Part shown: positions 1 through 64,000 of the stretch, in pieces
How positions within the stretch are numbered: position 1 is the first letter of the stretch
Layout: every line of letters begins with the position of its first letter
Sequence record: NC_019405.1
Reading direction: 5' to 3' (one strand)
DNA: 64,000 nucleotides
Notes under the pieces: generated by a model
What the model saw: only the letters and a program-made list of their open reading frames with translations
What the model was told of the DNA's origin: nothing
The model's database searches: none
Made by a program: the position numbers and the translations under genes

Positions 1-694
1 CAGGCCGCACATAGCGCAGGCGCGGCTCGGAGTCGGGCAGATAATGAGCCACTTCAGCGCACCTATGCGCCATCTCGTGGACATGGCGCTCGTAGCGGCG
101 CAGGGCGTCGTTGTAGCGCCCGCCGGAATAGGGCTCGATCATGTTGATGGTCTTCTCGTAATACTGGCCGGACAGCCAATCCATGGCGTACTTCTGATAG
201 GGGTAGGGCGCGAAGGCCTTGGCCATGTTCTGGGTGATGACGGCCTCGGACTTGTGCATCTGGGCGACGATCTGCTGGAGCCGCGACTTGCCGGCTTTCC
301 GAGGCGCGACGAGCAGATCGCCCAGGCCCAGAGTCGTGTCCTCGATGATCTTGAGGTCCTTCCAAGTCGTCGCACTCACGCCCCCGGACGGCGAGGCAGG
401 GTCGACCGCCAGGATCATCTTGCCGATCTTGCCGTCGAGCGCCGCCACGGTCTGCGCCATCTTCGAGAGCGGCAGGCTGTTGTCGAGAGGAAACACTGCA
501 TCGAGCGTGTCCGTCGGAAACAGCGGCTTGGCGTAGGCGTCCCGCAGCTTCGTAAGCGCTTCCAGGGCCTTGCCGGTCGGGGCGATCATCTGGGCGATCG
601 CCGTTTCAGGCGGGCGCGCGGTCTTGCCTCCCAGGCCCAGATTGCTCAGAAAGTCCGGCTCAGGCGGAGCGGAGGCGGACGACAGGCTGATCAC
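1..694 (-). CDS. hypothetical protein, runs off the left edge (partial; start uncertain)
   Basis: Open minus frame with high-GC3 codons (EPDFLSNLGLGGK...YSGGRYNDALRRYERHVHEMAHRC...) and no stop before base 1, so it is missing from the ORF track; GTG at 694 is tentative. Confidence 0.65.
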   Translation of the reverse strand, partial: MISLSSASAPPEPDFLSNLGLGGKTARPPETAIAQMIAPTGKALEALTKLRDAYAKPLFPTDTLDAVFPLDNSLPLSKMAQTVAALDGKIGKMILAVDPASPSGGVSATTWKDLKIIEDTTLGLGDLLVAPRKAGKSRLQQIVAQMHKSEAVITQNMAKAFAPYPYQKYAMDWLSGQYYEKTINMIEPYSGGRYNDALRRYERHVHEMAHRCAEVAHYLPDSEPRLRYVRP

Positions 695-1298
695 CTCGGA
701 GATAGAGGGGATGGCGCGGGTGGCCGTCCTTGGACTTCCCGAGGCACTTGACCTCGACCCCGGTGATTTCCGCCTGTTGGACCGCGCCATAATCCTGATC
801 CTTGAACTCCCCATGCACGCCCCAGGCGGCGATCACGTCGGCGCCGGCGGTCATGGCATATTCGAACACGTGCTGGAGGACGCGGGCGTTCATCGGCCCG
901 ATCGGGTCCTCGGCCGCCTTCATCGCCGCCGGCGAGGGCGAGCGGAAGGCGAAGAGATTGGCGACGATGATCCCGCCATAGTCATCCCGGCGAGCAAAGC
1001 CCATGCAGCGCCGGATCGTCGGATCGTCCAGCCGCGCCGTCGCGGTCGACGGGTTCAGCATCAGGAAGATCAGCAGCGGCTTGCCAGGGTCCCAGACCCG
1101 CATGAGGAGATAGCGGAAGGTCTCGCACCGCGACAGCAGGGCGGCCTTGATCACGCCATCCTCCACCACCGCGTCGCCGTAGACATCGGTCAGGTCGGGA
1201 TCGAACACGGCCTCCAGCGAGGTTCCGTCCAGGACCTGGAGCAGGCCCTTCCAGGTGGCTTCCACCGCCTCGCCGGTGATCTGGGGTGCTGTCGTCAT
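660..1298 (-). CDS. DUF1643 family protein
   Basis: YRYLLMRVWD, FLMLNPSTA...DDPTIRRC, NLFAFRS, PRHPLY motifs; start moved to ATG 1298 (1307 possible). Confidence 0.85.
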   Translation of the reverse strand: MTTAPQITGEAVEATWKGLLQVLDGTSLEAVFDPDLTDVYGDAVVEDGVIKAALLSRCETFRYLLMRVWDPGKPLLIFLMLNPSTATARLDDPTIRRCMGFARRDDYGGIIVANLFAFRSPSPAAMKAAEDPIGPMNARVLQHVFEYAMTAGADVIAAWGVHGEFKDQDYGAVQQAEITGVEVKCLGKSKDGHPRHPLYLRGDQPVVRLRSA

Positions 1299-1334
1299 TC
1301 CTGACATTTGCCCTGAAACGCCGGGGCCTGTCAA
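1298..1334 (-). promoter_or_regulatory. possible sigma70-type promoter for the DUF1643 gene (possibly leaderless)
   Basis: TTGACA at 1334-1329 just after a terminator; weak -10; predicted start site falls near ATG 1298. Confidence 0.35.
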
Positions 1335-1340
1335 CGCTTG

Positions 1341-1376
1341 AAATCAAAAGGGCCGCCCCAGCGGGACGGCCCTTTC
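1341..1376 (-). terminator. intrinsic terminator
   Basis: AAAGGGCCG...CGGCCCTTT hairpin followed by TTTTGATTT on the minus strand. Confidence 0.85.
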
Positions 1377-1596
1377 TCGATCTTGTCGAACTTCGCCGAT
1401 CCGAAACCGGGGCTTCCCGGCGACCGCCTCGGAGTTCGACCTTGTAGCGCCTCTAACGCTTGCCCCGCGTCGCGGCTTGGGAGCACCGAGCCTTGACGCT
1501 GATCTAGTGGGCGGCAGGTGATCGCGGCGGTCATTGCCTCCTTCAAGGGCGAGGCCCTCTCATGCCCGCGCAGCTTAGGCGGCGGCGCGGATCACG

Positions 1597-1959
1597 TCAA
1601 TCCCCCGGATAGCTGGCGCAGACCTCGCGCAGGATAGAGCGCAGCGGCTCGCCCGGCACCGCCAGGGGCTTGAGCTTGCGGCTCTCGTCCCAGGCCATGG
1701 CGTTGGCGTGCAGAAGCCAGAGCACGAAGGCACGCAGGTCCTTGACCCCGTCGGGCAGCGGGATGCCGCGCGCGGTGGGGACGTGGAAGACCCGCCCATC
1801 ATCCGTGTACGCGAGAACCTCGTCGAGCACCGTGGCCCGCTTCTTAGCTTCGGCGAGGACAGCGACACCCTTCTGGAACTCACTGACCTGGATGAGCGCC
1901 CGGCGCTCCTTAGGGAAGTGGGTCTTGGTCCACCAGGAGGGCTTGCTGTTTGAGGACAC
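1597..1959 (-). CDS. hypothetical protein
   Basis: Operon-like minus ORF; GTG 1959 with GGAG SD; overlaps the upstream gene by 50 nt. Confidence 0.6.
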   Translation of the reverse strand: MSSNSKPSWWTKTHFPKERRALIQVSEFQKGVAVLAEAKKRATVLDEVLAYTDDGRVFHVPTARGIPLPDGVKDLRAFVLWLLHANAMAWDESRKLKPLAVPGEPLRSILREVCASYPGD

Positions 1960-2173
1960 GGTTACGCTCCAGGAGGGCACGCAGCGAGGGGATGTCGCCG
2001 TCCGCCATCTGGTAGAGGCGGACGAACTCGTCGTAGTCGTACTCGTTGATGAGGTCCCGCATCGCCTGCGGGAGCTTGTCGATGGTCTTGAAGAGCCGGC
2101 GCCTATAGCGCTGGGCCTCCATGCGCCGGCGGATGGCGGCGTGGCGCGTCTTGGCCGCCCGAACGCGCCGCAT
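1910..2173 (-). CDS. hypothetical protein (87 aa, basic N-terminus)
   Basis: ATG overlaps the stop of the protease gene (TGATG). Confidence 0.65.
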   Translation of the reverse strand: MRRVRAAKTRHAAIRRRMEAQRYRRRLFKTIDKLPQAMRDLINEYDYDEFVRLYQMADGDIPSLRALLERNRVLKQQALLVDQDPLP

Positions 2174-2682
2174 CAGGCCGCCGGGGCGATCCAGTCCTCG
2201 CGGTCGTCGGCGTAGAGCACCGCCGCCAGCTTCCCCGTGCCGATGTCGCACTTGGCCGCCGCCTCGACCGCCTGGGGCGCGGTGGCCCCCATGTGGAGCG
2301 CGCCCAAGGCCGACCACGTGCCCGAGCCGAAGGCGTAGAACGGCGCGCGCATGGTGTAGGCCGGCGCGCCGCTCTCGAACCGCAGGCAGAGACCGTCGGG
2401 CAGGATGATGTAGCCGTTGGTCTCCTTGTCCGGCTTCTCGGGGCGCCCCATGTCGCAGTAGGCGTCGCGCCCGCCGCTGGCCAGCCACTCGTCGAAGGCC
2501 GGCGAGCGCACCCAGTCGTTGAAGATTTGGACGTAGGCCGATTCGCCCGCCGCGCCGAACAGCAGCGTGCCGCCGGGACCCTTGCGCTTGCCGATCTTCT
2601 GGACATTCCCGCAGGGCGTCCAGAGGTCGAGAACCCGAGCATCAGCGGCCAGCACGCCGTCGCGATAGACGATACACGTCAT
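2173..2682 (-). CDS. HslV/proteasome beta-subunit-like Ntn (Thr) protease
   Basis: N-terminal MT-C-I-V-Y-R-D-G-V-L-A-A-D, QKI, AFGSG..ALGAL, AV..A...D..TG pattern; GAGGAG SD. Confidence 0.75.
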   Translation of the reverse strand: MTCIVYRDGVLAADARVLDLWTPCGNVQKIGKRKGPGGTLLFGAAGESAYVQIFNDWVRSPAFDEWLASGGRDAYCDMGRPEKPDKETNGYIILPDGLCLRFESGAPAYTMRAPFYAFGSGTWSALGALHMGATAPQAVEAAAKCDIGTGKLAAVLYADDREDWIAPAA

Positions 2683-2712
2683 ACGTCCAAACTCCTCAAA
2701 AGCAACTTCAGA

Positions 2713-3405
2713 TCAGCGCGGGGCTTGCGGCAGGCGCTTGGCCGCCGGGTTCCGGGCCGAGCCCGTGGTCGGACCCGCCAGACGCCCGACCTTCTCGGCC
2801 TTGAAGCCCTCGGGGCGCAGGGGCGTGCGCGACTTGCCCGACGCAGCGGACCGCTCCTTGACGAGGTCATCGCCGCCCTGGGTCTGGGGCGTGGCGCCCT
2901 TGATCACGCCGCCCTTGCGGTTGACGTTCGGGGCGTTGACCGACTGGACCTGCCCGTTGGCGCCAGCCGCGATCTGACGCGTCGTCAGATCGACCAGGGC
3001 GTCGGCGAAGGCCGACAGCAGGGCCAGGGCGGAGTCCTCGACCGGCTTGGCCGAGACGCCGGTGAAGCCGGTGTCCTCGTGCTTGGCCTTGCCGCTGATC
3101 CGCACCGAGATCAGCCGGGTCTTCTTGTTGCGGAACAGGCCCGAGACCTCCTCGCGGGTCGAGACGTCGACGCGGGCGCCGGGCGCGACCGTTTCCAGAA
3201 GGGCCAGGGTGGCGTAGTAGCTGTTGACGAAATTGAGGGCCGCGCCCTTGGGATGGCCGACGGCGGCGGCGATCTTGGCGAAGCCGTTGTCGATCACGGT
3301 GCAGGCGAGGCTGGTCGGATAGGACTCGGTCAGCAGGTTGTTGACCTGGGTCTTCAGGGTCTTCAGTTGGTTGATGTCCAGGGTGAGGGCGCGCTTGGCG
3401 ACCAT
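2713..3405 (-). CDS. hypothetical protein (230 aa, Lys/Ala-rich C-tail)
   Basis: AGGAG SD, strong codon bias. Confidence 0.75.
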   Translation of the reverse strand: MVAKRALTLDINQLKTLKTQVNNLLTESYPTSLACTVIDNGFAKIAAAVGHPKGAALNFVNSYYATLALLETVAPGARVDVSTREEVSGLFRNKKTRLISVRISGKAKHEDTGFTGVSAKPVEDSALALLSAFADALVDLTTRQIAAGANGQVQSVNAPNVNRKGGVIKGATPQTQGGDDLVKERSAASGKSRTPLRPEGFKAEKVGRLAGPTTGSARNPAAKRLPQAPR

Positions 3406-3415
3406 GGTCTTTCTC

Positions 3416-3952
3416 CTAGTCCTGCTCGTCGATCAGGCGAGCGCGTTGAGTGTTGCCGTGGCGATAATCGTTCCAGTGGTCCATCTTGACGAACTTCCCG
3501 CCCACCGTGCGTTGGACGAAAATCCCGTCCGGGGAGACCAGCCCGTATTTCTCGTCCGCCTCGTTGATCATGCGGAAGAACTCCGCCTGCCAGGGGATCG
3601 GCATCTCCTGGAGCGACACGCGCGGCAGGCAGAGCCAGGAGGCGTAGGAGAGCCCGAAGAAGTAGCTCGACGGGGTGTCGTGCAGTGGCACGTCGCCGGC
3701 GTAGTGCGTCACGTGCCCGGTCTCGGGATTGCGCGCCGAATGGCTCCAGGCGGCCCAGAGATCGCGGCGGCTGGCCTCGGCGTCGGCCTGACCCCGGATG
3801 ATCGCCTGGACGTCTGGCGTATAGCCCGAGAAGGCGGTGGTGTCGTTCTCGTCCAGGCAGTCGGCCAGGGCCGCGCGCAAGGCCGATCGCAGCTTGTCCT
3901 CGGTCAAGGTCGCGTCGGCGGCGATCTGGGCGATACGGTCGCGGAAGGTCAT
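3416..3952 (-). CDS. hypothetical phage protein (178 aa)
   Basis: ATG 3952 overlaps the upstream stop; C-terminal FGLSYASWLCLPR...MP..WQ block. Confidence 0.75.
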   Translation of the reverse strand: MTFRDRIAQIAADATLTEDKLRSALRAALADCLDENDTTAFSGYTPDVQAIIRGQADAEASRRDLWAAWSHSARNPETGHVTHYAGDVPLHDTPSSYFFGLSYASWLCLPRVSLQEMPIPWQAEFFRMINEADEKYGLVSPDGIFVQRTVGGKFVKMDHWNDYRHGNTQRARLIDEQD

Positions 3953-4377
3953 TGGCAGACGTCCTTGGCGTCGCGCGCGGTCACGGGCGACATGTAGGTG
4001 TCGGGGTCCCAGGCGCCGGGCGTGCTGCCGCCATAGACATAGTCGCCCGGCGCGGGCGGCGTCATCGACCCGCCGTTGCTGGCGACCTTGCCCGGATTGG
4101 CGTAGGCCGAGAGCCACAGGCGCCCGTCGCTGCCGCGCAGGACGAATTGGCCGTTCTGGCGGCAGACGCGAGCGATGGTCATGCGCCATGCGTAGTTGAG
4201 CTTGGCCTTCTTGGCGGCCTCGTCCCGCAACCACTGTTCATGTCCCAGGCGCGCCCAGCGCGCCTTCTTGGCCACGAGGTCCTTATGCTCCTGCGACCAG
4301 AGGGGGTGGTTGTACTCGTCGCACGCCGAGAGGCTGATCCCGGCGACGACGAGCAGGAGGAGAGCGCCGCGCCGCAT
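3949..4377 (-). CDS. putative lipoprotein (142 aa)
   Basis: MRRGALLLLVVAGISLSA-C signal with lipobox; start overlaps the NAMPT stop. Confidence 0.75.
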   Translation of the reverse strand: MRRGALLLLVVAGISLSACDEYNHPLWSQEHKDLVAKKARWARLGHEQWLRDEAAKKAKLNYAWRMTIARVCRQNGQFVLRGSDGRLWLSAYANPGKVASNGGSMTPPAPGDYVYGGSTPGAWDPDTYMSPVTARDAKDVCQ

Positions 4378-5807
4378 CAGGCGATCTCGTAGCCGGCCGC
4401 GACCCGCTCGCGGATTTGGTCCAGGGTCGCCGGCTCCAGCACCTTGCCGGTGTTGAAGACCTCGTCCAGCAGGTCGTGCTCGACGACGTCGCCCTCGTGG
4501 ACCGTGATGGTCTCGAAGCGGCCGTCCTCGGTCGTCACCAGGGCCAGCTTGCCCTTCTTGGAGACCTTGCCCGGATCGGTGATCGGGTCCTTGTAGATTT
4601 CGACCCACTCGCCGTTGATCTCCTGGGCCGAGGACTTCATCGCCCACTTGTTGGTGTCGCGGTCCAGGTCGCCCGTCGCCAGACCGCCGCCGGCGGCCGT
4701 GATGATGCTGTCGGGCGCGACGCCGATGTTGCGGGCCAGGATGAACGGGTCCATGTGGGTGTTCTCGTTCATGCCGTCGCCCTGGAGGGCCTTGGCGCCC
4801 AGGTTCAGCACGTCCAGGCCGTGGCTGTTCTTCTGGGTCCCGAAACCGGCGGCCAGGGTCTGGACGACCGGCGGGATGACCTTGAAGAGGTCGCCCGAAT
4901 CCGGGCGGCAGACCGGGGTCAGGTTCTTGTTGGCGATCAGTTCCTTGCGCTCGGTCAGCTTGCCGGCGAAGCGGAAGATGTCCCAGGTGTCGCCGACCAG
5001 CGAGAAGATCGAGCCGGGAGGCACCTTGTTCAGGCAGTGGTCGATATAGTCGTCGTCGTTGTCGCGCCCGAACGCGCACGAGATCGAGTGCTCCGAGGCC
5101 AGGACCGAATAGCCCGACATCTCGCTGAAGTAGTTGATATTCGCCGCCCGCACGCCGGGGACGTTGTCCGAGCCCTGGAAGTGGAAGAGGTGGGCGATGC
5201 CGGCCAGGACCGAGTGGTCATAGCCCATGGTCCCGCGCGAGGAGAAGTCGAGGAAGGCGAACGGCGACATCGGGGTGTCGCTGTTGGCTTCCCAGAAGCT
5301 CTTGATCCGCGTGGCGATGCCGTTGACGCGCGCGGCGATCGTCGAGGCCGTCCAGACGTCGCGCAGGATCATGGTCTCGAAGTAGGAGGTCAGCCAGGGC
5401 AGGCGCGGGTCGAGGTTCTCGACCGAGATCAGCGCGTTGCGGATCGGGATCATCACGCCCTCGGGCACGGCCTTGATCCGCAGCGGGAGATAGCCGCCGT
5501 ACTCGTTCAGGATGATCTCCCAGCCGTCGCGGTTGAACGGCAGGCCGTGGGCCGGCACGAACGCGGCCATCTCCTCGACGTCGGCGCGGGTGACCGGCTT
5601 GCCGAGCTTCTGGAAGAGCAGGCGCTGGAACGCCGCCAGCATCACCTTGGGATAGCGCCCGCCCCGGCTCTCGATGTAGCTGTAGACGGTGGTGCAGCCG
5701 TCGCGATAGAGCAGCCAGTGCCCCAGCTTGTAGCTGTCGGTGTCGGCGATCAGGTTATAGGTCTCGACGGGCGGCGTGCCGTCCCAGTTGGCGAGGTCAA
5801 AGGCCAT
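4377..5807 (-). CDS. nadV: nicotinamide phosphoribosyltransferase (NAMPT)
   Basis: DTDSYK, DF.SRG, ASEHS, SLVGDTWD, RPDSGD, LQGDG, GGGL, RDT...AMK, KDPITDPGKVSKKG motifs. Confidence 0.95.
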   Translation of the reverse strand: MAFDLANWDGTPPVETYNLIADTDSYKLGHWLLYRDGCTTVYSYIESRGGRYPKVMLAAFQRLLFQKLGKPVTRADVEEMAAFVPAHGLPFNRDGWEIILNEYGGYLPLRIKAVPEGVMIPIRNALISVENLDPRLPWLTSYFETMILRDVWTASTIAARVNGIATRIKSFWEANSDTPMSPFAFLDFSSRGTMGYDHSVLAGIAHLFHFQGSDNVPGVRAANINYFSEMSGYSVLASEHSISCAFGRDNDDDYIDHCLNKVPPGSIFSLVGDTWDIFRFAGKLTERKELIANKNLTPVCRPDSGDLFKVIPPVVQTLAAGFGTQKNSHGLDVLNLGAKALQGDGMNENTHMDPFILARNIGVAPDSIITAAGGGLATGDLDRDTNKWAMKSSAQEINGEWVEIYKDPITDPGKVSKKGKLALVTTEDGRFETITVHEGDVVEHDLLDEVFNTGKVLEPATLDQIRERVAAGYEIA

Positions 5808-5821
5808 GATGAGGTCCCCCT

Positions 5822-7063
5822 TTAAGCGTTGAGGCTGAGCATGCGGTCCACGATGAAGGCGTGGTCCTCGAAGGTGTCGCCGGGGTCGATCTCCGAGATC
5901 GGGTCCCAGTCGGCGGCGGCGGCGTCGTCATGGCCCTGCACGTGCGGCAGACCCAGGCCCAGAGGCGGGGGCGGCAGGACGAAGTGGTAGGCCGTGGAGA
6001 TGATGTGGGCGCGCCGCGAGCGGTGCGGGTCGTCGAACACCTGCGGATCGCCAATCTGATAGCGGCGCAGCAGGTGCATCGCCTTCAGCACGCAGTCGGG
6101 CGCCGGCGGAGCGGCGGACTTGGTTTTCTCGGCCGCCTTGCACGCCTCCAGCCACGCGCGGTATTCCGGCAGGCGGGCGGGCGGGATGAACAGCGCCGCC
6201 TCCTCGATCACCTCGCGCAGGCAGTTGTCCAGCAGCGAGCGACCGGCGTTGACGAAGCCGCCCGGCAGGGCCTTCATCCCGAAGCCCTCGGGGCCGCCGC
6301 GCCGGATGCGCAGGATGTGGCCGGCGCACTCGACGACCGCGTCCACCGCCAGGAAGGGACCAGCGCCCCAGCGCTCGCGATAGGCGTCCTCGGCCTTCTT
6401 CTGCGACATCAGATAGGCGTATTCCGGGCGGTCCCGGAACCGCTCCAGGAAGTCGATCGTGCTCGGGTAGAGGAGATCGGTCCAGGCGTAGCCGTTGTCG
6501 CTCCACGAGGTGTCACGGAAGTTGACGGCGCCGGCGAAATAGGCCTTGCGCAGGGCGGTGGCGTTGACCCCGTTGTCCTCGACCGGGGTGTAGGGCCATT
6601 GCGGGAACCACGTCAGATACTCGCTGGTGGCGTCGCGGATGTTGCCGATCAGGGTGACGCGCGGACGCAGGACCTTGGAGGCGTTCTTGACGTGCTGCTG
6701 GACCTGGGCGATCCACTCGTTCTTCCCGTAGGGGCCGGTGTCATTGAGCGCGATCACCTCGGTGCGGCTCAGGAGATCAAGCACGAGGGCGGCGTGATCG
6801 TCCACGCGGCTCTCGACGGTCTCGGCCTCGCGGCCGGCGTCGGCCTCTTCCTGGGCCAGATCGCTGAGCCCGTTCAGGATCATCTCCTGGCGCTCGCGGA
6901 AGGTGAAGGGGTTGCGGGTGTCGCGGGCGAGATTGGCCGAACCGACGAACCACAGGACCTTGCGAGCCTTGCGGCGCGCGGCCTGGAAGAGGCGGAAGTG
7001 ACCCATCTTGGTCACCAACTGCCCCCGCGTGATCAGCACCGCGATGTCGTATTCGAAGTCCAC
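5822..7063 (-). CDS. nadM: bifunctional NMN adenylyltransferase / Nudix hydrolase (NadM-Nudix type), divergent motifs
   Basis: N-terminal nucleotidyltransferase (GH, GSAN...RNPFTF.ER..MI, NATALR) plus Nudix (AVDAVV, ALPGGFV..REVIEE, PHRS.R, DDAAAA.W, FEDH); next to NAMPT. Confidence 0.9.
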   Translation of the reverse strand: MDFEYDIAVLITRGQLVTKMGHFRLFQAARRKARKVLWFVGSANLARDTRNPFTFRERQEMILNGLSDLAQEEADAGREAETVESRVDDHAALVLDLLSRTEVIALNDTGPYGKNEWIAQVQQHVKNASKVLRPRVTLIGNIRDATSEYLTWFPQWPYTPVEDNGVNATALRKAYFAGAVNFRDTSWSDNGYAWTDLLYPSTIDFLERFRDRPEYAYLMSQKKAEDAYRERWGAGPFLAVDAVVECAGHILRIRRGGPEGFGMKALPGGFVNAGRSLLDNCLREVIEEAALFIPPARLPEYRAWLEACKAAEKTKSAAPPAPDCVLKAMHLLRRYQIGDPQVFDDPHRSRRAHIISTAYHFVLPPPPLGLGLPHVQGHDDAAAADWDPISEIDPGDTFEDHAFIVDRMLSLNA

Positions 7064-7491
7064 TATCGCTTACCCCTCATTCTGAAGCCGGGTCGGATGC
7101 GCCGGATCGGCTTGTTCTCGTCCAAGGAGCGACCTCCATAGCCGCTCAACTCGCTAAAACCGTTCATACGCACCGCGAACTGACGCGTCTTGACGGTCAA
7201 CTGGTCGCGCACGAAATCGCGCTCGACCAGGGTCAGGTCGATGACGTCGCCGAACACCTCCCCGTGGAAGATGCGCCGCCGCGCCCAGGCGATCGCCGCC
7301 CCGAGGTGCGGAAATTCCCGGTGCCGCTCGGCGTCCCGGATCGAGACGCCGTCGGCATAGCTGGCGTCAACCCAGTCCAGCTTGACCTCGCGGCGTGGCG
7401 CGGTCACCTTCTTGAACTCGATCGGCGGCGACGGTTGGCCTAGACCCCCCGTCTCGATGTCAAAAACCGCGTAGGTGATTGTCTCCGTCAT
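7063..7491 (-). CDS. hypothetical protein (142 aa)
   Basis: ATG 7491 with GAGG SD, directly behind a promoter. Confidence 0.7.
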   Translation of the reverse strand: MTETITYAVFDIETGGLGQPSPPIEFKKVTAPRREVKLDWVDASYADGVSIRDAERHREFPHLGAAIAWARRRIFHGEVFGDVIDLTLVERDFVRDQLTVKTRQFAVRMNGFSELSGYGGRSLDENKPIRRIRPGFRMRGKR

Positions 7492-7499
7492 GCCTCGCG

Positions 7500-7532
7500 A
7501 CACTACGCTTTGGGTTCTTGTATTGTCAACAC
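7500..7532 (-). promoter_or_regulatory. phage sigma70-type promoter driving the NAD operon
   Basis: GTGTTGACA-18-TAGTGT in the intergenic gap; no ACGACAA leader. Confidence 0.7.
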
Positions 7533-7533
7533 A

Positions 7534-8007
7534 TCACTTCAGGAGCTTGAGGACGGGGGCGTGATATTTGAACCCCGCCTCGCTGATCGGCCCCACGCCC
7601 ACGAAGGTGATGGTCGGCTTGTCGAACACCGTGCGGCCCGCGTCGAGGACGAGGGTCGCGCCGGCATGGTCGCGGAACCGCTCATAGAGGGCTTCCAACT
7701 CGGCGCTGGTCCCGGTGTGGAGCGCGATCTTCACGGCCGACTGCGAGTAGCGGTACTGCCGCGCGATCCTGGGGAACCGCTCCATGGCGTCCCACCACGC
7801 ATGCAGGTAGGCGTGGCCGGCCTGAGCCGCGAGCTTGCCCAGGTTGAGGGATTTTTCGTCCGGCTTGCGGCGGTTCTTTGCCACGGTCATCGCGTCGAGC
7901 GCGTCCTGGCTCACGATGGCGTAGAGGCGCAGTTCGGCCTCGGGCTTGCCAGCGAAGACCGCCATCAGTGAGTCCCAGGCGTTGCGCCATGCGTCGATCA
8001 GGTTCAT
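7534..8007 (-). CDS. pth2: peptidyl-tRNA hydrolase type 2 (Pth2-like)
   Basis: GKLAAQAGHA, VKIAL, L..DAGRTVF..PT.T.VGVGP motifs. Confidence 0.85.
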   Translation of the reverse strand: MNLIDAWRNAWDSLMAVFAGKPEAELRLYAIVSQDALDAMTVAKNRRKPDEKSLNLGKLAAQAGHAYLHAWWDAMERFPRIARQYRYSQSAVKIALHTGTSAELEALYERFRDHAGATLVLDAGRTVFDKPTITFVGVGPISEAGFKYHAPVLKLLK

Positions 8008-8447
8008 GAAAAGCGGCTTTCGTAGGAGGCCTCCAGGGCGATTGCCGCGTCAAAGGCGACGTCGATGAGGTCCTCGTGTATGAGAACATCGAAGGAGCGA
8101 TCGACCCGTAGGGCGAACTGGGCTTCCATCGAACGGTTGAAGGCCAGGAGGTCCTTGTGGAGCCCCGCCATGCGGTCCAGGAGTTTGATCGCGTAGACGT
8201 CCGGCCCGAAGGTCCCTCGCGTCTGATGCAGACGCTTCTTGACGTCGTTGATCGTCTCCCAGGACTTGACCTTCAAGTCCTCCATGAGGTCGGCCTGCTG
8301 CTCGACCCGGATCAGGTGGCGCAGCAGGCGCCGGAGCCGGGCCTGGATTTGATCAGGCGGGGCCGACGGCGGAGGAGCGCGACACTCCTCCGCCTCGGTG
8401 GCGATCATCTGCCGCGCCCGGTTGACGCAGTCGAGGATCGAAGCCAT
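8004..8447 (-). CDS. hypothetical protein (147 aa)
   Basis: Coupled to neighbours, helical. Confidence 0.7.
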   Translation of the reverse strand: MASILDCVNRARQMIATEAEECRAPPPSAPPDQIQARLRRLLRHLIRVEQQADLMEDLKVKSWETINDVKKRLHQTRGTFGPDVYAIKLLDRMAGLHKDLLAFNRSMEAQFALRVDRSFDVLIHEDLIDVAFDAAIALEASYESRFS

Positions 8448-8872
8448 CAGCCCTCGGCGGCCGGCGCTTCCGGCTCAGCGGTGGTCTTGCCCTTGCCTTT
8501 GCTCGCCGGCGCGGCCTGGACTTCTTCCGCCACCGGCTCGGCGATGGGCGCGGGAGCTTCCATCACCGGTTCGGCGTCCGAAGCCGCCTCGACCGGCGTG
8601 TAGTCGGCCTCGAACGCGGCCGGCTTCAGGATGGCGATCTCGTAGGCGTCCTCGCCGCGCGGGATGCGGACGATATAGTCGTCCTGGGTCGCCGAGGCGA
8701 TCTGGCCGTTGATCGGGACCAGGAGCTTGCCGACGGCGTCCTTGCCGACGTGCATGGTCCCCATGGCGGTGTAGCCCGAGTGCTGGGTCAGCCACGCCGG
8801 CAGGTCTTCCAGGCGCTGGAAGCTGTACTGGACGGCGTCCACGGTCACCGGTTGGCGGATATACTGGGTCAT
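8447..8872 (-). CDS. hypothetical phage protein with acidic/Ala-Pro tail
   Basis: Y.RQPVTVDAVQY N-terminus, DDYIVR; GGAG SD. Confidence 0.75.
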   Translation of the reverse strand: MTQYIRQPVTVDAVQYSFQRLEDLPAWLTQHSGYTAMGTMHVGKDAVGKLLVPINGQIASATQDDYIVRIPRGEDAYEIAILKPAAFEADYTPVEAASDAEPVMEAPAPIAEPVAEEVQAAPASKGKGKTTAEPEAPAAEG

Positions 8873-9471
8873 GCGGTCTCCTGCTGGAGGTTAGCCGGCG
8901 CCGGGATGGCGTCGGAAAGGGCTTGCTCGACCAGGACCAGGATGTCCATGACGAGCTTGGGATTGAGGTCGGGCTCGGTGAGCGCGGCGGCCAGGGCGTT
9001 GATCCGGAACCACGTCGGGTCGGCGTGCGGGATCAGATTGAGATTGTGCAGGTGCAGCAGCGTCGAGCCGTGAGAGGCGGAGCGCTCCGAAAGCTCGCGC
9101 AGCACGCGGGCGCCAACGAGTTGGTCGGCCAGGACCTTGATCACGCTGCCCGAGGGGGCCAGGAGCAGACGCATCCAGTCGCCGTTCGGATCGTCGGCTT
9201 GGCGCAGGTCCGGATGGTCCAGCGTCTTGCCCCAGATCACCTCGTGCGCCTTGGCGGCCAGCGAGCGGCGGCGGCGGGCGAGGTCTTCGGCGTCCTTGGC
9301 GGCGCGCAGGCTGGACAGCGTCGTGGCGATCAACACCGAGGGAAAGAGCGCGACGACGAAGAACGCGGCGCGCTCAAGCGGCGAGGCGTGTGAAGCCACG
9401 ATATTCATGGCCGTGCCAATCAGCACCGTCGGATAGATCAAGCCGCCGTGGCGCTGGATGAACGAGATCAT
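8869..9471 (-). CDS. hypothetical membrane protein (200 aa)
   Basis: Two N-terminal hydrophobic segments; first gene after a promoter cassette. Confidence 0.75.
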   Translation of the reverse strand: MISFIQRHGGLIYPTVLIGTAMNIVASHASPLERAAFFVVALFPSVLIATTLSSLRAAKDAEDLARRRRSLAAKAHEVIWGKTLDHPDLRQADDPNGDWMRLLLAPSGSVIKVLADQLVGARVLRELSERSASHGSTLLHLHNLNLIPHADPTWFRINALAAALTEPDLNPKLVMDILVLVEQALSDAIPAPANLQQETA

Positions 9472-9509
9472 GAAAAGGGCCTCCGGCGTTGTCGTCGGAG
9501 GCCCTTCTA
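9469..9509 (-). repeat. 41-bp hairpin leader element, near-identical to 59504-59545 (inverted)
   Basis: TAGAAGGGCCTCCGACGACAACGCCGGAGGCCCTTTTCATG; the two copies differ by one T. Confidence 0.95.
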
Positions 9510-9545
9510 GCGAGTCGGTGTCAGGCTGTCAACACATGTCAGCCA
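9487..9545 (-). promoter_or_regulatory. phage promoter cassette (upstream-operator type)
   Basis: TGGCT-GACAT-GTGTTGACA-17-TAGAAG then GACGACAACG; GANTC in the spacer. Confidence 0.85.
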
Positions 9546-9548
9546 GGA

Positions 9549-10160
9549 TCAAGCGGCGTTCGTCACCAGGGTTTCCAGACGGTCAAAGCCCAGGTCGAGG
9601 CGGCCCCACATCGACGAGGGCGTATGCGGCTTGACCACCTCGGTGAACCGCGCGCGCTCCTTCAGATACATGCGGGCCATGGGGATGTTCGGCTGGCCGG
9701 TCGCCGGGTCCTTGATCGAGGCCTCGACATTGGCGATCCGGTCGGCGAGCTTGAGGATGCAGGCCTTGGGGTGCTCGCCCAGCTTGCGATAGATGTCCTC
9801 GTTGCGGGCCTTGCGGTTGGGGCCAATGCCTGAGACCGCCCAGACCAGCGCCGCGACGTCCTCGCCGAACTTTTCCTTGATCATCTCCAGCCGCTGCTCG
9901 GGCGTCATGTCGAGATGGGTGTCCTCGATCACGTCGTGCAGCTTGGCGGCGGCCGTCCAGGTAAAGCCCAGGAAGCCGTAGTCGTCGAGGATGCGCTCGA
10001 CCTTCTGGAGATGGTAGAGATAGGGCTGGCCGGCGTACTGCTGGTCCCCGTGGGCGGCGATGGCGAACTCCGTCGGGTCTTCCTGGCGCAGCGGCGCGCC
10101 CGGCGCCGTCGGGAGGCCGGTCAGGATGGAGGCGAGTTGGTCGAGCGAGGCGTCAGACAT
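9549..10160 (-). CDS. HD-domain small alarmone hydrolase (SpoT/Mesh1-like)
   Basis: AH..Q.Y...PY..H, LHDVIEDT, FG.DVA.LV, KLADR..N motifs; no synthetase domain. Confidence 0.85.
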   Translation of the reverse strand: MSDASLDQLASILTGLPTAPGAPLRQEDPTEFAIAAHGDQQYAGQPYLYHLQKVERILDDYGFLGFTWTAAAKLHDVIEDTHLDMTPEQRLEMIKEKFGEDVAALVWAVSGIGPNRKARNEDIYRKLGEHPKACILKLADRIANVEASIKDPATGQPNIPMARMYLKERARFTEVVKPHTPSSMWGRLDLGFDRLETLVTNAA

Positions 10161-10566
10161 GGGGCTTCTCGGAGATCGGGGTGAAGACTTCCAGGCCGTC
10201 GACGACCTGCATCAGATGCGTCGGCGGATGGGCGGGATTGTAGCGGATGTAGCCGGCGAGGCCGCCGTCGATCATCGCCCCGCCCCGCTCCTTGTAGTCG
10301 TGCCGGAAGCGCGAGACCAGGAACGAACCGTCAGGCATCTCGATCGCCGAGAACTGGGCCTGTCGGATCGAGGCCGCCGAGGTGATGTAGAGCCCGCCGT
10401 TCAGGGGATGGGTGAAGAGCCCGAAGTAGTTGTCGTGGCCCTTCTCGCGGTCCGGCGTCTCGGTGTAGAAGACGTGGAACGGCCCCTCGCGGTCGGGCAG
10501 GTCGTAATAGCCGACGTACTTGGCGTTGTAGTGCTTTTCGGCCCCGGCGATGTTGATGCTGCTCAT
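10153..10566 (-). CDS. hypothetical phage protein (137 aa)
   Basis: ATG 10566; SR.RHDY...IDGG motif. Confidence 0.75.
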   Translation of the reverse strand: MSSINIAGAEKHYNAKYVGYYDLPDREGPFHVFYTETPDREKGHDNYFGLFTHPLNGGLYITSAASIRQAQFSAIEMPDGSFLVSRFRHDYKERGGAMIDGGLAGYIRYNPAHPPTHLMQVVDGLEVFTPISEKPHV

Positions 10567-11066
10567 GCGACCCTCAGGAATTCTCCCCAGGCGGGGAGGG
10601 CGTGCTTCAGATAGGCGGCGTGCGCCTCGTCCGGCGTCGTGTAGCACCCGAGATAGCGGTACACCCCGTTGATCGTGACCTGGGCCTGGAACGGCTTCGT
10701 CTTGCTCCGGCTCTTGGTCACGCCCTTTGGAAGCGCGCCGACGTTCGGGCGGTTCACGAGGTTCTGGGACCGCGTCGCCTTTCGGAGGTTCTTGATCCGA
10801 TTGTTGCGCCGGTTCAAGTCCTTGTGGTCGACGTCGTGATCGGGCATCACCCCGTGATGGATCGCCCAGGCCACCTTGTGGGCGGCGATTTGAATTCGCC
10901 GGCCGCCATAGGAGACCTTCATCACTCGATAGCCGTCCTTGGTCACCGAGCCGCAGCGCTTGCGGGACTTGGAGCCCCGCACGGTGATGGCGCCGGTGGC
11001 GGGATCGTACTTGTAGCGCGCCCGGAGGAAGTCGACCGGGATCGAAAACTCTGCATCCCCCGACAT
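10563..11066 (-). CDS. HNH endonuclease with AP2-like C-terminus
   Basis: Y.YDP.TG, AHKVAWAIHHG..P..DVDHKD.NRRNNRI.NLR, YLG.Y.T..EA..AY. Confidence 0.9.
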   Translation of the reverse strand: MSGDAEFSIPVDFLRARYKYDPATGAITVRGSKSRKRCGSVTKDGYRVMKVSYGGRRIQIAAHKVAWAIHHGVMPDHDVDHKDLNRRNNRIKNLRKATRSQNLVNRPNVGALPKGVTKSRSKTKPFQAQVTINGVYRYLGCYTTPDEAHAAYLKHALPAWGEFLRVA

Positions 11067-11070
11067 AGGA

Positions 11071-11310
11071 TTAGTCCTTCTGGGCGTGCCGCTTGAAGAG
11101 GAGGTAGAAGCCGTAGGCGACGAGCACCGGAATCCAGAGCAGGATCAGGGCCACGGTCTGACCGAGGGTCATGAAGAAGAACGCGGCCTTCCAGTCGTTG
11201 TTGTACTGGTTGTCGCGCACCGCATGGACTTTCGGATAGTCGATCGCATAGCGGTAGCCGGCGCGCGCGAGGCCCAGAAGCAGGCCGATGATGAAGTAGA
11301 GATCGGTCAT
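11071..11310 (-). CDS. small membrane protein
   Basis: Two hydrophobic helices. Confidence 0.7.
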   Translation of the reverse strand: MTDLYFIIGLLLGLARAGYRYAIDYPKVHAVRDNQYNNDWKAAFFFMTLGQTVALILLWIPVLVAYGFYLLFKRHAQKD

Positions 11311-11313
11311 GGC

Positions 11314-11580
11314 TTACTTCTCCGAGGCCTCGATCATCTTCTGGGCGCCGGCGTTCAGCTTCTTGCGCAGGAGCCAGAAGACCGGAATCCAGAACAGGGC
11401 GAACAGGCTGGCGGGCCAGAGGGCGCCGAGGACCAGACCGGTGATGAAGACGAACCAGCCGTAGATGCCGAATTCGTCGAGGGTTCTGATCCCCACCTCG
11501 CGGACGAAGGTCGGGACGATGGTCGCGCCGGCGACCCACCATCCGATGGCCAGGAAAAGGCCGACGAGCCAGTAGAACAT
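11314..11580 (-). CDS. small membrane protein
   Basis: Hydrophobic throughout; GAAGGA SD. Confidence 0.75.
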   Translation of the reverse strand: MFYWLVGLFLAIGWWVAGATIVPTFVREVGIRTLDEFGIYGWFVFITGLVLGALWPASLFALFWIPVFWLLRKKLNAGAQKMIEASEK

Positions 11581-11882
11581 CAGGGTTGTTCCTTCTCAAG
11601 ACCCACGTCAGGGTCGTATTTCAGGATGACGCCGTCCTCGTTACGGTGCTCCATCAGCGGGAACCCCGAGACGAACTGCGGCACGAAGAGGTCGCGGCGC
11701 GGCTGCTGGAGCCAGATCAGGCCGGTCTCGGCGACCACCGCGCGCTCGGCCGGGGTAAGCTCCCAGCAGGAGATCACGCCCTCGGGGCCGGTGTAGGTGT
11801 GGAGCGGCGCGACCGTGTCCTCGTTCCCCGGAGCGGGGTTCCAGACCTTGTTGGCGCCGGCGAAGTTACGAGGGACGGCCAT
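11580..11882 (-). CDS. hypothetical phage protein (100 aa)
   Basis: Coupled ORF; ISCWELT..E motif. Confidence 0.75.
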   Translation of the reverse strand: MAVPRNFAGANKVWNPAPGNEDTVAPLHTYTGPEGVISCWELTPAERAVVAETGLIWLQQPRRDLFVPQFVSGFPLMEHRNEDGVILKYDPDVGLEKEQP

Positions 11883-12117
11883 CGGCGTTCTTGCCCTTGT
11901 TGACGAAATACCAGATCGCCAGGGCGATCAGGAAGCCGGGGACGCCCAGCGGCCATGCGATGGCCATGCCCAGCGCGGTGAAGAAGCCCAGCGCCACCGC
12001 GCCCGCCGCGTCGGCGAGCTTCAGGACCCCGGTGCGGCTTTCGTGCTTGATCGTCCAGATGGTCGCGACAAGGCCGCTGACCACGCCCAGGATGATCGAG
12101 AAGATGATGTAATTCAA
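11866..12117 (-). CDS. small membrane protein (83 aa)
   Basis: TTG 12117 overlaps the upstream TGA; hydrophobic helices. Confidence 0.7.
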   Translation of the reverse strand: MNYIIFSIILGVVSGLVATIWTIKHESRTGVLKLADAAGAVALGFFTALGMAIAWPLGVPGFLIALAIWYFVNKGKNADGRPS

Positions 12118-12497
12118 AGCAGACCCGCCGCCTGCTTGGCGGCCTCCTTGGCGCGGACCTTGTCGGGAGACAGGCTCTTCACGCGGTTGATCTCGTCGGC
12201 CTCGCAGCCGTCGGCGCTGATGCCGAGATTTTCGCAGAGGGTGTAGAGTGACAGCAACAGGCCGCCGACCTCTTCCTTGACCTCGCCGACCGGCCGGCTG
12301 TAGGTCCAGTGCGCCTGCCGGATCACGTCCTCCAGGCTCAGGCCCTGGGTCTGGACGAGTTCCATGCACTCCTCCAGGGTGCGGAAGGCCTGGATGCGCC
12401 GGTTGAAGACGCGGCCCGTCAGGACCTCCTCGACCCACTTCCAGCACCACGTCTGGCGCTTGGCCCGGTGCTCATGACAGGCGTCGACCTCGGTCAC
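12114..12497 (-). CDS. MazG-like all-alpha NTP pyrophosphohydrolase (127 aa)
   Basis: LEECMEL ... VKEEVGGLLLSLYTLC acidic helices; GTG 12497 with GGAG SD. Confidence 0.55.
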   Translation of the reverse strand: MTEVDACHEHRAKRQTWCWKWVEEVLTGRVFNRRIQAFRTLEECMELVQTQGLSLEDVIRQAHWTYSRPVGEVKEEVGGLLLSLYTLCENLGISADGCEADEINRVKSLSPDKVRAKEAAKQAAGLL

Positions 12498-12640
12498 GAT
12501 TTTCTCCAGTCGAACAGCGCCCAGAAGGCTTGGCGGGTGTCCCTGGTCCAGGACCAGGGACGGATCGCCAGGATGGAAAGGACGAGGGCGGCGGCGAGAT
12601 AGATCAGCGCCGCCCGCGCCACGATGTCGAGGAATCCCAT
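12494..12640 (-). CDS. small membrane protein (48 aa, not in ORF track)
   Basis: MGFLDIVARAALIYLAAALVLSILAIRPW...; fills the gap after rtcB. Confidence 0.65.
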   Translation of the reverse strand: MGFLDIVARAALIYLAAALVLSILAIRPWSWTRDTRQAFWALFDWRKS

Positions 12641-12643
12641 GGC

Positions 12644-13876
12644 CTAGCCCTTCACGCAGAGGACTTGCTTGAGGGTGTGGACGATGTCCACGAGGTCCTT
12701 CTGGGCCTCCATGACCGCGTCGATGTCCTTGTAGGCCATCGGGATTTCGTCGATCACGCCAGCGTCCTTGCGGCACTCCACGCCCTCGGTGGCCTTGATC
12801 TGGTCCTCCAGGGTGAAGGTCGCCTTGGCCTGGGTCCGCGACATCGTCCGGCCCGCGCCGTGCGAGCACGAGCAGAACGAGTCCGCATTGCCCTTGCCGC
12901 GCACGATGTAGGACTTGGCCCCCATCGAGCCGGGGATGATCCCGAACTGGTCCTTCTGCGCCGACACCGCGCCCTTGCGGGTCACGAAGACCCACTCGTC
13001 GAAGTGGAATTCCTTCTGGACGTAGTTGTGGTGGCAGTTCACCGCTTCCTTGTCCGTCTTGAACGGCGGCAGGCCCGACGCCCGCATGGCCTCCAGGACC
13101 CGGACCATCATCATCTCGCGGTTGATCCGCGCGAAGTCCTGGCCCCAGGCGACGGCTTCCACGTAGTCGTGGAACTCCGGCTCGCCTTCGCAGAGCCAAG
13201 CAAGGTCCTTGTCCAGCGGCTTGCGCCCGTCACGACGCAGCATCATCTCCTTGGCCTTCTCGATGAAGATGCGGCCGATGGTGTTGCCGACGCCGCGCGA
13301 GCCCGAGTGGAGCATCACCCAGACGCGCTGGTCCTCGTCGAGGCAGACCTCGATGAAGTGGTTGCCGCCGCCCAGGGTGCCCAGTTGGACCACGCTGTTG
13401 GCGTTCTTCAGCGCCGGGTACTTCTCGCAGAGCTTGTCGAACCGCGCCTCCAGGCCCGAATCGACCCACTTGCGCAGGATCGAGTTGGGGATGCCGCTGC
13501 GCCCGTTCCAGCCGCCCGACGGACCCGGCCCGCCGTGCGGGACGGCGTGCTCGATCAGCGAGCGAAGCTTGGACAGGCTGTCGGGAAGGTCCGACGCGGT
13601 CAGGCTGGTGCGGACCGCCATCATGCCGCAGCCGATGTCGACGCCGACGGCGGCCGGGATGATCGCGCCCTTGGTCGGGATCACCGAGCCCACGGTCGAG
13701 CCGATGCCCATGTGGACATCCGGCATCAGGGCGACATGCGAGTGAATGAAGGGCAGGGCCGCGAGGTTGTGGGCCTGGACCTGAGCCGGTTGCTCGAAGT
13801 TCACGCCGCGAACCCAGGCCTTGATCACCCCGCCATTCCAGCCGTTGATCTCTTCGTAATGGGTCTCGGCGGACAC
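12644..13876 (-). CDS. rtcB: RtcB RNA ligase
   Basis: MPDVH.G, GVDIGCG, GTLGGGNHF.E, HSGSRG, HHNY, RKGA, IPGSMG, SCSHGAGR, DE.P.AYK motifs. Confidence 0.97.
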   Translation of the reverse strand: MSAETHYEEINGWNGGVIKAWVRGVNFEQPAQVQAHNLAALPFIHSHVALMPDVHMGIGSTVGSVIPTKGAIIPAAVGVDIGCGMMAVRTSLTASDLPDSLSKLRSLIEHAVPHGGPGPSGGWNGRSGIPNSILRKWVDSGLEARFDKLCEKYPALKNANSVVQLGTLGGGNHFIEVCLDEDQRVWVMLHSGSRGVGNTIGRIFIEKAKEMMLRRDGRKPLDKDLAWLCEGEPEFHDYVEAVAWGQDFARINREMMMVRVLEAMRASGLPPFKTDKEAVNCHHNYVQKEFHFDEWVFVTRKGAVSAQKDQFGIIPGSMGAKSYIVRGKGNADSFCSCSHGAGRTMSRTQAKATFTLEDQIKATEGVECRKDAGVIDEIPMAYKDIDAVMEAQKDLVDIVHTLKQVLCVKG

Positions 13877-13893
13877 GGCGGGCTCCTTCTGTG

Positions 13894-13942
13894 GTGTCGT
13901 GATTTACGACTTTTGACCATGCTCCTCGGACGGTGTCAACAC
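13894..13942 (-). promoter_or_regulatory. degenerate promoter cassette for rtcB, inside the upstream ORF
   Basis: GTGTTGACA, weak -10, ACGACAC leader, AAGGAG SD. Confidence 0.5.
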
Positions 13943-14119
13943 TTCTTCAACGGCGGTGATCTGAATTTGCAGCAGACTGGCCGCCGGGTGGCTGGGCGGA
14001 AGAAGGGCCTCGGCCTGTTTCATGGCGTCCAGGGTGTCTTCCAGCGCAGCGCGGAAGGTGTTGCGCTGCTCGGTGGTGGCGCGGACGGCGGAGGGAAATT
14101 CGAAGATCATGGGGATCAC
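13904..14119 (-). CDS. hypothetical protein (71 aa; start may be 14110)
   Basis: Good codon bias, between terminator and rtcB. Confidence 0.65.
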   Translation of the reverse strand: MIPMIFEFPSAVRATTEQRNTFRAALEDTLDAMKQAEALLPPSHPAASLLQIQITAVEEVLTPSEEHGQKS

Positions 14120-14134
14120 CTTGAAGGGGTACGC

Positions 14135-14174
14135 TAAAACGAAAAACGCCGGCGAGGATGGCTCGCCGGCGTTT
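14135..14174 (-). terminator. intrinsic terminator
   Basis: 13-bp stem AAACGCCGGCGAG/CTCGCCGGCGTTT, 5-nt loop, T-rich tail. Confidence 0.9.
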
Positions 14175-14205
14175 CCTAGTCCAGGGCGGGGCTAGAGCCG
14201 CCGCC

Positions 14206-15036
14206 TTACTTCACGTTGATGAACGGGATCGCGCCGCCGGTGGTGTTCGGCAGGTGACCATCCCACTTCTCGATCGCCTTGAGTTCGACGATCTGCGGCG
14301 AGGCCGAGATCGACGCGGCCAGCAGACGGTTCGATTCGGCTTGACCACGGGCCTGCTCGATCGCGGCATTGGCTTCGGCCTTGGCGACCTCGACGCGGGC
14401 GGTGGCCGCCACGGTGTCGGCGTCGGCCTTGGTCTTGGCCTGGATCGAATCGAGGATCACCTGCGGGTAGCGGATGTTGCCGATCCAGTCGAGTTGACTG
14501 ATCGTCACCCCGTCCCTGGCCCACTTCTTCTGCACGCCGGCGAGCGCCCGCTGGATCACCTGCTGGCGTCCGCCCTTGTACAGGAACTCGACCGACACCA
14601 GTTCGGTCTCGCGGGCGATCGCCGAGCGGACGTCGTTGCGGATCGGACCTTCGAACAGTTGGTCGAACGACAGCCGGTACTTCTTGTAGAGCGCCGGCGC
14701 CGCCGCCGGGTCGACACGCATGACGAGTTGGACGTCGGCGGTCATCGGCAGGGCGTTGTTGTCCGAGAACGTGACTTCCTCGTTCTCGGCGCCGCGCTCG
14801 TCGGCGTCGCGGGTGTAGGTGTAGGTGCGCTGGATCGCCGGGTAGTCGACGATCTTCTCGCCCAGGCCGTTGAAGTGCATGCCCGAGGCCAGCGGCGTCG
14901 GATCGACGCCCGAGCCGCCCATGGTGCGAATCTTCACGCCGACATTGCCCGGCTCGACGGTATGGAAACCGCAGGCCGACATGGCCGCCGCCATGCCCAT
15001 CAGGGCGACGGCGGTCAGGAAGGACTTAATCTTCAA
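14206..15036 (-). CDS. SPFH/band-7 (prohibitin-like) lipoprotein
   Basis: Signal ending MSA-C; VEPGNVGV, coiled AEANAAIEQARGQAESN, IEKWDG.LP motif. Confidence 0.9.
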   Translation of the reverse strand: MKIKSFLTAVALMGMAAAMSACGFHTVEPGNVGVKIRTMGGSGVDPTPLASGMHFNGLGEKIVDYPAIQRTYTYTRDADERGAENEEVTFSDNNALPMTADVQLVMRVDPAAAPALYKKYRLSFDQLFEGPIRNDVRSAIARETELVSVEFLYKGGRQQVIQRALAGVQKKWARDGVTISQLDWIGNIRYPQVILDSIQAKTKADADTVAATARVEVAKAEANAAIEQARGQAESNRLLAASISASPQIVELKAIEKWDGHLPNTTGGAIPFINVK

Positions 15037-15376
15037 GGGGTTGCTCCTTGCTTTGTTTCGGGGATTTGTGGAACGCTTTTGCGATGTCGCCAGCCAGCTT
15101 CATCGCGAACATCACGACCGTCGGCAGGCCAACGAACAGGACCGCGAAGGCCGCGAACGAGGCGCCGAGGAAGTGGGCTTCGGTGAGGGTCCAGGCAAAG
15201 CCCATGATGACCAGCGCGCCGGCCATGATCACGAGCATCGGATAGACCGAGAGGCGGTAGAAGAGCCCCGGAAGGCGCTTGTCCTTGAGGGCCGCGCTGG
15301 GACCGCCCAAGGCGTTCACCAGGAAGAAGACCATCAGGATCAGATAGATCGGGAAGAGCGGAAGGAAGAGCCTCAT
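15026..15376 (-). CDS. membrane protein (116 aa)
   Basis: ATG 15376; three hydrophobic segments; precedes SPFH. Confidence 0.75.
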   Translation of the reverse strand: MRLFLPLFPIYLILMVFFLVNALGGPSAALKDKRLPGLFYRLSVYPMLVIMAGALVIMGFAWTLTEAHFLGASFAAFAVLFVGLPTVVMFAMKLAGDIAKAFHKSPKQSKEQPLED

Positions 15377-16110
15377 TGGGCGCGGCCTTTCAGGAGTTCG
15401 TTGACGCGATTGCGCAGGCTGTCGACCTTGTCCTGGCCCCCGAGGATGTCGGCGAGCAGGGTTTCGTCGACGCGGCTGAGCGCCCAGGCGAGATCGACCA
15501 TCAGCGTCGTCTTCTGCTCGGTCGCGATGGCGACCTGCTCCTCGATCGCCTCGACGATCGCGGTGACGAGGACTTCCTGGCGCACGCGCCAGCAGCCGTC
15601 GTCGCCGGCATAGAACCAAGTCGAGATGATGTTGTCGGCGCGGCTGTTGTCGGCGATCTTGCGGGCGGCGTGGTAGGGGCCGTCATCGCGGCCGAGCACC
15701 GTGCCCAGGGCCAGGGCCGCCTCGATGTCCCTGAACCGGTTGGCGACCATGGGGAACCACGACTCGCGGTCCTTGAAGTCGTCGCGGGCGTTCTGGATGA
15801 TCTGGAGGATCAGGGCCACGCGCTTGTCCGAGATCGGCCGGTCCTCGACCAGCCGGCGGGACGCCCACTTGACGCGTTCGAGCGGCGTGACCACCACCGG
15901 CGCGCCGGCGTTGAGCAGCAGCTTGGCGACCTCGTTCTCGTAGGACTCGTACTCGCGGCAGCGCGCTTCCAGGCGACGGATCGTGGCGCGGTCCTCGATC
16001 GCCTGCTTGGTCATGTCGTCCATGGCCTCGGTGGCTTCCCGAAGTTGCTCCTCCAGGGCCGCCACGCGCTGAACGACGCCGAGCGCCAGAGTTTCGGTCG
16101 CGTCGGGCAT
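15373..16110 (-). CDS. hypothetical coiled-coil protein (245 aa)
   Basis: ATG 16110 overlaps the upstream stop. Confidence 0.75.
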   Translation of the reverse strand: MPDATETLALGVVQRVAALEEQLREATEAMDDMTKQAIEDRATIRRLEARCREYESYENEVAKLLLNAGAPVVVTPLERVKWASRRLVEDRPISDKRVALILQIIQNARDDFKDRESWFPMVANRFRDIEAALALGTVLGRDDGPYHAARKIADNSRADNIISTWFYAGDDGCWRVRQEVLVTAIVEAIEEQVAIATEQKTTLMVDLAWALSRVDETLLADILGGQDKVDSLRNRVNELLKGRAQ

Positions 16111-16397
16111 CAGGCCGCGAGCCCGCGCTGCTTCAAGGCGACGATCTGCTCGATCTCCTTGAGGATGTGGTCCGACAGGCGGTCGGTCCGTTCCTTGATG
16201 CCGGCGGGGACGCCGATCTTGCACTGACCGATCTCGTGCAGGCGGTCGGAGACGGCCTTCAGGTCGATCAGGGTGTCGCTGATCAGCACCTCGGCGAGGC
16301 CGATGGCCTCGGTCTGGATGGCGGCGATCCGCTGGGCGGTGGTCTGCGCCGATTGGCCCGCGACGAGGGCCAGGGCGGCGGTGTTCTTCTGGGTCAT
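16110..16397 (-). CDS. hypothetical protein (95 aa)
   Basis: First gene after a promoter cassette; AAGGAG SD. Confidence 0.8.
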   Translation of the reverse strand: MTQKNTAALALVAGQSAQTTAQRIAAIQTEAIGLAEVLISDTLIDLKAVSDRLHEIGQCKIGVPAGIKERTDRLSDHILKEIEQIVALKQRGLAA

Positions 16398-16410
16398 GGA
16401 GGTCTCCTTC

Positions 16411-16459
16411 GTTGTCGTCGGGCGTGACTTCTAGTTGGGTTCCTGGAGGCTGTCAACAC
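16411..16459 (-). promoter_or_regulatory. phage promoter cassette, inside the 3' end of the upstream ORF
   Basis: GTGTTGACA-17-TAGAAG then CGACGACAACG. Confidence 0.85.
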
Positions 16460-16721
16460 TTTCGCTCACCGGCGCGGCGCCGTAGTGCGCGACCAGGACA
16501 AGCCGCGCGCCGCAGGCGACCAGCGCGCCGCGCGCGTCGTAGATCAGCCGTCCGGCCTCCTCGCCGTTCTTGTCCAGGATGATGGCCTCCCTGGCGTAGG
16601 TCGGCTTGCCGCTCTTGCCCCGCTGGATGCGGATCGGAGGATCATCCGTGCCGCGCTTGGTGTTGCGGTCGATGACCTGCCGGTTGATGTTGAGGACGCA
16701 GGTCTTGCGGGTGATCTTCAT
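16431..16721 (-). CDS. hypothetical phage protein (96 aa)
   Basis: INRQVIDRN.K.G...PPI..., CGAR motif; ATG 16721. Confidence 0.75.
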   Translation of the reverse strand: MKITRKTCVLNINRQVIDRNTKRGTDDPPIRIQRGKSGKPTYAREAIILDKNGEEAGRLIYDARGALVACGARLVLVAHYGAAPVSESVDSLQEPN

Positions 16722-17026
16722 TTGGCGGCGGCCTCCATCCTGAGGGTGATGATTTCCTGGCGCAGGCGCTCGTTCTCGCTCCGCAGCCGTTCGAGAGGGT
16801 CGGTGATCGCCCGGACGCGCGCGTCGATCAGGGCCTTCTCCTCGGGCGAGCGCCACTGGTAGCCGTGATAGAGGACGCTCAGCAGGTTGACCTTGCCGCT
16901 GCCGGCGACGATCTTGCCCCGCGTCTTGAGCCATTCCGCCGCCGCCGCCTCATGCAGGAGCCAGGGCGTGGGATGCAGGGGAAGCAGGCGCGCCGGGATC
17001 GGCGCGCCATGGTGGTCCAGGATCAA
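16718..17026 (-). CDS. hypothetical protein (102 aa)
   Basis: TTG overlaps the upstream TGA. Confidence 0.7.
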   Translation of the reverse strand: MILDHHGAPIPARLLPLHPTPWLLHEAAAAEWLKTRGKIVAGSGKVNLLSVLYHGYQWRSPEEKALIDARVRAITDPLERLRSENERLRQEIITLRMEAAAK

Positions 17027-18444
17027 ATCAGCGCTCCTTGGCTCGGATCGGCCGGCGCGTAGACGGCGCGGTTGATGGTGGTCTCCGGCTCGCCCGAGCG
17101 CTTGTTGGCGCCGTGACGCTTGATCGTGGCCCGGATGGCGTAGCGCTTGCCGGCCTCGGGACGGTACTTGCCGGTGTGGAAGTTCACCACCGCCGAGCCG
17201 TCGTCGCAGCGGATGGCCACGATGCAGGTCGTCTCGCCGAAGTCGTTGGTGTAGAGGTTGGTCCGCACGACCTCGCCCACGAAGTCCACGCGCTGGCCCT
17301 CGGCGGCGTCGAGGTGCTTGGCAGGCGGGCGCTGGGGAGCGTCGGCCTTCTTGCGGGCGTCCTCCTCGCGCTCCAGGACGCGGCCGACCGACAGACCGAC
17401 AGCGGCGACGATCACCCCGATGCGCTTGACCAGGACGAAATCTTCCTGGGCGAGCACCATCTTGATGTTCTCGTGGAACGGATTGCCCGGCTTCAGCGAG
17501 CGGATGTAGTCGGTGAAGCCCTCGCGGTCGAATTCCGGCTCGAAGCCCTTGTAGGAGTCGATGATCTCCTGGTTGCGCTTGCGCTCGTAGTCCGACAGGC
17601 CATAGCCCCGGTTGCCGAACATCAGCAGGCCGACATGCTTGCGCGAGTCTTCCTTGCTGTAGCCGCCGAGCCGGCGCGCCACGCGGTACGAGGTCCGCAG
17701 GAGTTCGCCCAGATCGACGTACTCCTCGCCCTTGCGCCAGCCGCCCGGATCACCCTTGAAGTTGTTCAGGTCATCCCAGAACGACAGCATGCGGACCGGA
17801 TCGGCCCCCATATAGGCTTTCAGGCACGAGGCCCCGATCATCTTGATCCCGTCGGCGGTCTCGCAGACGAAGGTGTGTTTGCGGCGCTGGTTGACGCCGC
17901 AGTGGGCGCACTCGCCAGCGTGTACACGCATCCCTTCCACGACGTCGTTGGCGGTCTTGTCGACCAGCTTGAGGTAGTGCCCCGTCTTCTCGGCGGCTTC
18001 GTAGATGCCCAGGACGCGGCCCTTCTCGCCGACCATCGGCGGAACCGACAGGGTGATCTCGATGCGGCGCACCACCATGGCCTCGTCGCTCAGATAGGGC
18101 GAGGGAATGTCGACCACCTTGCGCTCCAGGACCTCCAGGGTCTGGGCGCCGTGGGCGGCCCGCTTCTGGAGCTTGGCCAGCAGGCGCATGAAGCGTTCCT
18201 CGACGGCGAAGCCCATCATGAAGGTCAGGACGGCTTGGCCGTCGCGCACGCCTTCCTGGGCCTCCCACATGGCGGTTCGGTGAGCCTCGCGCTCCTGCTC
18301 GTCCTCGAAGATCGACACGCCCCTGGCGGTCACGACCTCGACGCCGTCGACCAGCACGCTGGCCTGATCGGCGACCGTCTCGGGACGCTCACCGTAGGTT
18401 TCCAGCATGTAGTCCTGGTAGCTGCCTTCGAATTCGCCAAACAT
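17023..18444 (-). CDS. 473-aa protein with Zn-ribbon-like motif and probable C-terminal OB fold
   Basis: CAHCGVNQRR...IGASCL; C-terminal beta-rich GQRVDFVGEVVR...YAIRATIKRH...ETTINRA. Confidence 0.8.
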   Translation of the reverse strand: MFGEFEGSYQDYMLETYGERPETVADQASVLVDGVEVVTARGVSIFEDEQEREAHRTAMWEAQEGVRDGQAVLTFMMGFAVEERFMRLLAKLQKRAAHGAQTLEVLERKVVDIPSPYLSDEAMVVRRIEITLSVPPMVGEKGRVLGIYEAAEKTGHYLKLVDKTANDVVEGMRVHAGECAHCGVNQRRKHTFVCETADGIKMIGASCLKAYMGADPVRMLSFWDDLNNFKGDPGGWRKGEEYVDLGELLRTSYRVARRLGGYSKEDSRKHVGLLMFGNRGYGLSDYERKRNQEIIDSYKGFEPEFDREGFTDYIRSLKPGNPFHENIKMVLAQEDFVLVKRIGVIVAAVGLSVGRVLEREEDARKKADAPQRPPAKHLDAAEGQRVDFVGEVVRTNLYTNDFGETTCIVAIRCDDGSAVVNFHTGKYRPEAGKRYAIRATIKRHGANKRSGEPETTINRAVYAPADPSQGALI

Positions 18445-18458
18445 GATCGGCTCCTCTC

Positions 18459-18518
18459 GCTGTCGTGAGGGAGCTTGTACGGACTCATGCCGATGCTGTC
18501 AACACTCTAACGCCAACA
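18459..18518 (-). promoter_or_regulatory. phage promoter cassette (upstream-operator type)
   Basis: TGTTGGCG-TTAGA-GTGTTGACA-17-TACAAG then ACGACAGCG; GANTC in the spacer. Confidence 0.85.
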
Positions 18519-18526
18519 AAGAATCG

Positions 18527-18847
18527 CTAGGCCGCGTCCTCGGGCGCCATTTCGAGCGTCAGGGTGTACATGTCGTCGACGCCGATCGCCGGCTCGATCC
18601 CGACGATCACGCAGGTCCTGATCTTGCCGCTCTGGGCCTCGTAGATCACCGTGTCGTCCAGGCGCGGACCTTGGCAGTGAACCATCACGCTGGCCCGGTC
18701 GATCAGCAGGGACTTCCTGAACCATCCGCGCTTGACCTTGCGCGGCGGCGCGATCTTGAACGTGCTGGCGTGGAGCGCGTGTCCCCAGCCCTGCTTGGCG
18801 GGCCGGAAGTCGAAGGTGCGCGGGGCTTTATCGAGGCGCAGGAGCAT
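18527..18847 (-). CDS. hypothetical protein (106 aa)
   Basis: AGGA SD, codon bias. Confidence 0.7.
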   Translation of the reverse strand: MLLRLDKAPRTFDFRPAKQGWGHALHASTFKIAPPRKVKRGWFRKSLLIDRASVMVHCQGPRLDDTVIYEAQSGKIRTCVIVGIEPAIGVDDMYTLTLEMAPEDAA

Positions 18848-19055
18848 GGTGGTCCTTTTCCAGAGTGCGGCGCTCCAGGCGCCTGTGGCCGATGAAGGTG
18901 ATCATGTCCTTGGCCTGGACACGCGTGGGCATATAGCCTCCGAACCGCCGCTGGAGCGGGATGCGCCGGTACTTGGCGTCGAACTTCCAGCGCCAGCGCC
19001 ACGCGTCGGGGTTCTGCCGCGCGAGGAGGGCGAAGACGAAGGACGGCGGGATCAT
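18828..19055 (-). CDS. hypothetical basic protein (75 aa)
   Basis: ATGA overlap with the upstream gene. Confidence 0.6.
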   Translation of the reverse strand: MIPPSFVFALLARQNPDAWRWRWKFDAKYRRIPLQRRFGGYMPTRVQAKDMITFIGHRRLERRTLEKDHHAPAPR

Positions 19056-19297
19056 GGATTGTCTCCCGAGAGGACCGAGAAGGTCGCCACCGGCGTCTTG
19101 CCATCCAGCGGATGACCCAGGATCAGTTCGGGGTCCTCGTCGCCCTCGCGGTCCTTCCAGACCACCTTGCCGTGATAGGTCATGACGCCGGCCGGGAGGT
19201 TCTGGCTGACCAGCCGCAGGGTCTCGGCATAGACATGGGTCCAGTCGAATGGGTTCACCTGGGCCGGATTGTTGGTCACGCTGACGATCAAGGGCAT
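19052..19297 (-). CDS. hypothetical protein (81 aa)
   Basis: ATG 19297 overlaps the upstream stop. Confidence 0.7.
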   Translation of the reverse strand: MPLIVSVTNNPAQVNPFDWTHVYAETLRLVSQNLPAGVMTYHGKVVWKDREGDEDPELILGHPLDGKTPVATFSVLSGDNP

Positions 19298-19818
19298 CAG
19301 GAGGTCGAGCCTTTCAGATGGGTGTGGCCGCGATGGAACATGGTGGCGGCCTGCTTTTCGGTCCGGCACGGCCCGAACCACAGGCTGTCGCCCTGGCGGC
19401 GGGCGGCGATCCCGTATTCCCGCCGGGGCTCTTCGAGATAGGGGAGCGTCGTCAGGGCGCTCAGGACCTCGTAGGGCGTCTCGTCCGCCTCGATCTGGTC
19501 GTCGGTCACGGCGATGTAGAAATAGAGGTCGCGATCGGCCAGACCTAGCGGCGACTTGGCCCGGAACGAGCGGAAGCTCGACCAGAACCAGCCTCGCCGC
19601 ATCTCCAGGCCCCGACGGACGCCGAGCAAGCCCTCCTGGGTCTCGCCCTCGGGCCAGCACCCGAGGATCGAGGCGCTATAGGTCGCGCCCTCGGGCTCGC
19701 CGAGGTCGGCGCGGACAGCCGTCATGGCGATCGCCTTGGCCTCTTCCTCGTCGGCCGCCGCGATCTCGATCTCGGTGACCAGGGACTGGGAGACCTTGAC
19801 CAGGAACCGCTCAGTCAC
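19297..19818 (-). CDS. hypothetical protein (173 aa)
   Basis: N-terminal EIAAADEEEAKAIA motif. Confidence 0.7.
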   Translation of the reverse strand: MTERFLVKVSQSLVTEIEIAAADEEEAKAIAMTAVRADLGEPEGATYSASILGCWPEGETQEGLLGVRRGLEMRRGWFWSSFRSFRAKSPLGLADRDLYFYIAVTDDQIEADETPYEVLSALTTLPYLEEPRREYGIAARRQGDSLWFGPCRTEKQAATMFHRGHTHLKGSTS

Positions 19819-20503
19819 GGAGACCTGCGAGTTGGAACGCCGTGGCGCCGACGGCCGCCGCCAGTTCTTGCTTGAGGTGCTCGACGTCCTCCTTCAATTC
19901 CTTGAAGTAGGGCGTGTCGGCGAGCAGGTCCTGCATTTTCCAGGCCAGGGTGTAGGCCCGGTGGACATAGCTCGTCGGATCGTCCTCGACCATCTTGACG
20001 ACGTCGATCGCCTTCAGTTCGATCAGGCCCTCGGGACCCTTGATGAACACCACGTCATGCGGCTCGATGATCCGAACGCCGCCCGAGGCGAGGTTCTTCA
20101 GGACACGCTCGCGGTGCTCGCAGTGGTCGACCACGCCGATCTCGCCGCGCAGGGCGTGCGGCGGGTTGTGGGTCACCATGACGACCCGATCGCCCGGCTG
20201 GAACGCCCAGCGCACTTCGGGGTCGTTGAGGTGGTCGTCGACCATCTGTCGGATCGTCGCCAGGGAAGTGTGGCCGTAGCAGTCGCCGTGGAGGACGTAG
20301 TGGATGATCTTCCACTCCTTCTCGGTCGGCATCGGGACTTCCTTCCCGTCGCCGTCGCGGCCGTGATAGTAGGCCGCCGTGCCCAGGCGATGGATGAGTT
20401 CGAAGGGCTCGCCCTCGTCGGTGACCTCCGGATGCTCGTCGAGCAACGCGATCATCTTGGCGAGGCTGTAGGTGAGCGGTCGGGTGGCGGGGCGCTGGGT
20501 CAC
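19811..20503 (-). CDS. hypothetical protein (230 aa) with KOW/SH3-like segment
   Basis: FQPGDRVVMV...RGEIGVVD. Confidence 0.75.
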   Translation of the reverse strand: MTQRPATRPLTYSLAKMIALLDEHPEVTDEGEPFELIHRLGTAAYYHGRDGDGKEVPMPTEKEWKIIHYVLHGDCYGHTSLATIRQMVDDHLNDPEVRWAFQPGDRVVMVTHNPPHALRGEIGVVDHCEHRERVLKNLASGGVRIIEPHDVVFIKGPEGLIELKAIDVVKMVEDDPTSYVHRAYTLAWKMQDLLADTPYFKELKEDVEHLKQELAAAVGATAFQLAGLRD

Positions 20504-20981
20504 AGGTGCTTCTCCAGGCCCAGGTCGTCGATCACCGCCTGGGCGATCGCTTCCAGATTGAAGTGGCCGTCGATGACCGTGTCCTGCGCATCGTCGGCGT
20601 CGACATAGTTGGACGGCGTCGGCGCCGGGGCTTCCAGGATCGCACGCTTCAGGGCGTCGGCCAGGATGACCGCCGGGGTCCGCTTGACCTTGGCCTTCTT
20701 GACCTTCCAGTTGAGGTCCTGGAGGCGCACGACGCGGCGATCGCCATCGACGATCTCCTTGAAGGCGCCGGCCTTGATCAGTCGCTCGACCGTGTCGTCG
20801 CTGAAATGCGGGTTGGCCTCATCGACCGGGGCAGATCGAGTTGGGCGTCGATCCACTGCTGCTCGCTCATATAGGGCTGGTGGCGCGCCGTGGCGCGGAT
20901 GCCGTATTGTAGACGCTTGTCGTAGAGGGTGAGGCGCAGGCCGGCATGGTCGCGCTCGATCCAGATGTCAGGCCGCTGCAT
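20500..20981 (-). pseudogene. gene split by an apparent 1-nt deletion at 20828-20831 (or sequencing error)
   Basis: Codon bias switches frame at CTGCCCCGG; adding one C fuses both track ORFs into 160 aa. Confidence 0.65.
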
Positions 20982-21999
20982 CGGCGACCTCCTCGGCCTC
21001 TTCCTCGCTCGGGGCGATCGTCGAGCCCGAGTATTCCTGAAGGTGATCGACCGCCTTCTGGGCCAGCGACGCGGCGGTGAAGATGAAGCGCTTGTCGCCC
21101 TTCAGGACCTTCAGCCAGGAGGCGACATAGGAGGCGTGATCCTCACGGACTTCCGGGGTCAACCCAAGAATGGCGCAGAGGAAGGCCGAGCCCAGTTCGG
21201 CGACCAGTTCCTCGGCGGCGTAGGCCTCGTCCCCGAAGCGCTTGCCGAACTCGCGGTTCAGGCGGTCCTCGCGACCGGTCCAGTGGACGAACTCGTGGCC
21301 GAGGGTGGCGTAGTAGCTCTCCTCGTCGCGGAAGGCGTCGAACTGGGGCATCTGGATGAAGTCCAGGTGCGGCGAGAAGAAGGCCCGATGGCCGCCGTGG
21401 CGCACCTCGGCGCCCGTGGCGGCGAAGAACTTCTCGACCGCCGCGTTGCGCTCCAGGACCCGCTTGGCTTCCTCGGCGGGCGTCGCCGGGGCCGGGGCGG
21501 GCTTCTGGTAGAAGCGCTCGGGCAGGCCGTCGATCTGCTCGACGTTGAACACCAGATAGGACTTCAGGAACGGGATCATCCGCTCGACGTCCTTGCCGTT
21601 GGCGTCCTTCTCGGTCTTCTTGAACTTCGAGGCGTAGACGATCAGTTCGGACTTCTCGCCCTTGCGGACCTGACCACCCAGGTCCCTGGCTTGGTTGTAG
21701 GTCATCCAGGTCGGGTTGGTGTAGCCGCGCTCCTGGGCGGCGGCCCACAGGAGGACCACGTTGATCCCGGTGTAGCGCTGGCCGGTCACCCGGCGGGGAT
21801 AGATCGCCATGCCGGCCGAGGCGCCGCCGGGAGCCGACCACGGCTTCAACCAGGGACGCACGCCAGCGTCGAGGGCGGTGATGATCTTGTCGGTGATCTT
21901 CTGATAGAGGTCGACCTTGACGGTTTCGGTCGAGGCCTTGCCGGTCTCCTTGGTGGAGCGCTTGGCCGGCTTCTTCTTGGCGGCGGTGGTCTTGGTCAT
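20968..21999 (-). CDS. ardC: ArdC antirestriction protein (ssDNA-binding plus zincin domain)
   Basis: ITDKII..L..GV.PW.KPW, Y.GINV..LW, W.TY.QA..LGG.VRKGEK, VFN.EQ, HEFVHWTG...RL.R, YA.EEL.AE. Confidence 0.95.
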   Translation of the reverse strand: MTKTTAAKKKPAKRSTKETGKASTETVKVDLYQKITDKIITALDAGVRPWLKPWSAPGGASAGMAIYPRRVTGQRYTGINVVLLWAAAQERGYTNPTWMTYNQARDLGGQVRKGEKSELIVYASKFKKTEKDANGKDVERMIPFLKSYLVFNVEQIDGLPERFYQKPAPAPATPAEEAKRVLERNAAVEKFFAATGAEVRHGGHRAFFSPHLDFIQMPQFDAFRDEESYYATLGHEFVHWTGREDRLNREFGKRFGDEAYAAEELVAELGSAFLCAILGLTPEVREDHASYVASWLKVLKGDKRFIFTAASLAQKAVDHLQEYSGSTIAPSEEEAEEVADAAA

Positions 22000-22010
22000 C
22001 AGGGCCTCCT

Positions 22011-22067
22011 CGTTGTCGTCGAGGGGTTCTAGCCGGCGACCGCGACCTTGTCAACACTCTCGCGCCA
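22011..22067 (-). promoter_or_regulatory. phage promoter cassette driving ardC
   Basis: TGGCG-CGAGA-GTGTTGACA-17-TAGAAC then CGACGACAACG and GAGGAGG SD. Confidence 0.9.
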
Positions 22068-22265
22068 GTTCTTAATCGCTTGGCGTTCCGCGAAGGTGGG
22101 CTGGCGCTCCCAGCAGGCATACTGCTCCGAGCCTCGGGTACAGTTCTCACGGATGATCTCGCCATCCGCGTTGTGCAGCGGCGTGTAGGGCTTCTTCATG
22201 CAGTGCCCGAGATACTGCCCCACCCAGGGGTGCCAGAGGCGGCAGTTGCCGCAGACCTGCCTCAT
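22029..22265 (-). CDS. small Cys-rich protein (78 aa)
   Basis: CGNC..W...HC...C...YAC; its stop TAG is the promoter -10. Confidence 0.7.
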   Translation of the reverse strand: MRQVCGNCRLWHPWVGQYLGHCMKKPYTPLHNADGEIIRENCTRGSEQYACWERQPTFAERQAIKNWRESVDKVAVAG

Positions 22266-22503
22266 CAGGCGCTCATTATCGCCGCGCAGAGGATCATCAC
22301 CACCAGCCCGCCGACGATCGGGCAGACGATCAGCGACATGCAGAACGTCAAGGTCGGGTGGTCGATGAAATAGAACAGGTAGGGAGGCGGTTGGGGCTGG
22401 TTATAGAGAACGGCCGCGCCCAGCGCCAGCGCGATGGCGCCGATGATCCAGCCAGTCCATACCAGAAGGCGCCCTGGAGAAGCGTTTCGACTTTCGGGTT
22501 CAT
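22265..22503 (-). pseudogene. small membrane protein gene with an apparent 1-nt deletion at 22452-22453 (or sequencing error)
   Basis: MNPKVETLLQGAFWYGL then -1 frame WIIGAIALALG...MSA*; adding one G gives 79 aa coupled to both neighbours; absent from track. Confidence 0.65.
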
Positions 22504-22820
22504 CGGCGGTTGTTCTCCAGGTCCCAGATGCGGTTGCGCAGTTGGCGGATGGTCTCTTCCAGGTCGCGGACCTTGCGATAATGCTGGTCCTCGGTCTCCT
22601 GGGTGTTGCGCTTGTAGCGCCGCTCCCGCTCGTCCATCTCCGTCTGGAGCGGATTGGGGATCACGTCATGACCGTGGGCCATGCCGTAGTTCTCGAACGA
22701 GCCCTCGATCCCCTCGGCGATCCCCTGGCGCTTTTCCAGTGGGATGCCGTTCCAGAGGTCAAAGAGGCCTTCGGCGTCAAACGAGGCGTCCAGGCTTTCG
22801 AGCCAGTAATCAGTCGCCAT
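22500..22820 (-). CDS. hypothetical protein (106 aa, coiled C-terminus)
   Basis: Coupled ORF. Confidence 0.75.
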   Translation of the reverse strand: MATDYWLESLDASFDAEGLFDLWNGIPLEKRQGIAEGIEGSFENYGMAHGHDVIPNPLQTEMDERERRYKRNTQETEDQHYRKVRDLEETIRQLRNRIWDLENNRR

Positions 22821-23193
22821 GATGCACGCCCTCCCCGGCCCGGACGCATTGGATCGGGCCTCCGTCGCCCTCTTCGGTGTAGCGCACGAGACTGCCGGCC
22901 TTGATCAGCATCTGGACCGTCTCGTCGCTGACCGTAACGTCGCGCCCCGGCGGGCTCCAGGAGCGGCCGTCATCCATCAGGATCAGACCTTCGCGCCGGA
23001 TCGCCAGGGACATCGCCTGGGCCGCGCGCTGGGCGGCGCTGGTCGCGCCCTCGACCAGGACCTTGAGGTCCTCGATCGGGAAGCACTCCAGGAACCGAGT
23101 GCGGACCTCCAGGCGCTCGGCCGGCGGCAGGCGCATGATGTCGCCCACCAGGATGTCGGCGTACTCCTCGGCGGTCTTGGGGGCGTCGGTCAT
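22810..23193 (-). CDS. hypothetical protein (127 aa), possible winged-helix C-terminus
   Basis: VSDETVQMLIKAGSL motif. Confidence 0.7.
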   Translation of the reverse strand: MTDAPKTAEEYADILVGDIMRLPPAERLEVRTRFLECFPIEDLKVLVEGATSAAQRAAQAMSLAIRREGLILMDDGRSWSPPGRDVTVSDETVQMLIKAGSLVRYTEEGDGGPIQCVRAGEGVHHGD

Positions 23194-23447
23194 GACTTGA
23201 GGCTCTGGCAGGCGAACGTGATCACGTCGCCGAGGGTGTTGAAATCCTCGGGGAACTGGACCGGCTCAGGGACGGCGAAGTCCTCCTCCAGGCACAGCAT
23301 CAACTCGATGATGTCCAGGCTGTCGAGGCCCAGATCATCTTCCAGCCGTAGCCCCTCGTCCATATCGTCGAGGGTGTACGACCGGTCGGTGATCGCATGG
23401 GCGTAGTCGAAGGTCGCCGCCTTGATCTCGTCGCGCGTGAAGGTCAC
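23190..23447 (-). CDS. acpP: acyl carrier protein
   Basis: EDDLGLDSLDIIELMLCLEEDF phosphopantetheine-attachment motif; acidic 85 aa. Confidence 0.9.
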   Translation of the reverse strand: MTFTRDEIKAATFDYAHAITDRSYTLDDMDEGLRLEDDLGLDSLDIIELMLCLEEDFAVPEPVQFPEDFNTLGDVITFACQSLKS

Positions 23448-24178
23448 GGCTCTCCCCCTGGTGTCGTTTCGGCGCTTCTAGCCCTCCCAAGCAGAGCCGT
23501 CAACACATCAGCGCCACGCCAGACCCAGGATAGGCTCAGAACGAGGTCGCGGTCCTCATAGGCGGCGCTGCGCCCGGTGATCACCTTGATCGCCGAGAGC
23601 GGGCCGAACCGCCAGAAGACGACCGTGCGCGAGTCGTTGCGGCCGGGCAGGTGCTCCAGCAGCACGCGACGCTTGATCGCCAAATGTCGCTGCTCCCTGT
23701 GAAGGACGAGCGCGACCTTGCGCGTCGGGTCAGACCCGAACCACCGGCGCCAGTAGCCCGGATTGTCGATGTTCTCGAACAGCCGGCCGATCCGCTTGCT
23801 GACGGGGCGAAGCCCAGGCTCGCGCCGGCGCACGCTCAGCGGTGGGAAGGTGCAAGGCGGCCACTCCGGAAGCAGGCGCAGGCGCAGCCTCCGGAATTCC
23901 CACGCCGGCATGGCGTTGTCCTTGGTGTTGTTGCACGCCACGCAGGCCGCCGCCAGATTGCTCTCGTGGTTCGATCCGCCCTCGGCCCTAGCCTCCAGGT
24001 GCTCGATCGTCACCTCGTCGGGCTCCAGCTTGCCACCGCCCCGGCCGATCCGCCGGCGATAGGCCATCTGCCCCGTGCAATAGGTGCAGAGGCCACCCGC
24101 CTCCAGGAAGAGGCGGTGGCGGCGGTTCGGAGCGGCGGGCGGTAGCGGGTCCTGGACCAGCACCTCAGATGAGGACAT
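23444..24178 (-). CDS. HNH endonuclease domain protein
   Basis: CTYC, TIEHL..R..GG.N..SNL..AC..CN..K. Confidence 0.85.
   Translation of the reverse strand: MSSSEVLVQDPLPPAAPNRRHRLFLEAGGLCTYCTGQMAYRRRIGRGGGKLEPDEVTIEHLEARAEGGSNHESNLAAACVACNNTKDNAMPAWEFRRLRLRLLPEWPPCTFPPLSVRRREPGLRPVSKRIGRLFENIDNPGYWRRWFGSDPTRKVALVLHREQRHLAIKRRVLLEHLPGRNDSRTVVFWRFGPLSAIKVITGRSAAYEDRDLVLSLSWVWRGADVLTALLGRARSAETTPGGEP
23461..23516 (-). promoter_or_regulatory. phage promoter cassette for the ACP gene, inside the HNH gene
   Basis: TGGCG-CTGAT-GTGTTGACG-17-TAGAAG then ACGACAC. Confidence 0.8.
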
Positions 24179-24611
24179 AGCCGTCCTTGCCGTTGTCGAA
24201 GATCAGATCGGAGAAGCGCAGCGTCTCCAGGGCGGTGTTGAAGGCCGCCTCGGAGCCACCCACCCGCGCCCAGACCGTGCGTCCGCCCATGACGACATGG
24301 AAGAGGTCCGGCGCCGTCTGGGAGCGCACCACCGAGGCGGCGTTGTCGACCAGCACCCGATAGGCCGCGCCGGCGACCGTCAGGCGGTCGCGCGTGTCGA
24401 GCAGGCCCAGACCCCGCAGGTCGGCGAGATAGTCGCTCAGCCCCTGCACCGTGACGCCGGCCGCCAGGGCAAGCGTGGTCGGGTTGTTGTTGGCGCCCAA
24501 GGCCTTAAGGACCTCGACCCGGCGCAGGATCGCCTCCTCGCGGGTCTCGACCTCGATCTGGTCGTCGGTCTTCTGGGCGCCCTGAATGGTCTTGCGCAGC
24601 GGTTGCAGCAT
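24165..24611 (-). CDS. putative winged-helix protein (148 aa)
   Basis: PTTLALAAGVTVQGLSDYLADLRGLGLL...LTVAG. Confidence 0.7.
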   Translation of the reverse strand: MLQPLRKTIQGAQKTDDQIEVETREEAILRRVEVLKALGANNNPTTLALAAGVTVQGLSDYLADLRGLGLLDTRDRLTVAGAAYRVLVDNAASVVRSQTAPDLFHVVMGGRTVWARVGGSEAAFNTALETLRFSDLIFDNGKDGYVLI

Positions 24612-24620
24612 GGTCGATCC

Positions 24621-25004
24621 TTAACGAATGAGGCTCCAGGCCTCTTGGGTTTTGCCGTAGGGTTCGGGGAAGATATAGCCCCGGTGGTGGAGGTCGGCCA
24701 AGATCGCCTCGGTGTGCGGAAGGTAGGCCTCTTCGCTCCCGGTATAGGGCGTCTCCTGGTTCCTGGCTCGCCAGAAGAGGCGGTGGTTCAGCCGCAGAGC
24801 CGTGCGCTCGAACGCTCGGCGCGGATTGATCTCGCAGGCCAGGATGTGGCAAATCCAGCCCGCCTCGGTGTGGCGCACCCGCCCGCCCTGCAAGGCGAAG
24901 AAGCCCTCGTCCTTAAGCGCCATGAACTCCGCCTGGAGTTCCGGCAGGAAACGCACGAGGCGCCCGAACGCGTCATGGAAGACGACGACGCGGCGATCAT
25001 ACAT
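24621..25004 (-). CDS. hypothetical protein (127 aa)
   Basis: Coupled ORF. Confidence 0.7.
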   Translation of the reverse strand: MYDRRVVVFHDAFGRLVRFLPELQAEFMALKDEGFFALQGGRVRHTEAGWICHILACEINPRRAFERTALRLNHRLFWRARNQETPYTGSEEAYLPHTEAILADLHHRGYIFPEPYGKTQEAWSLIR

Positions 25005-25356
25005 CGGTTTGATAGCCCAGGAACGGGCGCAGAAAGCCCATCAGGTCCTTGTCGATGCGGATCGCCTTGAGTTCCGAGCAGCGGGCGTTCTCGGCGACGG
25101 TGCGCAGCCACTTCGCCCGCTCGTAATAGGTCGGGGCATGATCCCACCAGCGATAGCTGCTCTGGCGGATAGCCTCGGCTTCCTTCTCGGTCGGCGGGCG
25201 TCGCTTGAAATGCCACCACGGCCCGTCCTGGACAGTGTCCATCGTTATGATCTTGGCCAGGGTCTCGTTGCGGGTCGCATTGCCCAAGGCCTGCGCTTCC
25301 TCGGCCGCCTTGAGAGCGGCTTCGAGCAGGACGAGGCGATCGACTTCGGCGGACAT
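24997..25356 (-). CDS. hypothetical protein (119 aa)
   Basis: ATG 25356 chosen over the track start. Confidence 0.7.
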   Translation of the reverse strand: MSAEVDRLVLLEAALKAAEEAQALGNATRNETLAKIITMDTVQDGPWWHFKRRPPTEKEAEAIRQSSYRWWDHAPTYYERAKWLRTVAENARCSELKAIRIDKDLMGFLRPFLGYQTDV

Positions 25357-25358
25357 GC

Positions 25359-25628
25359 TCACTTCAGCTTCTCCCCAATATAGACGTCCAGGAACCGCGC
25401 TTGCGCATCCTGGTCCTGGAACATCCAGATCGCGTACTTGGTGCGCGGGAACGGCTGGCGGAAGAACTCCACCGGGCCAAGGAGGTCCTTGGCGCCGTGC
25501 GGCGTCGGCGCGACCAGCGGCGTCTTGACCACGAACGGGAAGCGTTCGAGGCGCTTGATCACCGCCATCGAACAGTCGCGCTCGCGCGTCGTCTTTTCGG
25601 GCAGGTCGCGGGTCCAGGTCGTGGTCAT
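25359..25628 (-). CDS. hypothetical protein (89 aa)
   Basis: TGATG coupling. Confidence 0.7.
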   Translation of the reverse strand: MTTTWTRDLPEKTTRERDCSMAVIKRLERFPFVVKTPLVAPTPHGAKDLLGPVEFFRQPFPRTKYAIWMFQDQDAQARFLDVYIGEKLK

Positions 25629-25927
25629 CAGGCTTGCACCTCGAAGGCGTTGATCTTGTGGGCGTCATACCACCAGCGCCGGCCCTGGCAGGCCTTGCAG
25701 GTGACGTCGTCCCAGCCCTCGGCGAAGGCGAGGGGCTTGAGGGTATGGGCCGGCACCGTCTTGATCGTCGAACGCACCCCGCCGTTCTTCAGGTAGGCGG
25801 TGCGGCCATGGACCGTCTCGGGCACGGCGATCGTCTTGTCCGGCGACCAGCGATTGCAGACCGTGTAGCGCCCTTCGCCGCTGTTGCGGAACGGGCGCGG
25901 GGCATGGGCGGTGGCGGGCTTAGACAC
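25628..25927 (-). CDS. hypothetical protein (99 aa), Cys pair VTCKAC
   Basis: GTG start, GGAG SD. Confidence 0.7.
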   Translation of the reverse strand: MSKPATAHAPRPFRNSGEGRYTVCNRWSPDKTIAVPETVHGRTAYLKNGGVRSTIKTVPAHTLKPLAFAEGWDDVTCKACQGRRWWYDAHKINAFEVQA

Positions 25928-26078
25928 GGGCCTTCTCCGAGGTCCGGATGATCAGGGCGACCAGCAGGATCGCGATGATCACCGCCGTCGTCATCGGAGG
26001 CTGGCGATTGTAGCCGTCGATGAAGCCAAGCACGGTCCCCGCCAGCATCGCCGCCCCATAGGCGCTCCAGAACTTCAA
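25920..26078 (-). CDS. small membrane protein (52 aa)
   Basis: TTG 26078 overlaps the upstream TGA; two hydrophobic segments. Confidence 0.65.
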   Translation of the reverse strand: MKFWSAYGAAMLAGTVLGFIDGYNRQPPMTTAVIIAILLVALIIRTSEKARV

Positions 26079-26662
26079 GCCTCGATCTCCTCGAACCGCC
26101 CATCCATGAATTCGGCCTCGCGCCGACCCCACATCTGGCCCTCGGCGTCGAGGTAGGTCAGCAGGGTCTCGTCATCGAGCACCGGGGTCTCGCACTGGAT
26201 GCGGATCGTCCCGACCAGGGCGTATTCGCCGCCGCGCTTCCTGTGGCGGAAGCGCCGCATGCCGCGCGGAAGCTCCGCCAGGAAGGCCTTCAGGGCGTCC
26301 GCCACCTTGGCGACGCCGTGCGGGAAGTGCGAGCCCGGCCCGCGCACCCATTGATAGATCGTCGCCAGGGCGAAGCGCCCGGCGGCGATCTCGCCCGTGG
26401 GGTCCTTGCGGATCATGTCCGGCGCGTAGTCTTCGAGATAGTTCGTCCCGAGGATCGCCATGCAGCGGGCCTCCTCCACCGAAGTCGGCAGACGCAGGTG
26501 ATCGCGATCCAGGCGGTCGGCCTCGGCGAGCGACTTGATCACCCCGACCAGGATCGCCGCCTTCTCGGCGTGCCACTGCCGGCCACCGGGCTCTGCGGCG
26601 CGCTCGGCGTGGTAGAGGTGGTAGTCCAGTATCTCGTGGACGTCTTCGCTCTGTCGGGACAT
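26075..26662 (-). CDS. hypothetical protein with C-terminal DUF1653-like motif
   Basis: FRHRKRGGEY..VG...Y...G.MWGR...EFMDGRFE. Confidence 0.75.
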   Translation of the reverse strand: MSRQSEDVHEILDYHLYHAERAAEPGGRQWHAEKAAILVGVIKSLAEADRLDRDHLRLPTSVEEARCMAILGTNYLEDYAPDMIRKDPTGEIAAGRFALATIYQWVRGPGSHFPHGVAKVADALKAFLAELPRGMRRFRHRKRGGEYALVGTIRIQCETPVLDDETLLTYLDAEGQMWGRREAEFMDGRFEEIEA

Positions 26663-26673
26663 AGGGTTCCTTC

Positions 26674-26723
26674 CGTTGTCGTCACCCGCGACACTAGATG
26701 GTCGGAGGTGTGACTGTCAACAC
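26674..26723 (-). promoter_or_regulatory. phage promoter cassette
   Basis: GTGTTGACA-18-TAGTGT then GACGACAACG. Confidence 0.8.
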
Positions 26724-26724
26724 T

Positions 26725-27246
26725 TCACGTCAGAGCTAGACGGTGACGATAGAACAGGCGCCGGCCGTTGAAGAACAGACGGATGCGGAATTCCTCGTCG
26801 AGGGTCCCGATGTCGAGGCTAAGGCCCAGGAGGCCCAGGCTGACATAGGCATGGCGCCCGAAGCTCCCCGGAATGGCGTCCATGCCGCCGGCGACGAACC
26901 GGATGAGCCAGAGCCAGCCCAGGTCGAATCGCTTGAAGCCCTGCCATTCGATCGAGCGCCAGGAGAAGCCGCCGCCCAGCAGGGTGATGTCGATGTCCAG
27001 GTTCCAGCCGTCGGCCAGCGGATCGCGGCGGCGGTGGTAGCGCAGGCGAAAGAAGCCGCCGTCGAGGTCGAAGTTCGGGATCGCGCCAAAGGCCAGACGG
27101 CGCAGACGCGCCAGGACATAGCCGACCGGGAAGATCACCAGGGCGTAGAGACTCAGGAGGAAGACCAGGGCCACGGCGCACCACAGGCCATGCCAGAAGA
27201 ACCCGAGCATCATCCCAAGCTTTGGCGAATGGTCGGGCATGGTCAT
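26725..27246 (-). CDS. membrane protein (173 aa)
   Basis: N-terminal TM segment, Trp/Phe-rich. Confidence 0.7.
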   Translation of the reverse strand: MTMPDHSPKLGMMLGFFWHGLWCAVALVFLLSLYALVIFPVGYVLARLRRLAFGAIPNFDLDGGFFRLRYHRRRDPLADGWNLDIDITLLGGGFSWRSIEWQGFKRFDLGWLWLIRFVAGGMDAIPGSFGRHAYVSLGLLGLSLDIGTLDEEFRIRLFFNGRRLFYRHRLALT

Positions 27247-27881
27247 GTCCCCTTGGCGAAGTCACCGGCCCGGCCGATGACATGGAAATAGGCGTAGGCC
27301 TCGCCGGGCGTATGCCGGTCGCGATTATCGACGACCGGGAGGTCCTCGGCGTAGCGGGCGAACCACGCGGCCTTGCGCGCCGCCCAGGCGGCGGGGTCCT
27401 CGTCGTGATCCCAGCCGAACAGTCCGCGCCCGTTTTCCCGACCCTTGCGCAGGTGGGCCACTGGCTGGTTGGTCCCAATGTAGCGGGTGTAGGCCTCGGG
27501 CGCTTCGCCGTGCTGGGTCGGGCGGCCGTCGCCATGGTGGTCGACGAAGGCCAGATCGTTTTTGGAGAGGTCCTGGGCGATCCAGCCGCGACGGTCCTTG
27601 ACGAAGGGATCGACCAGGATGGTGATCTCGCGATAGATGTTCGCGCCGACGATCATGGCCCAGGCCTCGTTATCGGCGCGTTCCTTGCCGCCATCGCGCA
27701 GGGAGATCAGGTAAGCGCAGCCGTCCTGGATGGACTTGCCCTCCAGGAGGGCCGCCCAGTTCATGCAGATGTCGCCCCACTTCTTGGCGGCCAGGACATC
27801 CCAGGCGGTGCGTTGCTTGGCGTCGCGCTCGTAATAGACCCTGGCGGCGTCGCGCAGATGATCGGAGAAGGTCTGGATCAT
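27243..27881 (-). CDS. hypothetical protein (212 aa)
   Basis: Coupled ORF. Confidence 0.75.
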   Translation of the reverse strand: MIQTFSDHLRDAARVYYERDAKQRTAWDVLAAKKWGDICMNWAALLEGKSIQDGCAYLISLRDGGKERADNEAWAMIVGANIYREITILVDPFVKDRRGWIAQDLSKNDLAFVDHHGDGRPTQHGEAPEAYTRYIGTNQPVAHLRKGRENGRGLFGWDHDEDPAAWAARKAAWFARYAEDLPVVDNRDRHTPGEAYAYFHVIGRAGDFAKGT

Positions 27882-28174
27882 CAGTCGACCTTCGGTTCGC
27901 GCTTGAAGCGGCCGTTCTCGTCATAGCGGTCCGGGTTGGCGCCGGGGGCGTGGAAGCCCGCCATCGAGCCGATCTCCATGGCCGCGCGCTGCGCCGGCGT
28001 AACGCCCATGCGCTGGTTCATGGCGGTGACGGCGGCCTCGCCCTGGACCCCGTAGTCGGTGGGGTAGTAGCCGGTCTCGTCCTTCTTCAGGATGACCGTC
28101 TCGCCCGTCTCGATGTTGATCGAGTAGCAGAGGTCGGGCAGGGCCGCGAGATTGATCTGGCGTTGGGTCAGCAT
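27881..28174 (-). CDS. hypothetical phage protein (97 aa)
   Basis: LP..CY...GYY...N..MGVT.AQ..AM..GSM.G...PGA.P motif; first gene after a promoter. Confidence 0.8.
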   Translation of the reverse strand: MLTQRQINLAALPDLCYSINIETGETVILKKDETGYYPTDYGVQGEAAVTAMNQRMGVTPAQRAAMEIGSMAGFHAPGANPDRYDENGRFKREPKVD

Positions 28175-28185
28175 GGAGGCCTCCT

Positions 28186-28245
28186 TGTTGTCGTCGAGGA
28201 TGGCTTCTAGCCGGCCCAGGTCAGGTTGTCAACACTCGACAGCCA
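28186..28245 (-). promoter_or_regulatory. phage promoter cassette (upstream-operator type)
   Basis: TGGCT-GTCGA-GTGTTGACA-17-TAGAAG then CGACGACAAC. Confidence 0.9.
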
Positions 28246-28549
28246 AGTAGACGTTTCGGCGCGGCTCATAGGGGAGATCGTTGGCGATCGCCATCAGCCA
28301 GCCGGCGTGGCAGCGCTTGGGAGCGCAGTGGCAGACGAGATGGAAGCCCTTGAAGTTGGCCTTGACCCAGGCGACGAACGCCTCGTCCTTGGACTTCAGG
28401 GCGATGTACTTGTCGATCACCGTGTCGCGATCGCCATCCTGACCGATGCGGAATTCGTTGCCCGCCGGGGTCCCCCGGCCGACGTACTTGGACATCGGCG
28501 GGAGATGGCCTGGGAACTCGCTTCGGCTGAGAACGCGCAGTTCGATCAT
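28229..28549 (-). CDS. DUF4326 family protein
   Basis: YVGRG...GN.F.IG.DG.R..VI.KY, L.C.CAP..CH. Confidence 0.85.
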   Translation of the reverse strand: MIELRVLSRSEFPGHLPPMSKYVGRGTPAGNEFRIGQDGDRDTVIDKYIALKSKDEAFVAWVKANFKGFHLVCHCAPKRCHAGWLMAIANDLPYEPRRNVYLAVEC

Positions 28550-29190
28550 GCCGCCCGGCTCTCCACGTAGTCGGCGAGGATCGCCAGGGTGTCCTCGGCC
28601 GAGGTGTGGAGGATCGAGAAGCCCCCAGCCCGGTTCCAGGCCACGCAGTTGGCGACGCGATCGTCGATCAGGATTTGGTGGTCGGAGTGCTTGCGGTGCA
28701 TGAACTCCTGCTTCTTGGCCGAGGTCGTGCAGATGAAGCGGTGGTCCTCGATCCGGATGCGATCGGGCACCATGCCGGCCACGGCCTCGTCCCCGGAGAA
28801 CATCTCGGCGAACGCCTGGGGCAGAAGCGTCTCCTCGATCCAGCGCCGCTTGCCATAGGCCGCGCCCAGCCAGTAGGGGTGGATCAGGAAGTCCTCGTCC
28901 GTCGCCCCGAACTTGGGCGAGGCGGTCAGGATGATCGGATCGGCCTCGAACACCGCCGTGTAGAGGTCGACGGCGCCGGGCATGAACGGCAGGGTCTCGA
29001 AGAAGTTCGTGCCCTCGATCTTGCGGTACATCCCCTGCTTCCAGAGGTTGGCTTCGTCGTCCATCGCGTGGCTCGACTTGTTGTACTCGGAATCGGGCTC
29101 GAACCCGAGCCGGCGGATGCCCGCGTCGAAATCGGCCAGGACGCCGTCCATGTCGAGATAGATGGCGAAGTTCTTCAGGTTCATGGTCAC
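28546..29190 (-). CDS. HAD-superfamily 5'(3')-nucleotidase
   Basis: YLDMDGVLADF (motif I), ILTAS (II), K, ILIDDR (IV). Confidence 0.85.
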   Translation of the reverse strand: MTMNLKNFAIYLDMDGVLADFDAGIRRLGFEPDSEYNKSSHAMDDEANLWKQGMYRKIEGTNFFETLPFMPGAVDLYTAVFEADPIILTASPKFGATDEDFLIHPYWLGAAYGKRRWIEETLLPQAFAEMFSGDEAVAGMVPDRIRIEDHRFICTTSAKKQEFMHRKHSDHQILIDDRVANCVAWNRAGGFSILHTSAEDTLAILADYVESRAA

Positions 29191-29387
29191 TCCGGAAATT
29201 GCGCGTGCAGCCCCATGGCGATGCGCGCCAGTTCGTAGGCGGTCTTGGTCTCCAACTCGCGGGTCGGCGTGCGCTCGATCTTGAGTTGGTCGCTCATCAT
29301 GTGGATGGCGTGGATGATGTCGCTCTTGCGCCTCTTCTCGTAGTAGCGGTGCGACGCGGTGGCGCGGATTTCGACGATCGCCATCAC
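29187..29387 (-). CDS. hypothetical protein (66 aa)
   Basis: Coupled ORF. Confidence 0.65.
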   Translation of the reverse strand: MMAIVEIRATASHRYYEKRRKSDIIHAIHMMSDQLKIERTPTRELETKTAYELARIAMGLHAQFPE

Positions 29388-29746
29388 AGGGCTCCCGCGC
29401 AGGCCAGAGCCATCGCCCAGCCGCGCTCGGTCGGCTCGAAGCGGGCGATCGGCCCCTTGACGTTCGGATCGTCGGAGAAATGCGGGTCGAGCCAGCCCTT
29501 GTTGGCGTGGATCACCTCGTCGAGCGAGCGCGCCTCATAGACCAGGATTTTGCGGCCCTCGTAGTTGAGGGCGTCGGGGTACATGATCTCGACCACCGTG
29601 CAGCGGCCGACCTCCTGGCCCCGGATGAGCCTCCAGCGCGCCGGGTCGGGATCGCCCGGCGTCAGCGTCACGGGAGACTGCCCGCCGGAGAAAAGCCGCA
29701 TCTTGCTGGGCTCACGCGCCGAGCGTCCGGTCGAGAACAATCGCAT
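29384..29746 (-). CDS. hypothetical phage protein (120 aa)
   Basis: ATG 29746 after the upstream TAG; YP...NYEG.KILVY...LDPHF...PIARF.PT..GW motif. Confidence 0.7.
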   Translation of the reverse strand: MRLFSTGRSAREPSKMRLFSGGQSPVTLTPGDPDPARWRLIRGQEVGRCTVVEIMYPDALNYEGRKILVYEARSLDEVIHANKGWLDPHFSDDPNVKGPIARFEPTERGWAMALACAGAL

Positions 29747-29753
29747 CCCCACC

Positions 29754-30140
29754 CTAGTCTCCCAGGCCCTGCATGGCGTTGTCGCGACTGTCCTCGGCGT
29801 CGGGCCGAGACGCCAGGGCCGCCAGAAGGTCAACCGAGAGGTGGCGGTTGTAGATCGCCACGCCCTTATACTTGAAAAGCTCGCTGGCCTCGTGGATCAG
29901 CGCCCGCTCAACCGCCGCCCAGGCCGTCTGGACGATCTCGGTGTCGGTGGTGTAGTAGGAGAGCTTCCACTTGCGCCCCTTCCACATCTCCGGCTCGCCG
30001 GTGACGGTGTTGACCCCGTCCTTGCAGACGATCTGGAGCCAGACCTCGGTGCGGCTGGTCCCGAGTCGGAACTCGAAGCCAGGATAGCTCAGGCGGTCGA
30101 CGATGGTGCGGATCGATTGGGCGCTGCGACGATTCGCCAT
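29754..30140 (-). CDS. hypothetical phage protein (128 aa)
   Basis: GRKW.LS...T..EIVQTA...HE..E.F.Y.G motif. Confidence 0.8.
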   Translation of the reverse strand: MANRRSAQSIRTIVDRLSYPGFEFRLGTSRTEVWLQIVCKDGVNTVTGEPEMWKGRKWKLSYYTTDTEIVQTAWAAVERALIHEASELFKYKGVAIYNRHLSVDLLAALASRPDAEDSRDNAMQGLGD

Positions 30141-30142
30141 GC

Positions 30143-30604
30143 TCAGGGCCTCGACTTGATCAGCTTCTTCTTGCGTCGGGGCGGGCGCGGCGCGAGCGGG
30201 AAGCCGTGATCCGCGTACACGGGTTCGGGCGGCGGGGCGGGGAGGTCCGCCGGGCGTTCCAGGCTAAAGGCGTCCGCGTCGAGGTCGTAGATCGACACCC
30301 GATCGCTGTAGCCGTAGCGGTTGTCATGGTAGGTGATCCCGACGTCTCCCAGGCTGGAGACCATGATCACCCGGCAGGCCTTGCCCTTGTAGCGGCCGTA
30401 GAGCTTCGGCATGAAGCCGGCCTCCTCGATCGCCAGGGTCTCGGTGGCGTTGCCGGCGTTCAGCGCCAGAAAGCCCCGCACGATGGCCGGCAGCTTGTAG
30501 TCGCAGATCGCGCGGCTGTTGCTGACCTCGTAGGGCATGCCGATCTTGCCCTCCATCAGGGCGCCCAGGACCTCGGCGTCGCTCAGGGTTTCAGTCTCGG
30601 CCAT
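30143..30604 (-). CDS. hypothetical protein (153 aa)
   Basis: ATG 30604; basic C-tail. Confidence 0.7.
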   Translation of the reverse strand: MAETETLSDAEVLGALMEGKIGMPYEVSNSRAICDYKLPAIVRGFLALNAGNATETLAIEEAGFMPKLYGRYKGKACRVIMVSSLGDVGITYHDNRYGYSDRVSIYDLDADAFSLERPADLPAPPPEPVYADHGFPLAPRPPRRKKKLIKSRP

Positions 30605-30860
30605 AGGTGATCCTGTACGGGAGCCCGCCGACGCAGATTTTCCCGCGTCGGCCGTCGGCGGTGGTGAAACGGAAGCCCTGGCGGCTCTTGGTGCCGGCGC
30701 AGGACCACCATGCGCGGTGGAAGCTGACGACCTCGACGCCGGTGTCGCGCTCGACCAGATGTCGAGCATGACGTCCCTCCCAGGTGTAGGCCCAGACCCC
30801 GATGGCGAAGAAGACCAGAGTCAGGGAGCCATAGACGGCCCCTTTGACATAGTCCTCCAT
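30591..30860 (-). CDS. small membrane-anchored protein (89 aa)
   Basis: N-terminal TM helix, two Cys. Confidence 0.7.
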   Translation of the reverse strand: MEDYVKGAVYGSLTLVFFAIGVWAYTWEGRHARHLVERDTGVEVVSFHRAWWSCAGTKSRQGFRFTTADGRRGKICVGGLPYRITYGRD

Positions 30861-31237
30861 CAGGCCGCCACGAGCCCGGTGATCACGTCGGTGACGATGC
30901 GACGCTTCTCGGCCGGCATGCCCGCCAGCGCCAGGATCGTCTTGGCGCCGATCTCGGCGACGGCGGTCTCGACGTCGGCCCGGCCGTCGGTCAGGAACGC
31001 CGGATCGTCGACCGGCGGATAGAAATGCCCGATGTCCTTCTTCAGGAACTGGGCCGCCTCATAGAGCTTCGAGGACGAGATGCGGTTATGCCCGCGCTCG
31101 TATTTCTGGACCTGCTGGAAGGTCACGCCGATCGCCTCGGCGAGTTGGCCTTGCGAGAAGCCGGCCGTCTTGCGGGTGTCGCGCAGCTTGCGCCCCACAT
31201 AGACGTCGACGGGGTGCGGGGTCTTGTCGTCAGCCAT
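30860..31237 (-). CDS. XRE-family HTH transcriptional regulator
   Basis: HPVDVYVGRKLR..R...G.SQ..LA...GVTFQQVQKYERG.NRIS.S.L. Confidence 0.92.
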   Translation of the reverse strand: MADDKTPHPVDVYVGRKLRDTRKTAGFSQGQLAEAIGVTFQQVQKYERGHNRISSSKLYEAAQFLKKDIGHFYPPVDDPAFLTDGRADVETAVAEIGAKTILALAGMPAEKRRIVTDVITGLVAA

Positions 31238-32216
31238 GAGCGGCTTCCTCCTTCTGCTTCTTGGACCGCAGGTCGCGGCGGTGTTTAAAGGCCGCGCGCA
31301 GGGCCTGGGTGGTGTCGTCGTGCATGCCCAGGTCCGCCCCATCGGGCGCGACCACGCTGTTCTGGAGACCGAACCGATAGCCCTCGGCCGTCAGTTCATA
31401 GACCGCCTGCTCCTCGTGCATCTGGGCGAGGTGGCGATAATATTCGGCCAGCGCCAGTTCGTAGTCGCCCAGGAAGAGGCGCGCGTTGCGCTCGACGCCG
31501 GCGACCTCGGCGCGGAAGGTCAGCAGGAACCGCCCAGGCCCGACATGCGTCAGCTTGTAGCCGTGTTCGGCCAGCACCTCGTCGACGGTCTTGGTGACCG
31601 TGTAGATGTGGAAGGTGTAGACGGCTTCGATGTGGGTGTCGTCGTAGAGATACTCGGACCGGTTTTGATGCTCGCCGATGTAGGGACCCCACTTGTGGTA
31701 GCGCCAGCCGCCGGACGCGGGCTGGTGCTCACGCCGGACTTCCACCATCGAGATGAAGTAGGGCGTGTCCGGATCGTCGATCAGGTCGGGGATGCAGGCG
31801 AGAAGCTGCTCGGGGCTGTCGCAGACGCCGTAGCTTTCGACCAGATAGGGGATGCGCCTATAGCCCTCGGGGACCGGCGGGACCTCGTCCAGGTACTCGG
31901 TGTCGAGCACCTCGATCTTGTACTTGTCGTGGAGCAGGTTGATCCGCGCCTCGCGGCGGTCTCCGTCGGCCTTGATCCAGGCCCGGACCGCAGCGCTGCG
32001 CTCCTCCTCGGTCTGGCCGCGTTCGTGGGGCGGACCCCACTTGCTGTCGCGGTCCTCGATCTTTTCGACGATCTCGTACTCGGGATTCCAGGAGCCCATC
32101 GAGTAGACGCCCTGGTGGAGGCGAATGGGCTTGCGGGCGCGGTTGTTCATTTCCGCGATCATCTTGGCGATCGGGTCGACTTCCGAGGCGGGGCGCAGGG
32201 TGATGTCGTAGAGCAT
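31230..32216 (-). CDS. hypothetical phage protein (328 aa)
   Basis: YGVCDS.EQ, GGWRYHKWGPYIG...EYLYD motifs; ATG 32216. Confidence 0.8.
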   Translation of the reverse strand: MLYDITLRPASEVDPIAKMIAEMNNRARKPIRLHQGVYSMGSWNPEYEIVEKIEDRDSKWGPPHERGQTEEERSAAVRAWIKADGDRREARINLLHDKYKIEVLDTEYLDEVPPVPEGYRRIPYLVESYGVCDSPEQLLACIPDLIDDPDTPYFISMVEVRREHQPASGGWRYHKWGPYIGEHQNRSEYLYDDTHIEAVYTFHIYTVTKTVDEVLAEHGYKLTHVGPGRFLLTFRAEVAGVERNARLFLGDYELALAEYYRHLAQMHEEQAVYELTAEGYRFGLQNSVVAPDGADLGMHDDTTQALRAAFKHRRDLRSKKQKEEAAHG

Positions 32217-32497
32217 CAGGCGGCGCCCTGGGCGATTTCGTAGGTGATCTTCGAGACGCCGATATCGACCACGAACCGGTCGGGCGAGCCGTCGAACACG
32301 TAGTTGGCCTGACACCCAATCGGCATCATCTTGCCGTTGTCCATCCAGATCGCGTCCGGCGTGGCCTCGACCACGCCGCGCACCTGCGCCTGGGCCGGAG
32401 AAGGTTGCATCTCCACGCCGCCCACGGTGATCGCCACGGCCGCGAGACGCGCGCCCGGCTGGTTCAACTTGGCGATCAGGTCCTGGATCGAGTTCAC
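32216..32497 (-). CDS. hypothetical protein (93 aa)
   Basis: GTG 32497 with AAGGAGG SD after a promoter. Confidence 0.75.
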   Translation of the reverse strand: MNSIQDLIAKLNQPGARLAAVAITVGGVEMQPSPAQAQVRGVVEATPDAIWMDNGKMMPIGCQANYVFDGSPDRFVVDIGVSKITYEIAQGAA

Positions 32498-32510
32498 GCG
32501 GCCTCCTTCT

Positions 32511-32570
32511 GTCGTTGTGTCGACATAAGCTCTAGCCGTGGTTTTCCGGCCTGTCAACACACAACCGCCA
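32511..32570 (-). promoter_or_regulatory. phage promoter cassette (upstream-operator type)
   Basis: TGGCG-GTTGT-GTGTTGACA-17-TAGAGC then CGACACAACGACAG. Confidence 0.85.
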
Positions 32571-32576
32571 AGGGTC

Positions 32577-32608
32577 AAAAGAAAACCGCCGCCCCGAAGG
32601 ACGGCGGT
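32577..32608 (-). terminator. intrinsic terminator
   Basis: ACCGCCGTCC-TTCG-GGGCGGCGGT then TTTCTTTT. Confidence 0.9.
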
Positions 32609-32634
32609 CATGACAGAGCATGTCAGGAGGGACG

Positions 32635-34758
32635 TCAGACGTCCAGAGCGAAGGCCGGCGGGGAGACGTCCGGCTTCTGAATGATGAATCCCCGATCCAA
32701 GAGGGGCGGGAAGACCTGCTTGAGCACGCCGGCCGCGACCCCGGCTTCCTCGGCGATTTCGGCGAACGTGAAGGCCTCGCGCTGGCCGGCGCTGGCGACA
32801 AACAGATCGTTGAGCGCCAGGATCACCGCGCCCGCCGGACTGATCTCGTAGGCCATGTCGAAATTCGGGTCTTCCGACAGCCGCAGCAGGCCTTCCGCCT
32901 CCAGGTTCGCGATGAGCGCCTTGAGTTGGTCGACCTTGACCGCGCCAAGATGGGTTTGGATTTCCCAGGGCGCCGCCGGCTCCTCGGCGCGCACGGCTTG
33001 CAGCGTCGCGATCAAGGCGATCGCCGGCATGGCCCGCACGATCATCTCGTCGCCAACCGTCAGGTCCGGGGCGTTGACCAGCAGGTCATTGATCACCGCG
33101 TCGCCGTGGGTCTCGACATAGGTCCGCAGCCGCTTGAGGGCGACCAGGAAATCGTCCTTGGTGATCGGCTCGATGCGGAAGGTCAGGAGCGGGTCGGTCG
33201 GAATCTCCGAGAAGTAGGCCCGACCCCGGTGGCTCCAGCCCTCGACCACATGCAGGAAGAGATCGATCGGCATGGCGACGGCGCCAAAGCCCAGTCGCGC
33301 ATCGTCCGTCGCCTCCTCGACCTGCGCCAAGGCGTTGTCGATCGCTTCGAGCGTGAAGCCCCCGACAAGGCCGTTTTCCGCCGCGTCCAGCACGTTGGCC
33401 GCTTCTTCGGTGCCGAGCCCTTCGACGACCATTTCCGAGGCCTCCTGAGCCGTTTCCTGCGGCAGGGCGTCGGCGAGCTTGCTCATCGCCTCGGCGACGC
33501 CGCTCGTGTCGAGTTCCAGCTTCAGGGCCAGCTTCTCGGGACGCGCCGAGTAGGGCACGCCCTGGATCACCACGGCGCCCAGGTCGCCGACGACGCGCTT
33601 GGTCACTTCCAGATAGGCGTAGCGCGAGGCGGCGTTGAGCAGCGACAGCCGTTCGAAGACGATCTGCTGCTCCTGCTCGCGCGACAGGATGCCCGTCTCC
33701 AGGATGAACAGCGGCTCGGAGCCGTCCAACGGAGGCTTGGCCTCGCCGTCGTCTTCCGGAAGGTCCTCGTCGAAATCGGCGCCGCTGATCGGCTCGCTCT
33801 CCGGCGGGGTGAAGCGGATGCCCGGCTCGCGGGGCGGTTCGGCGGGAGTGGCGTCGTCGAGAGGCATGTCGGTCCTTTGAGGCTTGGAGGTGATGAAGAG
33901 CGTGGTGAGATCGACGTCCCAGACCCCGCGCCCGTCGGTGAAGAGCGCCATGAAGGTCCCCAGGCGCGCATCCCAGCGGATGGTCTGGATCACGCCGTTG
34001 ACTTCGCCATAGACGCCGGTCGCCCCCACGAGTTCATCGCGCAGGACCTCCGCATGGTCGTGGCACTCACCAAGCGTCGCCGGACGCACGGCGTGGAACG
34101 GGTATTGCTGATAGGCGCCCGGCGGCGAGACGAGGCGGACATTGACGTAGAGCGGCCCCAGATAGGTGTGGGCGTCGCGCAGGAAGCCGACCACGGTCTC
34201 CCCGTCGTTCTGGGTCGCCACCACGGGCATGCCGGCGCAGTTAGCCGTCAGGACCGCCGGATAGTCCTGGGGATAGGCCACGGCGTACAGGTGGAGATGA
34301 TCACCCCGGCGCTGGGCCTTCCAGTCGGCGACACACCAAGCCGCCACCCGCGTGGCCCCGAACTCCGGCGTCTCCTCGATCAAGACGCCGCCGTCCGGAA
34401 GGTCCGCCTGCCCGACGTAAGGAACGACCTCGCTATGGCTGACGCTCCAGGCGGGCTTGGGAAATTGCGGGGTGATCATGAGCTTCTCGGTGAAGGTGAG
34501 ATTGATGGCGTCGGCGTAGTGAACATACGGGCCGACCGGGGTAGTCCAGGGCGGATCACCCTTGCGGATGTCCGACAGCGGCACTGCGACGTGCCTGCCG
34601 TTGGGCTGGACGATGTCGGCCAGGATGCGCGGCGGCTGGTGCATCAGGGTCACGACGTGCCCCTCGCCCGCCTCGAAGGTGCGGCTCTTGGGCCACCAGA
34701 CCTTGGACCCGGTCCAGTGGATCGACTGGATGACGAGGTCTTGTTCGGTCCCGATCAT
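32635..34758 (-). CDS. 707-aa multidomain protein (SH3-like beta segments, acidic linker, C-terminal winged helices)
   Basis: Long ORF with strong bias; C-terminal L.NLEAEGLL...Y.ISPAG and FTFAEIAEEAG...LLDRGFI. Confidence 0.8.
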   Translation of the reverse strand: MIGTEQDLVIQSIHWTGSKVWWPKSRTFEAGEGHVVTLMHQPPRILADIVQPNGRHVAVPLSDIRKGDPPWTTPVGPYVHYADAINLTFTEKLMITPQFPKPAWSVSHSEVVPYVGQADLPDGGVLIEETPEFGATRVAAWCVADWKAQRRGDHLHLYAVAYPQDYPAVLTANCAGMPVVATQNDGETVVGFLRDAHTYLGPLYVNVRLVSPPGAYQQYPFHAVRPATLGECHDHAEVLRDELVGATGVYGEVNGVIQTIRWDARLGTFMALFTDGRGVWDVDLTTLFITSKPQRTDMPLDDATPAEPPREPGIRFTPPESEPISGADFDEDLPEDDGEAKPPLDGSEPLFILETGILSREQEQQIVFERLSLLNAASRYAYLEVTKRVVGDLGAVVIQGVPYSARPEKLALKLELDTSGVAEAMSKLADALPQETAQEASEMVVEGLGTEEAANVLDAAENGLVGGFTLEAIDNALAQVEEATDDARLGFGAVAMPIDLFLHVVEGWSHRGRAYFSEIPTDPLLTFRIEPITKDDFLVALKRLRTYVETHGDAVINDLLVNAPDLTVGDEMIVRAMPAIALIATLQAVRAEEPAAPWEIQTHLGAVKVDQLKALIANLEAEGLLRLSEDPNFDMAYEISPAGAVILALNDLFVASAGQREAFTFAEIAEEAGVAAGVLKQVFPPLLDRGFIIQKPDVSPPAFALDV

Positions 34759-35180
34759 GCGGACGCCGCCGCGCCGGCCGGCGTCAAGCCGTAGATGGTG
34801 GGGCCGCGCGGCGACTTTCCGAGCGCGACCACTTCCAGATAGCCCATATTATTCAAAGCCTTGGCTGTTTCATGATCGGGGTGATCGTTGAAGACGTTGA
34901 GGCGCCCGCCCTCGCCCATCGCCTGGGCGGCGCGCAGAAGACTCGCCTCGGCTTCGGTCAGGGTGACCAAGGCGACGTCCTCCAGCGCCACGTCGATCAC
35001 GCAGGTCTGACCCTGGTGAACAAACTCGATAATCGCCAGCCGGCGATAGGTCCCCGGCAGGACCGCGAGGCAGACGCCTCGGACCTCGACCTTCTGGCGG
35101 GCGGTGATCGGGAGATAGAGGCTCGTCTTGACGGCCTTGCCCTTGAGGGACAGATGCTCGTGCGTCGCCAGCGGGATCAT
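34755..35180 (-). CDS. hypothetical protein (beta-barrel plus winged-helix-like C-terminus)
   Basis: AKALNNMGYL...IYGLTPAG. Confidence 0.75.
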   Translation of the reverse strand: MIPLATHEHLSLKGKAVKTSLYLPITARQKVEVRGVCLAVLPGTYRRLAIIEFVHQGQTCVIDVALEDVALVTLTEAEASLLRAAQAMGEGGRLNVFNDHPDHETAKALNNMGYLEVVALGKSPRGPTIYGLTPAGAAASA

Positions 35181-35422
35181 GGCTCGACCTTCCGGACAGT
35201 GTAGGAGAATTCGTCGTGGACGCGACCGTCGAAACTAGCCTCGTAGCCGGGGCCGAGTTCGGCCAGGATGCGCGCCTCGATCTCGGCGAAGTCGATTTTC
35301 GCCATCGCCTGTTCGGCCGCCCGCATCTGCTGGAGGAAGCCGTCCTTGATCTGGCGCCCCGCCTCGGTGCGGATCGGGATGTTCTGGATCGGCGGCTCGG
35401 ATTTCGACAGACGCTCGCCCAT
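35177..35422 (-). CDS. 81-aa mini-protein made of family A DNA polymerase palm motifs
   Basis: RLSKSEPPIQNIPIRTEAGRQIKDGF, DFAEIEARILA, VHDEF in Pol I order; coupled to gcrA (TGATG) and the downstream gene (ATGA). Confidence 0.8.
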   Translation of the reverse strand: MGERLSKSEPPIQNIPIRTEAGRQIKDGFLQQMRAAEQAMAKIDFAEIEARILAELGPGYEASFDGRVHDEFSYTVRKVEP

Positions 35423-35970
35423 CAGGCCCTCCGGCGATAGACCCGCACCGGGCGGGTGGGGAGGCGTTTCTCGGGCGGCTTGTAGGCGACCAGGGCATGG
35501 CTGATGCAGTAGACGCCTGCCTTGGCGCGGCACCCGCAATGGCCAAAGTCCGGCGAGTTCGGGTCGCCATAGGGCCAGCGGCACATTCCGCGCTTGAGTT
35601 CGGCCGTCGCGAACAGCCGCGCCGGGCGCGGCGGGATGACCGCCGTTCCTTCGGGGACCAGGGCGAGCTTGGGCTTGGCCGGCGGAGCGGGCTTTTCGAC
35701 CTTCTTGGGCTTGCGCGCCGTGGCCTTCTTGACCTTGCGGACCTGGATGCCCAGGCCGCGCGTCTTCTTGCGGCGGGCGGTCGGAGGCGGAACCTTCTCG
35801 CCCAGTTCGCCGGCGGCCTTCAGTCGGTCGGCCTTGCCGCAGACGGCGCTCTTGGTGCGCGGCACGCTCAGGCGCTGACCGATCTCCTTGGTCCCGACCG
35901 GCTCCGCCCAGAGCTTCTTGAGCAGGGCGATGTCCTCGTCCGGCCAGTCGGAATTCCGCTTCTTCACCAC
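35422..35970 (-). CDS. gcrA: GcrA cell-cycle regulator homologue
   Basis: W.DE.IALLKKLW...EIG..L...TKSAVCGKA.RL N-terminal HTH; CRWP.GDP...F..CG...YC..H...AY C-terminal domain. Confidence 0.93.
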   Translation of the reverse strand: MVKKRNSDWPDEDIALLKKLWAEPVGTKEIGQRLSVPRTKSAVCGKADRLKAAGELGEKVPPPTARRKKTRGLGIQVRKVKKATARKPKKVEKPAPPAKPKLALVPEGTAVIPPRPARLFATAELKRGMCRWPYGDPNSPDFGHCGCRAKAGVYCISHALVAYKPPEKRLPTRPVRVYRRRA

Positions 35971-35977
35971 GCTTGCA

Positions 35978-36157
35978 CTACTCCTTGATCTCGACGCTCT
36001 TGGGCGGATTGGGATGAGGAACGAAGACCAGGGCCACGTCCTGACCGCCGGTATAGCGCGTGCGCCGGCTGTAGAGCCAGCCGCCTTCCACCGCCAACCG
36101 CTCGGTCACCTGACCATCGGCTTCGTCGATCTTTTCCCACTTGGACTTCTTAGCCAT
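35978..36157 (-). CDS. hypothetical protein (59 aa, not in ORF track), paralogue of 43635-43931
   Basis: MAKKSKWEKIDEADGQVTERLAVEGGWLYSRR...VALVFVP; GAGGGG SD. Confidence 0.8.
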   Translation of the reverse strand: MAKKSKWEKIDEADGQVTERLAVEGGWLYSRRTRYTGGQDVALVFVPHPNPPKSVEIKE

Positions 36158-36178
36158 CTTCCCCTCGAATTTGGCGGC

Positions 36179-36207
36179 ACCCTAGAGGAGCGTTCGAGTG
36201 TTGACAA
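36179..36207 (-). promoter_or_regulatory. leftward promoter of the divergent switch (spacer-operator type)
   Basis: TTGTCA-ACACTCGAACGCTCCTC(17)-TAGGGT. Confidence 0.65.
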
Positions 36208-36220
36208 GCACCAATGTCGC

Positions 36221-36279
36221 TGGCTTTCGAGTGTTGACAAGTCCGGTGCTCGTCTATAGGGGAGACCGGGACGACAACG
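36221..36279 (+). promoter_or_regulatory. rightward promoter cassette of the divergent switch
   Basis: TGGCT-TTCGA-GTGTTGACA-17-TAGGGG then GACGACAACG. Confidence 0.85.
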
Positions 36280-36292
36280 AAAGGAGCCTGCC

Positions 36293-36601
36293 ATGCGCTA
36301 TGTGCTCGACTATGCCGACGACCGGGACAAGCCGGTCTACACCAATTTCCAGGCCGGCGACCGCAAGGCGGCCATCGCCAAGGCCAAGCGCCTGCTCGCC
36401 AAGGCGATCAAGACCGTCGATTTCTCGCTCCACAGGGCCTACATCTTCGTCGATCCGACGGGCGTCGCCCGCGACGTCGACGACATGATCCCGTTCGGCA
36501 TGCTGAGCACGATGGCCTACGCCAGCATCGTCACCCCGTCGATGATCTCGTTCGACGACCGCGACGCCAAGGCCGCGATCGCCGCGAGGCTCGCCCAATG
36601 A
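36293..36601 (+). CDS. hypothetical protein (102 aa)
   Basis: First right-arm gene; AAGGAG SD. Confidence 0.8.
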   Translation: MRYVLDYADDRDKPVYTNFQAGDRKAAIAKAKRLLAKAIKTVDFSLHRAYIFVDPTGVARDVDDMIPFGMLSTMAYASIVTPSMISFDDRDAKAAIAARLAQ

Positions 36602-36810
36602 TGGATCGTCAGGACATCCAGCCCGGCTTCATCTATCGCGGCGGCAAGAACGGAACCCTGCGTCAGATCGTGAGCTATGGGGCGACCGAGGATTTCGTCT
36701 GCTGGGCCAATCCCCACGACCGCCTGCCCTACGGCGGCTTCATCTCCACCATCTGCACGTCCAGGACGTCGTTCGCCCGCTGGGCCGACAAGATCGAGGA
36801 AGAGGTCTGA
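36598..36810 (+). CDS. hypothetical protein (70 aa)
   Basis: Coupled ORF. Confidence 0.7.
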   Translation: MMDRQDIQPGFIYRGGKNGTLRQIVSYGATEDFVCWANPHDRLPYGGFISTICTSRTSFARWADKIEEEV

Positions 36811-37091
36811 TGCTGTACAGCATGATCACGGGCGACTCTCCCGAAGACGAATTCGCCGACTATGAGTTCGCCAACGGGACCCAGGTCCACAATTCTCAAG
36901 CCGAGGACGATGGAACCTTCCGTCGCATGATCACCACGCCCAAGGGGATCAACGTCACCTTCTGGAACGTGATGCCCGTCGAGATCGTGGGCGAGGTCGC
37001 GGCCGAACTCGATCGGGTCGCGGCGGTCAACTTCGAGCAGGGCAAGCGTGCGAAGGCAGGTGAAATCATTCGCGTGTTGGGGCTCGGATGA
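36810..37091 (+). CDS. hypothetical protein (93 aa)
   Basis: Coupled ORF. Confidence 0.7.
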   Translation: MLYSMITGDSPEDEFADYEFANGTQVHNSQAEDDGTFRRMITTPKGINVTFWNVMPVEIVGEVAAELDRVAAVNFEQGKRAKAGEIIRVLGLG

Positions 37092-37360
37092 ACACCTTCT
37101 TCCTTCGGCAGACCAAACGGGACGAGCAGGGTCGACGCTACTTTGAGTTCGTCGATCCTGACCTGACCCAGCGCCTCTATGTCCGCAAGCCGCCGGACGA
37201 CTGGTCCGAGGGCTTCCCGATCGTCCTGGAGGACTTCGTCGATGGCAAGCCCGCCGGCTCCATCATCTGCCCGGCCGGGAAGAAGCGGGGGCATGGCTTC
37301 GCGGCCTTCTTCAAGGCCAACCCTAAGGATTTCCGCAAGCTCAAGAAAGGTCGCCTATGA
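37088..37360 (+). CDS. hypothetical protein (90 aa)
   Basis: Coupled ORF. Confidence 0.7.
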   Translation: MNTFFLRQTKRDEQGRRYFEFVDPDLTQRLYVRKPPDDWSEGFPIVLEDFVDGKPAGSIICPAGKKRGHGFAAFFKANPKDFRKLKKGRL

Positions 37361-37614
37361 GGATTCCCCAGCCCGTCGAGTTCACCGTGGCCGACCTCAT
37401 CGCCCACCTTGCGACCCTGCCCCAGGACGCCAAGGTCGGCGTGCGCGGCGGGTTCGGGGGCTTCCGGCCGCTCGACGAGATCGCCCCGATCGAACTCGTC
37501 ACCTTCTACGGCGAGACCGACGTCGACCGCATGACGCTGGCGACCGCCGACCCCATCGCCATCAACTGGAAGGGCAAGCGCGGCGAGCCCTTCACGGCCA
37601 TCATTCTCGACTAG
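37357..37614 (+). CDS. hypothetical protein (85 aa)
   Basis: TVADLIAHL..LP.DA.V motif. Confidence 0.7.
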   Translation: MRIPQPVEFTVADLIAHLATLPQDAKVGVRGGFGGFRPLDEIAPIELVTFYGETDVDRMTLATADPIAINWKGKRGEPFTAIILD

Positions 37615-37622
37615 GAGGACCC

Positions 37623-37862
37623 ATGACCAACCGTGTCTGGATTGAACTCGAACCGTCCGCGTCCGAGGGCCACGCCCGCGCCGCCGCCGCGTCGGCCATG
37701 CTGAAGCGCCTGGGTGTCGACGTCGGCGTCCACAAGCCGGTGTTCTGGCACGAGCGCAATGAGCGCTACTGCTTCACGCTCGACGCCTCGGGCGTCTACG
37801 TCGAGGCCGAGGACCACGGCCACTGGTACAACCTCGATTTCCTGGCGGGCGCCGATGTCTGA
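37623..37862 (+). CDS. hypothetical protein (79 aa)
   Basis: GGAGG SD; ATG 37623. Confidence 0.7.
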   Translation: MTNRVWIELEPSASEGHARAAAASAMLKRLGVDVGVHKPVFWHERNERYCFTLDASGVYVEAEDHGHWYNLDFLAGADV

Positions 37863-38250
37863 GGTCTTCCCGCCGATCCGCCCCCGCGAGGCCAGGGACG
37901 AGGAAATCCACGGCTTCGTCGTCCGCTACGGCTGGTTCTGGAACGTGACCCTGCTGAACGGCACGATCCTGGCCTTCGATCCCGACGATGTCGACCCCTG
38001 CCGCTACGGCGTGACGGGCAAGGACGACTTCCGCAACCTCGCCGGCGCGCCCGAGACGATCGCGGCCTACGAGTGCGTCCAGGGCTGGCACGCCAAGGCC
38101 AAGCACCTCTCGGGCTGGACCGAACGTCACGACGACCGGCTCGAAGCCCTGCGGACGGCTTATCGCCGCCTGGAGGAGCAGCGCGAGCGCAATAGCCGCG
38201 CCCTGGAGGAGCACGGCGGCATCTTCAAGTTTCTGGAAGGTCAGGACTGA
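37855..38250 (+). CDS. hypothetical protein (131 aa)
   Basis: ATG 37855. Confidence 0.7.
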   Translation: MSEVFPPIRPREARDEEIHGFVVRYGWFWNVTLLNGTILAFDPDDVDPCRYGVTGKDDFRNLAGAPETIAAYECVQGWHAKAKHLSGWTERHDDRLEALRTAYRRLEEQRERNSRALEEHGGIFKFLEGQD

Positions 38251-38492
38251 TGCAGAGGACCCTCCATTCGACTGGCCAGGAACTCTCGGTCAAGTTCAAG
38301 TTCCCCAGTGAAAACCTGACCTTGACCGTGCATGCCGAACAGGACAGCCCGATGGCGTTCCTCTGGGTCGAAGGCCGCTCGGTCGACTATTTCGAGAAGC
38401 TCCTGAGCTTCGAGCCGGCCGATCTCGATCTCTTGATCGCCACCCTGTCCGAGGCGCGCAAGATGATCCGCGAGCGCGAGCCGCAGGTCTGA
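38250..38492 (+). CDS. hypothetical protein (80 aa)
   Basis: TGATG coupling. Confidence 0.7.
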   Translation: MQRTLHSTGQELSVKFKFPSENLTLTVHAEQDSPMAFLWVEGRSVDYFEKLLSFEPADLDLLIATLSEARKMIREREPQV

Positions 38493-38493
38493 C

Positions 38494-38748
38494 ATGCTGA
38501 CCAAGGACGAGATCACCTTCGCGGGCCTGATCAAGGCCATGGAGGACGCCCGCCGCACCGCCAAGGCGGCGGGCGATCTCGTCAGCACGGCCGAGATCGA
38601 CCGCTGGTTCAAGGAACACGCGCCGATCATCCGGGAGGTCCGCGACAAGGCCGAGGCCGACGAATTCGACGCTGGCGTGAGAGTGTTGACAGCCTCTGAG
38701 GAAGGGGCTAAAGACACCCTCGACGACAGCGAAAGGAGCCTGCCTTGA
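38494..38748 (+). CDS. hypothetical protein (84 aa) whose C-terminus is encoded by a promoter cassette
   Basis: Good bias until GVRVLTASEEGAKDTLDD. Confidence 0.7.
   Translation: MLTKDEITFAGLIKAMEDARRTAKAAGDLVSTAEIDRWFKEHAPIIREVRDKAEADEFDAGVRVLTASEEGAKDTLDDSERSLP
38673..38731 (+). promoter_or_regulatory. phage promoter cassette (upstream-operator type)
   Basis: TGGCG-TGAGA-GTGTTGACA-17-TAAAGA then CGACGACAGCG. Confidence 0.85.
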
Positions 38749-39764
38749 CCGACTTCCCGATCATCCGCGCCGCCATCTCGCCCCGCCGGGCCGCCCAATT
38801 CGACGCCGCCCTGGCGAACGTGAAGGCCTTCACCGAGGAAGGCGTCCTGATCAAGGCCGAGTGGAACGACATCAAGGACACGTTCAGCCGCGCGATCGCC
38901 GAGACCTGGGACGCGTTCAAGGACAAGGAATACTATCCCCGCGCCCGCCAGGGCGAGCACGAGAACGTCGGCAAGCTCTACTGGGAGCTTCTGAGCCCCT
39001 ACCCCCATGTCCTGGCCGGCTATCTGAAGAAGGTCCAGAACGCCAAGAACATCGAGCCGGCGATCCTGCGCGATTTCCCGATCGCCTTCTTCACCGAGGC
39101 TCTGCCGCTCAACGACATGCTGGTCGCCCTGAAGCCGCTGATCGGCAAGCGCGCGCCGAAGAAGACCAAGGTCCAGATCGAGCGCGAGGGCAAGGAGCGG
39201 ACCTGTCAGGTCTGCGGTCGCGGCATCCTGGCCGAGAACGGCCGGATCGCCCACCACGGCTATCAGCGCCCCGGCATGGGCTATCAGACCCCCTCGTGCA
39301 GCGGCGCCCTGGAACTGCCCTTCGAGATCAGCCGCGACGCCCTGGGCGCCGACATCGAGAACTTGAAGGCCTACCGCGCCCGTCGCCAGACCTATCGCTC
39401 CGACGTCAACCTGGAACTGGTCAGCCTGCCGGTCAAGTATCAGGTCTCCGAGCAGGACCCGCGCCGCGCGCCGGGTTTCAAGCACGTGGTCGACAAGATG
39501 ATCCACGTCACCCGCGCCGACTGGGACGCCCAGAAAGCTGAAACCCCCGAGGCCTTCGCCGGCAAGTACGGGCCGCGCAAGCCCAACTACACCTACGAGC
39601 CCTTCACCTTCGACGCCCTGAAGACCCAGGTCCTGGGCATGGTCGACGGCGAGATCGAGTTCATCACCGGCACGATCCGGGCGCAGCAGAAGCGCTATGA
39701 CGACTGGAAGCAGACGATGGAGTTCGTCGACGGCCAGTATCGGATGCTGGAGGTCGCGGCTTGA
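38745..39764 (+). CDS. 339-aa protein with probable Zn site
   Basis: TCQVCGR...IAHHGYQRPG.G..T.SC.G; TTG start with AAGGAG SD. Confidence 0.8.
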   Translation: MTDFPIIRAAISPRRAAQFDAALANVKAFTEEGVLIKAEWNDIKDTFSRAIAETWDAFKDKEYYPRARQGEHENVGKLYWELLSPYPHVLAGYLKKVQNAKNIEPAILRDFPIAFFTEALPLNDMLVALKPLIGKRAPKKTKVQIEREGKERTCQVCGRGILAENGRIAHHGYQRPGMGYQTPSCSGALELPFEISRDALGADIENLKAYRARRQTYRSDVNLELVSLPVKYQVSEQDPRRAPGFKHVVDKMIHVTRADWDAQKAETPEAFAGKYGPRKPNYTYEPFTFDALKTQVLGMVDGEIEFITGTIRAQQKRYDDWKQTMEFVDGQYRMLEVAA

Positions 39765-39949
39765 CTATCACCGCCCACGCAGAATCCGTCCTGGCGCTCC
39801 AGGCGCAGGCCGCCGACACCCTCAATCGGGTGATCGGAGAGCGCAACGCCGCCACGGGCGCGAAGAAAACGCGCCTGCGCCGCCTGACCCTGATCCTTGA
39901 AGACGTGATGGGTGCCTGCAACGACGCCGTGGAGGAGATGCGCCGGTGA
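39761..39949 (+). CDS. hypothetical protein (62 aa)
   Basis: Coupled ORF. Confidence 0.65.
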   Translation: MTITAHAESVLALQAQAADTLNRVIGERNAATGAKKTRLRRLTLILEDVMGACNDAVEEMRR

Positions 39950-40341
39950 TCTTCAGTTCCAAAACCCAGCCCCACTGCCGCTGCTGCGCCAAGCCGATCA
40001 AGAAGCACACCCGCCGCCACTATTTCGGCTCCAGGGAAGCCAAGGACAACGGCTGGTCGCTCGACCGGATCGAGACCCCGATGTCGGAGGACGAACTGCG
40101 CCGGCTGGTGAACGGTCATATCGTCTCGTTCGCCTGGAGCCACGACGTCACCTACGACGCCAACTACAAGGCCGTGCGGAAGAAGACCCACATCGCCTGG
40201 GCCAACGTCTGGGACGGCGAGACCTACGAGGACGGTTATTTCTGCACCCTGCGGTGCGCCGCCGCGTTCGGGAGCATGGTCGCCGAGCACTATCCCGATA
40301 TCCACACCCAGGCCTACGCCGACTTCAAGGACAAGCGATGA
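39946..40341 (+). CDS. hypothetical Cys-containing protein (131 aa)
   Basis: CRCCAK and FCTLRCA. Confidence 0.7.
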   Translation: MIFSSKTQPHCRCCAKPIKKHTRRHYFGSREAKDNGWSLDRIETPMSEDELRRLVNGHIVSFAWSHDVTYDANYKAVRKKTHIAWANVWDGETYEDGYFCTLRCAAAFGSMVAEHYPDIHTQAYADFKDKR

Positions 40342-41060
40342 ACGACGAGATCAAGAGAACCCACGAGGCCTACGGGATCATCGGCTATAGCCACACCCAG
40401 GGCGACACCGATCTGGTCGGCGTCGACTACGCCCAGGGCCACTATGTGACCCTGACGATCAAGACGGCCGTCGCCTATGAGGGCGAGACCCATGACCGCT
40501 TCCACGGCGACAAGTACATCTGCAAGGTGGCGATGAGCGAGGTCCAGTGGGCCGCCTTCATCGCCAATCCGAACCGGGGCGACGGCGTGCCTTGCACCTT
40601 GCAGTTCTATCGCGATCCGCTGACCGGCGAGACCAAGCACCCAAAGTATCATCGCGAGCAAATGACCCGCGTCGAGCGCACCCGCGAGGCCGTCACCGCC
40701 CGCGCCAAGGCCCTGTCGACCAAGGTCAAGGAGGCCCAGGCCGAGCTTCAGAGGTTGATGGACGGCGGCCCGATCAAGAAGGGCGATCTGAAGACGCTCA
40801 AGGACCTGCTCTACTTCGCCAACCAGGACATGGAGTCGAACCTCGGCTACTTCGTCGAGCGGGTGGAGGAGACCATCGACAAGGCGGTGGTCGACGCCAA
40901 GGCCCAGGTCGACGCCCACGTCGACTTCGTGGTTCGCGAACTGGGGGTGCGGGCTCTGGGCGCGCGGCTCCAGGAGGCCATCGACGCGGGGCATGATCCT
41001 GGCGCCGTGGGGCAGGCCCTGATCGGGCTCGTGGCACCGCCGGAGGCAGACCCGACGTGA
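40338..41060 (+). CDS. hypothetical phage protein (240 aa)
   Basis: HEAYG.I, MSE.QWA.F...N.G.GVPCTL motif, coiled C-terminus. Confidence 0.8.
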   Translation: MNDEIKRTHEAYGIIGYSHTQGDTDLVGVDYAQGHYVTLTIKTAVAYEGETHDRFHGDKYICKVAMSEVQWAAFIANPNRGDGVPCTLQFYRDPLTGETKHPKYHREQMTRVERTREAVTARAKALSTKVKEAQAELQRLMDGGPIKKGDLKTLKDLLYFANQDMESNLGYFVERVEETIDKAVVDAKAQVDAHVDFVVRELGVRALGARLQEAIDAGHDPGAVGQALIGLVAPPEADPT

Positions 41061-41302
41061 GCCGCCGGTTCCTCAACCGCTGGGCCGAGGCGGTCGACGG
41101 CTCGCCCCAGTCCAAGCCCTTCCGGACCAAGGGCCTGTCGTTCGCCCATGCCCGCAGGACGGCGCGGGAGACCCAAGGGGTCGTCGCCGTCGAACACCAA
41201 GAACCCGTCAGCGACGCCTCGCCCAACTGGGCGGTGATCGAGCGCTGGGAATTCTATCCCGACGGCCGTGAGCGCCGCACCCTCAAGCTGGAGACCGTCT
41301 GA
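41057..41302 (+). CDS. hypothetical protein (81 aa)
   Basis: Coupled ORF. Confidence 0.65.
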   Translation: MSRRFLNRWAEAVDGSPQSKPFRTKGLSFAHARRTARETQGVVAVEHQEPVSDASPNWAVIERWEFYPDGRERRTLKLETV

Positions 41303-41303
41303 C

Positions 41304-41798
41304 ATGACCCGCAGCACCGCCGACATCATCGCCCGCATCAAGGCCCTGGAGGAAGACCCCAGCGACTTCTTCGGCTTCCAGACCAATGATCTGGTCTGCT
41401 ACCTCCCGTTCGAGGCCGCCAAGCCCTGGCTGAATGAAAACGCCACGCCCGAGGTCTGGACGCCCAACGTCAACACCCCCGAGGCGATCAAGCAGGTCAT
41501 CCTCGACTACATGGAGTTCGCCTGGGACAAGGCCAACAACCGGCGCGGCCTGTCCGCCGGCCGCTCGCTCGATCACATGAAGGCGTGGCTCTGGATGCTG
41601 GAGGAGGACGCGGCCTGGGTCGCGGCCCTGAAGCTCTCCGACTATACCCACTACGGCAAGCCGCAGCTTCGCGCGATCTGCAAGCGCTTCGGCTGGGACT
41701 GGACGCAGTGGGACGACGGGCGGTGGTCCAGCCGCGAGTTCGGCGATGATCACGCGCCCGAGGACGTCGAGGAAGTCGGGATCATCGAGCCCGCCTGA
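41304..41798 (+). CDS. hypothetical phage protein (164 aa)
   Basis: FAWDKANN.RGLSA.RS..H..AWLW, Y..YGKP.L..IC. Confidence 0.8.
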   Translation: MTRSTADIIARIKALEEDPSDFFGFQTNDLVCYLPFEAAKPWLNENATPEVWTPNVNTPEAIKQVILDYMEFAWDKANNRRGLSAGRSLDHMKAWLWMLEEDAAWVAALKLSDYTHYGKPQLRAICKRFGWDWTQWDDGRWSSREFGDDHAPEDVEEVGIIEPA

Positions 41799-41806
41799 GT
41801 CTTTCC

Positions 41807-41865
41807 TGGCGCGAAAGTGTTGACAGCCTGAAGGGACTCCTCTACACCCACGCTCGACGACAACG
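41807..41865 (+). promoter_or_regulatory. phage promoter cassette (upstream-operator type)
   Basis: TGGCG-CGAAA-GTGTTGACA-17-TACACC then CGACGACAACG; GANTC in the spacer. Confidence 0.85.
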
Positions 41866-41877
41866 AGAGGAGTTCCC

Positions 41878-43638
41878 ATGGCCGAGACCATGTCCCTGAG
41901 TTTCCGGATCGAAGGCGCCGCTCTGGTGGAGCGGGCGCGCGATCGCGTCATCGAAGGTAACTGGGAGCACGGCCTGCGCATCCTGGTCGAGGGCCTGCAC
42001 GGCATGTCCTACGAACTCGCGATCGACATCCTGCTTGGCAAGCACACCCTGGGCGGCTGGTCCTCGGACCCCGAGGGCGTCTATCTCACCGACCAGGACC
42101 CGGAGGACGAGACTTTCAAGCGCTACAAGGAAACCCTCGACTACCAGTTTGCCGGCGTCTTCAAGCTGGACGACGGCCGGATCATGCGCCCCTACGCGGT
42201 GGTCGACAGCTTCTCCAAGATCGACTTCGACTCTAGGGTCCGCTTCCTGCGGCTGGCCCAGGGCTCGGACCCGGTGTTCTCGCGCCCCAAGCGCTATCAC
42301 GACCCCCGCGCCGAGATCAACGGCGAGGAGATCGACTGGGCCTATCGCGCCCTGCACTATGCCGACGAGCCGACCCAGGACATCGTCCGGCTGGTCCGCA
42401 TGGAGGGCTTCCATCCCTCGATCCGGGCGGCGGTCCTATTCAAGGAAGTCCGCGACTATCCCAAGCTCCTGCTCCCGAAGGTCGAGACCGACGCCCAGAA
42501 GGCCGTCGACGTGGCGATCAAGGCCCAACGCGGCCTCTCCAAGCGTGGGCACGTCTACGAGTACGGCGCCGGTCAGGACTTCGACAAGGAGCACTACAAG
42601 ACCACCATGGGGATCGATCAGGTCCCCACCGCGTGGTCCGTGCGCAATCCGAAGTACGTCGATCCCGACGCCAAGTTCGTGAAGGACACCCTGGCCGAGA
42701 TCGACGGCGACAAGCGCCCGGCGCCGGCCGGTGATTACGCCGGCGCCATGAACCGGATGATCAAGGATGAGATGGACGGCGGCATGGACATCAGCGCGGC
42801 CGTCGCCATGACCCAGGCCAAGATGGCGCTGCTGGGCGGCATGGCCGAGGACCCCGAGCAGCGCCTGCGGGCGATCAACGACGCCTACGCCGCCAAGTAC
42901 GAGAAGGCCGAGGGCCGCAGCGTCGAGGAGTACCGCAAGGCCATCATCGCCCAGGCCGGCGATGATTTCTTTGATCTCGCGTACACGGATGTGAACGGCA
43001 AGGACGTCGTCCTGAAGGTCCCGACCGCGCCGTTCGAGCAGTGGGCGCTCTGGCGCACGGCCGGCTCCCACCTCGCCAAGCCCTGGAAGCGGGTGACCTA
43101 CACCGGCTTCAAGACGTTCGGCGATGACCCCTATCACACCGACTGGGTGCTGGGCGCCGGGCTCAATCCCGAGGATTGGCCGATCATCGAGGCCGACAAC
43201 CCGCCGCTCCACAAGGCCGCCTGGGACAAGCGCTTCCGGCTGGCCGAGGAGAAGCTGGGCGGCAACATGCGCGTCCTGCTCGGCAAGGGCTTCGTGACCG
43301 GCAAGATCGTGATGCTCAAGCCGGGCGAGGCCCTGTCACCGGGCGAGATCGGTGTGATCCGCAACGCCGGCCCCGACTACGTTCAGGCCGCCCAGAGCGC
43401 GATCGAGCACAACACCGCCTTGATCTGCGAGAACGGCGGCAGCGTCGCCCACCTCGTGGTCGAGTACCTGGACAAGCCCCTGCGCCTGACCCGGATCGAG
43501 AACGCGCGCAAGATTTTCAAGGACGGCATGACCGTCTACCTCGACTTTGACAAGTCGACGCGAGAGATCGCCAAGGGCGGCCTGGGGCCGAGCCCTGCCG
43601 ATCTTGGCCTCGACACGGAATGGGAGATTTTCGAATGA
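41878..43638 (+). CDS. 586-aa protein with C-terminal PEP-utiliser mobile (phosphohistidine swivel) domain
   Basis: G.VTGKI...PGEIGVI...GP......ALICENGGSVAHL...IENA...FKDGMTVYLD. Confidence 0.75.
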   Translation: MAETMSLSFRIEGAALVERARDRVIEGNWEHGLRILVEGLHGMSYELAIDILLGKHTLGGWSSDPEGVYLTDQDPEDETFKRYKETLDYQFAGVFKLDDGRIMRPYAVVDSFSKIDFDSRVRFLRLAQGSDPVFSRPKRYHDPRAEINGEEIDWAYRALHYADEPTQDIVRLVRMEGFHPSIRAAVLFKEVRDYPKLLLPKVETDAQKAVDVAIKAQRGLSKRGHVYEYGAGQDFDKEHYKTTMGIDQVPTAWSVRNPKYVDPDAKFVKDTLAEIDGDKRPAPAGDYAGAMNRMIKDEMDGGMDISAAVAMTQAKMALLGGMAEDPEQRLRAINDAYAAKYEKAEGRSVEEYRKAIIAQAGDDFFDLAYTDVNGKDVVLKVPTAPFEQWALWRTAGSHLAKPWKRVTYTGFKTFGDDPYHTDWVLGAGLNPEDWPIIEADNPPLHKAAWDKRFRLAEEKLGGNMRVLLGKGFVTGKIVMLKPGEALSPGEIGVIRNAGPDYVQAAQSAIEHNTALICENGGSVAHLVVEYLDKPLRLTRIENARKIFKDGMTVYLDFDKSTREIAKGGLGPSPADLGLDTEWEIFE

Positions 43639-43931
43639 GCGAGAAGTGGCAACCGGTGGAGGAAGCCGCCAATAACCTCTCCGGCTGGAACGTGCGCTCG
43701 GCCCAGATGGCGGTCGCCGGCGGGACCCTCTATCGGACGATCGTCTCGCGCGACAGCCAGGGCGCCGCGCCGGCGGTGAGCACCACCTTCGTCCCGGACG
43801 CCGCGCCGCAGTTCACCGTCCAGGTGACCGACGAGGACCTCCGGAGCCTTGCCGAGTGCAAGGACGTCGCCAGGGCGCGCAGCCTGTTCCGGGGCATCCT
43901 GAAGGCCCACGGCCTGGAGATCATCGCCTAG
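43635..43931 (+). CDS. hypothetical protein (98 aa), paralogue of 35978-36157
   Basis: KWQPV...MAVAGGTLYR...TTFVP. Confidence 0.75.
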   Translation: MSEKWQPVEEAANNLSGWNVRSAQMAVAGGTLYRTIVSRDSQGAAPAVSTTFVPDAAPQFTVQVTDEDLRSLAECKDVARARSLFRGILKAHGLEIIA

Positions 43932-44126
43932 ATGCCGCTGTTCGAGCTTTCCGTCACCGCGATCCATCGCGACACCGTCACGGTGGAGGCCGACAGCGAG
44001 GCGCAGGCACGCGCCCGCATCCTTGAGGGAGGCTATTCCGACGGGGGCGACGTCAAGTCGGTCGTCCACGACATCGAGCCCGAGATCGAGATCGTCGATG
44101 TCACCCTGATCGAAGAGGAGGACTGA
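43932..44126 (+). CDS. small acidic protein (64 aa)
   Basis: VTVEADSEAQARA motif. Confidence 0.7.
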   Translation: MPLFELSVTAIHRDTVTVEADSEAQARARILEGGYSDGGDVKSVVHDIEPEIEIVDVTLIEEED

Positions 44127-44129
44127 CCT

Positions 44130-44288
44130 TTGGCAACAGACGACGCCCAGGCTAAGCGTGCCGCCGAGATTATGGATGCCCGCTACGGTGAGGCATGGCG
44201 ACATCGGCCCATGCTGAGAAGCCCCGAATGGGCGCAGGCTTGGGAAGAAGCCGGCCGTGCGCCTCCAGAAGACCTGAAGGAAGACTGA
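44130..44288 (+). CDS. hypothetical protein (52 aa, not in ORF track)
   Basis: TTG start with GGAGG SD; MATDDAQAKRAAEIMDARYGEAW...; fills the gap exactly. Confidence 0.6.
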   Translation: MATDDAQAKRAAEIMDARYGEAWRHRPMLRSPEWAQAWEEAGRAPPEDLKED

Positions 44289-44289
44289 C

Positions 44290-44796
44290 ATGGCCGACTT
44301 CAGCCGCGCCCGCCGGTCCATGGAGACCGCCGACCTGATCGAGCGCCTCAAGGCTCTCTATGACCTGGAGGACGCCCGCGACATCCCGGACGAGGAGACC
44401 AAGAGCGCCTTGAAAGAGGCGGTGGTCCAGTTGGGCATGCTGACCGAGCAGGTCGAACTCGGGGAGACCCTCCAGAAGTCCTACCAGAACCTGATCAACT
44501 ACTACAAGACCGACGCCCTGGCCTCGTCCCAGGAGCCGGACTTCAAGCGCGCGGCCCGCGAGCTTCACCTGATCGAGTCCTACCCGCCCAGGCTGCGCCT
44601 CGCGGTCGGCGGCTTCCGCAAGGCCATGGACGAGCAAGGCTTCCTGACCGGCGAGACCGGACGGGCGATCAGCCGGCTGATCAGCAAGCATCTCGACCAC
44701 GATCTGGCGGGGCTGCTGGGGTCCGAGATCAATTATTACACGCGTAAGGCTATCGCCGCCTTGCGGGGGTTGGCCCCCGAGGAGCCCAAAGCATGA
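44290..44796 (+). CDS. hypothetical protein (168 aa)
   Basis: Codon bias, helical. Confidence 0.75.
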   Translation: MADFSRARRSMETADLIERLKALYDLEDARDIPDEETKSALKEAVVQLGMLTEQVELGETLQKSYQNLINYYKTDALASSQEPDFKRAARELHLIESYPPRLRLAVGGFRKAMDEQGFLTGETGRAISRLISKHLDHDLAGLLGSEINYYTRKAIAALRGLAPEEPKA

Positions 44797-45365
44797 TCGA
44801 TCCGAAAGCCAAACTCGCCGACCAAGTCGCCGGCCTCGGCCGTGATGGCGCCCGCCTCTGCGCCGAGGTGCAGGAGCGCTGCACCAGCAACATCGCCGAC
44901 GCCGTGCTGGAATTCGTCGCCGACGCCGAGACGATCATCGAGCGCCAGCAAAAGCGCGTCGATGAACTCCAGGTCTCGACGGCGCGGCGGATGCACGTCG
45001 AGCGGGCCTATCTGCGGGTGATCCAGGAGTTCATCGCCGCCAAGCGCCTGCCGAGCCTGACGGCGTTCCATGATGCGGTCGGCATGCTCCAGGCCCAGAC
45101 CGAGCAGATGAACGGCGACATCGAGCGGCTCGCGACCTATCTGCGCGGACTGGACCGGCGCGCCATGGACCCTAAGCTGAAGGACCTCGTGGAGCACCTG
45201 GACTTCTACATCTTCCACGAGTTGATGCGAAAGATACACTACATCGAGCATTTCGTCCTGCGAGACGCCCGCCTCGCCCTGGTCAGCCTGACCGAGGCCG
45301 ACTTCGGGCGGATGGGGCTGGGCGAGCGGCCCGAGCCCCCGGTCAGCCAGGACATGCCGTCGTGA
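44793..45365 (+). CDS. hypothetical coiled-coil protein (190 aa)
   Basis: Coupled ORF. Confidence 0.75.
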   Translation: MIDPKAKLADQVAGLGRDGARLCAEVQERCTSNIADAVLEFVADAETIIERQQKRVDELQVSTARRMHVERAYLRVIQEFIAAKRLPSLTAFHDAVGMLQAQTEQMNGDIERLATYLRGLDRRAMDPKLKDLVEHLDFYIFHELMRKIHYIEHFVLRDARLALVSLTEADFGRMGLGERPEPPVSQDMPS

Positions 45366-45595
45366 TCGAGCATGTCTATCGTCGCGATCCGCGCGGGCGC
45401 GATTACGGGCTCCAATGCCTGGACCTCGACGAGGCGCTGAAGATCGTCGCGGCCGAGAAGCAGGACTTCCTTCTGCGCTTGGTCGCGGTCCTGCACGAGA
45501 ACAACCTTCTGCGCGACGCCGACGTCATGGAACTGCTCGGCAGGGGCTGGGCGCTTGAACCCTATGATCTCCACTACAGCGACGCCGACGATTAG
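45362..45595 (+). CDS. hypothetical protein (77 aa)
   Basis: Coupled ORF. Confidence 0.7.
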   Translation: MIEHVYRRDPRGRDYGLQCLDLDEALKIVAAEKQDFLLRLVAVLHENNLLRDADVMELLGRGWALEPYDLHYSDADD

Positions 45596-45598
45596 GCG

Positions 45599-45643
45599 TT
45601 GACAACACTCTCGCGCCAACATAGAACCGCCCTCGACGACAAC
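45599..45643 (+). promoter_or_regulatory. phage promoter cassette (spacer-operator type)
   Basis: TTGACA-ACACTCTCGCGCCAACA-TAGAAC then CGACGACAACG; 28-mer identical to 59481 and 61967. Confidence 0.92.
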
Positions 45644-45655
45644 GAGGAGGCTTCG

Positions 45656-46039
45656 ATGAAGCTCGCGACCCAAGACCGCACCGACCCGCGCCTGAACGCG
45701 CGCTACCGTCTCGCCAAGGCGGTGTTCTACTATGGCGGCCCGCACGAGTACCCGATCCACCTGAACGACTGGTGGAACGAGGTGACGCCGGCCGACGTCG
45801 AGGACCGCATCTCCGAACTCTGCCGCGAACTGTCCAAGCTGTCGGGCCAGACCCTGGCGCCGGCGACCTTCTACGAACGGATGAAGCTGGGCTTCGTCGA
45901 CCTCCCGGAAGTGAAGGACGAGGACTTCGCCGCCCTGTCGGAGACGACCCGCAACAACCTGCTCGCCATGCAGGACCGCTTCTCGGTCCACGGGAGCGGC
46001 TTCATGCTCTACTGGAACATCGTCAAAGAGGAGGCCTGA
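45656..46039 (+). CDS. hypothetical protein (127 aa)
   Basis: ATG 45656 with GAGGAGG SD (the track start at 45599 is the promoter TTG). Confidence 0.8.
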   Translation: MKLATQDRTDPRLNARYRLAKAVFYYGGPHEYPIHLNDWWNEVTPADVEDRISELCRELSKLSGQTLAPATFYERMKLGFVDLPEVKDEDFAALSETTRNNLLAMQDRFSVHGSGFMLYWNIVKEEA

Positions 46040-46042
46040 GCC

Positions 46043-46402
46043 TTGGATCGCAACGACCCCGCCAAGCCCATGTGCAAGATCGCCGTCCTGGCCGGCCCCC
46101 TGTGGGAGGTCGACACCGACAATTGCGAGACCCTGCTGGTCCCGGTCAAGGATGTTCCCCACCCCTGCGCCGAGAACTTCCAGGACGAGATCGACATGGC
46201 CTTGAACATGAGCGGCGAGGCCATGGACTGGCGCCGCGTCGAGGGCTTCGCCGCCGTCCTGCGCGACCCGCGCGGCTCGGACATGTCGCCCGTCGAGGGT
46301 CCGTTCGCCAGCGCCCAGGAGGCCTTCAACTACGTCAAGGACCAGTGGAGCGACCGCATCCCCGGATCGATGGGGCTGGCTCCCTACGAGGCCCCACAAT
46401 GA
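46043..46402 (+). CDS. hypothetical protein (119 aa)
   Basis: TTG with GGAGG SD. Confidence 0.7.
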   Translation: MDRNDPAKPMCKIAVLAGPLWEVDTDNCETLLVPVKDVPHPCAENFQDEIDMALNMSGEAMDWRRVEGFAAVLRDPRGSDMSPVEGPFASAQEAFNYVKDQWSDRIPGSMGLAPYEAPQ

Positions 46403-46668
46403 TCAAGATCACGCGCCGCATGACCTGGGCTGACGCCGGCCGCTGCTCCAAGACCGACTGGACCGCGTGGCTCATCCCCGCCGGCCCACTGATCGCGGCG
46501 CTGCCGTTCGCCGCCCTGACCGGCGCGTGCCTGTCGATCAAGGACCCGACCCACACCAATCTGGCCATCGCCTTGCTGCCCGGCGCGGCGATGCTCTTCA
46601 ACGGCTGGATGGCGACGTTCGCCTTCGACCAGTTCCTGCGCGGGCGGGCCGGCGAGGAGGTCCGCTGA
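46399..46668 (+). CDS. small membrane protein (89 aa)
   Basis: Two hydrophobic segments. Confidence 0.7.
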   Translation: MIKITRRMTWADAGRCSKTDWTAWLIPAGPLIAALPFAALTGACLSIKDPTHTNLAIALLPGAAMLFNGWMATFAFDQFLRGRAGEEVR

Positions 46669-46669
46669 C

Positions 46670-47098
46670 ATGAAGCTCTTCATCATCATCCTGGCGGCGA
46701 TCCTGTGGCTGGGTGACACCGCCCGCGCCCAGTCCCTGCCGTTCCGCCTGACCCAGCCGCTGAACTACGGCAGTGATCTCCACTACACCGAGACGCGCGA
46801 CGCGTCCGCCTCGCGCGAGCCGCTCAAGCGGGTGATCGTCGACCTGTCGCGCTCGTCCACGGTGGTCATCGAGCGGGCCTGGACCTACGCCGAACTCGCT
46901 GGCGCCCAGACGACCTGCGGCGAGATCGTCCTCAACGGCCGCCATCAGAGATTCGTCCTCCAGGAAGGCCCCAAGACCGCCGTGATCGGCCCGGCGGTGC
47001 CCGCCTACTTCTGGTCGCTCGACGTGCCGGACTACCAGTTCCGCAACGCCGGGTGCCTGCGCGACCGCGCCGCCCTGATCATCCCGCCGAGGTTCTGA
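46670..47098 (+). CDS. putative secreted protein (142 aa)
   Basis: Sec signal MKLFIIILAAILWLGDTARA-Q. Confidence 0.75.
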   Translation: MKLFIIILAAILWLGDTARAQSLPFRLTQPLNYGSDLHYTETRDASASREPLKRVIVDLSRSSTVVIERAWTYAELAGAQTTCGEIVLNGRHQRFVLQEGPKTAVIGPAVPAYFWSLDVPDYQFRNAGCLRDRAALIIPPRF

Positions 47099-47101
47099 TC
47101 C

Positions 47102-47158
47102 TGGCGTTCTTGTGTTGACAAGGCCGGAGCCGCTGGCCTAGAACGTCGTGGACGACAA
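47102..47158 (+). promoter_or_regulatory. phage promoter cassette (upstream-operator type)
   Basis: TGGCG-TTCTT-GTGTTGACA-18-TAGAAC then GACGACAAC. Confidence 0.85.
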
Positions 47159-47169
47159 CAGGAGGGACC

Positions 47170-47526
47170 ATGCCGCTCTACGACTTTCCGACCGGACCGA
47201 CCACGATGGAGGACATCGAGGCGTTCGTCGCCGGCGCCCAGGCGGTGGTGACCGCCCAACTGGCCAAGGCCTTTCCCGGCGTGTCCGCGCCGGTCCTGGA
47301 GATCGCGCCGGTTCACCCGAGCAGCCAGTTCGCCAAGATCGTCGCGGTCGACGCCAGCCAGCGCTCGGCCTGGGCGTTCGTCCGACTGGAGAACGGCCTG
47401 ATCTATAAGCCCTCGTCGTGGAAGGTGCCAGCCAAGCATGCGCGCGGCACGATCCATACCGCCGCGCACGGCGCCGAGTACGTCGACTGGACCGGCCCCC
47501 GCTATGTGAAGGACCTGCGTCGATGA
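47170..47526 (+). CDS. hypothetical phage protein (118 aa)
   Basis: FAKIV...FV....G.IYKP.SWK.PAK.ARG.I motif. Confidence 0.8.
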   Translation: MPLYDFPTGPTTMEDIEAFVAGAQAVVTAQLAKAFPGVSAPVLEIAPVHPSSQFAKIVAVDASQRSAWAFVRLENGLIYKPSSWKVPAKHARGTIHTAAHGAEYVDWTGPRYVKDLRR

Positions 47527-47789
47527 GGAACTTCTCCGTTCTCCTGTCGCTTCATGACGAGCGCCGGCTCTACGTGGTCGAGGCGTCGGACCCCGGCAAG
47601 GCGGTGGCCTTCGCCAAGCGCGTGGCGGCGGCGCACGACACCGTCGGCTCCAACTGGGAGATGGAAGTCGTCTTCCACGGCGCTTCCTACCTCGCCATGA
47701 AGGGCGCTTCCGTCAAGGTCATCGATCTGCGCTCCAGCGCGCAGGAACAGGAACCGGTGCCGCACGCTCAGCGTGGGGGTGGCTGCTGA
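47523..47789 (+). CDS. hypothetical protein (88 aa)
   Basis: ATG 47523. Confidence 0.7.
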   Translation: MRNFSVLLSLHDERRLYVVEASDPGKAVAFAKRVAAAHDTVGSNWEMEVVFHGASYLAMKGASVKVIDLRSSAQEQEPVPHAQRGGGC

Positions 47790-48202
47790 TGCGCGTCGAG
47801 GACGGAAAGGCCATCGTCGATGACGTCTGGGCGGTGGTCAAGGGCCACCTGCCCGGCGCCATCCATTTTGTGCGCCTCAACTGGGTCGGCCGGCTGCTGC
47901 ACGGCGGCGACATGCTCCACTACTGGGGCATCCAACAGCCGACTCAGATTCCCGGCGTCGCCTATGTCTGGGACGACGAGACGAACGGCGGGCCGCTCGG
48001 CGGCTGGATGGGTCCGGAGACCAAGATCATCGCCCGCTTCGCCGACCAGCGCCAGGGCCTGGACGTCCTGCGCGCGGCGATGGAGACCAAGGCGCGCTTC
48101 GACGCCCTGGTCCGCCAGGGCGAGGACTTGCTGCTCGCCCTCAAGGCCCAGCGTGACCAAGCCCTGTTCGCGGCCTTGACCCAGGGGGTTCCCGAGGCAT
48201 GA
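47789..48202 (+). CDS. hypothetical protein (137 aa)
   Basis: Coupled ORF. Confidence 0.75.
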   Translation: MRVEDGKAIVDDVWAVVKGHLPGAIHFVRLNWVGRLLHGGDMLHYWGIQQPTQIPGVAYVWDDETNGGPLGGWMGPETKIIARFADQRQGLDVLRAAMETKARFDALVRQGEDLLLALKAQRDQALFAALTQGVPEA

Positions 48203-48609
48203 GCTTTGCGATCCGCTACTTCCCCGGCCCGCGCCTGGGCTATGGCAAGGTCGTTTCCCGGCACGGGATGCACGTCCTCTTTCAGGCCTATGCCGGGAAT
48301 GAACCCCAGCCGGGGACCCTGCCCGAGGTCGTTCACTGGGACGACATCATCGAAGGTCGCTTTGCCTCGGTCGCCAAGGTCATCCTGGCGATCGACGAAT
48401 CCATGCGCTGGTTCAAGGCCCTGGAAGCCGAGCGCGGCACCGAGCAGTCCGCCGAGGTCCTCATGACGCATCTGCGGCGCTATGAGCGCGACGACTGCGA
48501 GGTTTGCCACGGCGCGCGCGGCGGGGTGCGGGGCAACGAGAACATCGTCGATGGCAAGGTGGTCTGCGACTACTGCACCATGGACATCCTCGACGCGAGG
48601 AAAAGCTGA
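48199..48609 (+). CDS. hypothetical protein with C-terminal Zn motif
   Basis: CEVC.G..GG..GNEN..DG.V.CDYC. Confidence 0.75.
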   Translation: MSFAIRYFPGPRLGYGKVVSRHGMHVLFQAYAGNEPQPGTLPEVVHWDDIIEGRFASVAKVILAIDESMRWFKALEAERGTEQSAEVLMTHLRRYERDDCEVCHGARGGVRGNENIVDGKVVCDYCTMDILDARKS

Positions 48610-48824
48610 TGGGGGCCTACGCCTACTGCCAGAATCCCGACTGCGACGCGCCGCAGGATCGTCCGACGGCCCGCGAGGTCGTGGAGCGCGAGCGCCGCTG
48701 CTACGCCTGCGGTAAGGCCGTTCCGGTCTATGACGACTTGGCCGACGTCCTCGAACGGATGGAGAGCCGGATTGACGATCTGGAAGCCGAGGTCAAGGCC
48801 CTGAAGGAAGGCGGAACCGAATGA
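48609..48824 (+). CDS. small Zn-ribbon plus coiled-coil protein (71 aa)
   Basis: CQNPDC...CYACG, then LERMESRIDDLEAEVKAL. Confidence 0.75.
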   Translation: MGAYAYCQNPDCDAPQDRPTAREVVERERRCYACGKAVPVYDDLADVLERMESRIDDLEAEVKALKEGGTE

Positions 48825-49219
48825 CCGCGACCCGCCAGGAAATCAAGGACGTCCTCGACCGCGTGGCGAACCTGCGCGAGCCTGACCGTGATGTCGAGCT
48901 TGCCGTCTGGAACATCGTCAGCACCCAGGGCCGCTGGGCGTGGCACGCCCGCCACGAGACGATCCACCAGATCGCCAGCGATGGGCGGTATGGCTTCGGC
49001 ATCTGCTCGCTAGAGCGCCTGACCTCGTCGATCAACGACGTGCTGTCGTTCGCCCACTATGCCGATCTCCATCCCCTCGAACTCCTGGAGAAGGGTCTGG
49101 CGCGGGTCAAGCTGCTCCCACGCCACCTCTACGACCAGGACTACGAGGTCCAATTCTTCCTCTGCCGCGACATGCTCAGGGTGATCCTGGAGCATTGTCT
49201 TGAGAAGGCCCGCACATGA
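48821..49219 (+). CDS. hypothetical protein (132 aa)
   Basis: Coupled ORF. Confidence 0.7.
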   Translation: MTATRQEIKDVLDRVANLREPDRDVELAVWNIVSTQGRWAWHARHETIHQIASDGRYGFGICSLERLTSSINDVLSFAHYADLHPLELLEKGLARVKLLPRHLYDQDYEVQFFLCRDMLRVILEHCLEKART

Positions 49220-49605
49220 GCTTCGTCTATCTTGCGATCCCCTATACCTCCCAACTGGAGGACGAGGCCGAAGCCAAGGCCGAGCGCGACGCCCGAATGG
49301 TTGAATTCTGGAAGGCCGCCGCCTTTCTGATCGACCGGGGCGATCACGTCGTCTCGCCCATGACCCTGGAGCCGGCCCTGGTCGCCGTGCCCGACATGCC
49401 CTACCGCTGGGAGCACTGGAAGGAATACTCGATCAAGATGATCGGGATTTCATCGAAGCTGGTGGTCCTGCAACTGCCCGGCTGGTCGACGAGCCGGGGT
49501 GTCATCGGCGAGATGCACGCGGCGGGCGAAGCCGGCATCGAGATCGAGTTCCTGACCCTTCAGACGGTCGCGACGTGGCTGAGCACCAGGGAGATTGAAG
49601 CGTGA
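49216..49605 (+). CDS. DUF1937 family protein (nucleoside deoxyribosyltransferase-like fold)
   Basis: YLAIPYT, VVSP, W...W, VL.LPGW..SRGV..E...A. Confidence 0.8.
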   Translation: MSFVYLAIPYTSQLEDEAEAKAERDARMVEFWKAAAFLIDRGDHVVSPMTLEPALVAVPDMPYRWEHWKEYSIKMIGISSKLVVLQLPGWSTSRGVIGEMHAAGEAGIEIEFLTLQTVATWLSTREIEA

Positions 49606-50057
49606 TCCAGTTCCTCAAGGACATCACGGGCGTCACCGCGCGCGAGGACGCCCTGGAGCGCGCAAAAGCCAAGGCCCTGCATGCCAATCAGTTGGCTCAG
49701 GCGCGCAAGGTCGGGGAATTTCAGGTGGTGCAGGAAGACCGCAAACTCTTCCACTATCAACTGTTTCTCACCCCCTCCACGCTCGACGGGTCTTGGTTTT
49801 ACCTGGGGAGCTACGGCCACATCTGTAGCCGGGTCAACGCCCACTCCTTCTCGTCTCTGGAAGAGGCCAAGGTGGCGGGTGCGGCGGCGGGCGCTCAATG
49901 CCGCGAGCGCATCGCCGGCGAGATGGAGCGCCAGCAGCAGTTCCGCAATATCTACGCCCCGCCGGAGTTCCTGGCCAAATCCGTCAACGCCTTCAAGTCG
50001 AGTGAGGACCTGCTGATCGAGGTCGCGCGGACGGTGTCCCAGAGGTACCAGCGATGA
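49602..50057 (+). CDS. hypothetical protein (151 aa)
   Basis: Coupled ORF. Confidence 0.7.
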   Translation: MIQFLKDITGVTAREDALERAKAKALHANQLAQARKVGEFQVVQEDRKLFHYQLFLTPSTLDGSWFYLGSYGHICSRVNAHSFSSLEEAKVAGAAAGAQCRERIAGEMERQQQFRNIYAPPEFLAKSVNAFKSSEDLLIEVARTVSQRYQR

Positions 50058-50320
50058 GCGCGGTCGCTCTGAAGTTCGACACGCTCGCCGACGCCGAGAT
50101 GGCGGTCGCCCAGGCGCTCTACGAGCACTGGGTGCGGAGCGAGCGCGCGCGTCATGTCACCTGGAACCTCCCCGGCTGGGTCGAGCCGCCCGCCTGGGCG
50201 GACATGAACTGGACCGAGCGCACCCACTGGCTGGTCGAGGCCGGCCTCGTCGTCGACTGCCTGCTCGAATTCGTCAAGAACAACCCCGGCGCCTATGGAG
50301 AGAGCCATGAACCGTCGTGA
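50054..50320 (+). CDS. hypothetical protein (88 aa)
   Basis: Coupled ORF. Confidence 0.7.
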   Translation: MSAVALKFDTLADAEMAVAQALYEHWVRSERARHVTWNLPGWVEPPAWADMNWTERTHWLVEAGLVVDCLLEFVKNNPGAYGESHEPS

Positions 50321-50927
50321 ACTGATCCTGGGCGCCGGCGCGGTCGTCGCGGCCTCGGCCCTGCCGACCGTGGTCGAGGCCGCGCGCGTCAAGCCCATTC
50401 GACGCCTGCTCCTGGAGAGCGGCTTCGTCCAGCACGAGACCTTCGCCACCTCCTGGATGGCGACCTGGACGGAAGACTCCCACGCCTCGCGGCATGCCGA
50501 GGTCGTGCGCGCCTGGATCGACGAAACGGTCCAGAGCGGCTATCTCAAGTGCGGCGGCGAGACCTACATCCTCGATAAGCACGTGCGGCTTCCGCAGGTG
50601 GACTTCACGATCTCGCCGACCGACAAGGTCTGGTCGCACTGGTCGGGCTGGGTCGAGGAGGCGGGGCTGAAGGTCGTCGTGCGCGTGCTCGCGTCCGATC
50701 CCCAGGTCGATGCGACCTTCGATCCGGTCTATCTGATGAAGACCCGTTGGCAGGCCGACGGGACCCAGGCTCCGGAGGAGACGCGCTACCTCGTCCGCCG
50801 GCCGCTCCTGCGTTACCACGAGGAGCGCGAGCTTCGCTACGCCCTCGGAGACACCGCCGGCTACTCGCCGAACTCGTTGATCGAGTTCGACAATAGCTGG
50901 CTTCTCGATATGGCGAAAAGCGCATGA
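50307..50927 (+). CDS. protein with twin-arginine-like signal peptide (206 aa)
   Basis: MNRRELILGAGAVVAASALPTVVEA; GGAG SD. Confidence 0.7.
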   Translation: MNRRELILGAGAVVAASALPTVVEAARVKPIRRLLLESGFVQHETFATSWMATWTEDSHASRHAEVVRAWIDETVQSGYLKCGGETYILDKHVRLPQVDFTISPTDKVWSHWSGWVEEAGLKVVVRVLASDPQVDATFDPVYLMKTRWQADGTQAPEETRYLVRRPLLRYHEERELRYALGDTAGYSPNSLIEFDNSWLLDMAKSA

Positions 50928-51424
50928 TCCGCTCGCGTAACGAGCCGCCCGAGGTCACCGCCAGCAAGATGGCCGAGCGGTGGTCGGCCCAAAAGAACCT
51001 CATCAGCGGTTTCCTGGCGGGGCCGGCGGAGGCGCTGAACGCCAATTGGCAGTATGTGAGCGCGCTCCTCTGGGCGCACTGTGATCTGCGGGTCGTGGGG
51101 GATTGGCAGGACCGCCCGGTGCGAGGCTGGACGGCCGAGTCCATCAACGCGCCGTTCGACATCTGCATGATCGAGGACCGTGCCTCGGCGACGATCCAGA
51201 ACGGCGATCTCGCCGTGACCATGCTCACCACGCTCCTGCCGCATGCGGAGATCACGATCACCAAGGCGTCCGGACGCAACTGGGATTGGGAAGTCCTGGT
51301 CGACACCCGTTTCGCCGCCCACGCCAAGTTCGAGGGCATGGTCTGGGGCTTTGGCCCCAGCATCGCCCTGGCGGCTTGGCGCGCCTATTTCAGCTACGTC
51401 AACAAGGAGCCCACCGATGTCTGA
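50924..51424 (+). CDS. hypothetical protein (166 aa)
   Basis: Coupled ORF. Confidence 0.7.
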   Translation: MIRSRNEPPEVTASKMAERWSAQKNLISGFLAGPAEALNANWQYVSALLWAHCDLRVVGDWQDRPVRGWTAESINAPFDICMIEDRASATIQNGDLAVTMLTTLLPHAEITITKASGRNWDWEVLVDTRFAAHAKFEGMVWGFGPSIALAAWRAYFSYVNKEPTDV

Positions 51425-51635
51425 CGTCTTCGACGAGGTCGAGCGCCGCCTGAACCGCCGGCGTCCTGGCTTCTGGATTCACAAGGTCGCTATCGCGATC
51501 ATCGTGGTGATCGGCCTGTTGGTCGTCGCCGGCGCCGCCGTCCAGGTCTTCAACCCGACCCTGGCGGTCCAGTGGCAGGCCAAGCAGGACGCGGCCTATG
51601 ACCGCGCCTACGAAGAAGCCCGGCGGGCCGAGTGA
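51417..51635 (+). CDS. small membrane protein (72 aa)
   Basis: Single TM helix; AAGGAG SD. Confidence 0.7.
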   Translation: MSDVFDEVERRLNRRRPGFWIHKVAIAIIVVIGLLVVAGAAVQVFNPTLAVQWQAKQDAAYDRAYEEARRAE

Positions 51636-52126
51636 TGGCGATCTTCGCGCCTGAATACACCTGGGAGGCGATCGGCACCGATGTCGCCGTTGGCCTGACC
51701 GAGGCGGTGATCCGGGGCGAGGCCGCGCCGGTCTGCGTCGGCTCCTCGCTGCACGCCATGGAATTCCATGTCATCTGGCGCGGCGATCTCTACCGGGCCT
51801 TCACCGGCATGGGGAGCGATCCCGACTGGACCTGCGCCGAGAAGGGCGTGCGGGTTCCGCATCCGCTGGACGGCAAGAAGATCGACGAGATCGAGAAGGT
51901 CCAGTATCGCGACGAGGAACGCTACCGCCGCGAGATCGAGACCATGCCCGGCCGGCACCTCTACATCTGCCGCAAGACCGACGACCTCCAGGACATCCTC
52001 GCCCGCATCCCGATGGACCTGCGGATGCGCCACGAGATGTCGAACATGATCACCCTCCTGGCCCGGATGATGCTGGTCCAGAACTCCACCCGCACGCTTT
52101 CCCGCTCCAAACTCGACCGGTTCTGA
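51632..52126 (+). CDS. hypothetical protein (164 aa)
   Basis: Coupled ORF (start 51632 or 51635). Confidence 0.7.
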   Translation: MMAIFAPEYTWEAIGTDVAVGLTEAVIRGEAAPVCVGSSLHAMEFHVIWRGDLYRAFTGMGSDPDWTCAEKGVRVPHPLDGKKIDEIEKVQYRDEERYRREIETMPGRHLYICRKTDDLQDILARIPMDLRMRHEMSNMITLLARMMLVQNSTRTLSRSKLDRF

Positions 52127-52127
52127 C

Positions 52128-52649
52128 ATGACCACCCAACGCCTCGATTTCTCCAGCGACGTCAACTGGCCCCCGAAGGTCGACTTCGATCTCAAGAAGC
52201 TGCGCTACGACGTGGCGGTCGAAATCCTGGAGACCCTGTGGCCCAAGCATCGCCACGACAAGCGCCACGACCTGTCGCTGCTGGGCTCGCTCTGCAAGGT
52301 CAAGTTCGGCGCGGCGGGCTTCAAGGCCGACGACATCAAGGAGCAGACCCTGGCGGTCATGCGCACGCTCGAAGCGGCCAACTTCGTGCGCAACGACGGC
52401 GGCGACTGGCACCTGACGGCGACCGGGGCGATCTGGGTCCTGGTGGCCCGGACTGCGCCCTCGGGCTGGGCGACCGAGAGCGCCCTGCTTCACCACATCG
52501 AACTGGCGACCTTCCCCGCCGCCGAGATCATCTGGGCGGTCGAGTCCTGCCCCTATTTCCACATCCGCAAGGGAAGCCTGTTCGACGACAAGGTCTTCGA
52601 TCTCCAGGCCTACCAGCAGCCGCTCGACGGGTGGAACGGATGGCGCTGA
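52128..52649 (+). CDS. hypothetical protein with winged-helix-like motif (173 aa)
   Basis: VMRTLEAANFV....W.LTATG. Confidence 0.7.
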   Translation: MTTQRLDFSSDVNWPPKVDFDLKKLRYDVAVEILETLWPKHRHDKRHDLSLLGSLCKVKFGAAGFKADDIKEQTLAVMRTLEAANFVRNDGGDWHLTATGAIWVLVARTAPSGWATESALLHHIELATFPAAEIIWAVESCPYFHIRKGSLFDDKVFDLQAYQQPLDGWNGWR

Positions 52650-53176
52650 TCCCCAAGACCTGGGACAGCCTGATTCTCGACCTGCGGACCGCCGCCGAGG
52701 ACAAGGACCGCGAGGCCTGGGACGACGCGATCCAGGCCCTGGAAAGCGCCTTCGACGAGCATGTCGAGGGACCGCTGGAGAGCCATCCCAACACCCTGGC
52801 CTGGAAGAAGAGCCTCGACGAGAAGACGCGGTTCCTGGCCGGCTGGCGCCACTGGGGCGGCGGGGCGCGTGACGTCCCCGACGCCTACCGGGGCGACCCG
52901 CACTTCAACCGGGGCCGGTCCGGCGCGGCGATCGCCCAGGACATGAGCGCGGTGAAGGACCTTGACGCGTGTCACCATCCGGTCAAGCATCGGATCGCCG
53001 GCGGGGATAATCAGGTCCTGCCGCGCCACCCGGCCGTCTATGGCTCCTACGCGGTCGAAATCTGCCGCCTCTGCCGGGGGTGGTCCCTGGTCCAGCACGG
53101 GACGCCCCGGTGGCGTCCTGGTCCGTACTATGACGCCTACGAGAAGGCGACGCGCGAGGAAGAGGAGCGCTGCTGA
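52640..53176 (+). CDS. hypothetical protein (178 aa)
   Basis: ATG 52640. Confidence 0.7.
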   Translation: MALIPKTWDSLILDLRTAAEDKDREAWDDAIQALESAFDEHVEGPLESHPNTLAWKKSLDEKTRFLAGWRHWGGGARDVPDAYRGDPHFNRGRSGAAIAQDMSAVKDLDACHHPVKHRIAGGDNQVLPRHPAVYGSYAVEICRLCRGWSLVQHGTPRWRPGPYYDAYEKATREEEERC

Positions 53177-53871
53177 TGCTCTATGTGTTCGGGGATATCC
53201 ACGGCCGCCTCGACCTCCTGGAGAAGGCGCGACACGAAATCCGTGTACGCGGCGACTGCACGCAGATGATCTTCCTCGGGGACTATGTCGATCGCGGCCC
53301 TGACAGCAGGGGCGTGGTCGAGGCCGTGATGGCGCTCCAGGCCCAGGGCGAGATCGCCCTGATGGGCAACCATGAGGAAATGATGCTGACCGCCTGTCAG
53401 ATCAAGTCCTACAACGCCATGTCCAAGCTCTGGGTGTCGAACGGCGGCAAGCAGACCCTGAAGTCCTACGGCGCCGGCGACAATGCCTGGAACGCCAAGT
53501 GGGACCTGATCCCCCAGGAGCACGTCGACTGGCTGGCGCGGCTCAAGCCGATCCACGAGACGCCGGGGCGGGTGTTCGTTCACGCCGGCCTCGCGCCGGG
53601 CGTGGCGGTCAAGATGCAGGAGGAGGAACACCTTCTCTGGATCAGGGACAAGTTCCTCAACGCCTCGGCCGACCAGTTCGAAAAGCACGTCGTCCACGGC
53701 CACACCCACACCCATGCGCGCAAGAAGATCGAAGAGCCCGAGCTTCTCGCCCACCGGACCAACCTCGACACCGGGGCCTTCTATACCGGCGTCCTGGCCG
53801 TCGGGGTGTTCGATCCGGACGGCTATGGCGGACCCGAGGAGGTGCTGTTGATCCGCGAGGACGACGCATGA
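53176..53871 (+). CDS. PPP-family calcineurin-like metallophosphoesterase (lambda phosphatase/ApaH-like)
   Basis: GDIHG, GDYVDRG, GNHE, VHAG, VHGHT, DTG motifs. Confidence 0.92.
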   Translation: MLYVFGDIHGRLDLLEKARHEIRVRGDCTQMIFLGDYVDRGPDSRGVVEAVMALQAQGEIALMGNHEEMMLTACQIKSYNAMSKLWVSNGGKQTLKSYGAGDNAWNAKWDLIPQEHVDWLARLKPIHETPGRVFVHAGLAPGVAVKMQEEEHLLWIRDKFLNASADQFEKHVVHGHTHTHARKKIEEPELLAHRTNLDTGAFYTGVLAVGVFDPDGYGGPEEVLLIREDDA

Positions 53872-54443
53872 TCCCAGACTTCGTCCAGAAGGCGCGCAAG
53901 CTCCTGCGCCTCTATGGCGACAAGCCCAAGGTCAAGCCGGCCGATCCCGCCGCGCCGCTCGGGGGAAGCGTGTCTTCGCCGCCCCTCCCGGCGGCGCCGT
54001 CTCTATCCTCCACCCACGGGTTCTGGGGCGGCCCTGGCGGCGGCTCGATCCACGTGGGCTCCGGCCATGCGACCGCCATGGGCTCGGGCGGGGGCGGTAG
54101 CACCCAAATCCTGGTCTACAACGGCGGGACGGTGGGCTGGGCGACCATGCCCCAGGCCGTGGTCACGGATGTCAAGACGGTCAGCAAGACGCGGCCCGGC
54201 CTGACGGCGGGAGAGGACGAGGTCATCACGACCATGGTTCGCTATGGCGATGTCGAACTGGTCCTGGAGCGCGACCGCAGGTTCGCCTTCGTCCGTTTCG
54301 GCCTGGAGCTTGCCTATCCCCGTGTCTCGGGCCGTATGCTCAAGTCCTTGATCAAGAAGGGCTATCTGAAGGCTATCGAGCATGACGAGATGGGCGGGCC
54401 GCAGGTGGTGGTGGTCGTGGCGGGCAAGGTCGCGGTCTGCTGA
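53868..54443 (+). CDS. hypothetical protein (191 aa; Gly/Ser-rich linker, winged-helix-like end)
   Basis: VSGRMLKSLIKKGYL. Confidence 0.7.
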   Translation: MIPDFVQKARKLLRLYGDKPKVKPADPAAPLGGSVSSPPLPAAPSLSSTHGFWGGPGGGSIHVGSGHATAMGSGGGGSTQILVYNGGTVGWATMPQAVVTDVKTVSKTRPGLTAGEDEVITTMVRYGDVELVLERDRRFAFVRFGLELAYPRVSGRMLKSLIKKGYLKAIEHDEMGGPQVVVVVAGKVAVC

Positions 54444-54447
54444 ATTT

Positions 54448-54507
54448 TGTTGGCGTTAGAACGTTGACAGCCTCGGCGTGATGTCATAAAAGCCTCCTCG
54501 ACGACAA
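54448..54507 (+). promoter_or_regulatory. phage promoter cassette with SD-masking hairpin
   Basis: TGTTGGCG-TTAGA-ACGTTGACA-17-TAAAAG; GCCTCCTCG-ACGACAA-CGAGGAGGC. Confidence 0.88.
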
Positions 54508-54520
54508 CGAGGAGGCCCAC

Positions 54521-54940
54521 ATGGCTTACGCAATTCCGGACCTGAGCACGTTCACGTTCCACGATCCCAAGGTCGAACGTTTCGCCAAGGCGATGATCTC
54601 GACGATCGAGACCGCCCAGACCATCCTCACGGCCTTCGCCAACGATCTCGCCGACAATCCTCTTCAGGCGTTCGAGCATAGCTACGGCGCCAAGATGGCC
54701 GCCGCCCACAGGGACGTCGCCAAGGGGCTGCTCAACGAAGTCCTCGACGCGCTGCTGCACGGTCAGGACAAGACCTGGGCCTACATCGGCCAGGACCTGC
54801 GCGAGCGGCTGATGTATCGCGTGATCTACGCGGCCTCGAACCCGCCGCGCTCGACCAACGTCGAGGGCAACGACATGGCCCGCTTCGTCCTGCGCGCCGA
54901 GGCCGACATGCTCGACCGCATGACCAAGAGCCGCTTCTGA
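54521..54940 (+). CDS. hypothetical helical protein (139 aa)
   Basis: First gene after a promoter. Confidence 0.8.
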   Translation: MAYAIPDLSTFTFHDPKVERFAKAMISTIETAQTILTAFANDLADNPLQAFEHSYGAKMAAAHRDVAKGLLNEVLDALLHGQDKTWAYIGQDLRERLMYRVIYAASNPPRSTNVEGNDMARFVLRAEADMLDRMTKSRF

Positions 54941-55254
54941 TGCGGATCGTCGACTTCGCGACGTTCGTGACGCTTCCGGCTGGGACCCTCTACCAGGAGA
55001 TCGATCAGTACGGGAGCCCCATCAGCGCCCTGGCGATCCGCCACGACGTGCTGTTCGACGGCGATCGCCCGTTCGACTTCATCTACGAGGAAATCCTCTA
55101 CCAGACGGCCGACGGCTTCCTGGGCGACCCGCCGAAGCTGGCCGAGTTGGGGACCAAGCGCTGGGGGCTCTTCGATGACGAGACCCTGTTCATCGTCTAC
55201 GAGACGCAGGACCGCGCCCGGCTGGCCAAGATCATCCTGGGAGACGCCGCATGA
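54940..55254 (+). CDS. hypothetical protein (104 aa)
   Basis: F..LP.GTLY motif. Confidence 0.75.
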   Translation: MRIVDFATFVTLPAGTLYQEIDQYGSPISALAIRHDVLFDGDRPFDFIYEEILYQTADGFLGDPPKLAELGTKRWGLFDDETLFIVYETQDRARLAKIILGDAA

Positions 55255-55634
55255 AGCCGCTCGACGAACGCATCCGCGACGCGATCGACACCCCGCGCCC
55301 GGCCTGGATCGAGCGCGTCGGGAGCCGCTATCAGGTGATCACCAAGGGCGTGCTGTTCCCGAACACGCGCAATCCGGTCGGCAAGACCTGGAGCCTGAAG
55401 AGCGGCGCCCTGACCTACGTTCGCCAGCAATACCTCACCCTGCTGGAGGGCGACTGCCCGCTGCCCGCCCCGACCCAGGAAGAGCGCGACGCCTATCAGA
55501 ACGAAGGGCGCGAGCGCCGCGCCGCCGTCGAGCAACTGTCGATGGAACTGGACCGGCCCTATGCCGAGGTCTGGCGCGCGGTCCGCAACCTGGAGGCCAA
55601 GGGCCTGATCCGTTTCGAGGAGGCTCGCCCATGA
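55251..55634 (+). CDS. hypothetical protein with C-terminal winged helix (127 aa)
   Basis: QLSMELDRPYAEVWRAVRNLEAKGLI. Confidence 0.75.
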   Translation: MKPLDERIRDAIDTPRPAWIERVGSRYQVITKGVLFPNTRNPVGKTWSLKSGALTYVRQQYLTLLEGDCPLPAPTQEERDAYQNEGRERRAAVEQLSMELDRPYAEVWRAVRNLEAKGLIRFEEARP

Positions 55635-55852
55635 CGTCGCAGACCCAGAGAACCCTCATCCTGTCCGGCGTGGGCTTCTTCATCGGCTTCATGCTGGTGT
55701 TTGGCTTTATGAGCGTCTCGCAGGCCTCCTACAACCGAGGCTATCGAGACGCCAAGGCCGACACGCGCCGGGACGAGCCCGCATGCTTTACCTCCCAGCG
55801 CTGCTACCTGGGCCAGGACGCCGACGGGCGGTGGTTCATCGAGCCGAAATAG
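55631..55852 (+). CDS. small membrane protein (73 aa)
   Basis: N-terminal TM helix; Y..GY motif. Confidence 0.7.
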   Translation: MTSQTQRTLILSGVGFFIGFMLVFGFMSVSQASYNRGYRDAKADTRRDEPACFTSQRCYLGQDADGRWFIEPK

Positions 55853-55853
55853 T

Positions 55854-55912
55854 TGGCGTTCAAGTGTTGCCAAAGCTGATCTGATCAGCTAGAACCCTCG
55901 CCGACGACAACG
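55854..55912 (+). promoter_or_regulatory. phage promoter cassette with palindromic spacer
   Basis: TGGCG-TTCAA-GTGTTGCCA-17-TAGAAC then CGACGACAACG. Confidence 0.8.
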
Positions 55913-55931
55913 CAAGAGGAGCCCCCGAGCC

Positions 55932-56312
55932 GTGGAACACCTGAACCGCGCCATCGACCCCCGCATCGGCTACCTGAACTCGGGCGTCTACTACGCCTTC
56001 GTCGACGGCTACGACAAGCCCGAGACGCGGGGCACGCTAGAAGAGGTCGAGATCGCCCTGGGCCTGCGCGCTGCGAAGCCGGCTCCGACCAAGCGCATCG
56101 TCGCCGCCCAGCCGGCCGTCAAGACCTACTCGGTCCACATGCGGTTCGAATATCCGGGCTGGAGCTACGTCGACGGCATCACCTACGACGGTATGCTCGG
56201 CCGCACGAAGGCCGAAGCGATCCGCAACGCCCGCGCCGAGGCCTTTGCCGACGGTCACCTCGGCGTCGGCCAGGGCCGGGTGTGGTTCAAGGCCACGGAA
56301 GAGGACGCCTAG
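55932..56312 (+). CDS. hypothetical protein (126 aa)
   Basis: GTG with GAGGAG SD. Confidence 0.75.
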   Translation: MEHLNRAIDPRIGYLNSGVYYAFVDGYDKPETRGTLEEVEIALGLRAAKPAPTKRIVAAQPAVKTYSVHMRFEYPGWSYVDGITYDGMLGRTKAEAIRNARAEAFADGHLGVGQGRVWFKATEEDA

Positions 56313-56546
56313 ATGAGCCGCATCCGCGTCATCGACCGCGACGGGTTCATGCAGGGCTGGGTCGACGCCCGCGTCGGCCTTCCCACCTATTCCGGTCCCG
56401 TCACCCGCTGGACCGAGAAAGGCTCGTTCTGGACCACCGGCTCGGACGGCGAGGAGCGCCTGTGGAAGGCCGGCAACCACCAGCCCTGCGTCTACAGGAG
56501 CAAGCTCCGCAAGAGCGATATCATCCACGAGCGACGGGAGGGCTGA
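56313..56546 (+). CDS. hypothetical protein (77 aa)
   Basis: Adjacent ORF. Confidence 0.7.
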   Translation: MSRIRVIDRDGFMQGWVDARVGLPTYSGPVTRWTEKGSFWTTGSDGEERLWKAGNHQPCVYRSKLRKSDIIHERREG

Positions 56547-56547
56547 C

Positions 56548-56865
56548 ATGGGCCTGCTGAGCATCTACCTGACCGGCGCGGCGCTCACCGGCGCGGCGAC
56601 GGCCGTCTATCTCTTCAAGGTCCGGGCTCCGGCGACCAAGGAGACCTACACCACCACCTGGGGCTATGTCGAAACCGACGACGTCAATGAGACCGGCAAC
56701 CACCTGGGGGCGATCCTCCTGATGGCGGTCCTCTGGTTCCTCACCGTCCCGCTCGCGATCGTCATGGGCCTCTGGCATCTCCTGGTCCGCGCCATCGACA
56801 AGGCTTGGCGCCGCTGCACGCCGCGCCGCGAGAAGACGCACGTTGGCACCCATCGCTATCTGTGA
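56548..56865 (+). CDS. membrane protein (105 aa)
   Basis: Two hydrophobic segments. Confidence 0.75.
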   Translation: MGLLSIYLTGAALTGAATAVYLFKVRAPATKETYTTTWGYVETDDVNETGNHLGAILLMAVLWFLTVPLAIVMGLWHLLVRAIDKAWRRCTPRREKTHVGTHRYL

Positions 56866-56881
56866 TCGCCGCCAGCCCGGC

Positions 56882-56923
56882 TGGCTTCAGTGTGTTGACG
56901 GCGCGTCGATCGCCCGCTAAGAA
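56882..56923 (+). promoter_or_regulatory. phage promoter (upstream-operator type, no ACGACAA leader)
   Basis: TGGCT-TCAGT-GTGTTGACG-17-TAAGAA. Confidence 0.75.
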
Positions 56924-56981
56924 GGGCTGACGGTCACGCTCTGGCTGCATGAATTTTCAAGAGACAAAGGGCCTTAAGTCC

Positions 56982-59012
56982 ATGGATTTCCACGTCTTTA
57001 AGACGGCCGTCGCCAAGCAGTGGGCCGCGATGACCAAGGATGACGCGACCCTGTTCCGCGTCGACGTCGACAAGGACCTCCTGTGGTCGACCTACCTGAA
57101 GGCGTTCCCGGCTGGGACCGATCCGATCTTCCGCGAGCGCTCCGAGCACGACTGCTCGTGCTGCCGCAACTTCATCCGCAACGCCGGCGACGCCGTGGCG
57201 GTGGTCAACGGCCAGATCGTGACGATCTGGGATGGCAAGATCGAGGGCGAGCCGGCCTATCAGCAGGTCTCCCAGACCCTGGCGGCGCTGGTCCGCTCGC
57301 GCCCGGTGCGCGACATCTTCCTGCACGACCAGAAGACCATCGGGACCGACAAGAACGTCGAGACCATGCTGGGCGGCGACGTCACCTGGAACCACTTCTT
57401 CGTCAATGTCCCCTCGCGCTTCGTCAAGAAGGGCAAGGACATCCCGACCGCGCTCCACCTCCCGCGCACGGCGCAGGAAACGCTCCTGCGCGCCGTCAAT
57501 GAGATCACCGACGAGGCGATCGACACGGTGCTGGACCTGATCGCCCAGAACGCGCTCTATCGCGGCGCCGAGCACAAGGCGGCGGTGGTGGCGTTCCAGA
57601 AGGCCAAGAAGACCTTCGAGGGCCTGTCGGCCGCCGACAAGGCGCTGAAGGCTTGGGTCAACGTCGCCAGCGGCGAACTCTGGGGCTCGGTCTCGGGCAT
57701 CCGGAGCACGGTGATCGGCTCGCTGCTGGTCGACCTGTCGGCCGATGTCGACCTGGAGGAGGCGGTCAAGAAGTTCGAGGCCAAGGTCGCGCCGTACAAT
57801 TACAAGCGCACGACCGCCCTGGTGACCAAGAAGCAGATCGAGAACGCCAAGAAGACGATCTCCGACCTGGGCCTGACCTCGGCCCTGGAGCGGCGCTACG
57901 CCGTCCTCAAGGACGTGTCGATCAACGACGTGCTGTTCGCCGACCGCGACGCCAAGTCGGTGATGAACGACGTCTTCGACGATCTGGCGGCCGACGTCGC
58001 CGAGAAGACCAAGTCCTATGATAAGGTCGAGGAGGTGTCGATCGACAAGTTCCTGGCCGACATCCTCCCGAGGGTGACGAGCGTCGAGGCCCTGGTCGAG
58101 AACCGCCTGACGAGCAATTTCGTCAGCCTGATCGCGCCGGTCGATCCGACCGCCGGCTCCCTCTTCAAGTGGGGGAATAACTTCTCCTGGTCCTATGCCG
58201 GGGAGGTGGCGGACTCGATCAAGGCCCGCGTCAAGGCGGCCGGCGGCAACGTCACCGGCGATCTCTGCTGCCGTCTGGCGTGGTTCAACTATGACGACCT
58301 CGACTTCCACATGAAGGAGCCGGGCGGCAACCTGATCTACTTCCGCCAGAAGTCCTCGCCCTACACGGGCGGGCGCCTCGACGTCGACATGAACGCCGGC
58401 GGGGGCCATACCCGCGAGCCGGTCGAGAACATCTTCTACGGCGACCGCCGGACGATGAAGGAAGGCGTCTACGAACTGATGGTCCATCAGTACAGCAAGC
58501 GCGAGTCCAGCAACGTCGGCTTCGAGGTGGAGATCGACTACCTGGGCTCGGTCACCCGCTACGCCTACACCACGGCCCTGCGCCAGGAGCAGGTCGTCAA
58601 GGTGGCGCAGTTCAAGTACAGCCACGCGCGCGGCATCGAGTTCATCTCCTCGCTCCCGGCCTCGTCGGCGAGCAAGGACGTCTGGGGCGTGAAGACCGAG
58701 ACCTTCCGCAGGGTCAACGTCATCATGCTCTCGCCCAACCACTGGGAAGGCGAGCCGGGCGTGGGGAACAAGCACTGGTTCTTCATGCTGGACGGAGGCG
58801 TCAACGAGGACGGCGCCCGTGGCTTCTACAACGAGTTCCTGAAGGATAGCCTCACGCCCCACCGTCGCGTCTTCGAGATGCTGGGGTCCAAGCTGAAGCC
58901 CGCGCCGGCGACTGAACAACTCTCCGGCCTGGGCTTCTCCTCGACCAAGCGCGACGAACTCGTCGTGCGCGTCAAGGGGGCCTTCACGCGTACCCTCAAG
59001 ATCAAATTCTAA
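56982..59012 (+). CDS. large phage protein (676 aa; start 56949 possible) with Cys cluster and YfaP/DUF2135-like segment
   Basis: HDCSCCRNF; W.NYDDLDFHM.EP.G...GG.LDVDMNAG...PVENI. Confidence 0.85.
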   Translation: MDFHVFKTAVAKQWAAMTKDDATLFRVDVDKDLLWSTYLKAFPAGTDPIFRERSEHDCSCCRNFIRNAGDAVAVVNGQIVTIWDGKIEGEPAYQQVSQTLAALVRSRPVRDIFLHDQKTIGTDKNVETMLGGDVTWNHFFVNVPSRFVKKGKDIPTALHLPRTAQETLLRAVNEITDEAIDTVLDLIAQNALYRGAEHKAAVVAFQKAKKTFEGLSAADKALKAWVNVASGELWGSVSGIRSTVIGSLLVDLSADVDLEEAVKKFEAKVAPYNYKRTTALVTKKQIENAKKTISDLGLTSALERRYAVLKDVSINDVLFADRDAKSVMNDVFDDLAADVAEKTKSYDKVEEVSIDKFLADILPRVTSVEALVENRLTSNFVSLIAPVDPTAGSLFKWGNNFSWSYAGEVADSIKARVKAAGGNVTGDLCCRLAWFNYDDLDFHMKEPGGNLIYFRQKSSPYTGGRLDVDMNAGGGHTREPVENIFYGDRRTMKEGVYELMVHQYSKRESSNVGFEVEIDYLGSVTRYAYTTALRQEQVVKVAQFKYSHARGIEFISSLPASSASKDVWGVKTETFRRVNVIMLSPNHWEGEPGVGNKHWFFMLDGGVNEDGARGFYNEFLKDSLTPHRRVFEMLGSKLKPAPATEQLSGLGFSSTKRDELVVRVKGAFTRTLKIKF

Positions 59013-59031
59013 CGGAAGGACCTGAAAGACC

Positions 59032-59454
59032 ATGAGCACCGACCTCTTCGAGATCGCCGCGCGCGAGAAGTTCCGCTTCGAAAGCCCCAAGGGCCTCCTG
59101 GGCGTGGAAGAACTGTTCGACCTGCCACTGACCAGCACCGTCGCCGGCAAGGCCAACCTGAACGATATCGCCGTCGACCTGTTCAAGCAGATCAAGGACC
59201 TCGACAACATCTCGTTCGTCACGCCCAAGAAGGTCGACCCCTCGATCGGCCAGCGCCTGGACATCGTCAAGCGGGTGATCGAGATCAAGCAGGCCGAGAA
59301 CGCGGCCAAGCTGAAGACCGCCCAGGACAAGGAGACCCTGCGCATCCTCGACGAGGCGATCGCCGCCAAGAAGTCCGAGAAGATCGCCGGCACCTCGCTG
59401 GAAGACCTCGAAGCCCAGCGCGCGGCCCTGCTCTCGGGCGGCGCCTCCGCCTAA
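59032..59454 (+). CDS. hypothetical protein (140 aa), partner of the preceding gene
   Basis: FE.A.R.K.RF.S.KG....E.L.DLPL motif; coiled C-terminus. Confidence 0.85.
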   Translation: MSTDLFEIAAREKFRFESPKGLLGVEELFDLPLTSTVAGKANLNDIAVDLFKQIKDLDNISFVTPKKVDPSIGQRLDIVKRVIEIKQAENAAKLKTAQDKETLRILDEAIAAKKSEKIAGTSLEDLEAQRAALLSGGASA

Positions 59455-59480
59455 GCCTTCGGGCGGGCTGACATAGGCGC

Positions 59481-59527
59481 TTGACAACACTCTCGCGCCA
59501 ACATAGAAGGGCCTCCGACGACAACGC
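59481..59527 (+). promoter_or_regulatory. phage promoter cassette (spacer-operator type)
   Basis: TTGACA-ACACTCTCGCGCCAACA-TAGAAG then CGACGACAACG. Confidence 0.92.
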
Positions 59528-59541
59528 CGGAGGCCCTTTTT
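59507..59541 (+). terminator. terminator-like hairpin overlapping the start site and SD of the cassette
   Basis: 11-bp perfect stem AAGGGCCTCCG/CGGAGGCCCTT, loop ACGACAACGC, T-tract. Confidence 0.6.
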
Positions 59542-59542
59542 C

Positions 59543-59995
59543 ATGCCTTATCCGATCCAGATCGATCCCATCATCCTCGCCCTCGGCAGCGCCTGGAAGG
59601 CGGCCGACGCCTTGGCGCTCGACCTGCGCCACAAGTGGTCCTGTGTCACCAATGACCGCAGCGCCTACGAGGCCTGGAAGATCGCCGACGACGTCCGCAA
59701 CGCCGCCTTCAAGGCCATGACCTACGCCCTGCCCGATCCGGGCAGGCCGGTGTTCATCAGCCCGACCGACTGGCTGGCCGACAAGGACAACTGGCGCACC
59801 GAGTACGCGCCCGTCCGGGTCTGGAATGGCGCGGACCACTACAAGGACTGGTACCCGTGCCTGGGCCACTACGAGTTCAACGTTCGCACCGGCGAGCGCT
59901 TCTACCGTGGGGCCGAGATGTTCGACCGCTGCGTCGAGGAGGCCGCCCGGCGCAATGCCGAGTACGCGGCATACTACGCCAAGCAGGCCGCATGA
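59543..59995 (+). CDS. hypothetical protein (150 aa)
   Basis: GGAGG SD inside the hairpin. Confidence 0.8.
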   Translation: MPYPIQIDPIILALGSAWKAADALALDLRHKWSCVTNDRSAYEAWKIADDVRNAAFKAMTYALPDPGRPVFISPTDWLADKDNWRTEYAPVRVWNGADHYKDWYPCLGHYEFNVRTGERFYRGAEMFDRCVEEAARRNAEYAAYYAKQAA

Positions 59996-60198
59996 CCGTC
60001 TCGCCCGAACTCGCCGCGCTCCTGGATGAGCAGCCCAAGGACAGCCCTCAAGCGGTCACGGCCTGGATGGCGCGGAAACTGGCCGATCGCCTGATCGTGG
60101 CCGTCCGGACGATGGACCGCCAGTCGGCCGATTACGAAGTCCAAGACGTCGCCGATGACCTGATCAAGCTCGCCAACATCGAAGAGTTCGGCGAATGA
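59992..60198 (+). CDS. hypothetical protein (68 aa)
   Basis: ATGA coupling. Confidence 0.7.
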   Translation: MTVSPELAALLDEQPKDSPQAVTAWMARKLADRLIVAVRTMDRQSADYEVQDVADDLIKLANIEEFGE

Positions 60199-60440
60199 AA
60201 TCCGTCCAGGTCCAGCGCGGCAAGACCACCTACCACGTCACCTTCGACGAGGCTGGGCAGGTCTCGTCGATCATCGGCGTCGCGGTGGTCGGCAAGGTCC
60301 CGCGCTACAAGGGCGGCACGCGCCGCGTCACCTATTCCGGCGCCGGCAACGGCTGGCACGCCAGCGCCGGCCGTCCCATCCCCATGCAGCTTCGCCCGAT
60401 CGCGGACGAGGCGTTCCAGATCAAGGAGGCCCAGACTTGA
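60195..60440 (+). CDS. hypothetical protein (81 aa)
   Basis: Coupled ORF. Confidence 0.7.
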   Translation: MKSVQVQRGKTTYHVTFDEAGQVSSIIGVAVVGKVPRYKGGTRRVTYSGAGNGWHASAGRPIPMQLRPIADEAFQIKEAQT

Positions 60441-61234
60441 GCGAGCTTTCCGCCCCGCACCAGCGGATCGTCAACAACGTGATCGACACGCTGGACCAAC
60501 TCGTCTTTCGCAACGGCAAGCCGCCGATGAGCGGCGAGATGCCCGGCAACATCGCCGACCTCGACAGCATCGCCGACAACATTTCGGCCGTCCTGGCGGC
60601 GCTTCCGAGCAACGCCGATCTGCTGACGAAGTATCTCTTCATCGCGCAAGGGATGTTCCGTTCGCTGGTCAATTACGAGACGGTCTCGCCGGACGAACTG
60701 CGCCGGCTGGCGCATGGCCTGCGCCCGTTCCACGCGATCTCCTCGCGCCGAGGGCTCTCGCAGGGCGCCCAGCAGACCCTCGACTTCATGGTTGAGGGCC
60801 TGCGCTTCCTGGCGGAGAACGACTGCGAGCCCCCGTCAGGCGGCGAGCAGATGTACAACCGCATCTCGCTCCTGAGCCGCACCGGCTCGGACGCCAAGCG
60901 CCTGCGCCAGGAGGCCCCCAGCCTCGCCGTGGTGATCACCCAGGTCGAGGCCCTGTTCATCGACCTGTGGCACTATCGCCCCATCGCCCTGAAGGACGTC
61001 AAGGACGCCTTGGAGGCCCTGGCGCCGTTCCGCACCCCGGTCATCCCGATCGTCGCGACGCCCGCGCCGGCGCCAAAGCCCGCCAGCCGCCCGGTCTCAA
61101 AGGCCGAGGCCCTGGAACTGCTCGACCACATCGCGGTCACGGCCTCCACTCTGCGGATGCAGATGGGGCCGGCCAACGCCGACATCACGCTGGAGCGGAT
61201 CAAGACGCTCGAAGCCTTCGTCAATCAGCAATAG
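60437..61234 (+). CDS. hypothetical helical protein (265 aa)
   Basis: TTG with AAGGAGG SD. Confidence 0.75.
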   Translation: MSELSAPHQRIVNNVIDTLDQLVFRNGKPPMSGEMPGNIADLDSIADNISAVLAALPSNADLLTKYLFIAQGMFRSLVNYETVSPDELRRLAHGLRPFHAISSRRGLSQGAQQTLDFMVEGLRFLAENDCEPPSGGEQMYNRISLLSRTGSDAKRLRQEAPSLAVVITQVEALFIDLWHYRPIALKDVKDALEALAPFRTPVIPIVATPAPAPKPASRPVSKAEALELLDHIAVTASTLRMQMGPANADITLERIKTLEAFVNQQ

Positions 61235-61243
61235 GGGACCAGC

Positions 61244-61693
61244 ATGACCACTCCGCTCTGTCTGAACCCGGACGGCGCCGACTTCCAGGCCCAGGCCGTC
61301 CTCGCCCTGGTCCGCTTCATCATCGGCGACGACTTCGAGCCGTCCTGGAACGCCCAGAAGCAGGTCTTCGAGGGCGAGCCCCAGGTCGCCCGCTTCGATA
61401 GCCCTCGCTGCCACGGCTACGTGATCTGGCTGGTCGATCACCGCGCGGCGGCGTTCGGCGGCGAGGCCCGGCAGATCAACATCACCATCTACCAGCACGG
61501 GGTCAGCGACGAGATCGTGATCAACGCGTGGCTGGGCGAGACCAACCGCTGGATGGTTCCGACCTATCACGACATGCCCGGCCTGGACCTGATGTACAAA
61601 CACGTCACCTTCCGCTGCCTGGACGTCAAGTCGGCCGCCTACTTCGTCACCGACCTGATGCAGGAGTTCTGGGTCCAGGGGACCGGCGCGTGA
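61244..61693 (+). CDS. hypothetical protein (149 aa)
   Basis: Codon bias; GA.FQAQAVLA.VR motif. Confidence 0.75.
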   Translation: MTTPLCLNPDGADFQAQAVLALVRFIIGDDFEPSWNAQKQVFEGEPQVARFDSPRCHGYVIWLVDHRAAAFGGEARQINITIYQHGVSDEIVINAWLGETNRWMVPTYHDMPGLDLMYKHVTFRCLDVKSAAYFVTDLMQEFWVQGTGA

Positions 61694-61992
61694 GCGACCA
61701 CGACGCCTGCCTGACCAACTGGGTCCTCTGTGATGCGCCCGGCGGCGGATTGGTGGTGATCGGCGAGATCATGGCCGACAAGCGCGGGCGATGGCCGGAC
61801 GGGCGGCTCATCCACACCTCGCTCCTCCAGGACAAGGCCGAGGCGGTGGCGCCGGGCGCGGTGATCGCCACGCTCAACTCCCGCTACATCCTGGGTCGCA
61901 AGGCCAAGGAGATCACCGTCCGACACTTCGTCGGGGCGATGCTCGCCCGCGTCGCGATCAGGCCGCTTGACAACACTCTCGCGCCAACATAG
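61690..61992 (+). CDS. hypothetical protein (100 aa)
   Basis: G.I..D.RGRWPDG..IHTS motif; its stop TAG is the promoter -10. Confidence 0.75.
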   Translation: MSDHDACLTNWVLCDAPGGGLVVIGEIMADKRGRWPDGRLIHTSLLQDKAEAVAPGAVIATLNSRYILGRKAKEITVRHFVGAMLARVAIRPLDNTLAPT

Positions 61993-62011
61993 AAGGGTCC
62001 TCGACGACAAC
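61967..62011 (+). promoter_or_regulatory. phage promoter cassette (spacer-operator type)
   Basis: TTGACA-ACACTCTCGCGCCAACA-TAGAAG then CGACGACAACG. Confidence 0.92.
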
Positions 62012-62059
62012 GGCTGTCCGAAATTTGTAGACAGATTTCGGACATAGAGGAGCACCCCG

Positions 62060-62443
62060 ATGGCCCAGCGCCTGAAGATCAAGGAAGTCGTGGTGGCGCA
62101 GCAGGACGCTGTCTACCACTGGCGTGGCGAGGAAGGCGACGAGTATCGGGTCATGAGCCTCGTTCACGTCCAGACCGTGGACGGCCGCTGGTTCCTGATG
62201 CCGGCCATGCGCCCCTTCACGCGCGCCGAGGAGGCCGCGTTCGACGAGGCTTGCGGGGAAATCCTGTTCGGGATGAAGACCCGCTACTCGGACCCGCAGG
62301 CGTTCGCCGACATCGTCCGCGCCGCCGGCTCGATCGATCCTGATCTGTGGGTCGAGTACCAGCCCGACACCCGCACCATCGAAGAGCGCTTCCACGACGA
62401 TTGGGTCGAGGAGCAGTTCGATCGCCAACGCTACGCCGCCTGA
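62060..62443 (+). CDS. hypothetical protein (127 aa)
   Basis: GAGGAG SD. Confidence 0.8.
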   Translation: MAQRLKIKEVVVAQQDAVYHWRGEEGDEYRVMSLVHVQTVDGRWFLMPAMRPFTRAEEAAFDEACGEILFGMKTRYSDPQAFADIVRAAGSIDPDLWVEYQPDTRTIEERFHDDWVEEQFDRQRYAA

Positions 62444-62453
62444 GGAGGACCCG

Positions 62454-62921
62454 ATGAGCTACCAACAAGCCATGATGGACGCCCAGGCGGAGTTCCACGC
62501 CCGCGAGATGGACGTCAGCGACCGCGCCTGGGAGCGCTTCGTCAAGAAGCTGGAGGACGTCCTGGGCTTCGACATCGACGCCGACAACTCCGAGGAGGCC
62601 AAGGCCTTCTACTGCGACATGGGCTACTCGCTCGACGAGACCTTCGAGATGTTCGACAAGGGCATGAGCGTCGAGCAGGCCCGCGTCGCCATCCTGCGCG
62701 GCGCCTATGAGGCCGCCGCCCGCGCCGCCGGCGTGGGCCTGGACGCCCTGGTCGAGGCCGAGAAGCGCGCGATCGCCTGCCGTGACGCCCTGCCCGAAAA
62801 GCGCAAGGTGGACCGCGAGCAATACGCCCACTACGCCGACCTGCTGGGCAAGATGATCGCCCGCATCCGCGAGGTCGGCGACGACTCGGGCGCGGCGCTT
62901 GAGAAGGCGTTCGGCCAATGA
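62454..62921 (+). CDS. hypothetical protein (155 aa)
   Basis: GAGGAGG SD. Confidence 0.8.
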   Translation: MSYQQAMMDAQAEFHAREMDVSDRAWERFVKKLEDVLGFDIDADNSEEAKAFYCDMGYSLDETFEMFDKGMSVEQARVAILRGAYEAAARAAGVGLDALVEAEKRAIACRDALPEKRKVDREQYAHYADLLGKMIARIREVGDDSGAALEKAFGQ

Positions 62922-63145
62922 GCGGCGGTCTCCACATGCGCCGGATCGATCACCCGCCGGGCCACGAGCTTCATGGCGTCACCGAGCGCGAGTTCGAGTG
63001 GTTCGGCAAGTCCTACCACGTGCGCAAGGAGTCTGGCGCCGTGCGGGTCTGGGTCCGCAAGAAGCGCGGGAGCCACTACCGCTTCCTGTCGCGCGACAGC
63101 GTGATCGCCGCCTGTGTGCGCCAAGCCTCGGGGCTCTTCCAATGA
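62918..63145 (+). CDS. hypothetical basic protein (75 aa)
   Basis: Coupled ORF. Confidence 0.65.
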   Translation: MSGGLHMRRIDHPPGHELHGVTEREFEWFGKSYHVRKESGAVRVWVRKKRGSHYRFLSRDSVIAACVRQASGLFQ

Positions 63146-63534
63146 GCCGCCCGTCGATCGCGGTGGTCGCCGCCACGCCCGCCCTGGCGCCCATGCACTG
63201 GGAGATCGTCGACCTCAAGGTCTGCGACGACAGCCGGGTCAAGCTGAACGGCGACGGGACGATGTACGCCCGCGCCGCCGATCCGACGGCGACGGGCTGG
63301 ATCGGGTTCAAGATCGTCCTGGGATGCTTCGCCACCTTCGCCGACGCCTACGAGGCGCGCAACAAGGCCCGGTCCCTCTGGTTCAAGATGGGCGAGATGG
63401 TCGACATCGCCGCCGACACCGTGGCCGCCGCCGAACGCGCCCTGGCAGGCGCCCGCGCCGCCCACGCCCTGGCTGAAACCGCCCAGCGCGCCGCCACCCG
63501 CGAGCCGTTCCTCGGCACGCCCACCGACTACTAG
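63142..63534 (+). CDS. hypothetical protein (130 aa)
   Basis: ATG 63142. Confidence 0.7.
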   Translation: MSRPSIAVVAATPALAPMHWEIVDLKVCDDSRVKLNGDGTMYARAADPTATGWIGFKIVLGCFATFADAYEARNKARSLWFKMGEMVDIAADTVAAAERALAGARAAHALAETAQRAATREPFLGTPTDY

Positions 63535-63542
63535 GAGGTCCC

Positions 63543-63920
63543 ATGCGTCAGCCCAAGAAGACCGAGCAGGCCTATATCGTGTCGGGGACGTGGCCGTTCC
63601 CGTCCGACATGCTACGCTATGACGACGCCCGCCCGGCGACCGAGGGCGACGCCAACCTGATCAAGGCCCTGGAGAGCGAGGACCCCTCGCTTTCGGACCT
63701 GCGCAACCGCGTCCAGATCAAGCTCATCCGCCCGGCCAACGGCCTGCCCGCCGTCAAGCGCTGGGAGTCCTTCCTCTGGAAGGTCGTGGGCGGCGACGAG
63801 GAGGTCGCGGCGGACGTGGCGTGGCGCGACGCCCTGGATAACCGCGACGCCCTGCGCAAGTCCGGCCTCGCCAAGCTGACCCCCGCCGAGCGCGCCGCGC
63901 TCAATCTCGACATCCGCTAG
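63543..63920 (+). CDS. hypothetical phage protein (125 aa)
   Basis: G.WPFP.DMLRYD...P...RW.SF.W motif; LAKLTP.ER.AL tail. Confidence 0.8.
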   Translation: MRQPKKTEQAYIVSGTWPFPSDMLRYDDARPATEGDANLIKALESEDPSLSDLRNRVQIKLIRPANGLPAVKRWESFLWKVVGGDEEVAADVAWRDALDNRDALRKSGLAKLTPAERAALNLDIR

Positions 63921-63934
63921 GACAAGGAGGTCCC

Positions 63935-64000
63935 ATGCCCTGCAATTCCGAATATCAACAGCCCAACCAGCGCGAAGCCGAGTCCAAGAAGGTCGCCGGC
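63935..64000 (+). CDS. hypothetical protein, runs off the right edge (partial)
   Basis: AAGGAGG SD then MPCNSEYQQPNQREAES. Confidence 0.7.
   Translation, partial: MPCNSEYQQPNQREAESKKVAG

Follow-up and report, generated by a model that had tools for sequence, protein, structure and literature searches.

A 14-base element placed on either side of the -35 hexamer in strong predicted promoters of phage phiCbK and its relatives

Why would a phage place one short sequence upstream of the -35 hexamer in some promoters and, inverted, between the -35 and the -10 in others? The question arises in a 64,000-nt stretch of Caulobacter phage phiCbK (JX100813.1 bases 124001-188000; hereafter the window), where an earlier note had described an operator-like element in two positions and two orientations. 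The element is real: the window contains TGGCK-N5-GTGTTG 15 times without mismatch where 0.03 occurrences would be expected, each touching a -35 hexamer, and a search for the 19-mer CAACACTCTCGCGCCAACA that allowed up to 3 mismatches gave 7 matches where 0.01 would be expected. The sequences that had been quoted for 18500-18518 and 22052-22067, however, are minus-strand reads; the plus strand at these positions is their reverse complement.

The element is bipartite, yTGGC-N4-RWGTG, with the 14-base consensus TTGGCGCGAGAGTG and with conserved positions at -14 to -10 (yTGGC) and -5 to -1 (RWGTG) relative to the hexamer. Scored with a matrix built from the 3 element-bearing phages, a TTGACA-type hexamer follows 14 of the 15 window copies that reach 14 bits or more. 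In the complete phiCbK genome a hexamer is present at 16 of 23 copies of at least 13 bits, and 14 of the 16 hexamer-linked copies lie within 142.5-189.8 kb. A tie between element and promoter is thereby supported. The suggestion that the element is a TGTTG direct repeat did not hold as a definition: TGTTG-N9-TGTTG is found in only 4 of the 15 sites (1 class-1 site and 3 class-2 sites, as defined below), and in none of those of Brevundimonas phage Bajun. The 14-base element is previously undescribed, and stands next to the -35 of ~20 strong predicted promoters in phiCbK and its relatives.

In the first placement (class 1), 12 exact copies point the same way as the local genes and directly adjoin TTGACA on its upstream side, giving the layout GTG-TTGACA, a 17-18 nt spacer and then gcTAGAA. 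The earlier note had counted about 12 upstream cassettes; with degenerate copies included, the class-1 total in the window is 15 (Table 1). In the second placement (class 2) the element is inverted: 3 matches (45603, 59485 and 61971) take up the 17-nt spacer of a promoter whose 28-mer, TTGACAACACTCTCGCGCCAACATAGAA, is the same at all three loci (first bases 45599, 59481 and 61967), just as had been noted. A degenerate version in the leftward promoter at 36179-36207 was also confirmed: there the inverted element keeps its GTG-proximal half intact but has a degenerate distal half.

Table 1. Promoters carrying the element in the window (a slash marks the junction of element and -35 hexamer)
Promoter	Position	Strand	Sequence	Remarks
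Class 1, before gp168	9504..9546	-	CTGGCTGACATGTG, TTGACA, 17 nt, TAGAAG	
Class 1, before gp183	16428..16470	-	GGTGAGCGAAAGTG	Distal element half degenerate; variant also kept in Rogue
Class 1, before gp186	18474..18518	-	TGTTGGCGTTAGAGTG/TTGACA	Top-scoring element, 20.2 bits
Class 1, before gp193 (ArdC-like)	22026..22068	-	CTGGCGCGAGAGTG/TTGACA	16-mer identical to the inverted class-2 copies
Class 1, before gp197 (acyl carrier protein)	23475..23517	-	GTGGCGCTGATGTG/TTGACG	
Class 1, before gp205	26691..26734	-	TCTGACGTGAAGTG	Variant distal half; 18-nt spacer
Class 1, before gp208	28204..28246	-	TTGGCTGTCGAGTG/TTGACA	
Class 1, gp218-gp217-gp216 (tgrL) operon	32529..32571	-	TTGGCGGTTGTGTG/TTGACA	XRE-type half-site CAACC (plus strand) in variable middle of element
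Leftward, gp223 and gp222 (GcrA-like)	36179..36207	-	TTGTCA-ACACTCGAACGCTCCTC-TAGGGT	Class-2 geometry, element half degenerate; layout shared with Rogue and Bajun
Class 1, before gp224	36220..36262	+	CTGGCTTTCGAGTG/TTGACA	Element is 2nd copy of 16-nt direct repeat TTCGAGTGTTGACAAG (36194-36209, 36227-36242)
Class 1, before gp233	38672..38714	+	CTGGCGTGAGAGTG/TTGACA	Within gp232 3' end
Class 1, before gp239	41806..41848	+	CTGGCGCGAAAGTG/TTGACA	
Class 2, before gp245	45599..45627	+	TTGACA-ACACTCTCGCGCCAACA-TAGAAC	Inverted spacer element at 45606-45619; none upstream
Class 1, before gp249	47101..47144	+	CTGGCGTTCTTGTG/TTGACA	18-nt spacer
Class 1, before gp266	54450..54492	+	TTGGCGTTAGAACG/TTGACA	Rogue orthologue (L006:28404) is class 2
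Class 1, before gp270	55853..55895	+	TTGGCGTTCAAGTG/TTGCCA	
Class 1, before gp273	56881..56923	+	CTGGCTTCAGTGTG/TTGACG, 17 nt, TAAGAA	Without the usual leader
Class 2, before gp275	59481..59509	+	Identical 28-mer	
Class 2, before gp281	61967..61995	+	Identical 28-mer	Rogue orthologue (L006:34142) is class 1

The two placements are mirror images about the -35. Read on the bottom strand, a class-2 promoter is TGTTGGCGCGAGAGTG followed by TTGTCAA, a sequence that lines up with class 1 position by position, and the inverted copies match the consensus exactly. TTGACAA is close to palindromic (reverse complement TTGTCAA), so the site can be installed in either mirror orientation with the -35 kept. 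The two placements are alternatives: all 8 class-2 promoters of phiCbK and its sister phage CcrRogue (Rogue) lack an upstream copy. One Bajun promoter (L030:33174) combines an upstream copy with a partial inverted spacer copy, forming a dyad around the -35. Two orthologous genes have exchanged classes between phiCbK and Rogue, gp266 being class 1 and gp281 class 2 in phiCbK, with the reverse in Rogue; such swaps fit equivalent control of the two classes better than opposite control.

The cores are of the host type. The published consensus for Caulobacter RpoD is -35 TTGaCgS and -10 GCtANAWC (PMC8144410). The promoters of the window, which are predicted from sequence, have the corresponding RpoD (sigma-73) form, TTGACA, 17-18 nt and (g)cTAGAA(c/g). 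A scan for E. coli-type promoters found none of them, because their -10 ends in C or G. Other known promoter types were considered and rejected. A sigma-54 promoter (GG-N10-GC; TGGCAC-N5-TTGCW) would need GC ten bases after the GG of TGGC, where these sites have TT, and their closest TTGA is displaced from the required register by 2 bp. An UP element is A/T-rich, lies at -40 to -60 and is bound by the alpha C-terminal domain, whereas this element is G+C-rich (TGGCGCGAGAGTG). A MerR-type spacer operator is dyad-symmetric within an over-long spacer of 19-20 bp; here, an asymmetric element sits in a class-2 spacer of 17 nt. Where transcription relies on an activator that overlaps the -35, that hexamer is usually weak. 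The class-1 cores, by their sequence, would count as near-perfect RpoD promoters needing no activator, and activation is not indicated. A second phiCbK promoter family, outside the window, has its own element directly upstream of TTGACA, with GAATC beside the -35.

Conservation between phages is concentrated on the element. In 9 orthologous class-1 pairs of phiCbK and Rogue, identity is 85% in the element, 78% in the -10, 59% in the spacer and 42% in the far upstream flank. At the gp208 promoter the two phages agree at all 16 nt upstream of the hexamer but at 7 of 17 in the spacer. The class-2 spacers, which contain the element, are 16/17 to 17/17 identical between the two phages. These comparisons indicate that the element is under selection on whichever side of the -35 it occupies. 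Bajun has the same consensus, with 11 sites in 77 kb. In CcrColossus, which infects C. crescentus as phiCbK does, the element is absent from the one 50-kb region searched, where other conserved flanks are found. Among 185,579 species genomes the consensus was found in no host chromosome; the sole Brevundimonas match is on a 210-kb contig, and all homologues of the 433-aa ORF tested from it belong to phages of Brevundimonas and Caulobacter. This distribution suggests that the element goes with the phage lineage, not with the host.

Judged indirectly, from its position-specific conservation, its link to promoters and its distribution among phages, the element is most likely a docking site of a phage regulator. 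The reading we prefer, to which we give a probability of about 0.45, is a composite operator of a phage-lineage protein that most likely represses both classes; the data show the element, its mirror geometry, the selection on it and its distribution among phages, and protein binding, a phage-encoded reader and a negative effect are what we infer. The element (TTGGCGCGAGAGTG) and the -35 hexamer would together make up a composite site of ~20 bp, the element being one half, and the site would belong to a family of strong promoters of the host RpoD type that lie in the small-gene arms of phiCbK. The site would be read by a single sequence-specific DNA-binding protein that is specific to the phage lineage and therefore probably phage-encoded. 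It would reach upstream to ~-49 in class 1 and downstream through the spacer to ~-14 in class 2. Whichever the placement, the protein once bound would overlap the -35 or the spacer and most likely shut the promoter down, so that early transcription would be turned off in the manner of Cro. The mRNA of the tgrL operon peaks at 15 min, the first time point, and then falls, as does that of ~41% of phiCbK genes; this fall of early mRNA does not prove repression.

The earlier note had instead proposed a temporal switch in which the same factor could activate one class and repress or twist the other. On this model class 1 would be activated from ~-42 through contact with sigma region 4 and class 2 repressed in the spacer, with opposite timing. 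A single reader for both placements is supported, by the exact inverted consensus and by selection on either side, but activation of class 1 is not indicated by the near-consensus cores or the class swaps. Established promoter geometry does favor the switch: the class-1 span of -49 to -34 is the classical place of a -35-overlapping activator, and a factor in the class-2 spacer must inhibit the promoter and should block RNA polymerase. The same span is the class-II activator geometry of lambda CI at OR2 on PRM, so activation of class 1 is conceivable. The second promoter family also has its element directly upstream of TTGACA, and the position upstream of that hexamer therefore seems to encode promoter class. 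Against the switch stand the near-consensus cores, genes that change class between sister phages and a tgrL class-1 promoter that is already highly active at 15 min, and we consider it possible but unlikely. An element of intrinsic promoter strength, recognized by the host polymerase or by a general factor of the host, with no phage regulator involved, as with T4 early promoters or the UP element, is improbable. Unmodified host polymerase must fire early promoters, the element is conserved on a par with the -10, and a weak T-rich tract lies just 5' of it (-20 to -13 from the hexamer). Such a role would leave the conserved reverse complement in class-2 spacers unexplained; the element is also G+C-rich where UP elements are not, missing from the searched region of CcrColossus with the same host, present in Bajun with another host genus and absent from host chromosomes.

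An equally slender chance attaches to a regulator centered on sigma region 4, which would recognize the 14-bp element plus the -35 and dock on either side through the near-palindromic TTGACAA. If so, one protein could remodel or appropriate host sigma, approaching it from upstream at one set of promoters and from the spacer side at another, and flipping of the site would be an evolutionary route to rewiring gene timing. Slightly more doubtful is TgrL (gp216), the XRE protein of the phage and an abundant early repressor, as a reader of the CAAC/GTTG motifs of the element. TgrL is early, highly expressed, represses 93% of its direct host targets and is conserved in Rogue, Bajun and Colossus, and its half-site CAACC resembles the CAACA/CAACAC of the element. 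The published ChIP-seq matrix for the operator of TgrL and the Caulobacter XRE proteins RtrA, RtrB, CdxA and CdxB, yn-CAACC-N3-GskNG, nevertheless fits the 15 sites poorly (-2.2 to 7.4 of a possible 18.7 bits). Only the promoter of its own operon, at 7.4 bits, is just over the 99.9th percentile of window positions, the other sites giving -2 to 6 bits. Matrix position 7 nearly excludes the element's A; TgrL sites are inverted half-sites 8 bp apart, whereas the element is asymmetric with no such pair; and Colossus, without the element in the region searched, has TgrL as well. Very improbable, finally, are mobile promoter cassettes spread by recombination with hitch-hiking flanks and no reader, like the promoter-stem-loop cassettes of T4. 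The promoter plus its CGACGACAACG leader is repeated many times, three 28-mers are identical, and one class-2 cassette precedes different genes in phiCbK and Rogue. Hitch-hiking predicts even conservation, yet identity peaks at the 14-nt element, and the same 14-mer is found in Bajun, whose gp239 homologue (the one protein compared) is 37% identical; the conservation data indicate selection on individual element positions.

The remaining binders that had been put forward fared no better than the XRE protein. GANTC, the GcrA/CcrM site, is not enriched at promoters, with 11 sites in 55 promoters of 140 nt, near background and at no fixed position. The TrmB-like winged-helix protein gp268 is distributed among phages in a way that does not fit the element, being present in CcrColossus, where the searched region has none, and found in no Brevundimonas phage, though Bajun has the element. 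The lack of a CtrA match was borne out, TTAA-N7-TTAAC having no match at up to 1 mismatch in the window. Each binder candidate named so far has failed or is indistinguishable.

Several known systems share parts of this arrangement. In lambda, operators of ~17 bp at OR and OL, bound by CI and Cro, overlap the -35 from upstream or cover the core promoter; the same protein represses one promoter and activates another from ~-42, and an early phage protein turns down strong early promoters. The placement at the -35 or core of strong early promoters is alike, but in lambda the operators have dyad symmetry and are gathered in two control regions, whereas the phiCbK site is asymmetric, single, spread over ~20 promoters and used in mirror image about the -35; phiCbK is also virulent. 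OL2 at PL reads TGGCGGTGTTGACA, a resemblance (apart from a 5-bp insertion) that we take as coincidence. The gp71 stoperators of mycobacteriophage L5 are likewise short, asymmetric and present in many copies, in short intergenic regions, mostly in one orientation, with one reader protein, as we propose here. L5 is temperate, unlike phiCbK, and its stoperators lie mostly away from promoters and block elongation, whereas nearly all phiCbK copies are fused to a -35 hexamer. The P22 Arc operator in Pant lies between the -35 and -10 of a strong phage promoter and acts by occlusion, which is the class-2 geometry, but it is symmetric and at one locus, and no ribbon-helix-helix protein was identified in phiCbK. 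The marbox of MarA, SoxS and Rob is an asymmetric site of ~20 bp that occurs in two orientations and at two positions with respect to the -35, and its protein touches two major grooves in succession; TGGC and GTG, being 10 bp apart, would suit a protein of that type. Unlike the phiCbK element, marboxes are degenerate host sites that all lie upstream of or over the -35, all activate, and never occupy the spacer. T4 early promoters and promoter-stem-loop cassettes likewise serve many small early genes, with repeated cassettes, conservation beyond the two hexamers and shuffling from gene to gene, but their extra conservation is A/T-rich and read by polymerase, with no inverted spacer copy.

Some smaller features accompany individual promoters. 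The gp168 promoter has a terminator-like hairpin in its leader, and the gp275 leader (59509-59536) is annotated as a terminator in the record. The stop codon of gp280 is the TAG of the gp281 promoter -10 (61990-61992).

A 12-kb query taken from the window matches Caulobacter phage phiCbK at 100% identity, which places window base 1 at base 124001 of JX100813.1. Genes in the window run leftward to about 36157 and rightward from 36293, and nearly all of them are small and hypothetical. A first reading by sequence alone (the earlier note) had described an operator-like element, TGGCK-N5-GTGTTG, used in two positions and orientations at promoters. Its recurrence holds, with 15 matches in the window against 0.03 expected, and so do the two placements: twelve copies point the same way as the surrounding genes and adjoin the -35 (class 1), and three are inverted (class 2), lying between the -35 and the -10. 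These three form the identical plus-strand 28-mer that had been reported, TTGACA-ACACTCTCGCGCCAACA-TAGAA, whose spacer is 17 nt long and which is followed by the usual leader. A leftward promoter said to bear a degenerate version does have class-2 geometry, with the element half-degenerate. By contrast, the TGTTG direct repeat on which the operator was thought to be built is not general, being present at 4 of 15 window sites and absent from the Brevundimonas phage Bajun. With weaker copies included, the window holds 15 class-1 and 3 class-2 promoters (see table).

Class-1 promoters share a layout of GTG-TTGACA, a spacer of 17-18 nt, (g)cTAGAA(c/g), a conserved leader CGACGACAACG, a Shine-Dalgarno sequence and a start codon. 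Their predicted cores agree with the Caulobacter RpoD consensus, TTGaCgS / GCtANAWC (PMC8144410). An E. coli-type promoter scan of the window returned no sites, because it demands a T at the last -10 position; an Rfam search of the window found no family.

Alignment of 46 class-1 promoters from phiCbK, CcrRogue and Bajun gave the consensus TTGGCGCGAGAGTG. Counted from the hexamer, yTGGC (-14 to -10) and RWGTG (-5 to -1) carry most of the information; these two blocks lie one helical turn apart, with four weakly conserved bases between them. A hexamer (TTGACA, TTGTCA, TTGCCA or TTGACG) follows 14 of the 15 window copies that reach 14 bits. Since the element is hardly ever seen away from a hexamer, the functional unit is a composite of about 20 bp, TTGGCGCGAGAGTGTTGACA. 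The sole high scorer in the window that lacks a hexamer (15.7 bits) falls within gp170, antisense to the coding sequence, and may be a chance match.

On its bottom strand every class-2 promoter reads TGTTGGCGCGAGAGTG followed by TTGTCAA (with 1-2 substitutions in the Rogue copies), which is the class-1 module with one hexamer change. The near self-complementarity of TTGACAA is what permits this mirror placement. The two placements are mutually exclusive: none of the eight class-2 promoters of phiCbK and Rogue has an upstream copy. Class-2 sites do not serve as promoters in the leftward direction, since at all three window sites the bottom strand lacks a TA-type -10 at 16-18 nt past TTGTCA. Operators fused to strong phage early promoters are a familiar kind of feature; what makes this variant unusual is an asymmetric site that is mirrored about the -35 and has been swapped between orthologous promoters.

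Positions of promoters, element copies and leader features (L002-L005, regions of the phiCbK record; L006, CcrRogue; L030, Bajun)
Feature	Position	Strand	Remarks
Class-2 28-mer promoters	window 45599, 59481, 61967	+	
Leftward promoter	window 36179-36207	leftward	
Exact 16-nt repeat TTCGAGTGTTGACAAG	window 36194-36209, 36227-36242		33 bp apart in divergent control region; left copy in leftward promoter, inverted sense; right copy in rightward promoter
tgrL operon promoter, class 1	window 32529-32571 (32552-32571 with CAACC); Rogue L006:7712	- (window)	
gp266 promoter	window 54464		class 1
Rogue gp269 promoter	L006:28404		class 2; orthologue of gp266
gp281 promoter	window 61967	+	class 2
Rogue gp280 promoter	L006:34142		class 1, perfect element; orthologue of gp281
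Class-2 -10 TAG	window 61990-61992		doubles as gp280 stop codon
gp233 promoter	window 38672-38714		within 3' end of gp232
Element copy without hexamer	window 10520-10533	+	
gp021 site	L003:10534-10580 (record 10534-10580, outside window)		possible third arrangement, element forward inside spacer; its 3' end TAAGTG is the -10 of a TTGACA-N17 promoter; just beyond terminal repeat
Bajun dyad	L030:33174		upstream copy plus partial inverted spacer copy around -35
Leader hairpin	window 9476-9503	-	
Leader hairpin	window 59509-59541	+	
Leaders complementary to Shine-Dalgarno region	window 54493-54515, 18450-18473		
Long perfect hairpin	window 62015-62045		leader after class-2 promoter 61967; Rogue counterpart after L006:37512
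Second-family promoters	L003:19456, 22399, 25480, 30468, 33215		
Second-family promoters	L004 and L005 (record 47397-115695)		
Second-family promoter	L002 (record 200179)		

We compared nine orthologous class-1 promoter pairs of phiCbK and Rogue, which belong to different genera. Identity was 100% in the -35 hexamer, 85% in the element, 78% in the -10 hexamer, 65% in the leader, 59% in the spacer and 42% in the far upstream flank. In class-2 pairs the pattern is reversed, the spacer being identical at 16/17 to 17/17 positions and the upstream 16 nt at 3/16. Therefore, selection stays with the element, be it on one side of the -35 or the other, and hitch-hiking in a mobile cassette cannot account for conservation that shifts sides in this way. 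Two orthologous genes have exchanged classes between these phages: gp266 is class 1 in phiCbK and class 2 in Rogue, and gp281 the converse.

The promoters that the element marks belong to the small-gene region, which extends from about 133 to 190 kb of the genome around a divergence point at 160 kb. The whole phiCbK genome holds 16 copies of at least 13 bits with a hexamer, 14 of them at 142.5-189.8 kb. By the same thresholds Rogue has 17 sites in 75 kb, among them five class-2 promoters, one on the leftward arm. Bajun, which infects another host genus, has an unchanged consensus at 11 sites in 77 kb, and its gp239 homologue is only 37% identical to phiCbK gp239. CcrColossus, whose host is C. 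crescentus itself, has no element sites in the 50 kb examined (L038, 190000-239999). Colossus promoters carry conserved flanks of their own, RAGAG-TTGACA-GACGGC and TTGACS-N10-GTTTCT-TTACAA, a pattern that suggests lineage-specific promoter readers on the same host.

A scan for TGGCGNGAGAGTGTTGACA in one genome per species (185,579 bacterial and archaeal species) gave 6 matches, none in a Caulobacter chromosome and, for the element consensus, none in any host chromosome. The single Brevundimonas match, which includes the exact 20-mer, lies on NZ_JBKBMX010000004.1 (210,414 bp), filed under a Brevundimonas metagenome-assembled genome. This contig resembles the genome of a phiCbK-type phage: it is phage-sized, its ORFs lack Pfam families, and the homologues of the one ORF tested (433 aa) all belong to phages of Brevundimonas and Caulobacter. 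A metagenome scan for the 20-mer gave 6 matches, none in a promoter context, consistent with chance. Among viral contigs the class-2 28-mer pattern occurs in phiCbK-like genomes only. These distributions do not support a host regulon, as the consensus is missing from host chromosomes and the Brevundimonas match is on a phage-like contig. Conservation of the element extends over three or more phage genera and two host genera. It tracks phage lineage and not host, which points to a phage-encoded binder over host polymerase or a host factor.

At class 2 a putative protein lying over -31 to -13 must exclude polymerase, so that binding there would be repressive; this step rests on established promoter geometry. 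The class-1 site spans about -49 to -34, compatible with activation or repression alike, and leaves room for the dual switch of the earlier note, in which the same factor would activate one class and repress the other. Such opposite regulation would have orthologous genes in sister phages timed oppositely. Given the class swaps, equivalent regulation of both classes would be the simpler reading, and we consider the dual switch the less probable of the two.

Our tentative preference, at somewhat less than even odds (about 0.45), is a common shut-off operator, through which one putative binder would repress both classes. Repression at class 1 is favored because the near-consensus cores need no activator, because mirror symmetry suits competition for the -35 better than a directional sigma contact, and because orthologous genes swap class. 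It is favored also by published expression data, in which the tgrL operon, a class-1 case, reaches its maximum at 15 min and falls afterwards, a behavior shared by about 41% of phiCbK genes.

The earlier note proposed XRE, GcrA and winged-helix proteins as candidate binders. Its statement that the element does not match the CtrA box stands, with no such box in the window. The published ChIP-seq matrix of the phage XRE protein TgrL (gp216), copied from the paper's S2 table, gives -2 to 6 bits of a possible 18.7 at 14/15 sites. It reaches 7.4 bits at TgrL's own operon promoter, where the element's variable middle reads CAACC, an XRE-type half-site that is identical in Rogue; TgrL may thus regulate its own operon. 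Canonical recognition by the GcrA-like protein (gp222) is not indicated, since GANTC is not enriched at the promoters. The TrmB-like gp268 occurs in Colossus, which lacks the element, and was not found in any Brevundimonas phage, opposite to the element's distribution. A sigma-54 reading of TGGC...TTG is off in spacing by 2 bp. TgrL, the GcrA-like protein, gp148 and gp149 (HTH) all have homologues in Rogue and Bajun, and TgrL and gp148 also in Colossus, so distribution does not discriminate among them. Gp148 (Bajun record label 'motA') belongs to the core of the entire subfamily, Colossus included; it gave weak winged-helix signals only, with no PDB relative found. Pfam and PHROGs searches of gp223 and of genes downstream of class-2 promoters returned no function, and the latter genes have no recognizable domains.

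phiCbK is the standard phage of a major model bacterium, and its transcriptional programme is almost uncharted. Used as a 20-mer bait, the element offers a direct handle on the regulator of the small-gene region. Mirror placement with side-switching orthologues also constitutes an unusual natural experiment in promoter architecture, one that would show whether such a site has the same effect on either side of sigma region 4. None of the motif strings searched occurred in Caulobacter or phage papers of the literature covered. Among the matches listed for GTGTTGACA, none concerned Caulobacter or its phages; this string lies in the lambda PL/OL2 region, a likeness that we treat as coincidence. 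The phiCbK genome paper mentions promoters a single time.

A second promoter family of phiCbK is absent from the window; its sites, about 18 in number, fall in the structural, lysis and replication modules. They read TGTC-GTGAATC followed by TTGACA, so that a GANTC methylation site directly abuts the -35; their -10 is poor, and in many cases GTTAACCA lies downstream. The phage GcrA-like protein and CcrM-type methylation may be required for their activity.

In some window leaders, the bases between the -10 and the predicted start are complementary to the Shine-Dalgarno region (CCTCG...CGAGG). A general leader hairpin was rejected, as it is strong in only 5/17 leaders. Two leaders have a terminator-like hairpin followed by a T run, one of them annotated as a terminator. 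A promoter-started transcript would lack the 5' arm, and folding with termination would be confined to read-through transcripts. TGTCCGAAATTTGT...ACAGATTTCGGACA, a long hairpin with perfect pairing, has no Rfam match and is kept in Rogue, where its cassette stands before another gene.

Follow-up and report, generated by a model that had tools for sequence, protein, structure and literature searches.

The window analysed here is a stretch of 64,000 nt from the genome of Caulobacter phage phiCbK (NC_019405.1; record coordinates are obtained by adding 124000 to the window positions given below). On its minus strand, at 35177..35422, the ORF list and the sequence give gp221, an open reading frame of 81 codons followed by TGA, which is identical to CbK_gp221 of JX100813 and is described below as a mini-gene derived from DNA polymerase I (Pol I). 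Directly upstream lies gp222 (35422..35970, minus), encoding a GcrA-like regulator (Pfam GcrA, E = 5e-25), and directly downstream lies gp220 (34755..35180, minus), encoding a 141-aa protein of PHROG 11942. Both junctions overlap: the gcrA stop codon and the gp221 ATG have one base in common (TGATG at 35420-35424), and the gp221 TGA overlaps the gp220 ATG (ATGA at 35177-35180), in agreement with the translational coupling to gcrA and to the next gene proposed in the initial annotation. A Shine-Dalgarno-like GGAGGG, read from the sequence at 35427..35432 (minus) within the end of gcrA and 4 nt upstream of the gp221 ATG, is a putative ribosome-binding site of gp221. The GC content by codon position (0.67/0.41/0.86) resembles that of the neighbouring genes, so that the earlier description of an intact frame with normal codon bias holds. 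The frame of gp221 also stays open upstream across gcrA, for 177-223 codons in all lineages; since a GC3 of ~0.9 leaves few stop codons in that frame, this openness is not evidence for a frameshift fusion of gp221 with the upstream frame, and this candidate was rejected. A scan of positions 34500-36500 found no promoter or terminator, and no homing endonuclease or intron adjoins gp221. Downstream of gp221, the same strand block contains the early gene gp216 (tgrL; PMC10688885), and the block holding gp221 is probably an early one.

The identity of gp221 as a Pol I palm domain is already known, being annotated in GenBank, PHROGs and UniRef. It has carried the GenBank label "putative Pol I DNA polymerase, palm domain" since 2012, is called "DNA polymerase" or "DNA polymerase I" in RefSeq and several GenBank records, and matches PHROG 12116, a phiCbK-like 81-aa 'DNA polymerase' family, over its full length (81/81 positions, E = 2.8e-56). 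Residues 4-56 match positions 120-170 of the 381 positions of Pfam DNA_pol_A (PF00476) with E = 8.3e-12 and 45.2 bits, against a cut-off of 34.3 bits; the NCBIfam PolA models match with E = 2.6e-12 and Pol I chains in the PDB with E down to 8.7e-11. Solved Pol I structures can be aligned to residues 4-57 with no large gap (for example 343-394 of 6vdc and 345-395 of the Klenow chain), and the best matches in a genome scan were mycobacterial PolA genes, with 55-58% identity over 53 residues. The scores against PRK05755 (46.1 bits, cut-off 720) and TIGR00593 (43.9 bits, cut-off 600) place gp221 below the level of full-length PolA equivalogs. The similarity to motifs 2 and A that had first been noticed in the sequence is thereby confirmed by profiles and structures, with the significant DNA_pol_A match confined to residues 4-56, and the alignments show residues 4-57 to be a contiguous copy of Pol I from motif 2 through motif A. 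No residues align to motif B or the O-helix: the profile match ends at residue 57, HMMER matches never reach past residue 57-60, and the ORF ends at 81. Judged by these alignments, gp221 descends from the palm of a family A DNA polymerase of the bacterial type.

Three blocks can be recognized within the aligned part. Residues 4-29 (RLSKSEPPIQNIPIRTEAGRQIKDGF; 35336..35413, minus) derive, according to the Pfam, NCBIfam and PDB alignments, from motif 2 (TGRLSS..PNLQNIP.R...GR.IR.AF) and form the most conserved block of the family, residues 3-22 being nearly invariant in three phage lineages. Residues 30-42 (LQQMRAAEQAMAK; 35297..35335, minus) are, in the family alignment, a diverged linker in place of the Pol I strand entering motif A, and five of them have been lost by an in-frame deletion in phage BL57. 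Residues 43-57 (IDFAEIEARILAELG; 35252..35296, minus) come from motif A (DYSQIELRI.AHLS), as seen in the alignments to Pol I structures, where IDFAEIE aligns to aDYsqIE; they are invariant in the family apart from A46S and I52V. The DFAEIE of gp221 retains the aspartate and glutamate of DYSQIE, that is, the metal-binding D44 and the steric-gate E49. By counting along the Klenow alignment, R4 would correspond to R668 and D44 to D705; compared with bacterial Pol I of family A (Klenow, Bst, Taq, mycobacterial Pol1), gp221 keeps the equivalents of R668, Q677/N678, R682, D705 and E710. Bacterial Pol I is, however, a protein of about 900 aa, and the 81-aa gp221 is without its exonuclease domain, thumb, fingers and motif B.

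The tail of the protein, residues 59-78, admits more than one origin. Residues 59-67 (GYEASFDGR; 35222..35248, minus) read GYEITLDGR in BL10; within Pol I they are matched best by the GYVETLxGR block, which lies between motifs B and C. This placement scores 8.9 bits, more than any other offset in a 900-column Pol I profile and a score reached by 1.5% of shuffles, and it is also the third hhalign alternative (E = 0.25). A derivation of G59-R67 from this block is suggested by these matches. The fingers had been described as replaced by about 10 residues; motif B and the fingers are indeed absent, while the replacing stretch itself resembles, suggestively, a piece of Pol I. Residues 68-78 (VHDEFSYTVRK; 35189..35221, minus), of which H69, D70 and E71 are invariant in the family, are similar either to motif C (QVHDELVFEVxK) or to the strand upstream of motif 2 (RIHTSFNQTV). 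In ungapped scans of the same 900-column profile, R67-K78 fits best at motif C (13.5 bits, reached by 0.4% of shuffles) and D65-K78 has its best site in the strand that immediately precedes motif 2 (TGRIHTSFNQT; 13.4 bits, reached by 0.2% of shuffles). In the hhalign ranking, this upstream strand (E = 1.4e-3) comes ahead of motif C (E = 5e-3), and HMMER places the tail of BL57 at motif C and those of the other three lineages at the strand. BLASTP gives a secondary match of gp221 to motif C of the Pol I of phage Kimi (E = 0.024), and the tail alone has no Pfam match at E <= 10.

Chained collinearly, motif A, the GYVxTLxGR block and VHDE outscore shuffled controls (P = 0.008 and < 0.0005), which speaks for the earlier view of motif C as stitched onto the upstream motifs, but the strand upstream of motif 2 is about as good a fit for the tail, and the assignment of RVHDEFSYTV to motif C is only suggestive. 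Given this equally good, non-collinear match, the second catalytic aspartate is not established as retained. The claim that both metal-binding aspartates are kept consequently stands for D44, which aligns to the motif A aspartate, and for the second one depends on an ambiguous placement of the tail. At odds slightly better than even, we favor the collinear reading, in which two internal deletions, both in frame, would probably have joined the GYVxTLxGR block to motif C and so produced residues 59-78. Another origin, as Pol I sequence directly following motif A (G.DIH..TA), was suggested by several tblastn alignments and rejected (5.1 bits, reached by 95% of shuffles).

Two AlphaFold models of gp221, computed with 3 and 84 sequences, consist of coil, two helices and one hairpin, and have no strand at motif A. 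Residues 1-19 are coil, a helix at 20-41 covers the linker 30-42 in both runs, and a hairpin is formed by residues 60-68 and 71-78 with H69-D70 at the turn, so that residues 68-78 represent the turn and the second strand. Model confidence is moderate (pLDDT 74) and tertiary confidence is low (pTM 0.33-0.41). Foldseek searches with the two models against the PDB retrieved no polymerase palm (best E at least 2), and a BFVD search gave no match beyond the gp221 protein itself, whose BFVD model superposes poorly on the one obtained here (TM 0.34). A palm fold, with a sheet joining the motif A and motif C aspartates together with thumb and fingers, is thus not supported: where bacterial Pol I has the motif A strand, the gp221 models have a helical linker, and the palm proposed in the initial annotation is not predicted. 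This is not a final verdict: with a moderate AlphaFold confidence and a poor superposition on the BFVD model, the models do not prove that a palm-like sheet is lacking. With a pI of 4.9-6.1, gp221 is a mildly acidic protein.

Conservation among the relatives of phiCbK, itself a member of the subfamily Dolichocephalovirinae, indicates that gp221 is more than debris. It is present in all 26 phiCbK-like genome records, with fixed boundaries and directly after gcrA; gcrA and gp221 co-occur in the same 26 Caulobacter phage records, the block gp223, gcrA, gp221, gp220, gp219 is conserved in every phiCbK-like record with gcrA, and the start/stop overlaps are the same in all fetched lineages. No frameshift or stop is found in gp221 in the 26 records, and the sole indel of the family is the 15-nt in-frame deletion in BL57. 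Between three deep lineages, dN/dS is 0.28-0.32 for gp221 as compared with 0.47-0.65 for gcrA and 0.59-1.07 for gp220, at similar dS; synonymous change is in excess in gp221 (Fisher P = 0.001), and amino-acid identity between genera is 74-78% for gp221 versus 57-62% for GcrA. Residues invariant in the family fall on the more conserved Pol I columns (1.35 versus 0.86 bits, P = 0.03), and 23 of the 38 invariant residues are equal to the Pol I consensus. From these comparisons, gp221 is a genuine gene that is selectively maintained under purifying selection. The earlier contention that it is not a decaying fragment is therefore sustained by a dN/dS of ~0.3, below that of its neighbours, by fixed boundaries and by the lack of frame disruption; neither relaxed selection nor variable breakpoints were seen.

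As for where the sequence came from, phiCbK carries a separate, complete T7-like polymerase (PMC3556154), gp123, which aligns by itself to the bacterial Pol I profile across motifs A to C. A six-frame hmmsearch of the whole phiCbK genome with this profile found only gp221 and the complete gp123, and no further Pol I fragments are present in the 64,000-nt window. Several routes were considered. Derivation from the phage's own gp123 was rejected (BLASTP E about 1), and so was the idea that gp220 is a second, frameshifted copy that arose by tandem duplication or circular permutation (BLASTP E = 1.2; hhalign probability 0.2% both against Pol I and against gp221). Recent capture from the host was likewise rejected, nucleotide identity to Caulobacteraceae and other polA genes being only 64-68%. 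There is no support for a bacterial locus from which gcrA and polA were captured together: in 80 bacterial loci, no GcrA- or gp220-like gene is present within 4 kb of polA.

A word-based search for relatives of gp221 returned 3 clusters, and an exhaustive profile search of 1.84 billion representatives returned one strong cluster (175 bits) and three metagenomic mini-ORFs, all matches other than the strong cluster reaching at most 59 bits. The mini-ORFs, P0011 (78 aa), P0028 (79 aa) and P0149 (64 aa), are complete short ORFs in phage-like gene arrays. Like gp221, with which they share 42-50% identity, they begin at or just before motif 2 and stop 13-30 residues after motif A, and they have in common with it PP or PA before QNIP, an alanine at the serine position of DYS, and E[AF]RI. 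Their tails are nevertheless unrelated to that of gp221, with no DGR.HDE except for an FHD in P0149, and their 3′ ends differ; P0011 and P0028 are without the HDE tail, and P0028 has a glycine at the motif A aspartate, unlike D44 of gp221. Their neighbours also differ from those of gp221: none has gcrA, and one mini-ORF lies behind a gene with weak similarity to sigma-70 (Sigma70_r2, E = 5e-4, which does not reach the Pfam cut-off). In a tree of the mini-ORFs and gp221 on 56 columns, the grouping needs 2 changes, and they form one group in 34% of bootstrap trees; moreover, the D[FY]A..EARI form of motif A is also present in full-length phage Pol A. A common origin of gp221 and the metagenomic mini-ORFs is not established by these sequence comparisons. 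A profile built from all mini-ORFs found no further members, IMG/VR yielded only known isolates, and a degenerate DNA pattern for PPIQNIP[IL]RT had no match in JGI metagenomes.

Since gp221 has no motif B, fingers or thumb and, in the models, no motif A strand, it would not polymerise DNA; it is far too incomplete for a polymerase, and annotators should be aware that this 81-residue protein, although labelled DNA polymerase, is almost certainly not one. We consider it most likely, with a probability of about 0.5, that gp221 is a non-catalytic, Pol I-derived microprotein that acts early in infection by binding or mimicry. Such a protein would present the primer-terminus loop of Pol I (motif 2) together with acidic active-site residues on a small scaffold of two helices and a hairpin, and with these it would bind whatever ordinarily engages an active site of the Pol I type, or compete for it. 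Candidate targets would be a metal-bearing 3′ primer terminus or a factor, of host or phage origin, that recognises Pol I, and gp221 may cooperate with the co-translated GcrA homologue. MicroProteins, as known from plant and animal biology, are small proteins that come from one part of a larger protein and act by competition or non-productive binding. Like them, gp221 is small, stems from a fragment of a multi-domain enzyme and has retained ancestral interaction motifs under selection; the classic dimer-poisoning mode of microProteins would not apply, because Pol I is a monomeric enzyme.

Other explanations must be weighed against this one. It is unlikely that gp221 is an accessory factor of GcrA, binding gp222 or sharing its step in transcription takeover with the Pol I ancestry being incidental: the identical phyletic pattern (26/26 records), the one-base stop/start overlap kept in all lineages and the weakly sigma-70-like gene (Sigma70_r2, E = 5e-4) preceding one metagenomic mini-ORF would fit such a role, but what has been conserved is the set of ancestral Pol I residues and not a new surface, and the other mini-ORFs have no GcrA neighbour. 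Distinctly doubtful, too, is the proposal that gp221 is a decoy, whose mimicry of the conserved Pol A active-site epitope would let it bind or titrate either an immune sensor of the host or a competitor for 3′ DNA ends. Its small size and acidity, its place in a probably early block and the selection that has preserved exactly the Pol I-like motifs would suit this role; defence systems that target phage polymerases or 3′ ends have been described (reviewed in PMC10684548), and mini Pol A ORFs recur in other phage-like contigs. However, gp221 matches no PADLOC model, no cognate defence system is known in Caulobacter, and the phage replicase is T7-like with other motif sequences, so that gp221 is not its mimic. 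The narrow distribution (one cluster at 175 bits versus at most 59 among 1.84 billion representatives), and three mini-ORFs with unrelated tails and differing 3′ ends, might instead suggest a functionless remnant that persists by hitch-hiking or as a spacer keeping gcrA and gp220 coupled; this appears rather improbable in view of a dN/dS below that of the flanking genes, a between-genera identity well above that of GcrA, and reading frames that are intact in all 26 records with a single, in-frame indel.

Readings in which the fragment retains chemistry of its own fare worse. One can imagine a free-standing mini-palm, spliced collinearly from motifs 2 and A, the GYVxTLxGR block and motif C, in which D44 and D70 would coordinate metal and the motif 2 loop would grip a 3′ primer terminus. 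It would be a minimal enzyme for nucleotidyl transfer or pyrophosphorolysis, or else would cap 3′ ends and thereby protect or block DNA ends while the phage takes over; on this view the metagenomic mini Pol A ORFs would belong to the same, overlooked class of phage microproteins. We regard this as very unlikely, and as marginally more improbable still a catalytic module such as the initial annotation suggested, in which gp221, perhaps as an oligomer or on DNA, would fold into a two-aspartate mini-palm capable of metal binding, nucleotidyl transfer or pyrophosphorolysis unaided. Its favourable signs are the alignment of D44 with the motif A aspartate, the invariant HDE at a hairpin turn as in motif C, the ranking of motif C as the top Pol I site for R67-K78, and the match to phage Kimi (E = 0.024). 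They are set against the lack of a motif B/O-helix for triphosphate binding, of fingers and of a thumb, the helix in place of the motif A strand in both models, the lack of any structural match to a polymerase palm, the equal fit of the tail upstream of motif 2, the glycine for the aspartate in P0028, and the missing HDE in P0011 and P0028. Least likely of all, to the point of being hardly credible, is a half-enzyme, in which gp221 would be one part of a split polymerase and would lend palm elements to a second polypeptide in trans. Phage Pol A genes that are split into pieces in separate ORFs, with homing endonucleases or introns between them, are known (PMC10684548) and resemble gp221 in that a short phage ORF holds only part of the Pol A domain. 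Unlike them, phiCbK has no complementary pieces in the six-frame scan of its genome, neither a homing endonuclease nor an intron beside gp221, and a complete T7-like polymerase, gp123, that spans motifs A to C alone and is unrelated to gp221 in sequence; gp220 is not Pol I-like either. For the half-enzyme proposed earlier, a phage-encoded partner is thus largely refuted at the sequence level.

If gp221 is functional, it would show clearly that a sliver of a polymerase active site can be kept by a phage as a small protein in its own right, and the well-developed Caulobacter/phiCbK system would offer a tractable model for how enzyme fragments become regulators, mimics or decoys; if it is functionless, it is an ordinary annotated oddity. 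With respect to catalysis, the length of only 81 aa, the models without a palm, the mild acidity of the protein, the glycine replacing the motif A aspartate in one mini-ORF and the missing HDE tail in two of them all speak against it. The strict retention of D44, E49, H69, D70 and E71 across lineages fits metal or nucleotide chemistry as well as mimicry.

The 81-codon ORF CbK_gp221 (gp221) occupies positions 35177-35422 on the minus strand (record coordinate = window coordinate + 124000), and a 1.3-kb query around it was 100% identical to JX100813 and NC_019405, confirming the source as the Caulobacter phage phiCbK. A Pol I ancestry had been proposed for this gene on the basis of motifs 2, A and C, and the first two bear it out. 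Residues 4-56 match Pfam DNA_pol_A with E = 8.3e-12, exceeding the gathering score, and the NCBIfam bacterial PolA equivalogs match there too (E = 2.6e-12, 46 bits where the cut-off is 720). Solved Pol I structures align to residues 4-57, from motif 2 (TGRLSS..PNLQNIP.R) through motif A (DYSQIELRI.AHLS), the sole gap being a 2-3-residue insertion; counted along the Klenow alignment, R4 would correspond to R668 and D44 to D705. The top matches are mycobacterial PolA proteins (55-58% over 53 residues), and these alignments assign the fragment to bacterial-type PolA. Kinship to the phage's own T7-like polymerase, gp123, was rejected (BLASTP E about 1). Nucleotide identity to bacterial polA amounts to 64-68%, indicating that the capture is old. 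Exact runs of 17-26 nt occur in the local alignments to polA genes of bacteria, Caulobacteraceae and Brevundimonas MAGs among them; these runs presumably fall in the QNIPIRTE codons (about 35360-35390) and probably reflect conserved residues and common GC-rich codon use.

The Pol I likeness of gp221 is already present in databases, yet it has never been analysed. GenBank has carried the label "putative Pol I DNA polymerase, palm domain" since 2012, the UniRef name is of like kind, PHROG 12116 is matched across 81/81 positions, and other records name it "DNA polymerase" or "DNA polymerase I". In the phiCbK genome paper (PMC3556154), gp123 is discussed as a complete T7-like replicase and gp222 as a GcrA homologue; gp221 is absent from its text. 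In several records gp221 is mislabelled as a polymerase.

The initial annotation had also argued for an intact, translationally coupled gene with normal codon bias and against a decaying fragment, and here the comparison with relatives agrees. The reading frame is intact; its ATG shares an A with the stop codon of gcrA (TGATG), GGAGGG stands 4 nt before that ATG on the same strand, and its TGA is overlapped by the ATG of gp220 (ATGA). GC content at codon positions 1/2/3 is 0.67/0.41/0.86, a pattern equal to that of the neighbouring genes. We found gp221 in 26 Caulobacter phage records, belonging to the genera Shapirovirus and Poindextervirus and to some unclassified relatives, and wherever it occurs the order gp223, gcrA, gp221, gp220, gp219 is constant, with identical overlapping junctions. 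A tblastn search with GcrA likewise gave 26 Caulobacter phage records, and the accessions agree wherever both lists are readable; according to Gill et al. (PMC3556154), GcrA is missing from CcrColossus, the sixth phage they studied, and the gp221 matches do not include Colossus. Between the three deep lineages (phiCbK; Rogue/BL10; BL57), dN/dS is 0.28-0.32 for gp221 (dS 0.5-0.6), 0.47-0.65 for gcrA and 0.59-1.07 for gp220, dS being similar in all three genes, and synonymous exceeds non-synonymous change in gp221 (Fisher P = 0.001). The only length change in the family is a 15-nt in-frame deletion in BL57, in the linker between the two motifs. Substitutions are concentrated at residues 23-34, 62-64 and 73-81, leaving near-invariant blocks at residues 3-22 (motif 2), 35-61 (motif A helix and GPGY) and 65-72 (DGR.HDEF). 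Pol I columns at family-invariant positions are the more informative ones (1.35 vs 0.86 bits, P = 0.03), and 23 of the 38 invariant positions hold the Pol I consensus residue. By these sequence comparisons, gp221 is not a decaying pseudogene; neither relaxed selection nor variable breakpoints were seen among its relatives.

Two features upstream of gp221 deserve mention. Its frame stays open for a further 177-223 codons, over nearly all of gcrA, in every lineage checked (35423-35977, minus strand). We do not read this as a sign of a frameshift fusion: where GC3 is near 0.9, a frame that begins at the third codon position is expected to stay open. The divergent gp224 and gp223 blocks are separated by a 135-nt gap (36158-36292), likely the promoter region of the gcrA-gp221 operon; a scan of this gap for the sigma-70 consensus gave no match.

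The origin of the tail (residues 58-81), which had been read as motif C, is more difficult to establish. Four placements were scored on a PolA profile of 36 sequences and 900 columns with column-shuffle controls. Plain continuation past motif A (G.DIH..TA) gave 5.1 bits, reached by 95% of shuffles, and was discarded. Placing R67-K78 at motif C, QVHDELVLEVKK, gave 13.5 bits, the top position of the 900-column profile, reached by 0.4% of shuffles, and the top score for G59-R67 (8.9 bits, reached by 1.5% of shuffles) fell between motifs B and C, on the GYVETLxGR block. As a collinear chain after motif A (GYV block, then VHDE), the tail outscored shuffles with P = 0.008 at a 3-bit jump cost and P < 0.0005 at a 6-bit jump cost, and motif C of a phage Pol I was a secondary BLASTP match (E = 0.024). 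The main competitor is the strand immediately upstream of motif 2, TGRIHTSFNQTVTA, which is the top position for the segment D65-K78 (13.4 bits, reached by 0.2% of shuffles) and which hhalign ranks first (E = 1.4e-3), before motif C (E = 5e-3) and the GYV block (E = 0.25); HMMER assigns the BL57 tail to motif C and the tails of the other three lineages to the upstream strand.

We favour, at about 55%, a collinear origin via two in-frame deletions, which would join the motif A helix, GYVxTLDGR and VHDE... This history is the simplest, accounts for the greatest number of residues and is close in spirit to the initial motif C reading. We consider it unlikely that the tail arose from the upstream strand in a manner resembling circular permutation, and also unlikely, though slightly less so, that it resembles Pol I by coincidence. 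A Pfam search with the tail alone returned no match. Because placement is split between these readings, the 'second catalytic aspartate' claimed for the tail is only plausible.

AlphaFold2 was run twice, on alignments of 3 and of 84 sequences in which Pol I fragments were included, and gave models of moderate confidence with identical secondary structure (mean pLDDT 74, pTM 0.33-0.41): a coil at residues 1-19, the most conserved segment, helices at 20-41 and 45-56, and a beta-hairpin of residues 60-68 and 71-78 with H69-D70 at the turn. The predicted hairpin geometry fits a motif C-like turn. The Pol I strand bearing the motif A aspartate is a helix in these models, D44 lying between both helices. 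Foldseek searches with both models found nothing significant in the PDB (best E = 2.0) and only gp221 itself in BFVD, whose model superposes poorly on ours (TM 0.34), so that the tertiary arrangement is not reliably predicted. The proposed palm fold is therefore not supported, with models too weak to exclude it. Nor did the suggestion of a half-enzyme completed in trans hold up: a six-frame PolA-profile scan of the entire phiCbK genome returned gp123 and gp221 only and no complementary pieces, gp220 is unrelated to Pol I and to gp221, and no endonuclease or intron flanks the gene; gp221 is hence no part of a split phage-encoded polymerase.

When 1.84 billion representatives were searched exhaustively by profile, one cluster matched strongly; below it, at <=59 bits, came ordinary Pol I proteins in their thousands. 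Among these lower matches were three complete short ORFs in gene-dense, phage-like metagenomic contigs (L091:1422-1658, L093:2103-2297 and L094:2622-2861). P0011 (78 aa, 72% GC) is overlapped by a ParB-like gene and preceded by a gene that weakly matches sigma-70 region 2 (E = 5e-4, short of the Pfam cut-off), P0149 (64 aa) lies downstream of a primase fragment, and in P0028 (79 aa) Gly replaces the motif A aspartate. All three start at or near motif 2 and stop 13-30 residues past motif A. They share with gp221 the PP/PA before QNIP, D[FY]A and E[AF]RI, whereas their tails are unrelated; full-length phage Pol A can also carry motif A as D[FY]A..EARI. A 56-column tree placed gp221, P0011 and P0149 apart from 62 polymerases, a grouping that is not decisive. 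Searching again with a profile built from all mini-ORFs found no more members, and neither an IMG/VR search nor a JGI pattern scan added any. The 217-aa hypothetical protein LAV_00127 of Sphingobium phage Lacusarx, a distant phiCbK relative (L122:3839-4489, minus strand), is 48% identical to gp221 residues 23-55 over 33 residues, including the gp221-specific linker and IEARILA, with a pairwise E = 4e-6 that is inflated because the protein was picked by motif pattern. It is without the QNIP loop and may be a diverged, longer homologue.

The initial observation is thus real and partly confirmed, and its interpretation finds partial support: Pol I ancestry and functional constraint stand, and the 'mini palm enzyme' does not. 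We suggest that gp221 would be non-catalytic, as it is without all incoming-nucleotide-binding parts and most DNA-holding parts, the protein is mildly acidic, and a related mini-ORF is without the aspartate. It may instead act by binding: its best-conserved part reproduces the primer-terminus loop of Pol I in unstructured form, suggesting a stretch that becomes folded upon meeting a partner. Candidate partners would be a DNA 3' end plus metal, a Pol I-recognising host factor, a defence sensor or the GcrA homologue translated together with gp221; PADLOC models gave no match to gp221 and its neighbours. Expression is probably early, since gp221 lies in the same-strand block as tgrL (gp216), an early gene (PMC10688885). 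We regard gp221 as a modestly interesting candidate for a phage microprotein of polymerase origin, in a system that is very tractable.

Among the neighbours, the downstream proteins gp220 (34755-35180) and gp219 (32635-34758), both encoded on the minus strand, have C-terminal segments resembling, by eye, winged-helix DNA-binding domains, and gp219 has a faint TetR_N match (E = 0.08); together with GcrA and the XRE regulator gp216 they would form a putative regulator cluster. The BL57 homologue of gp219, one gene of about 620-670 aa in other lineages, is annotated as two overlapping ORFs (L003:3671-4123 and 4090-5526, within 3671-5526), which may represent a frameshift or a real split.
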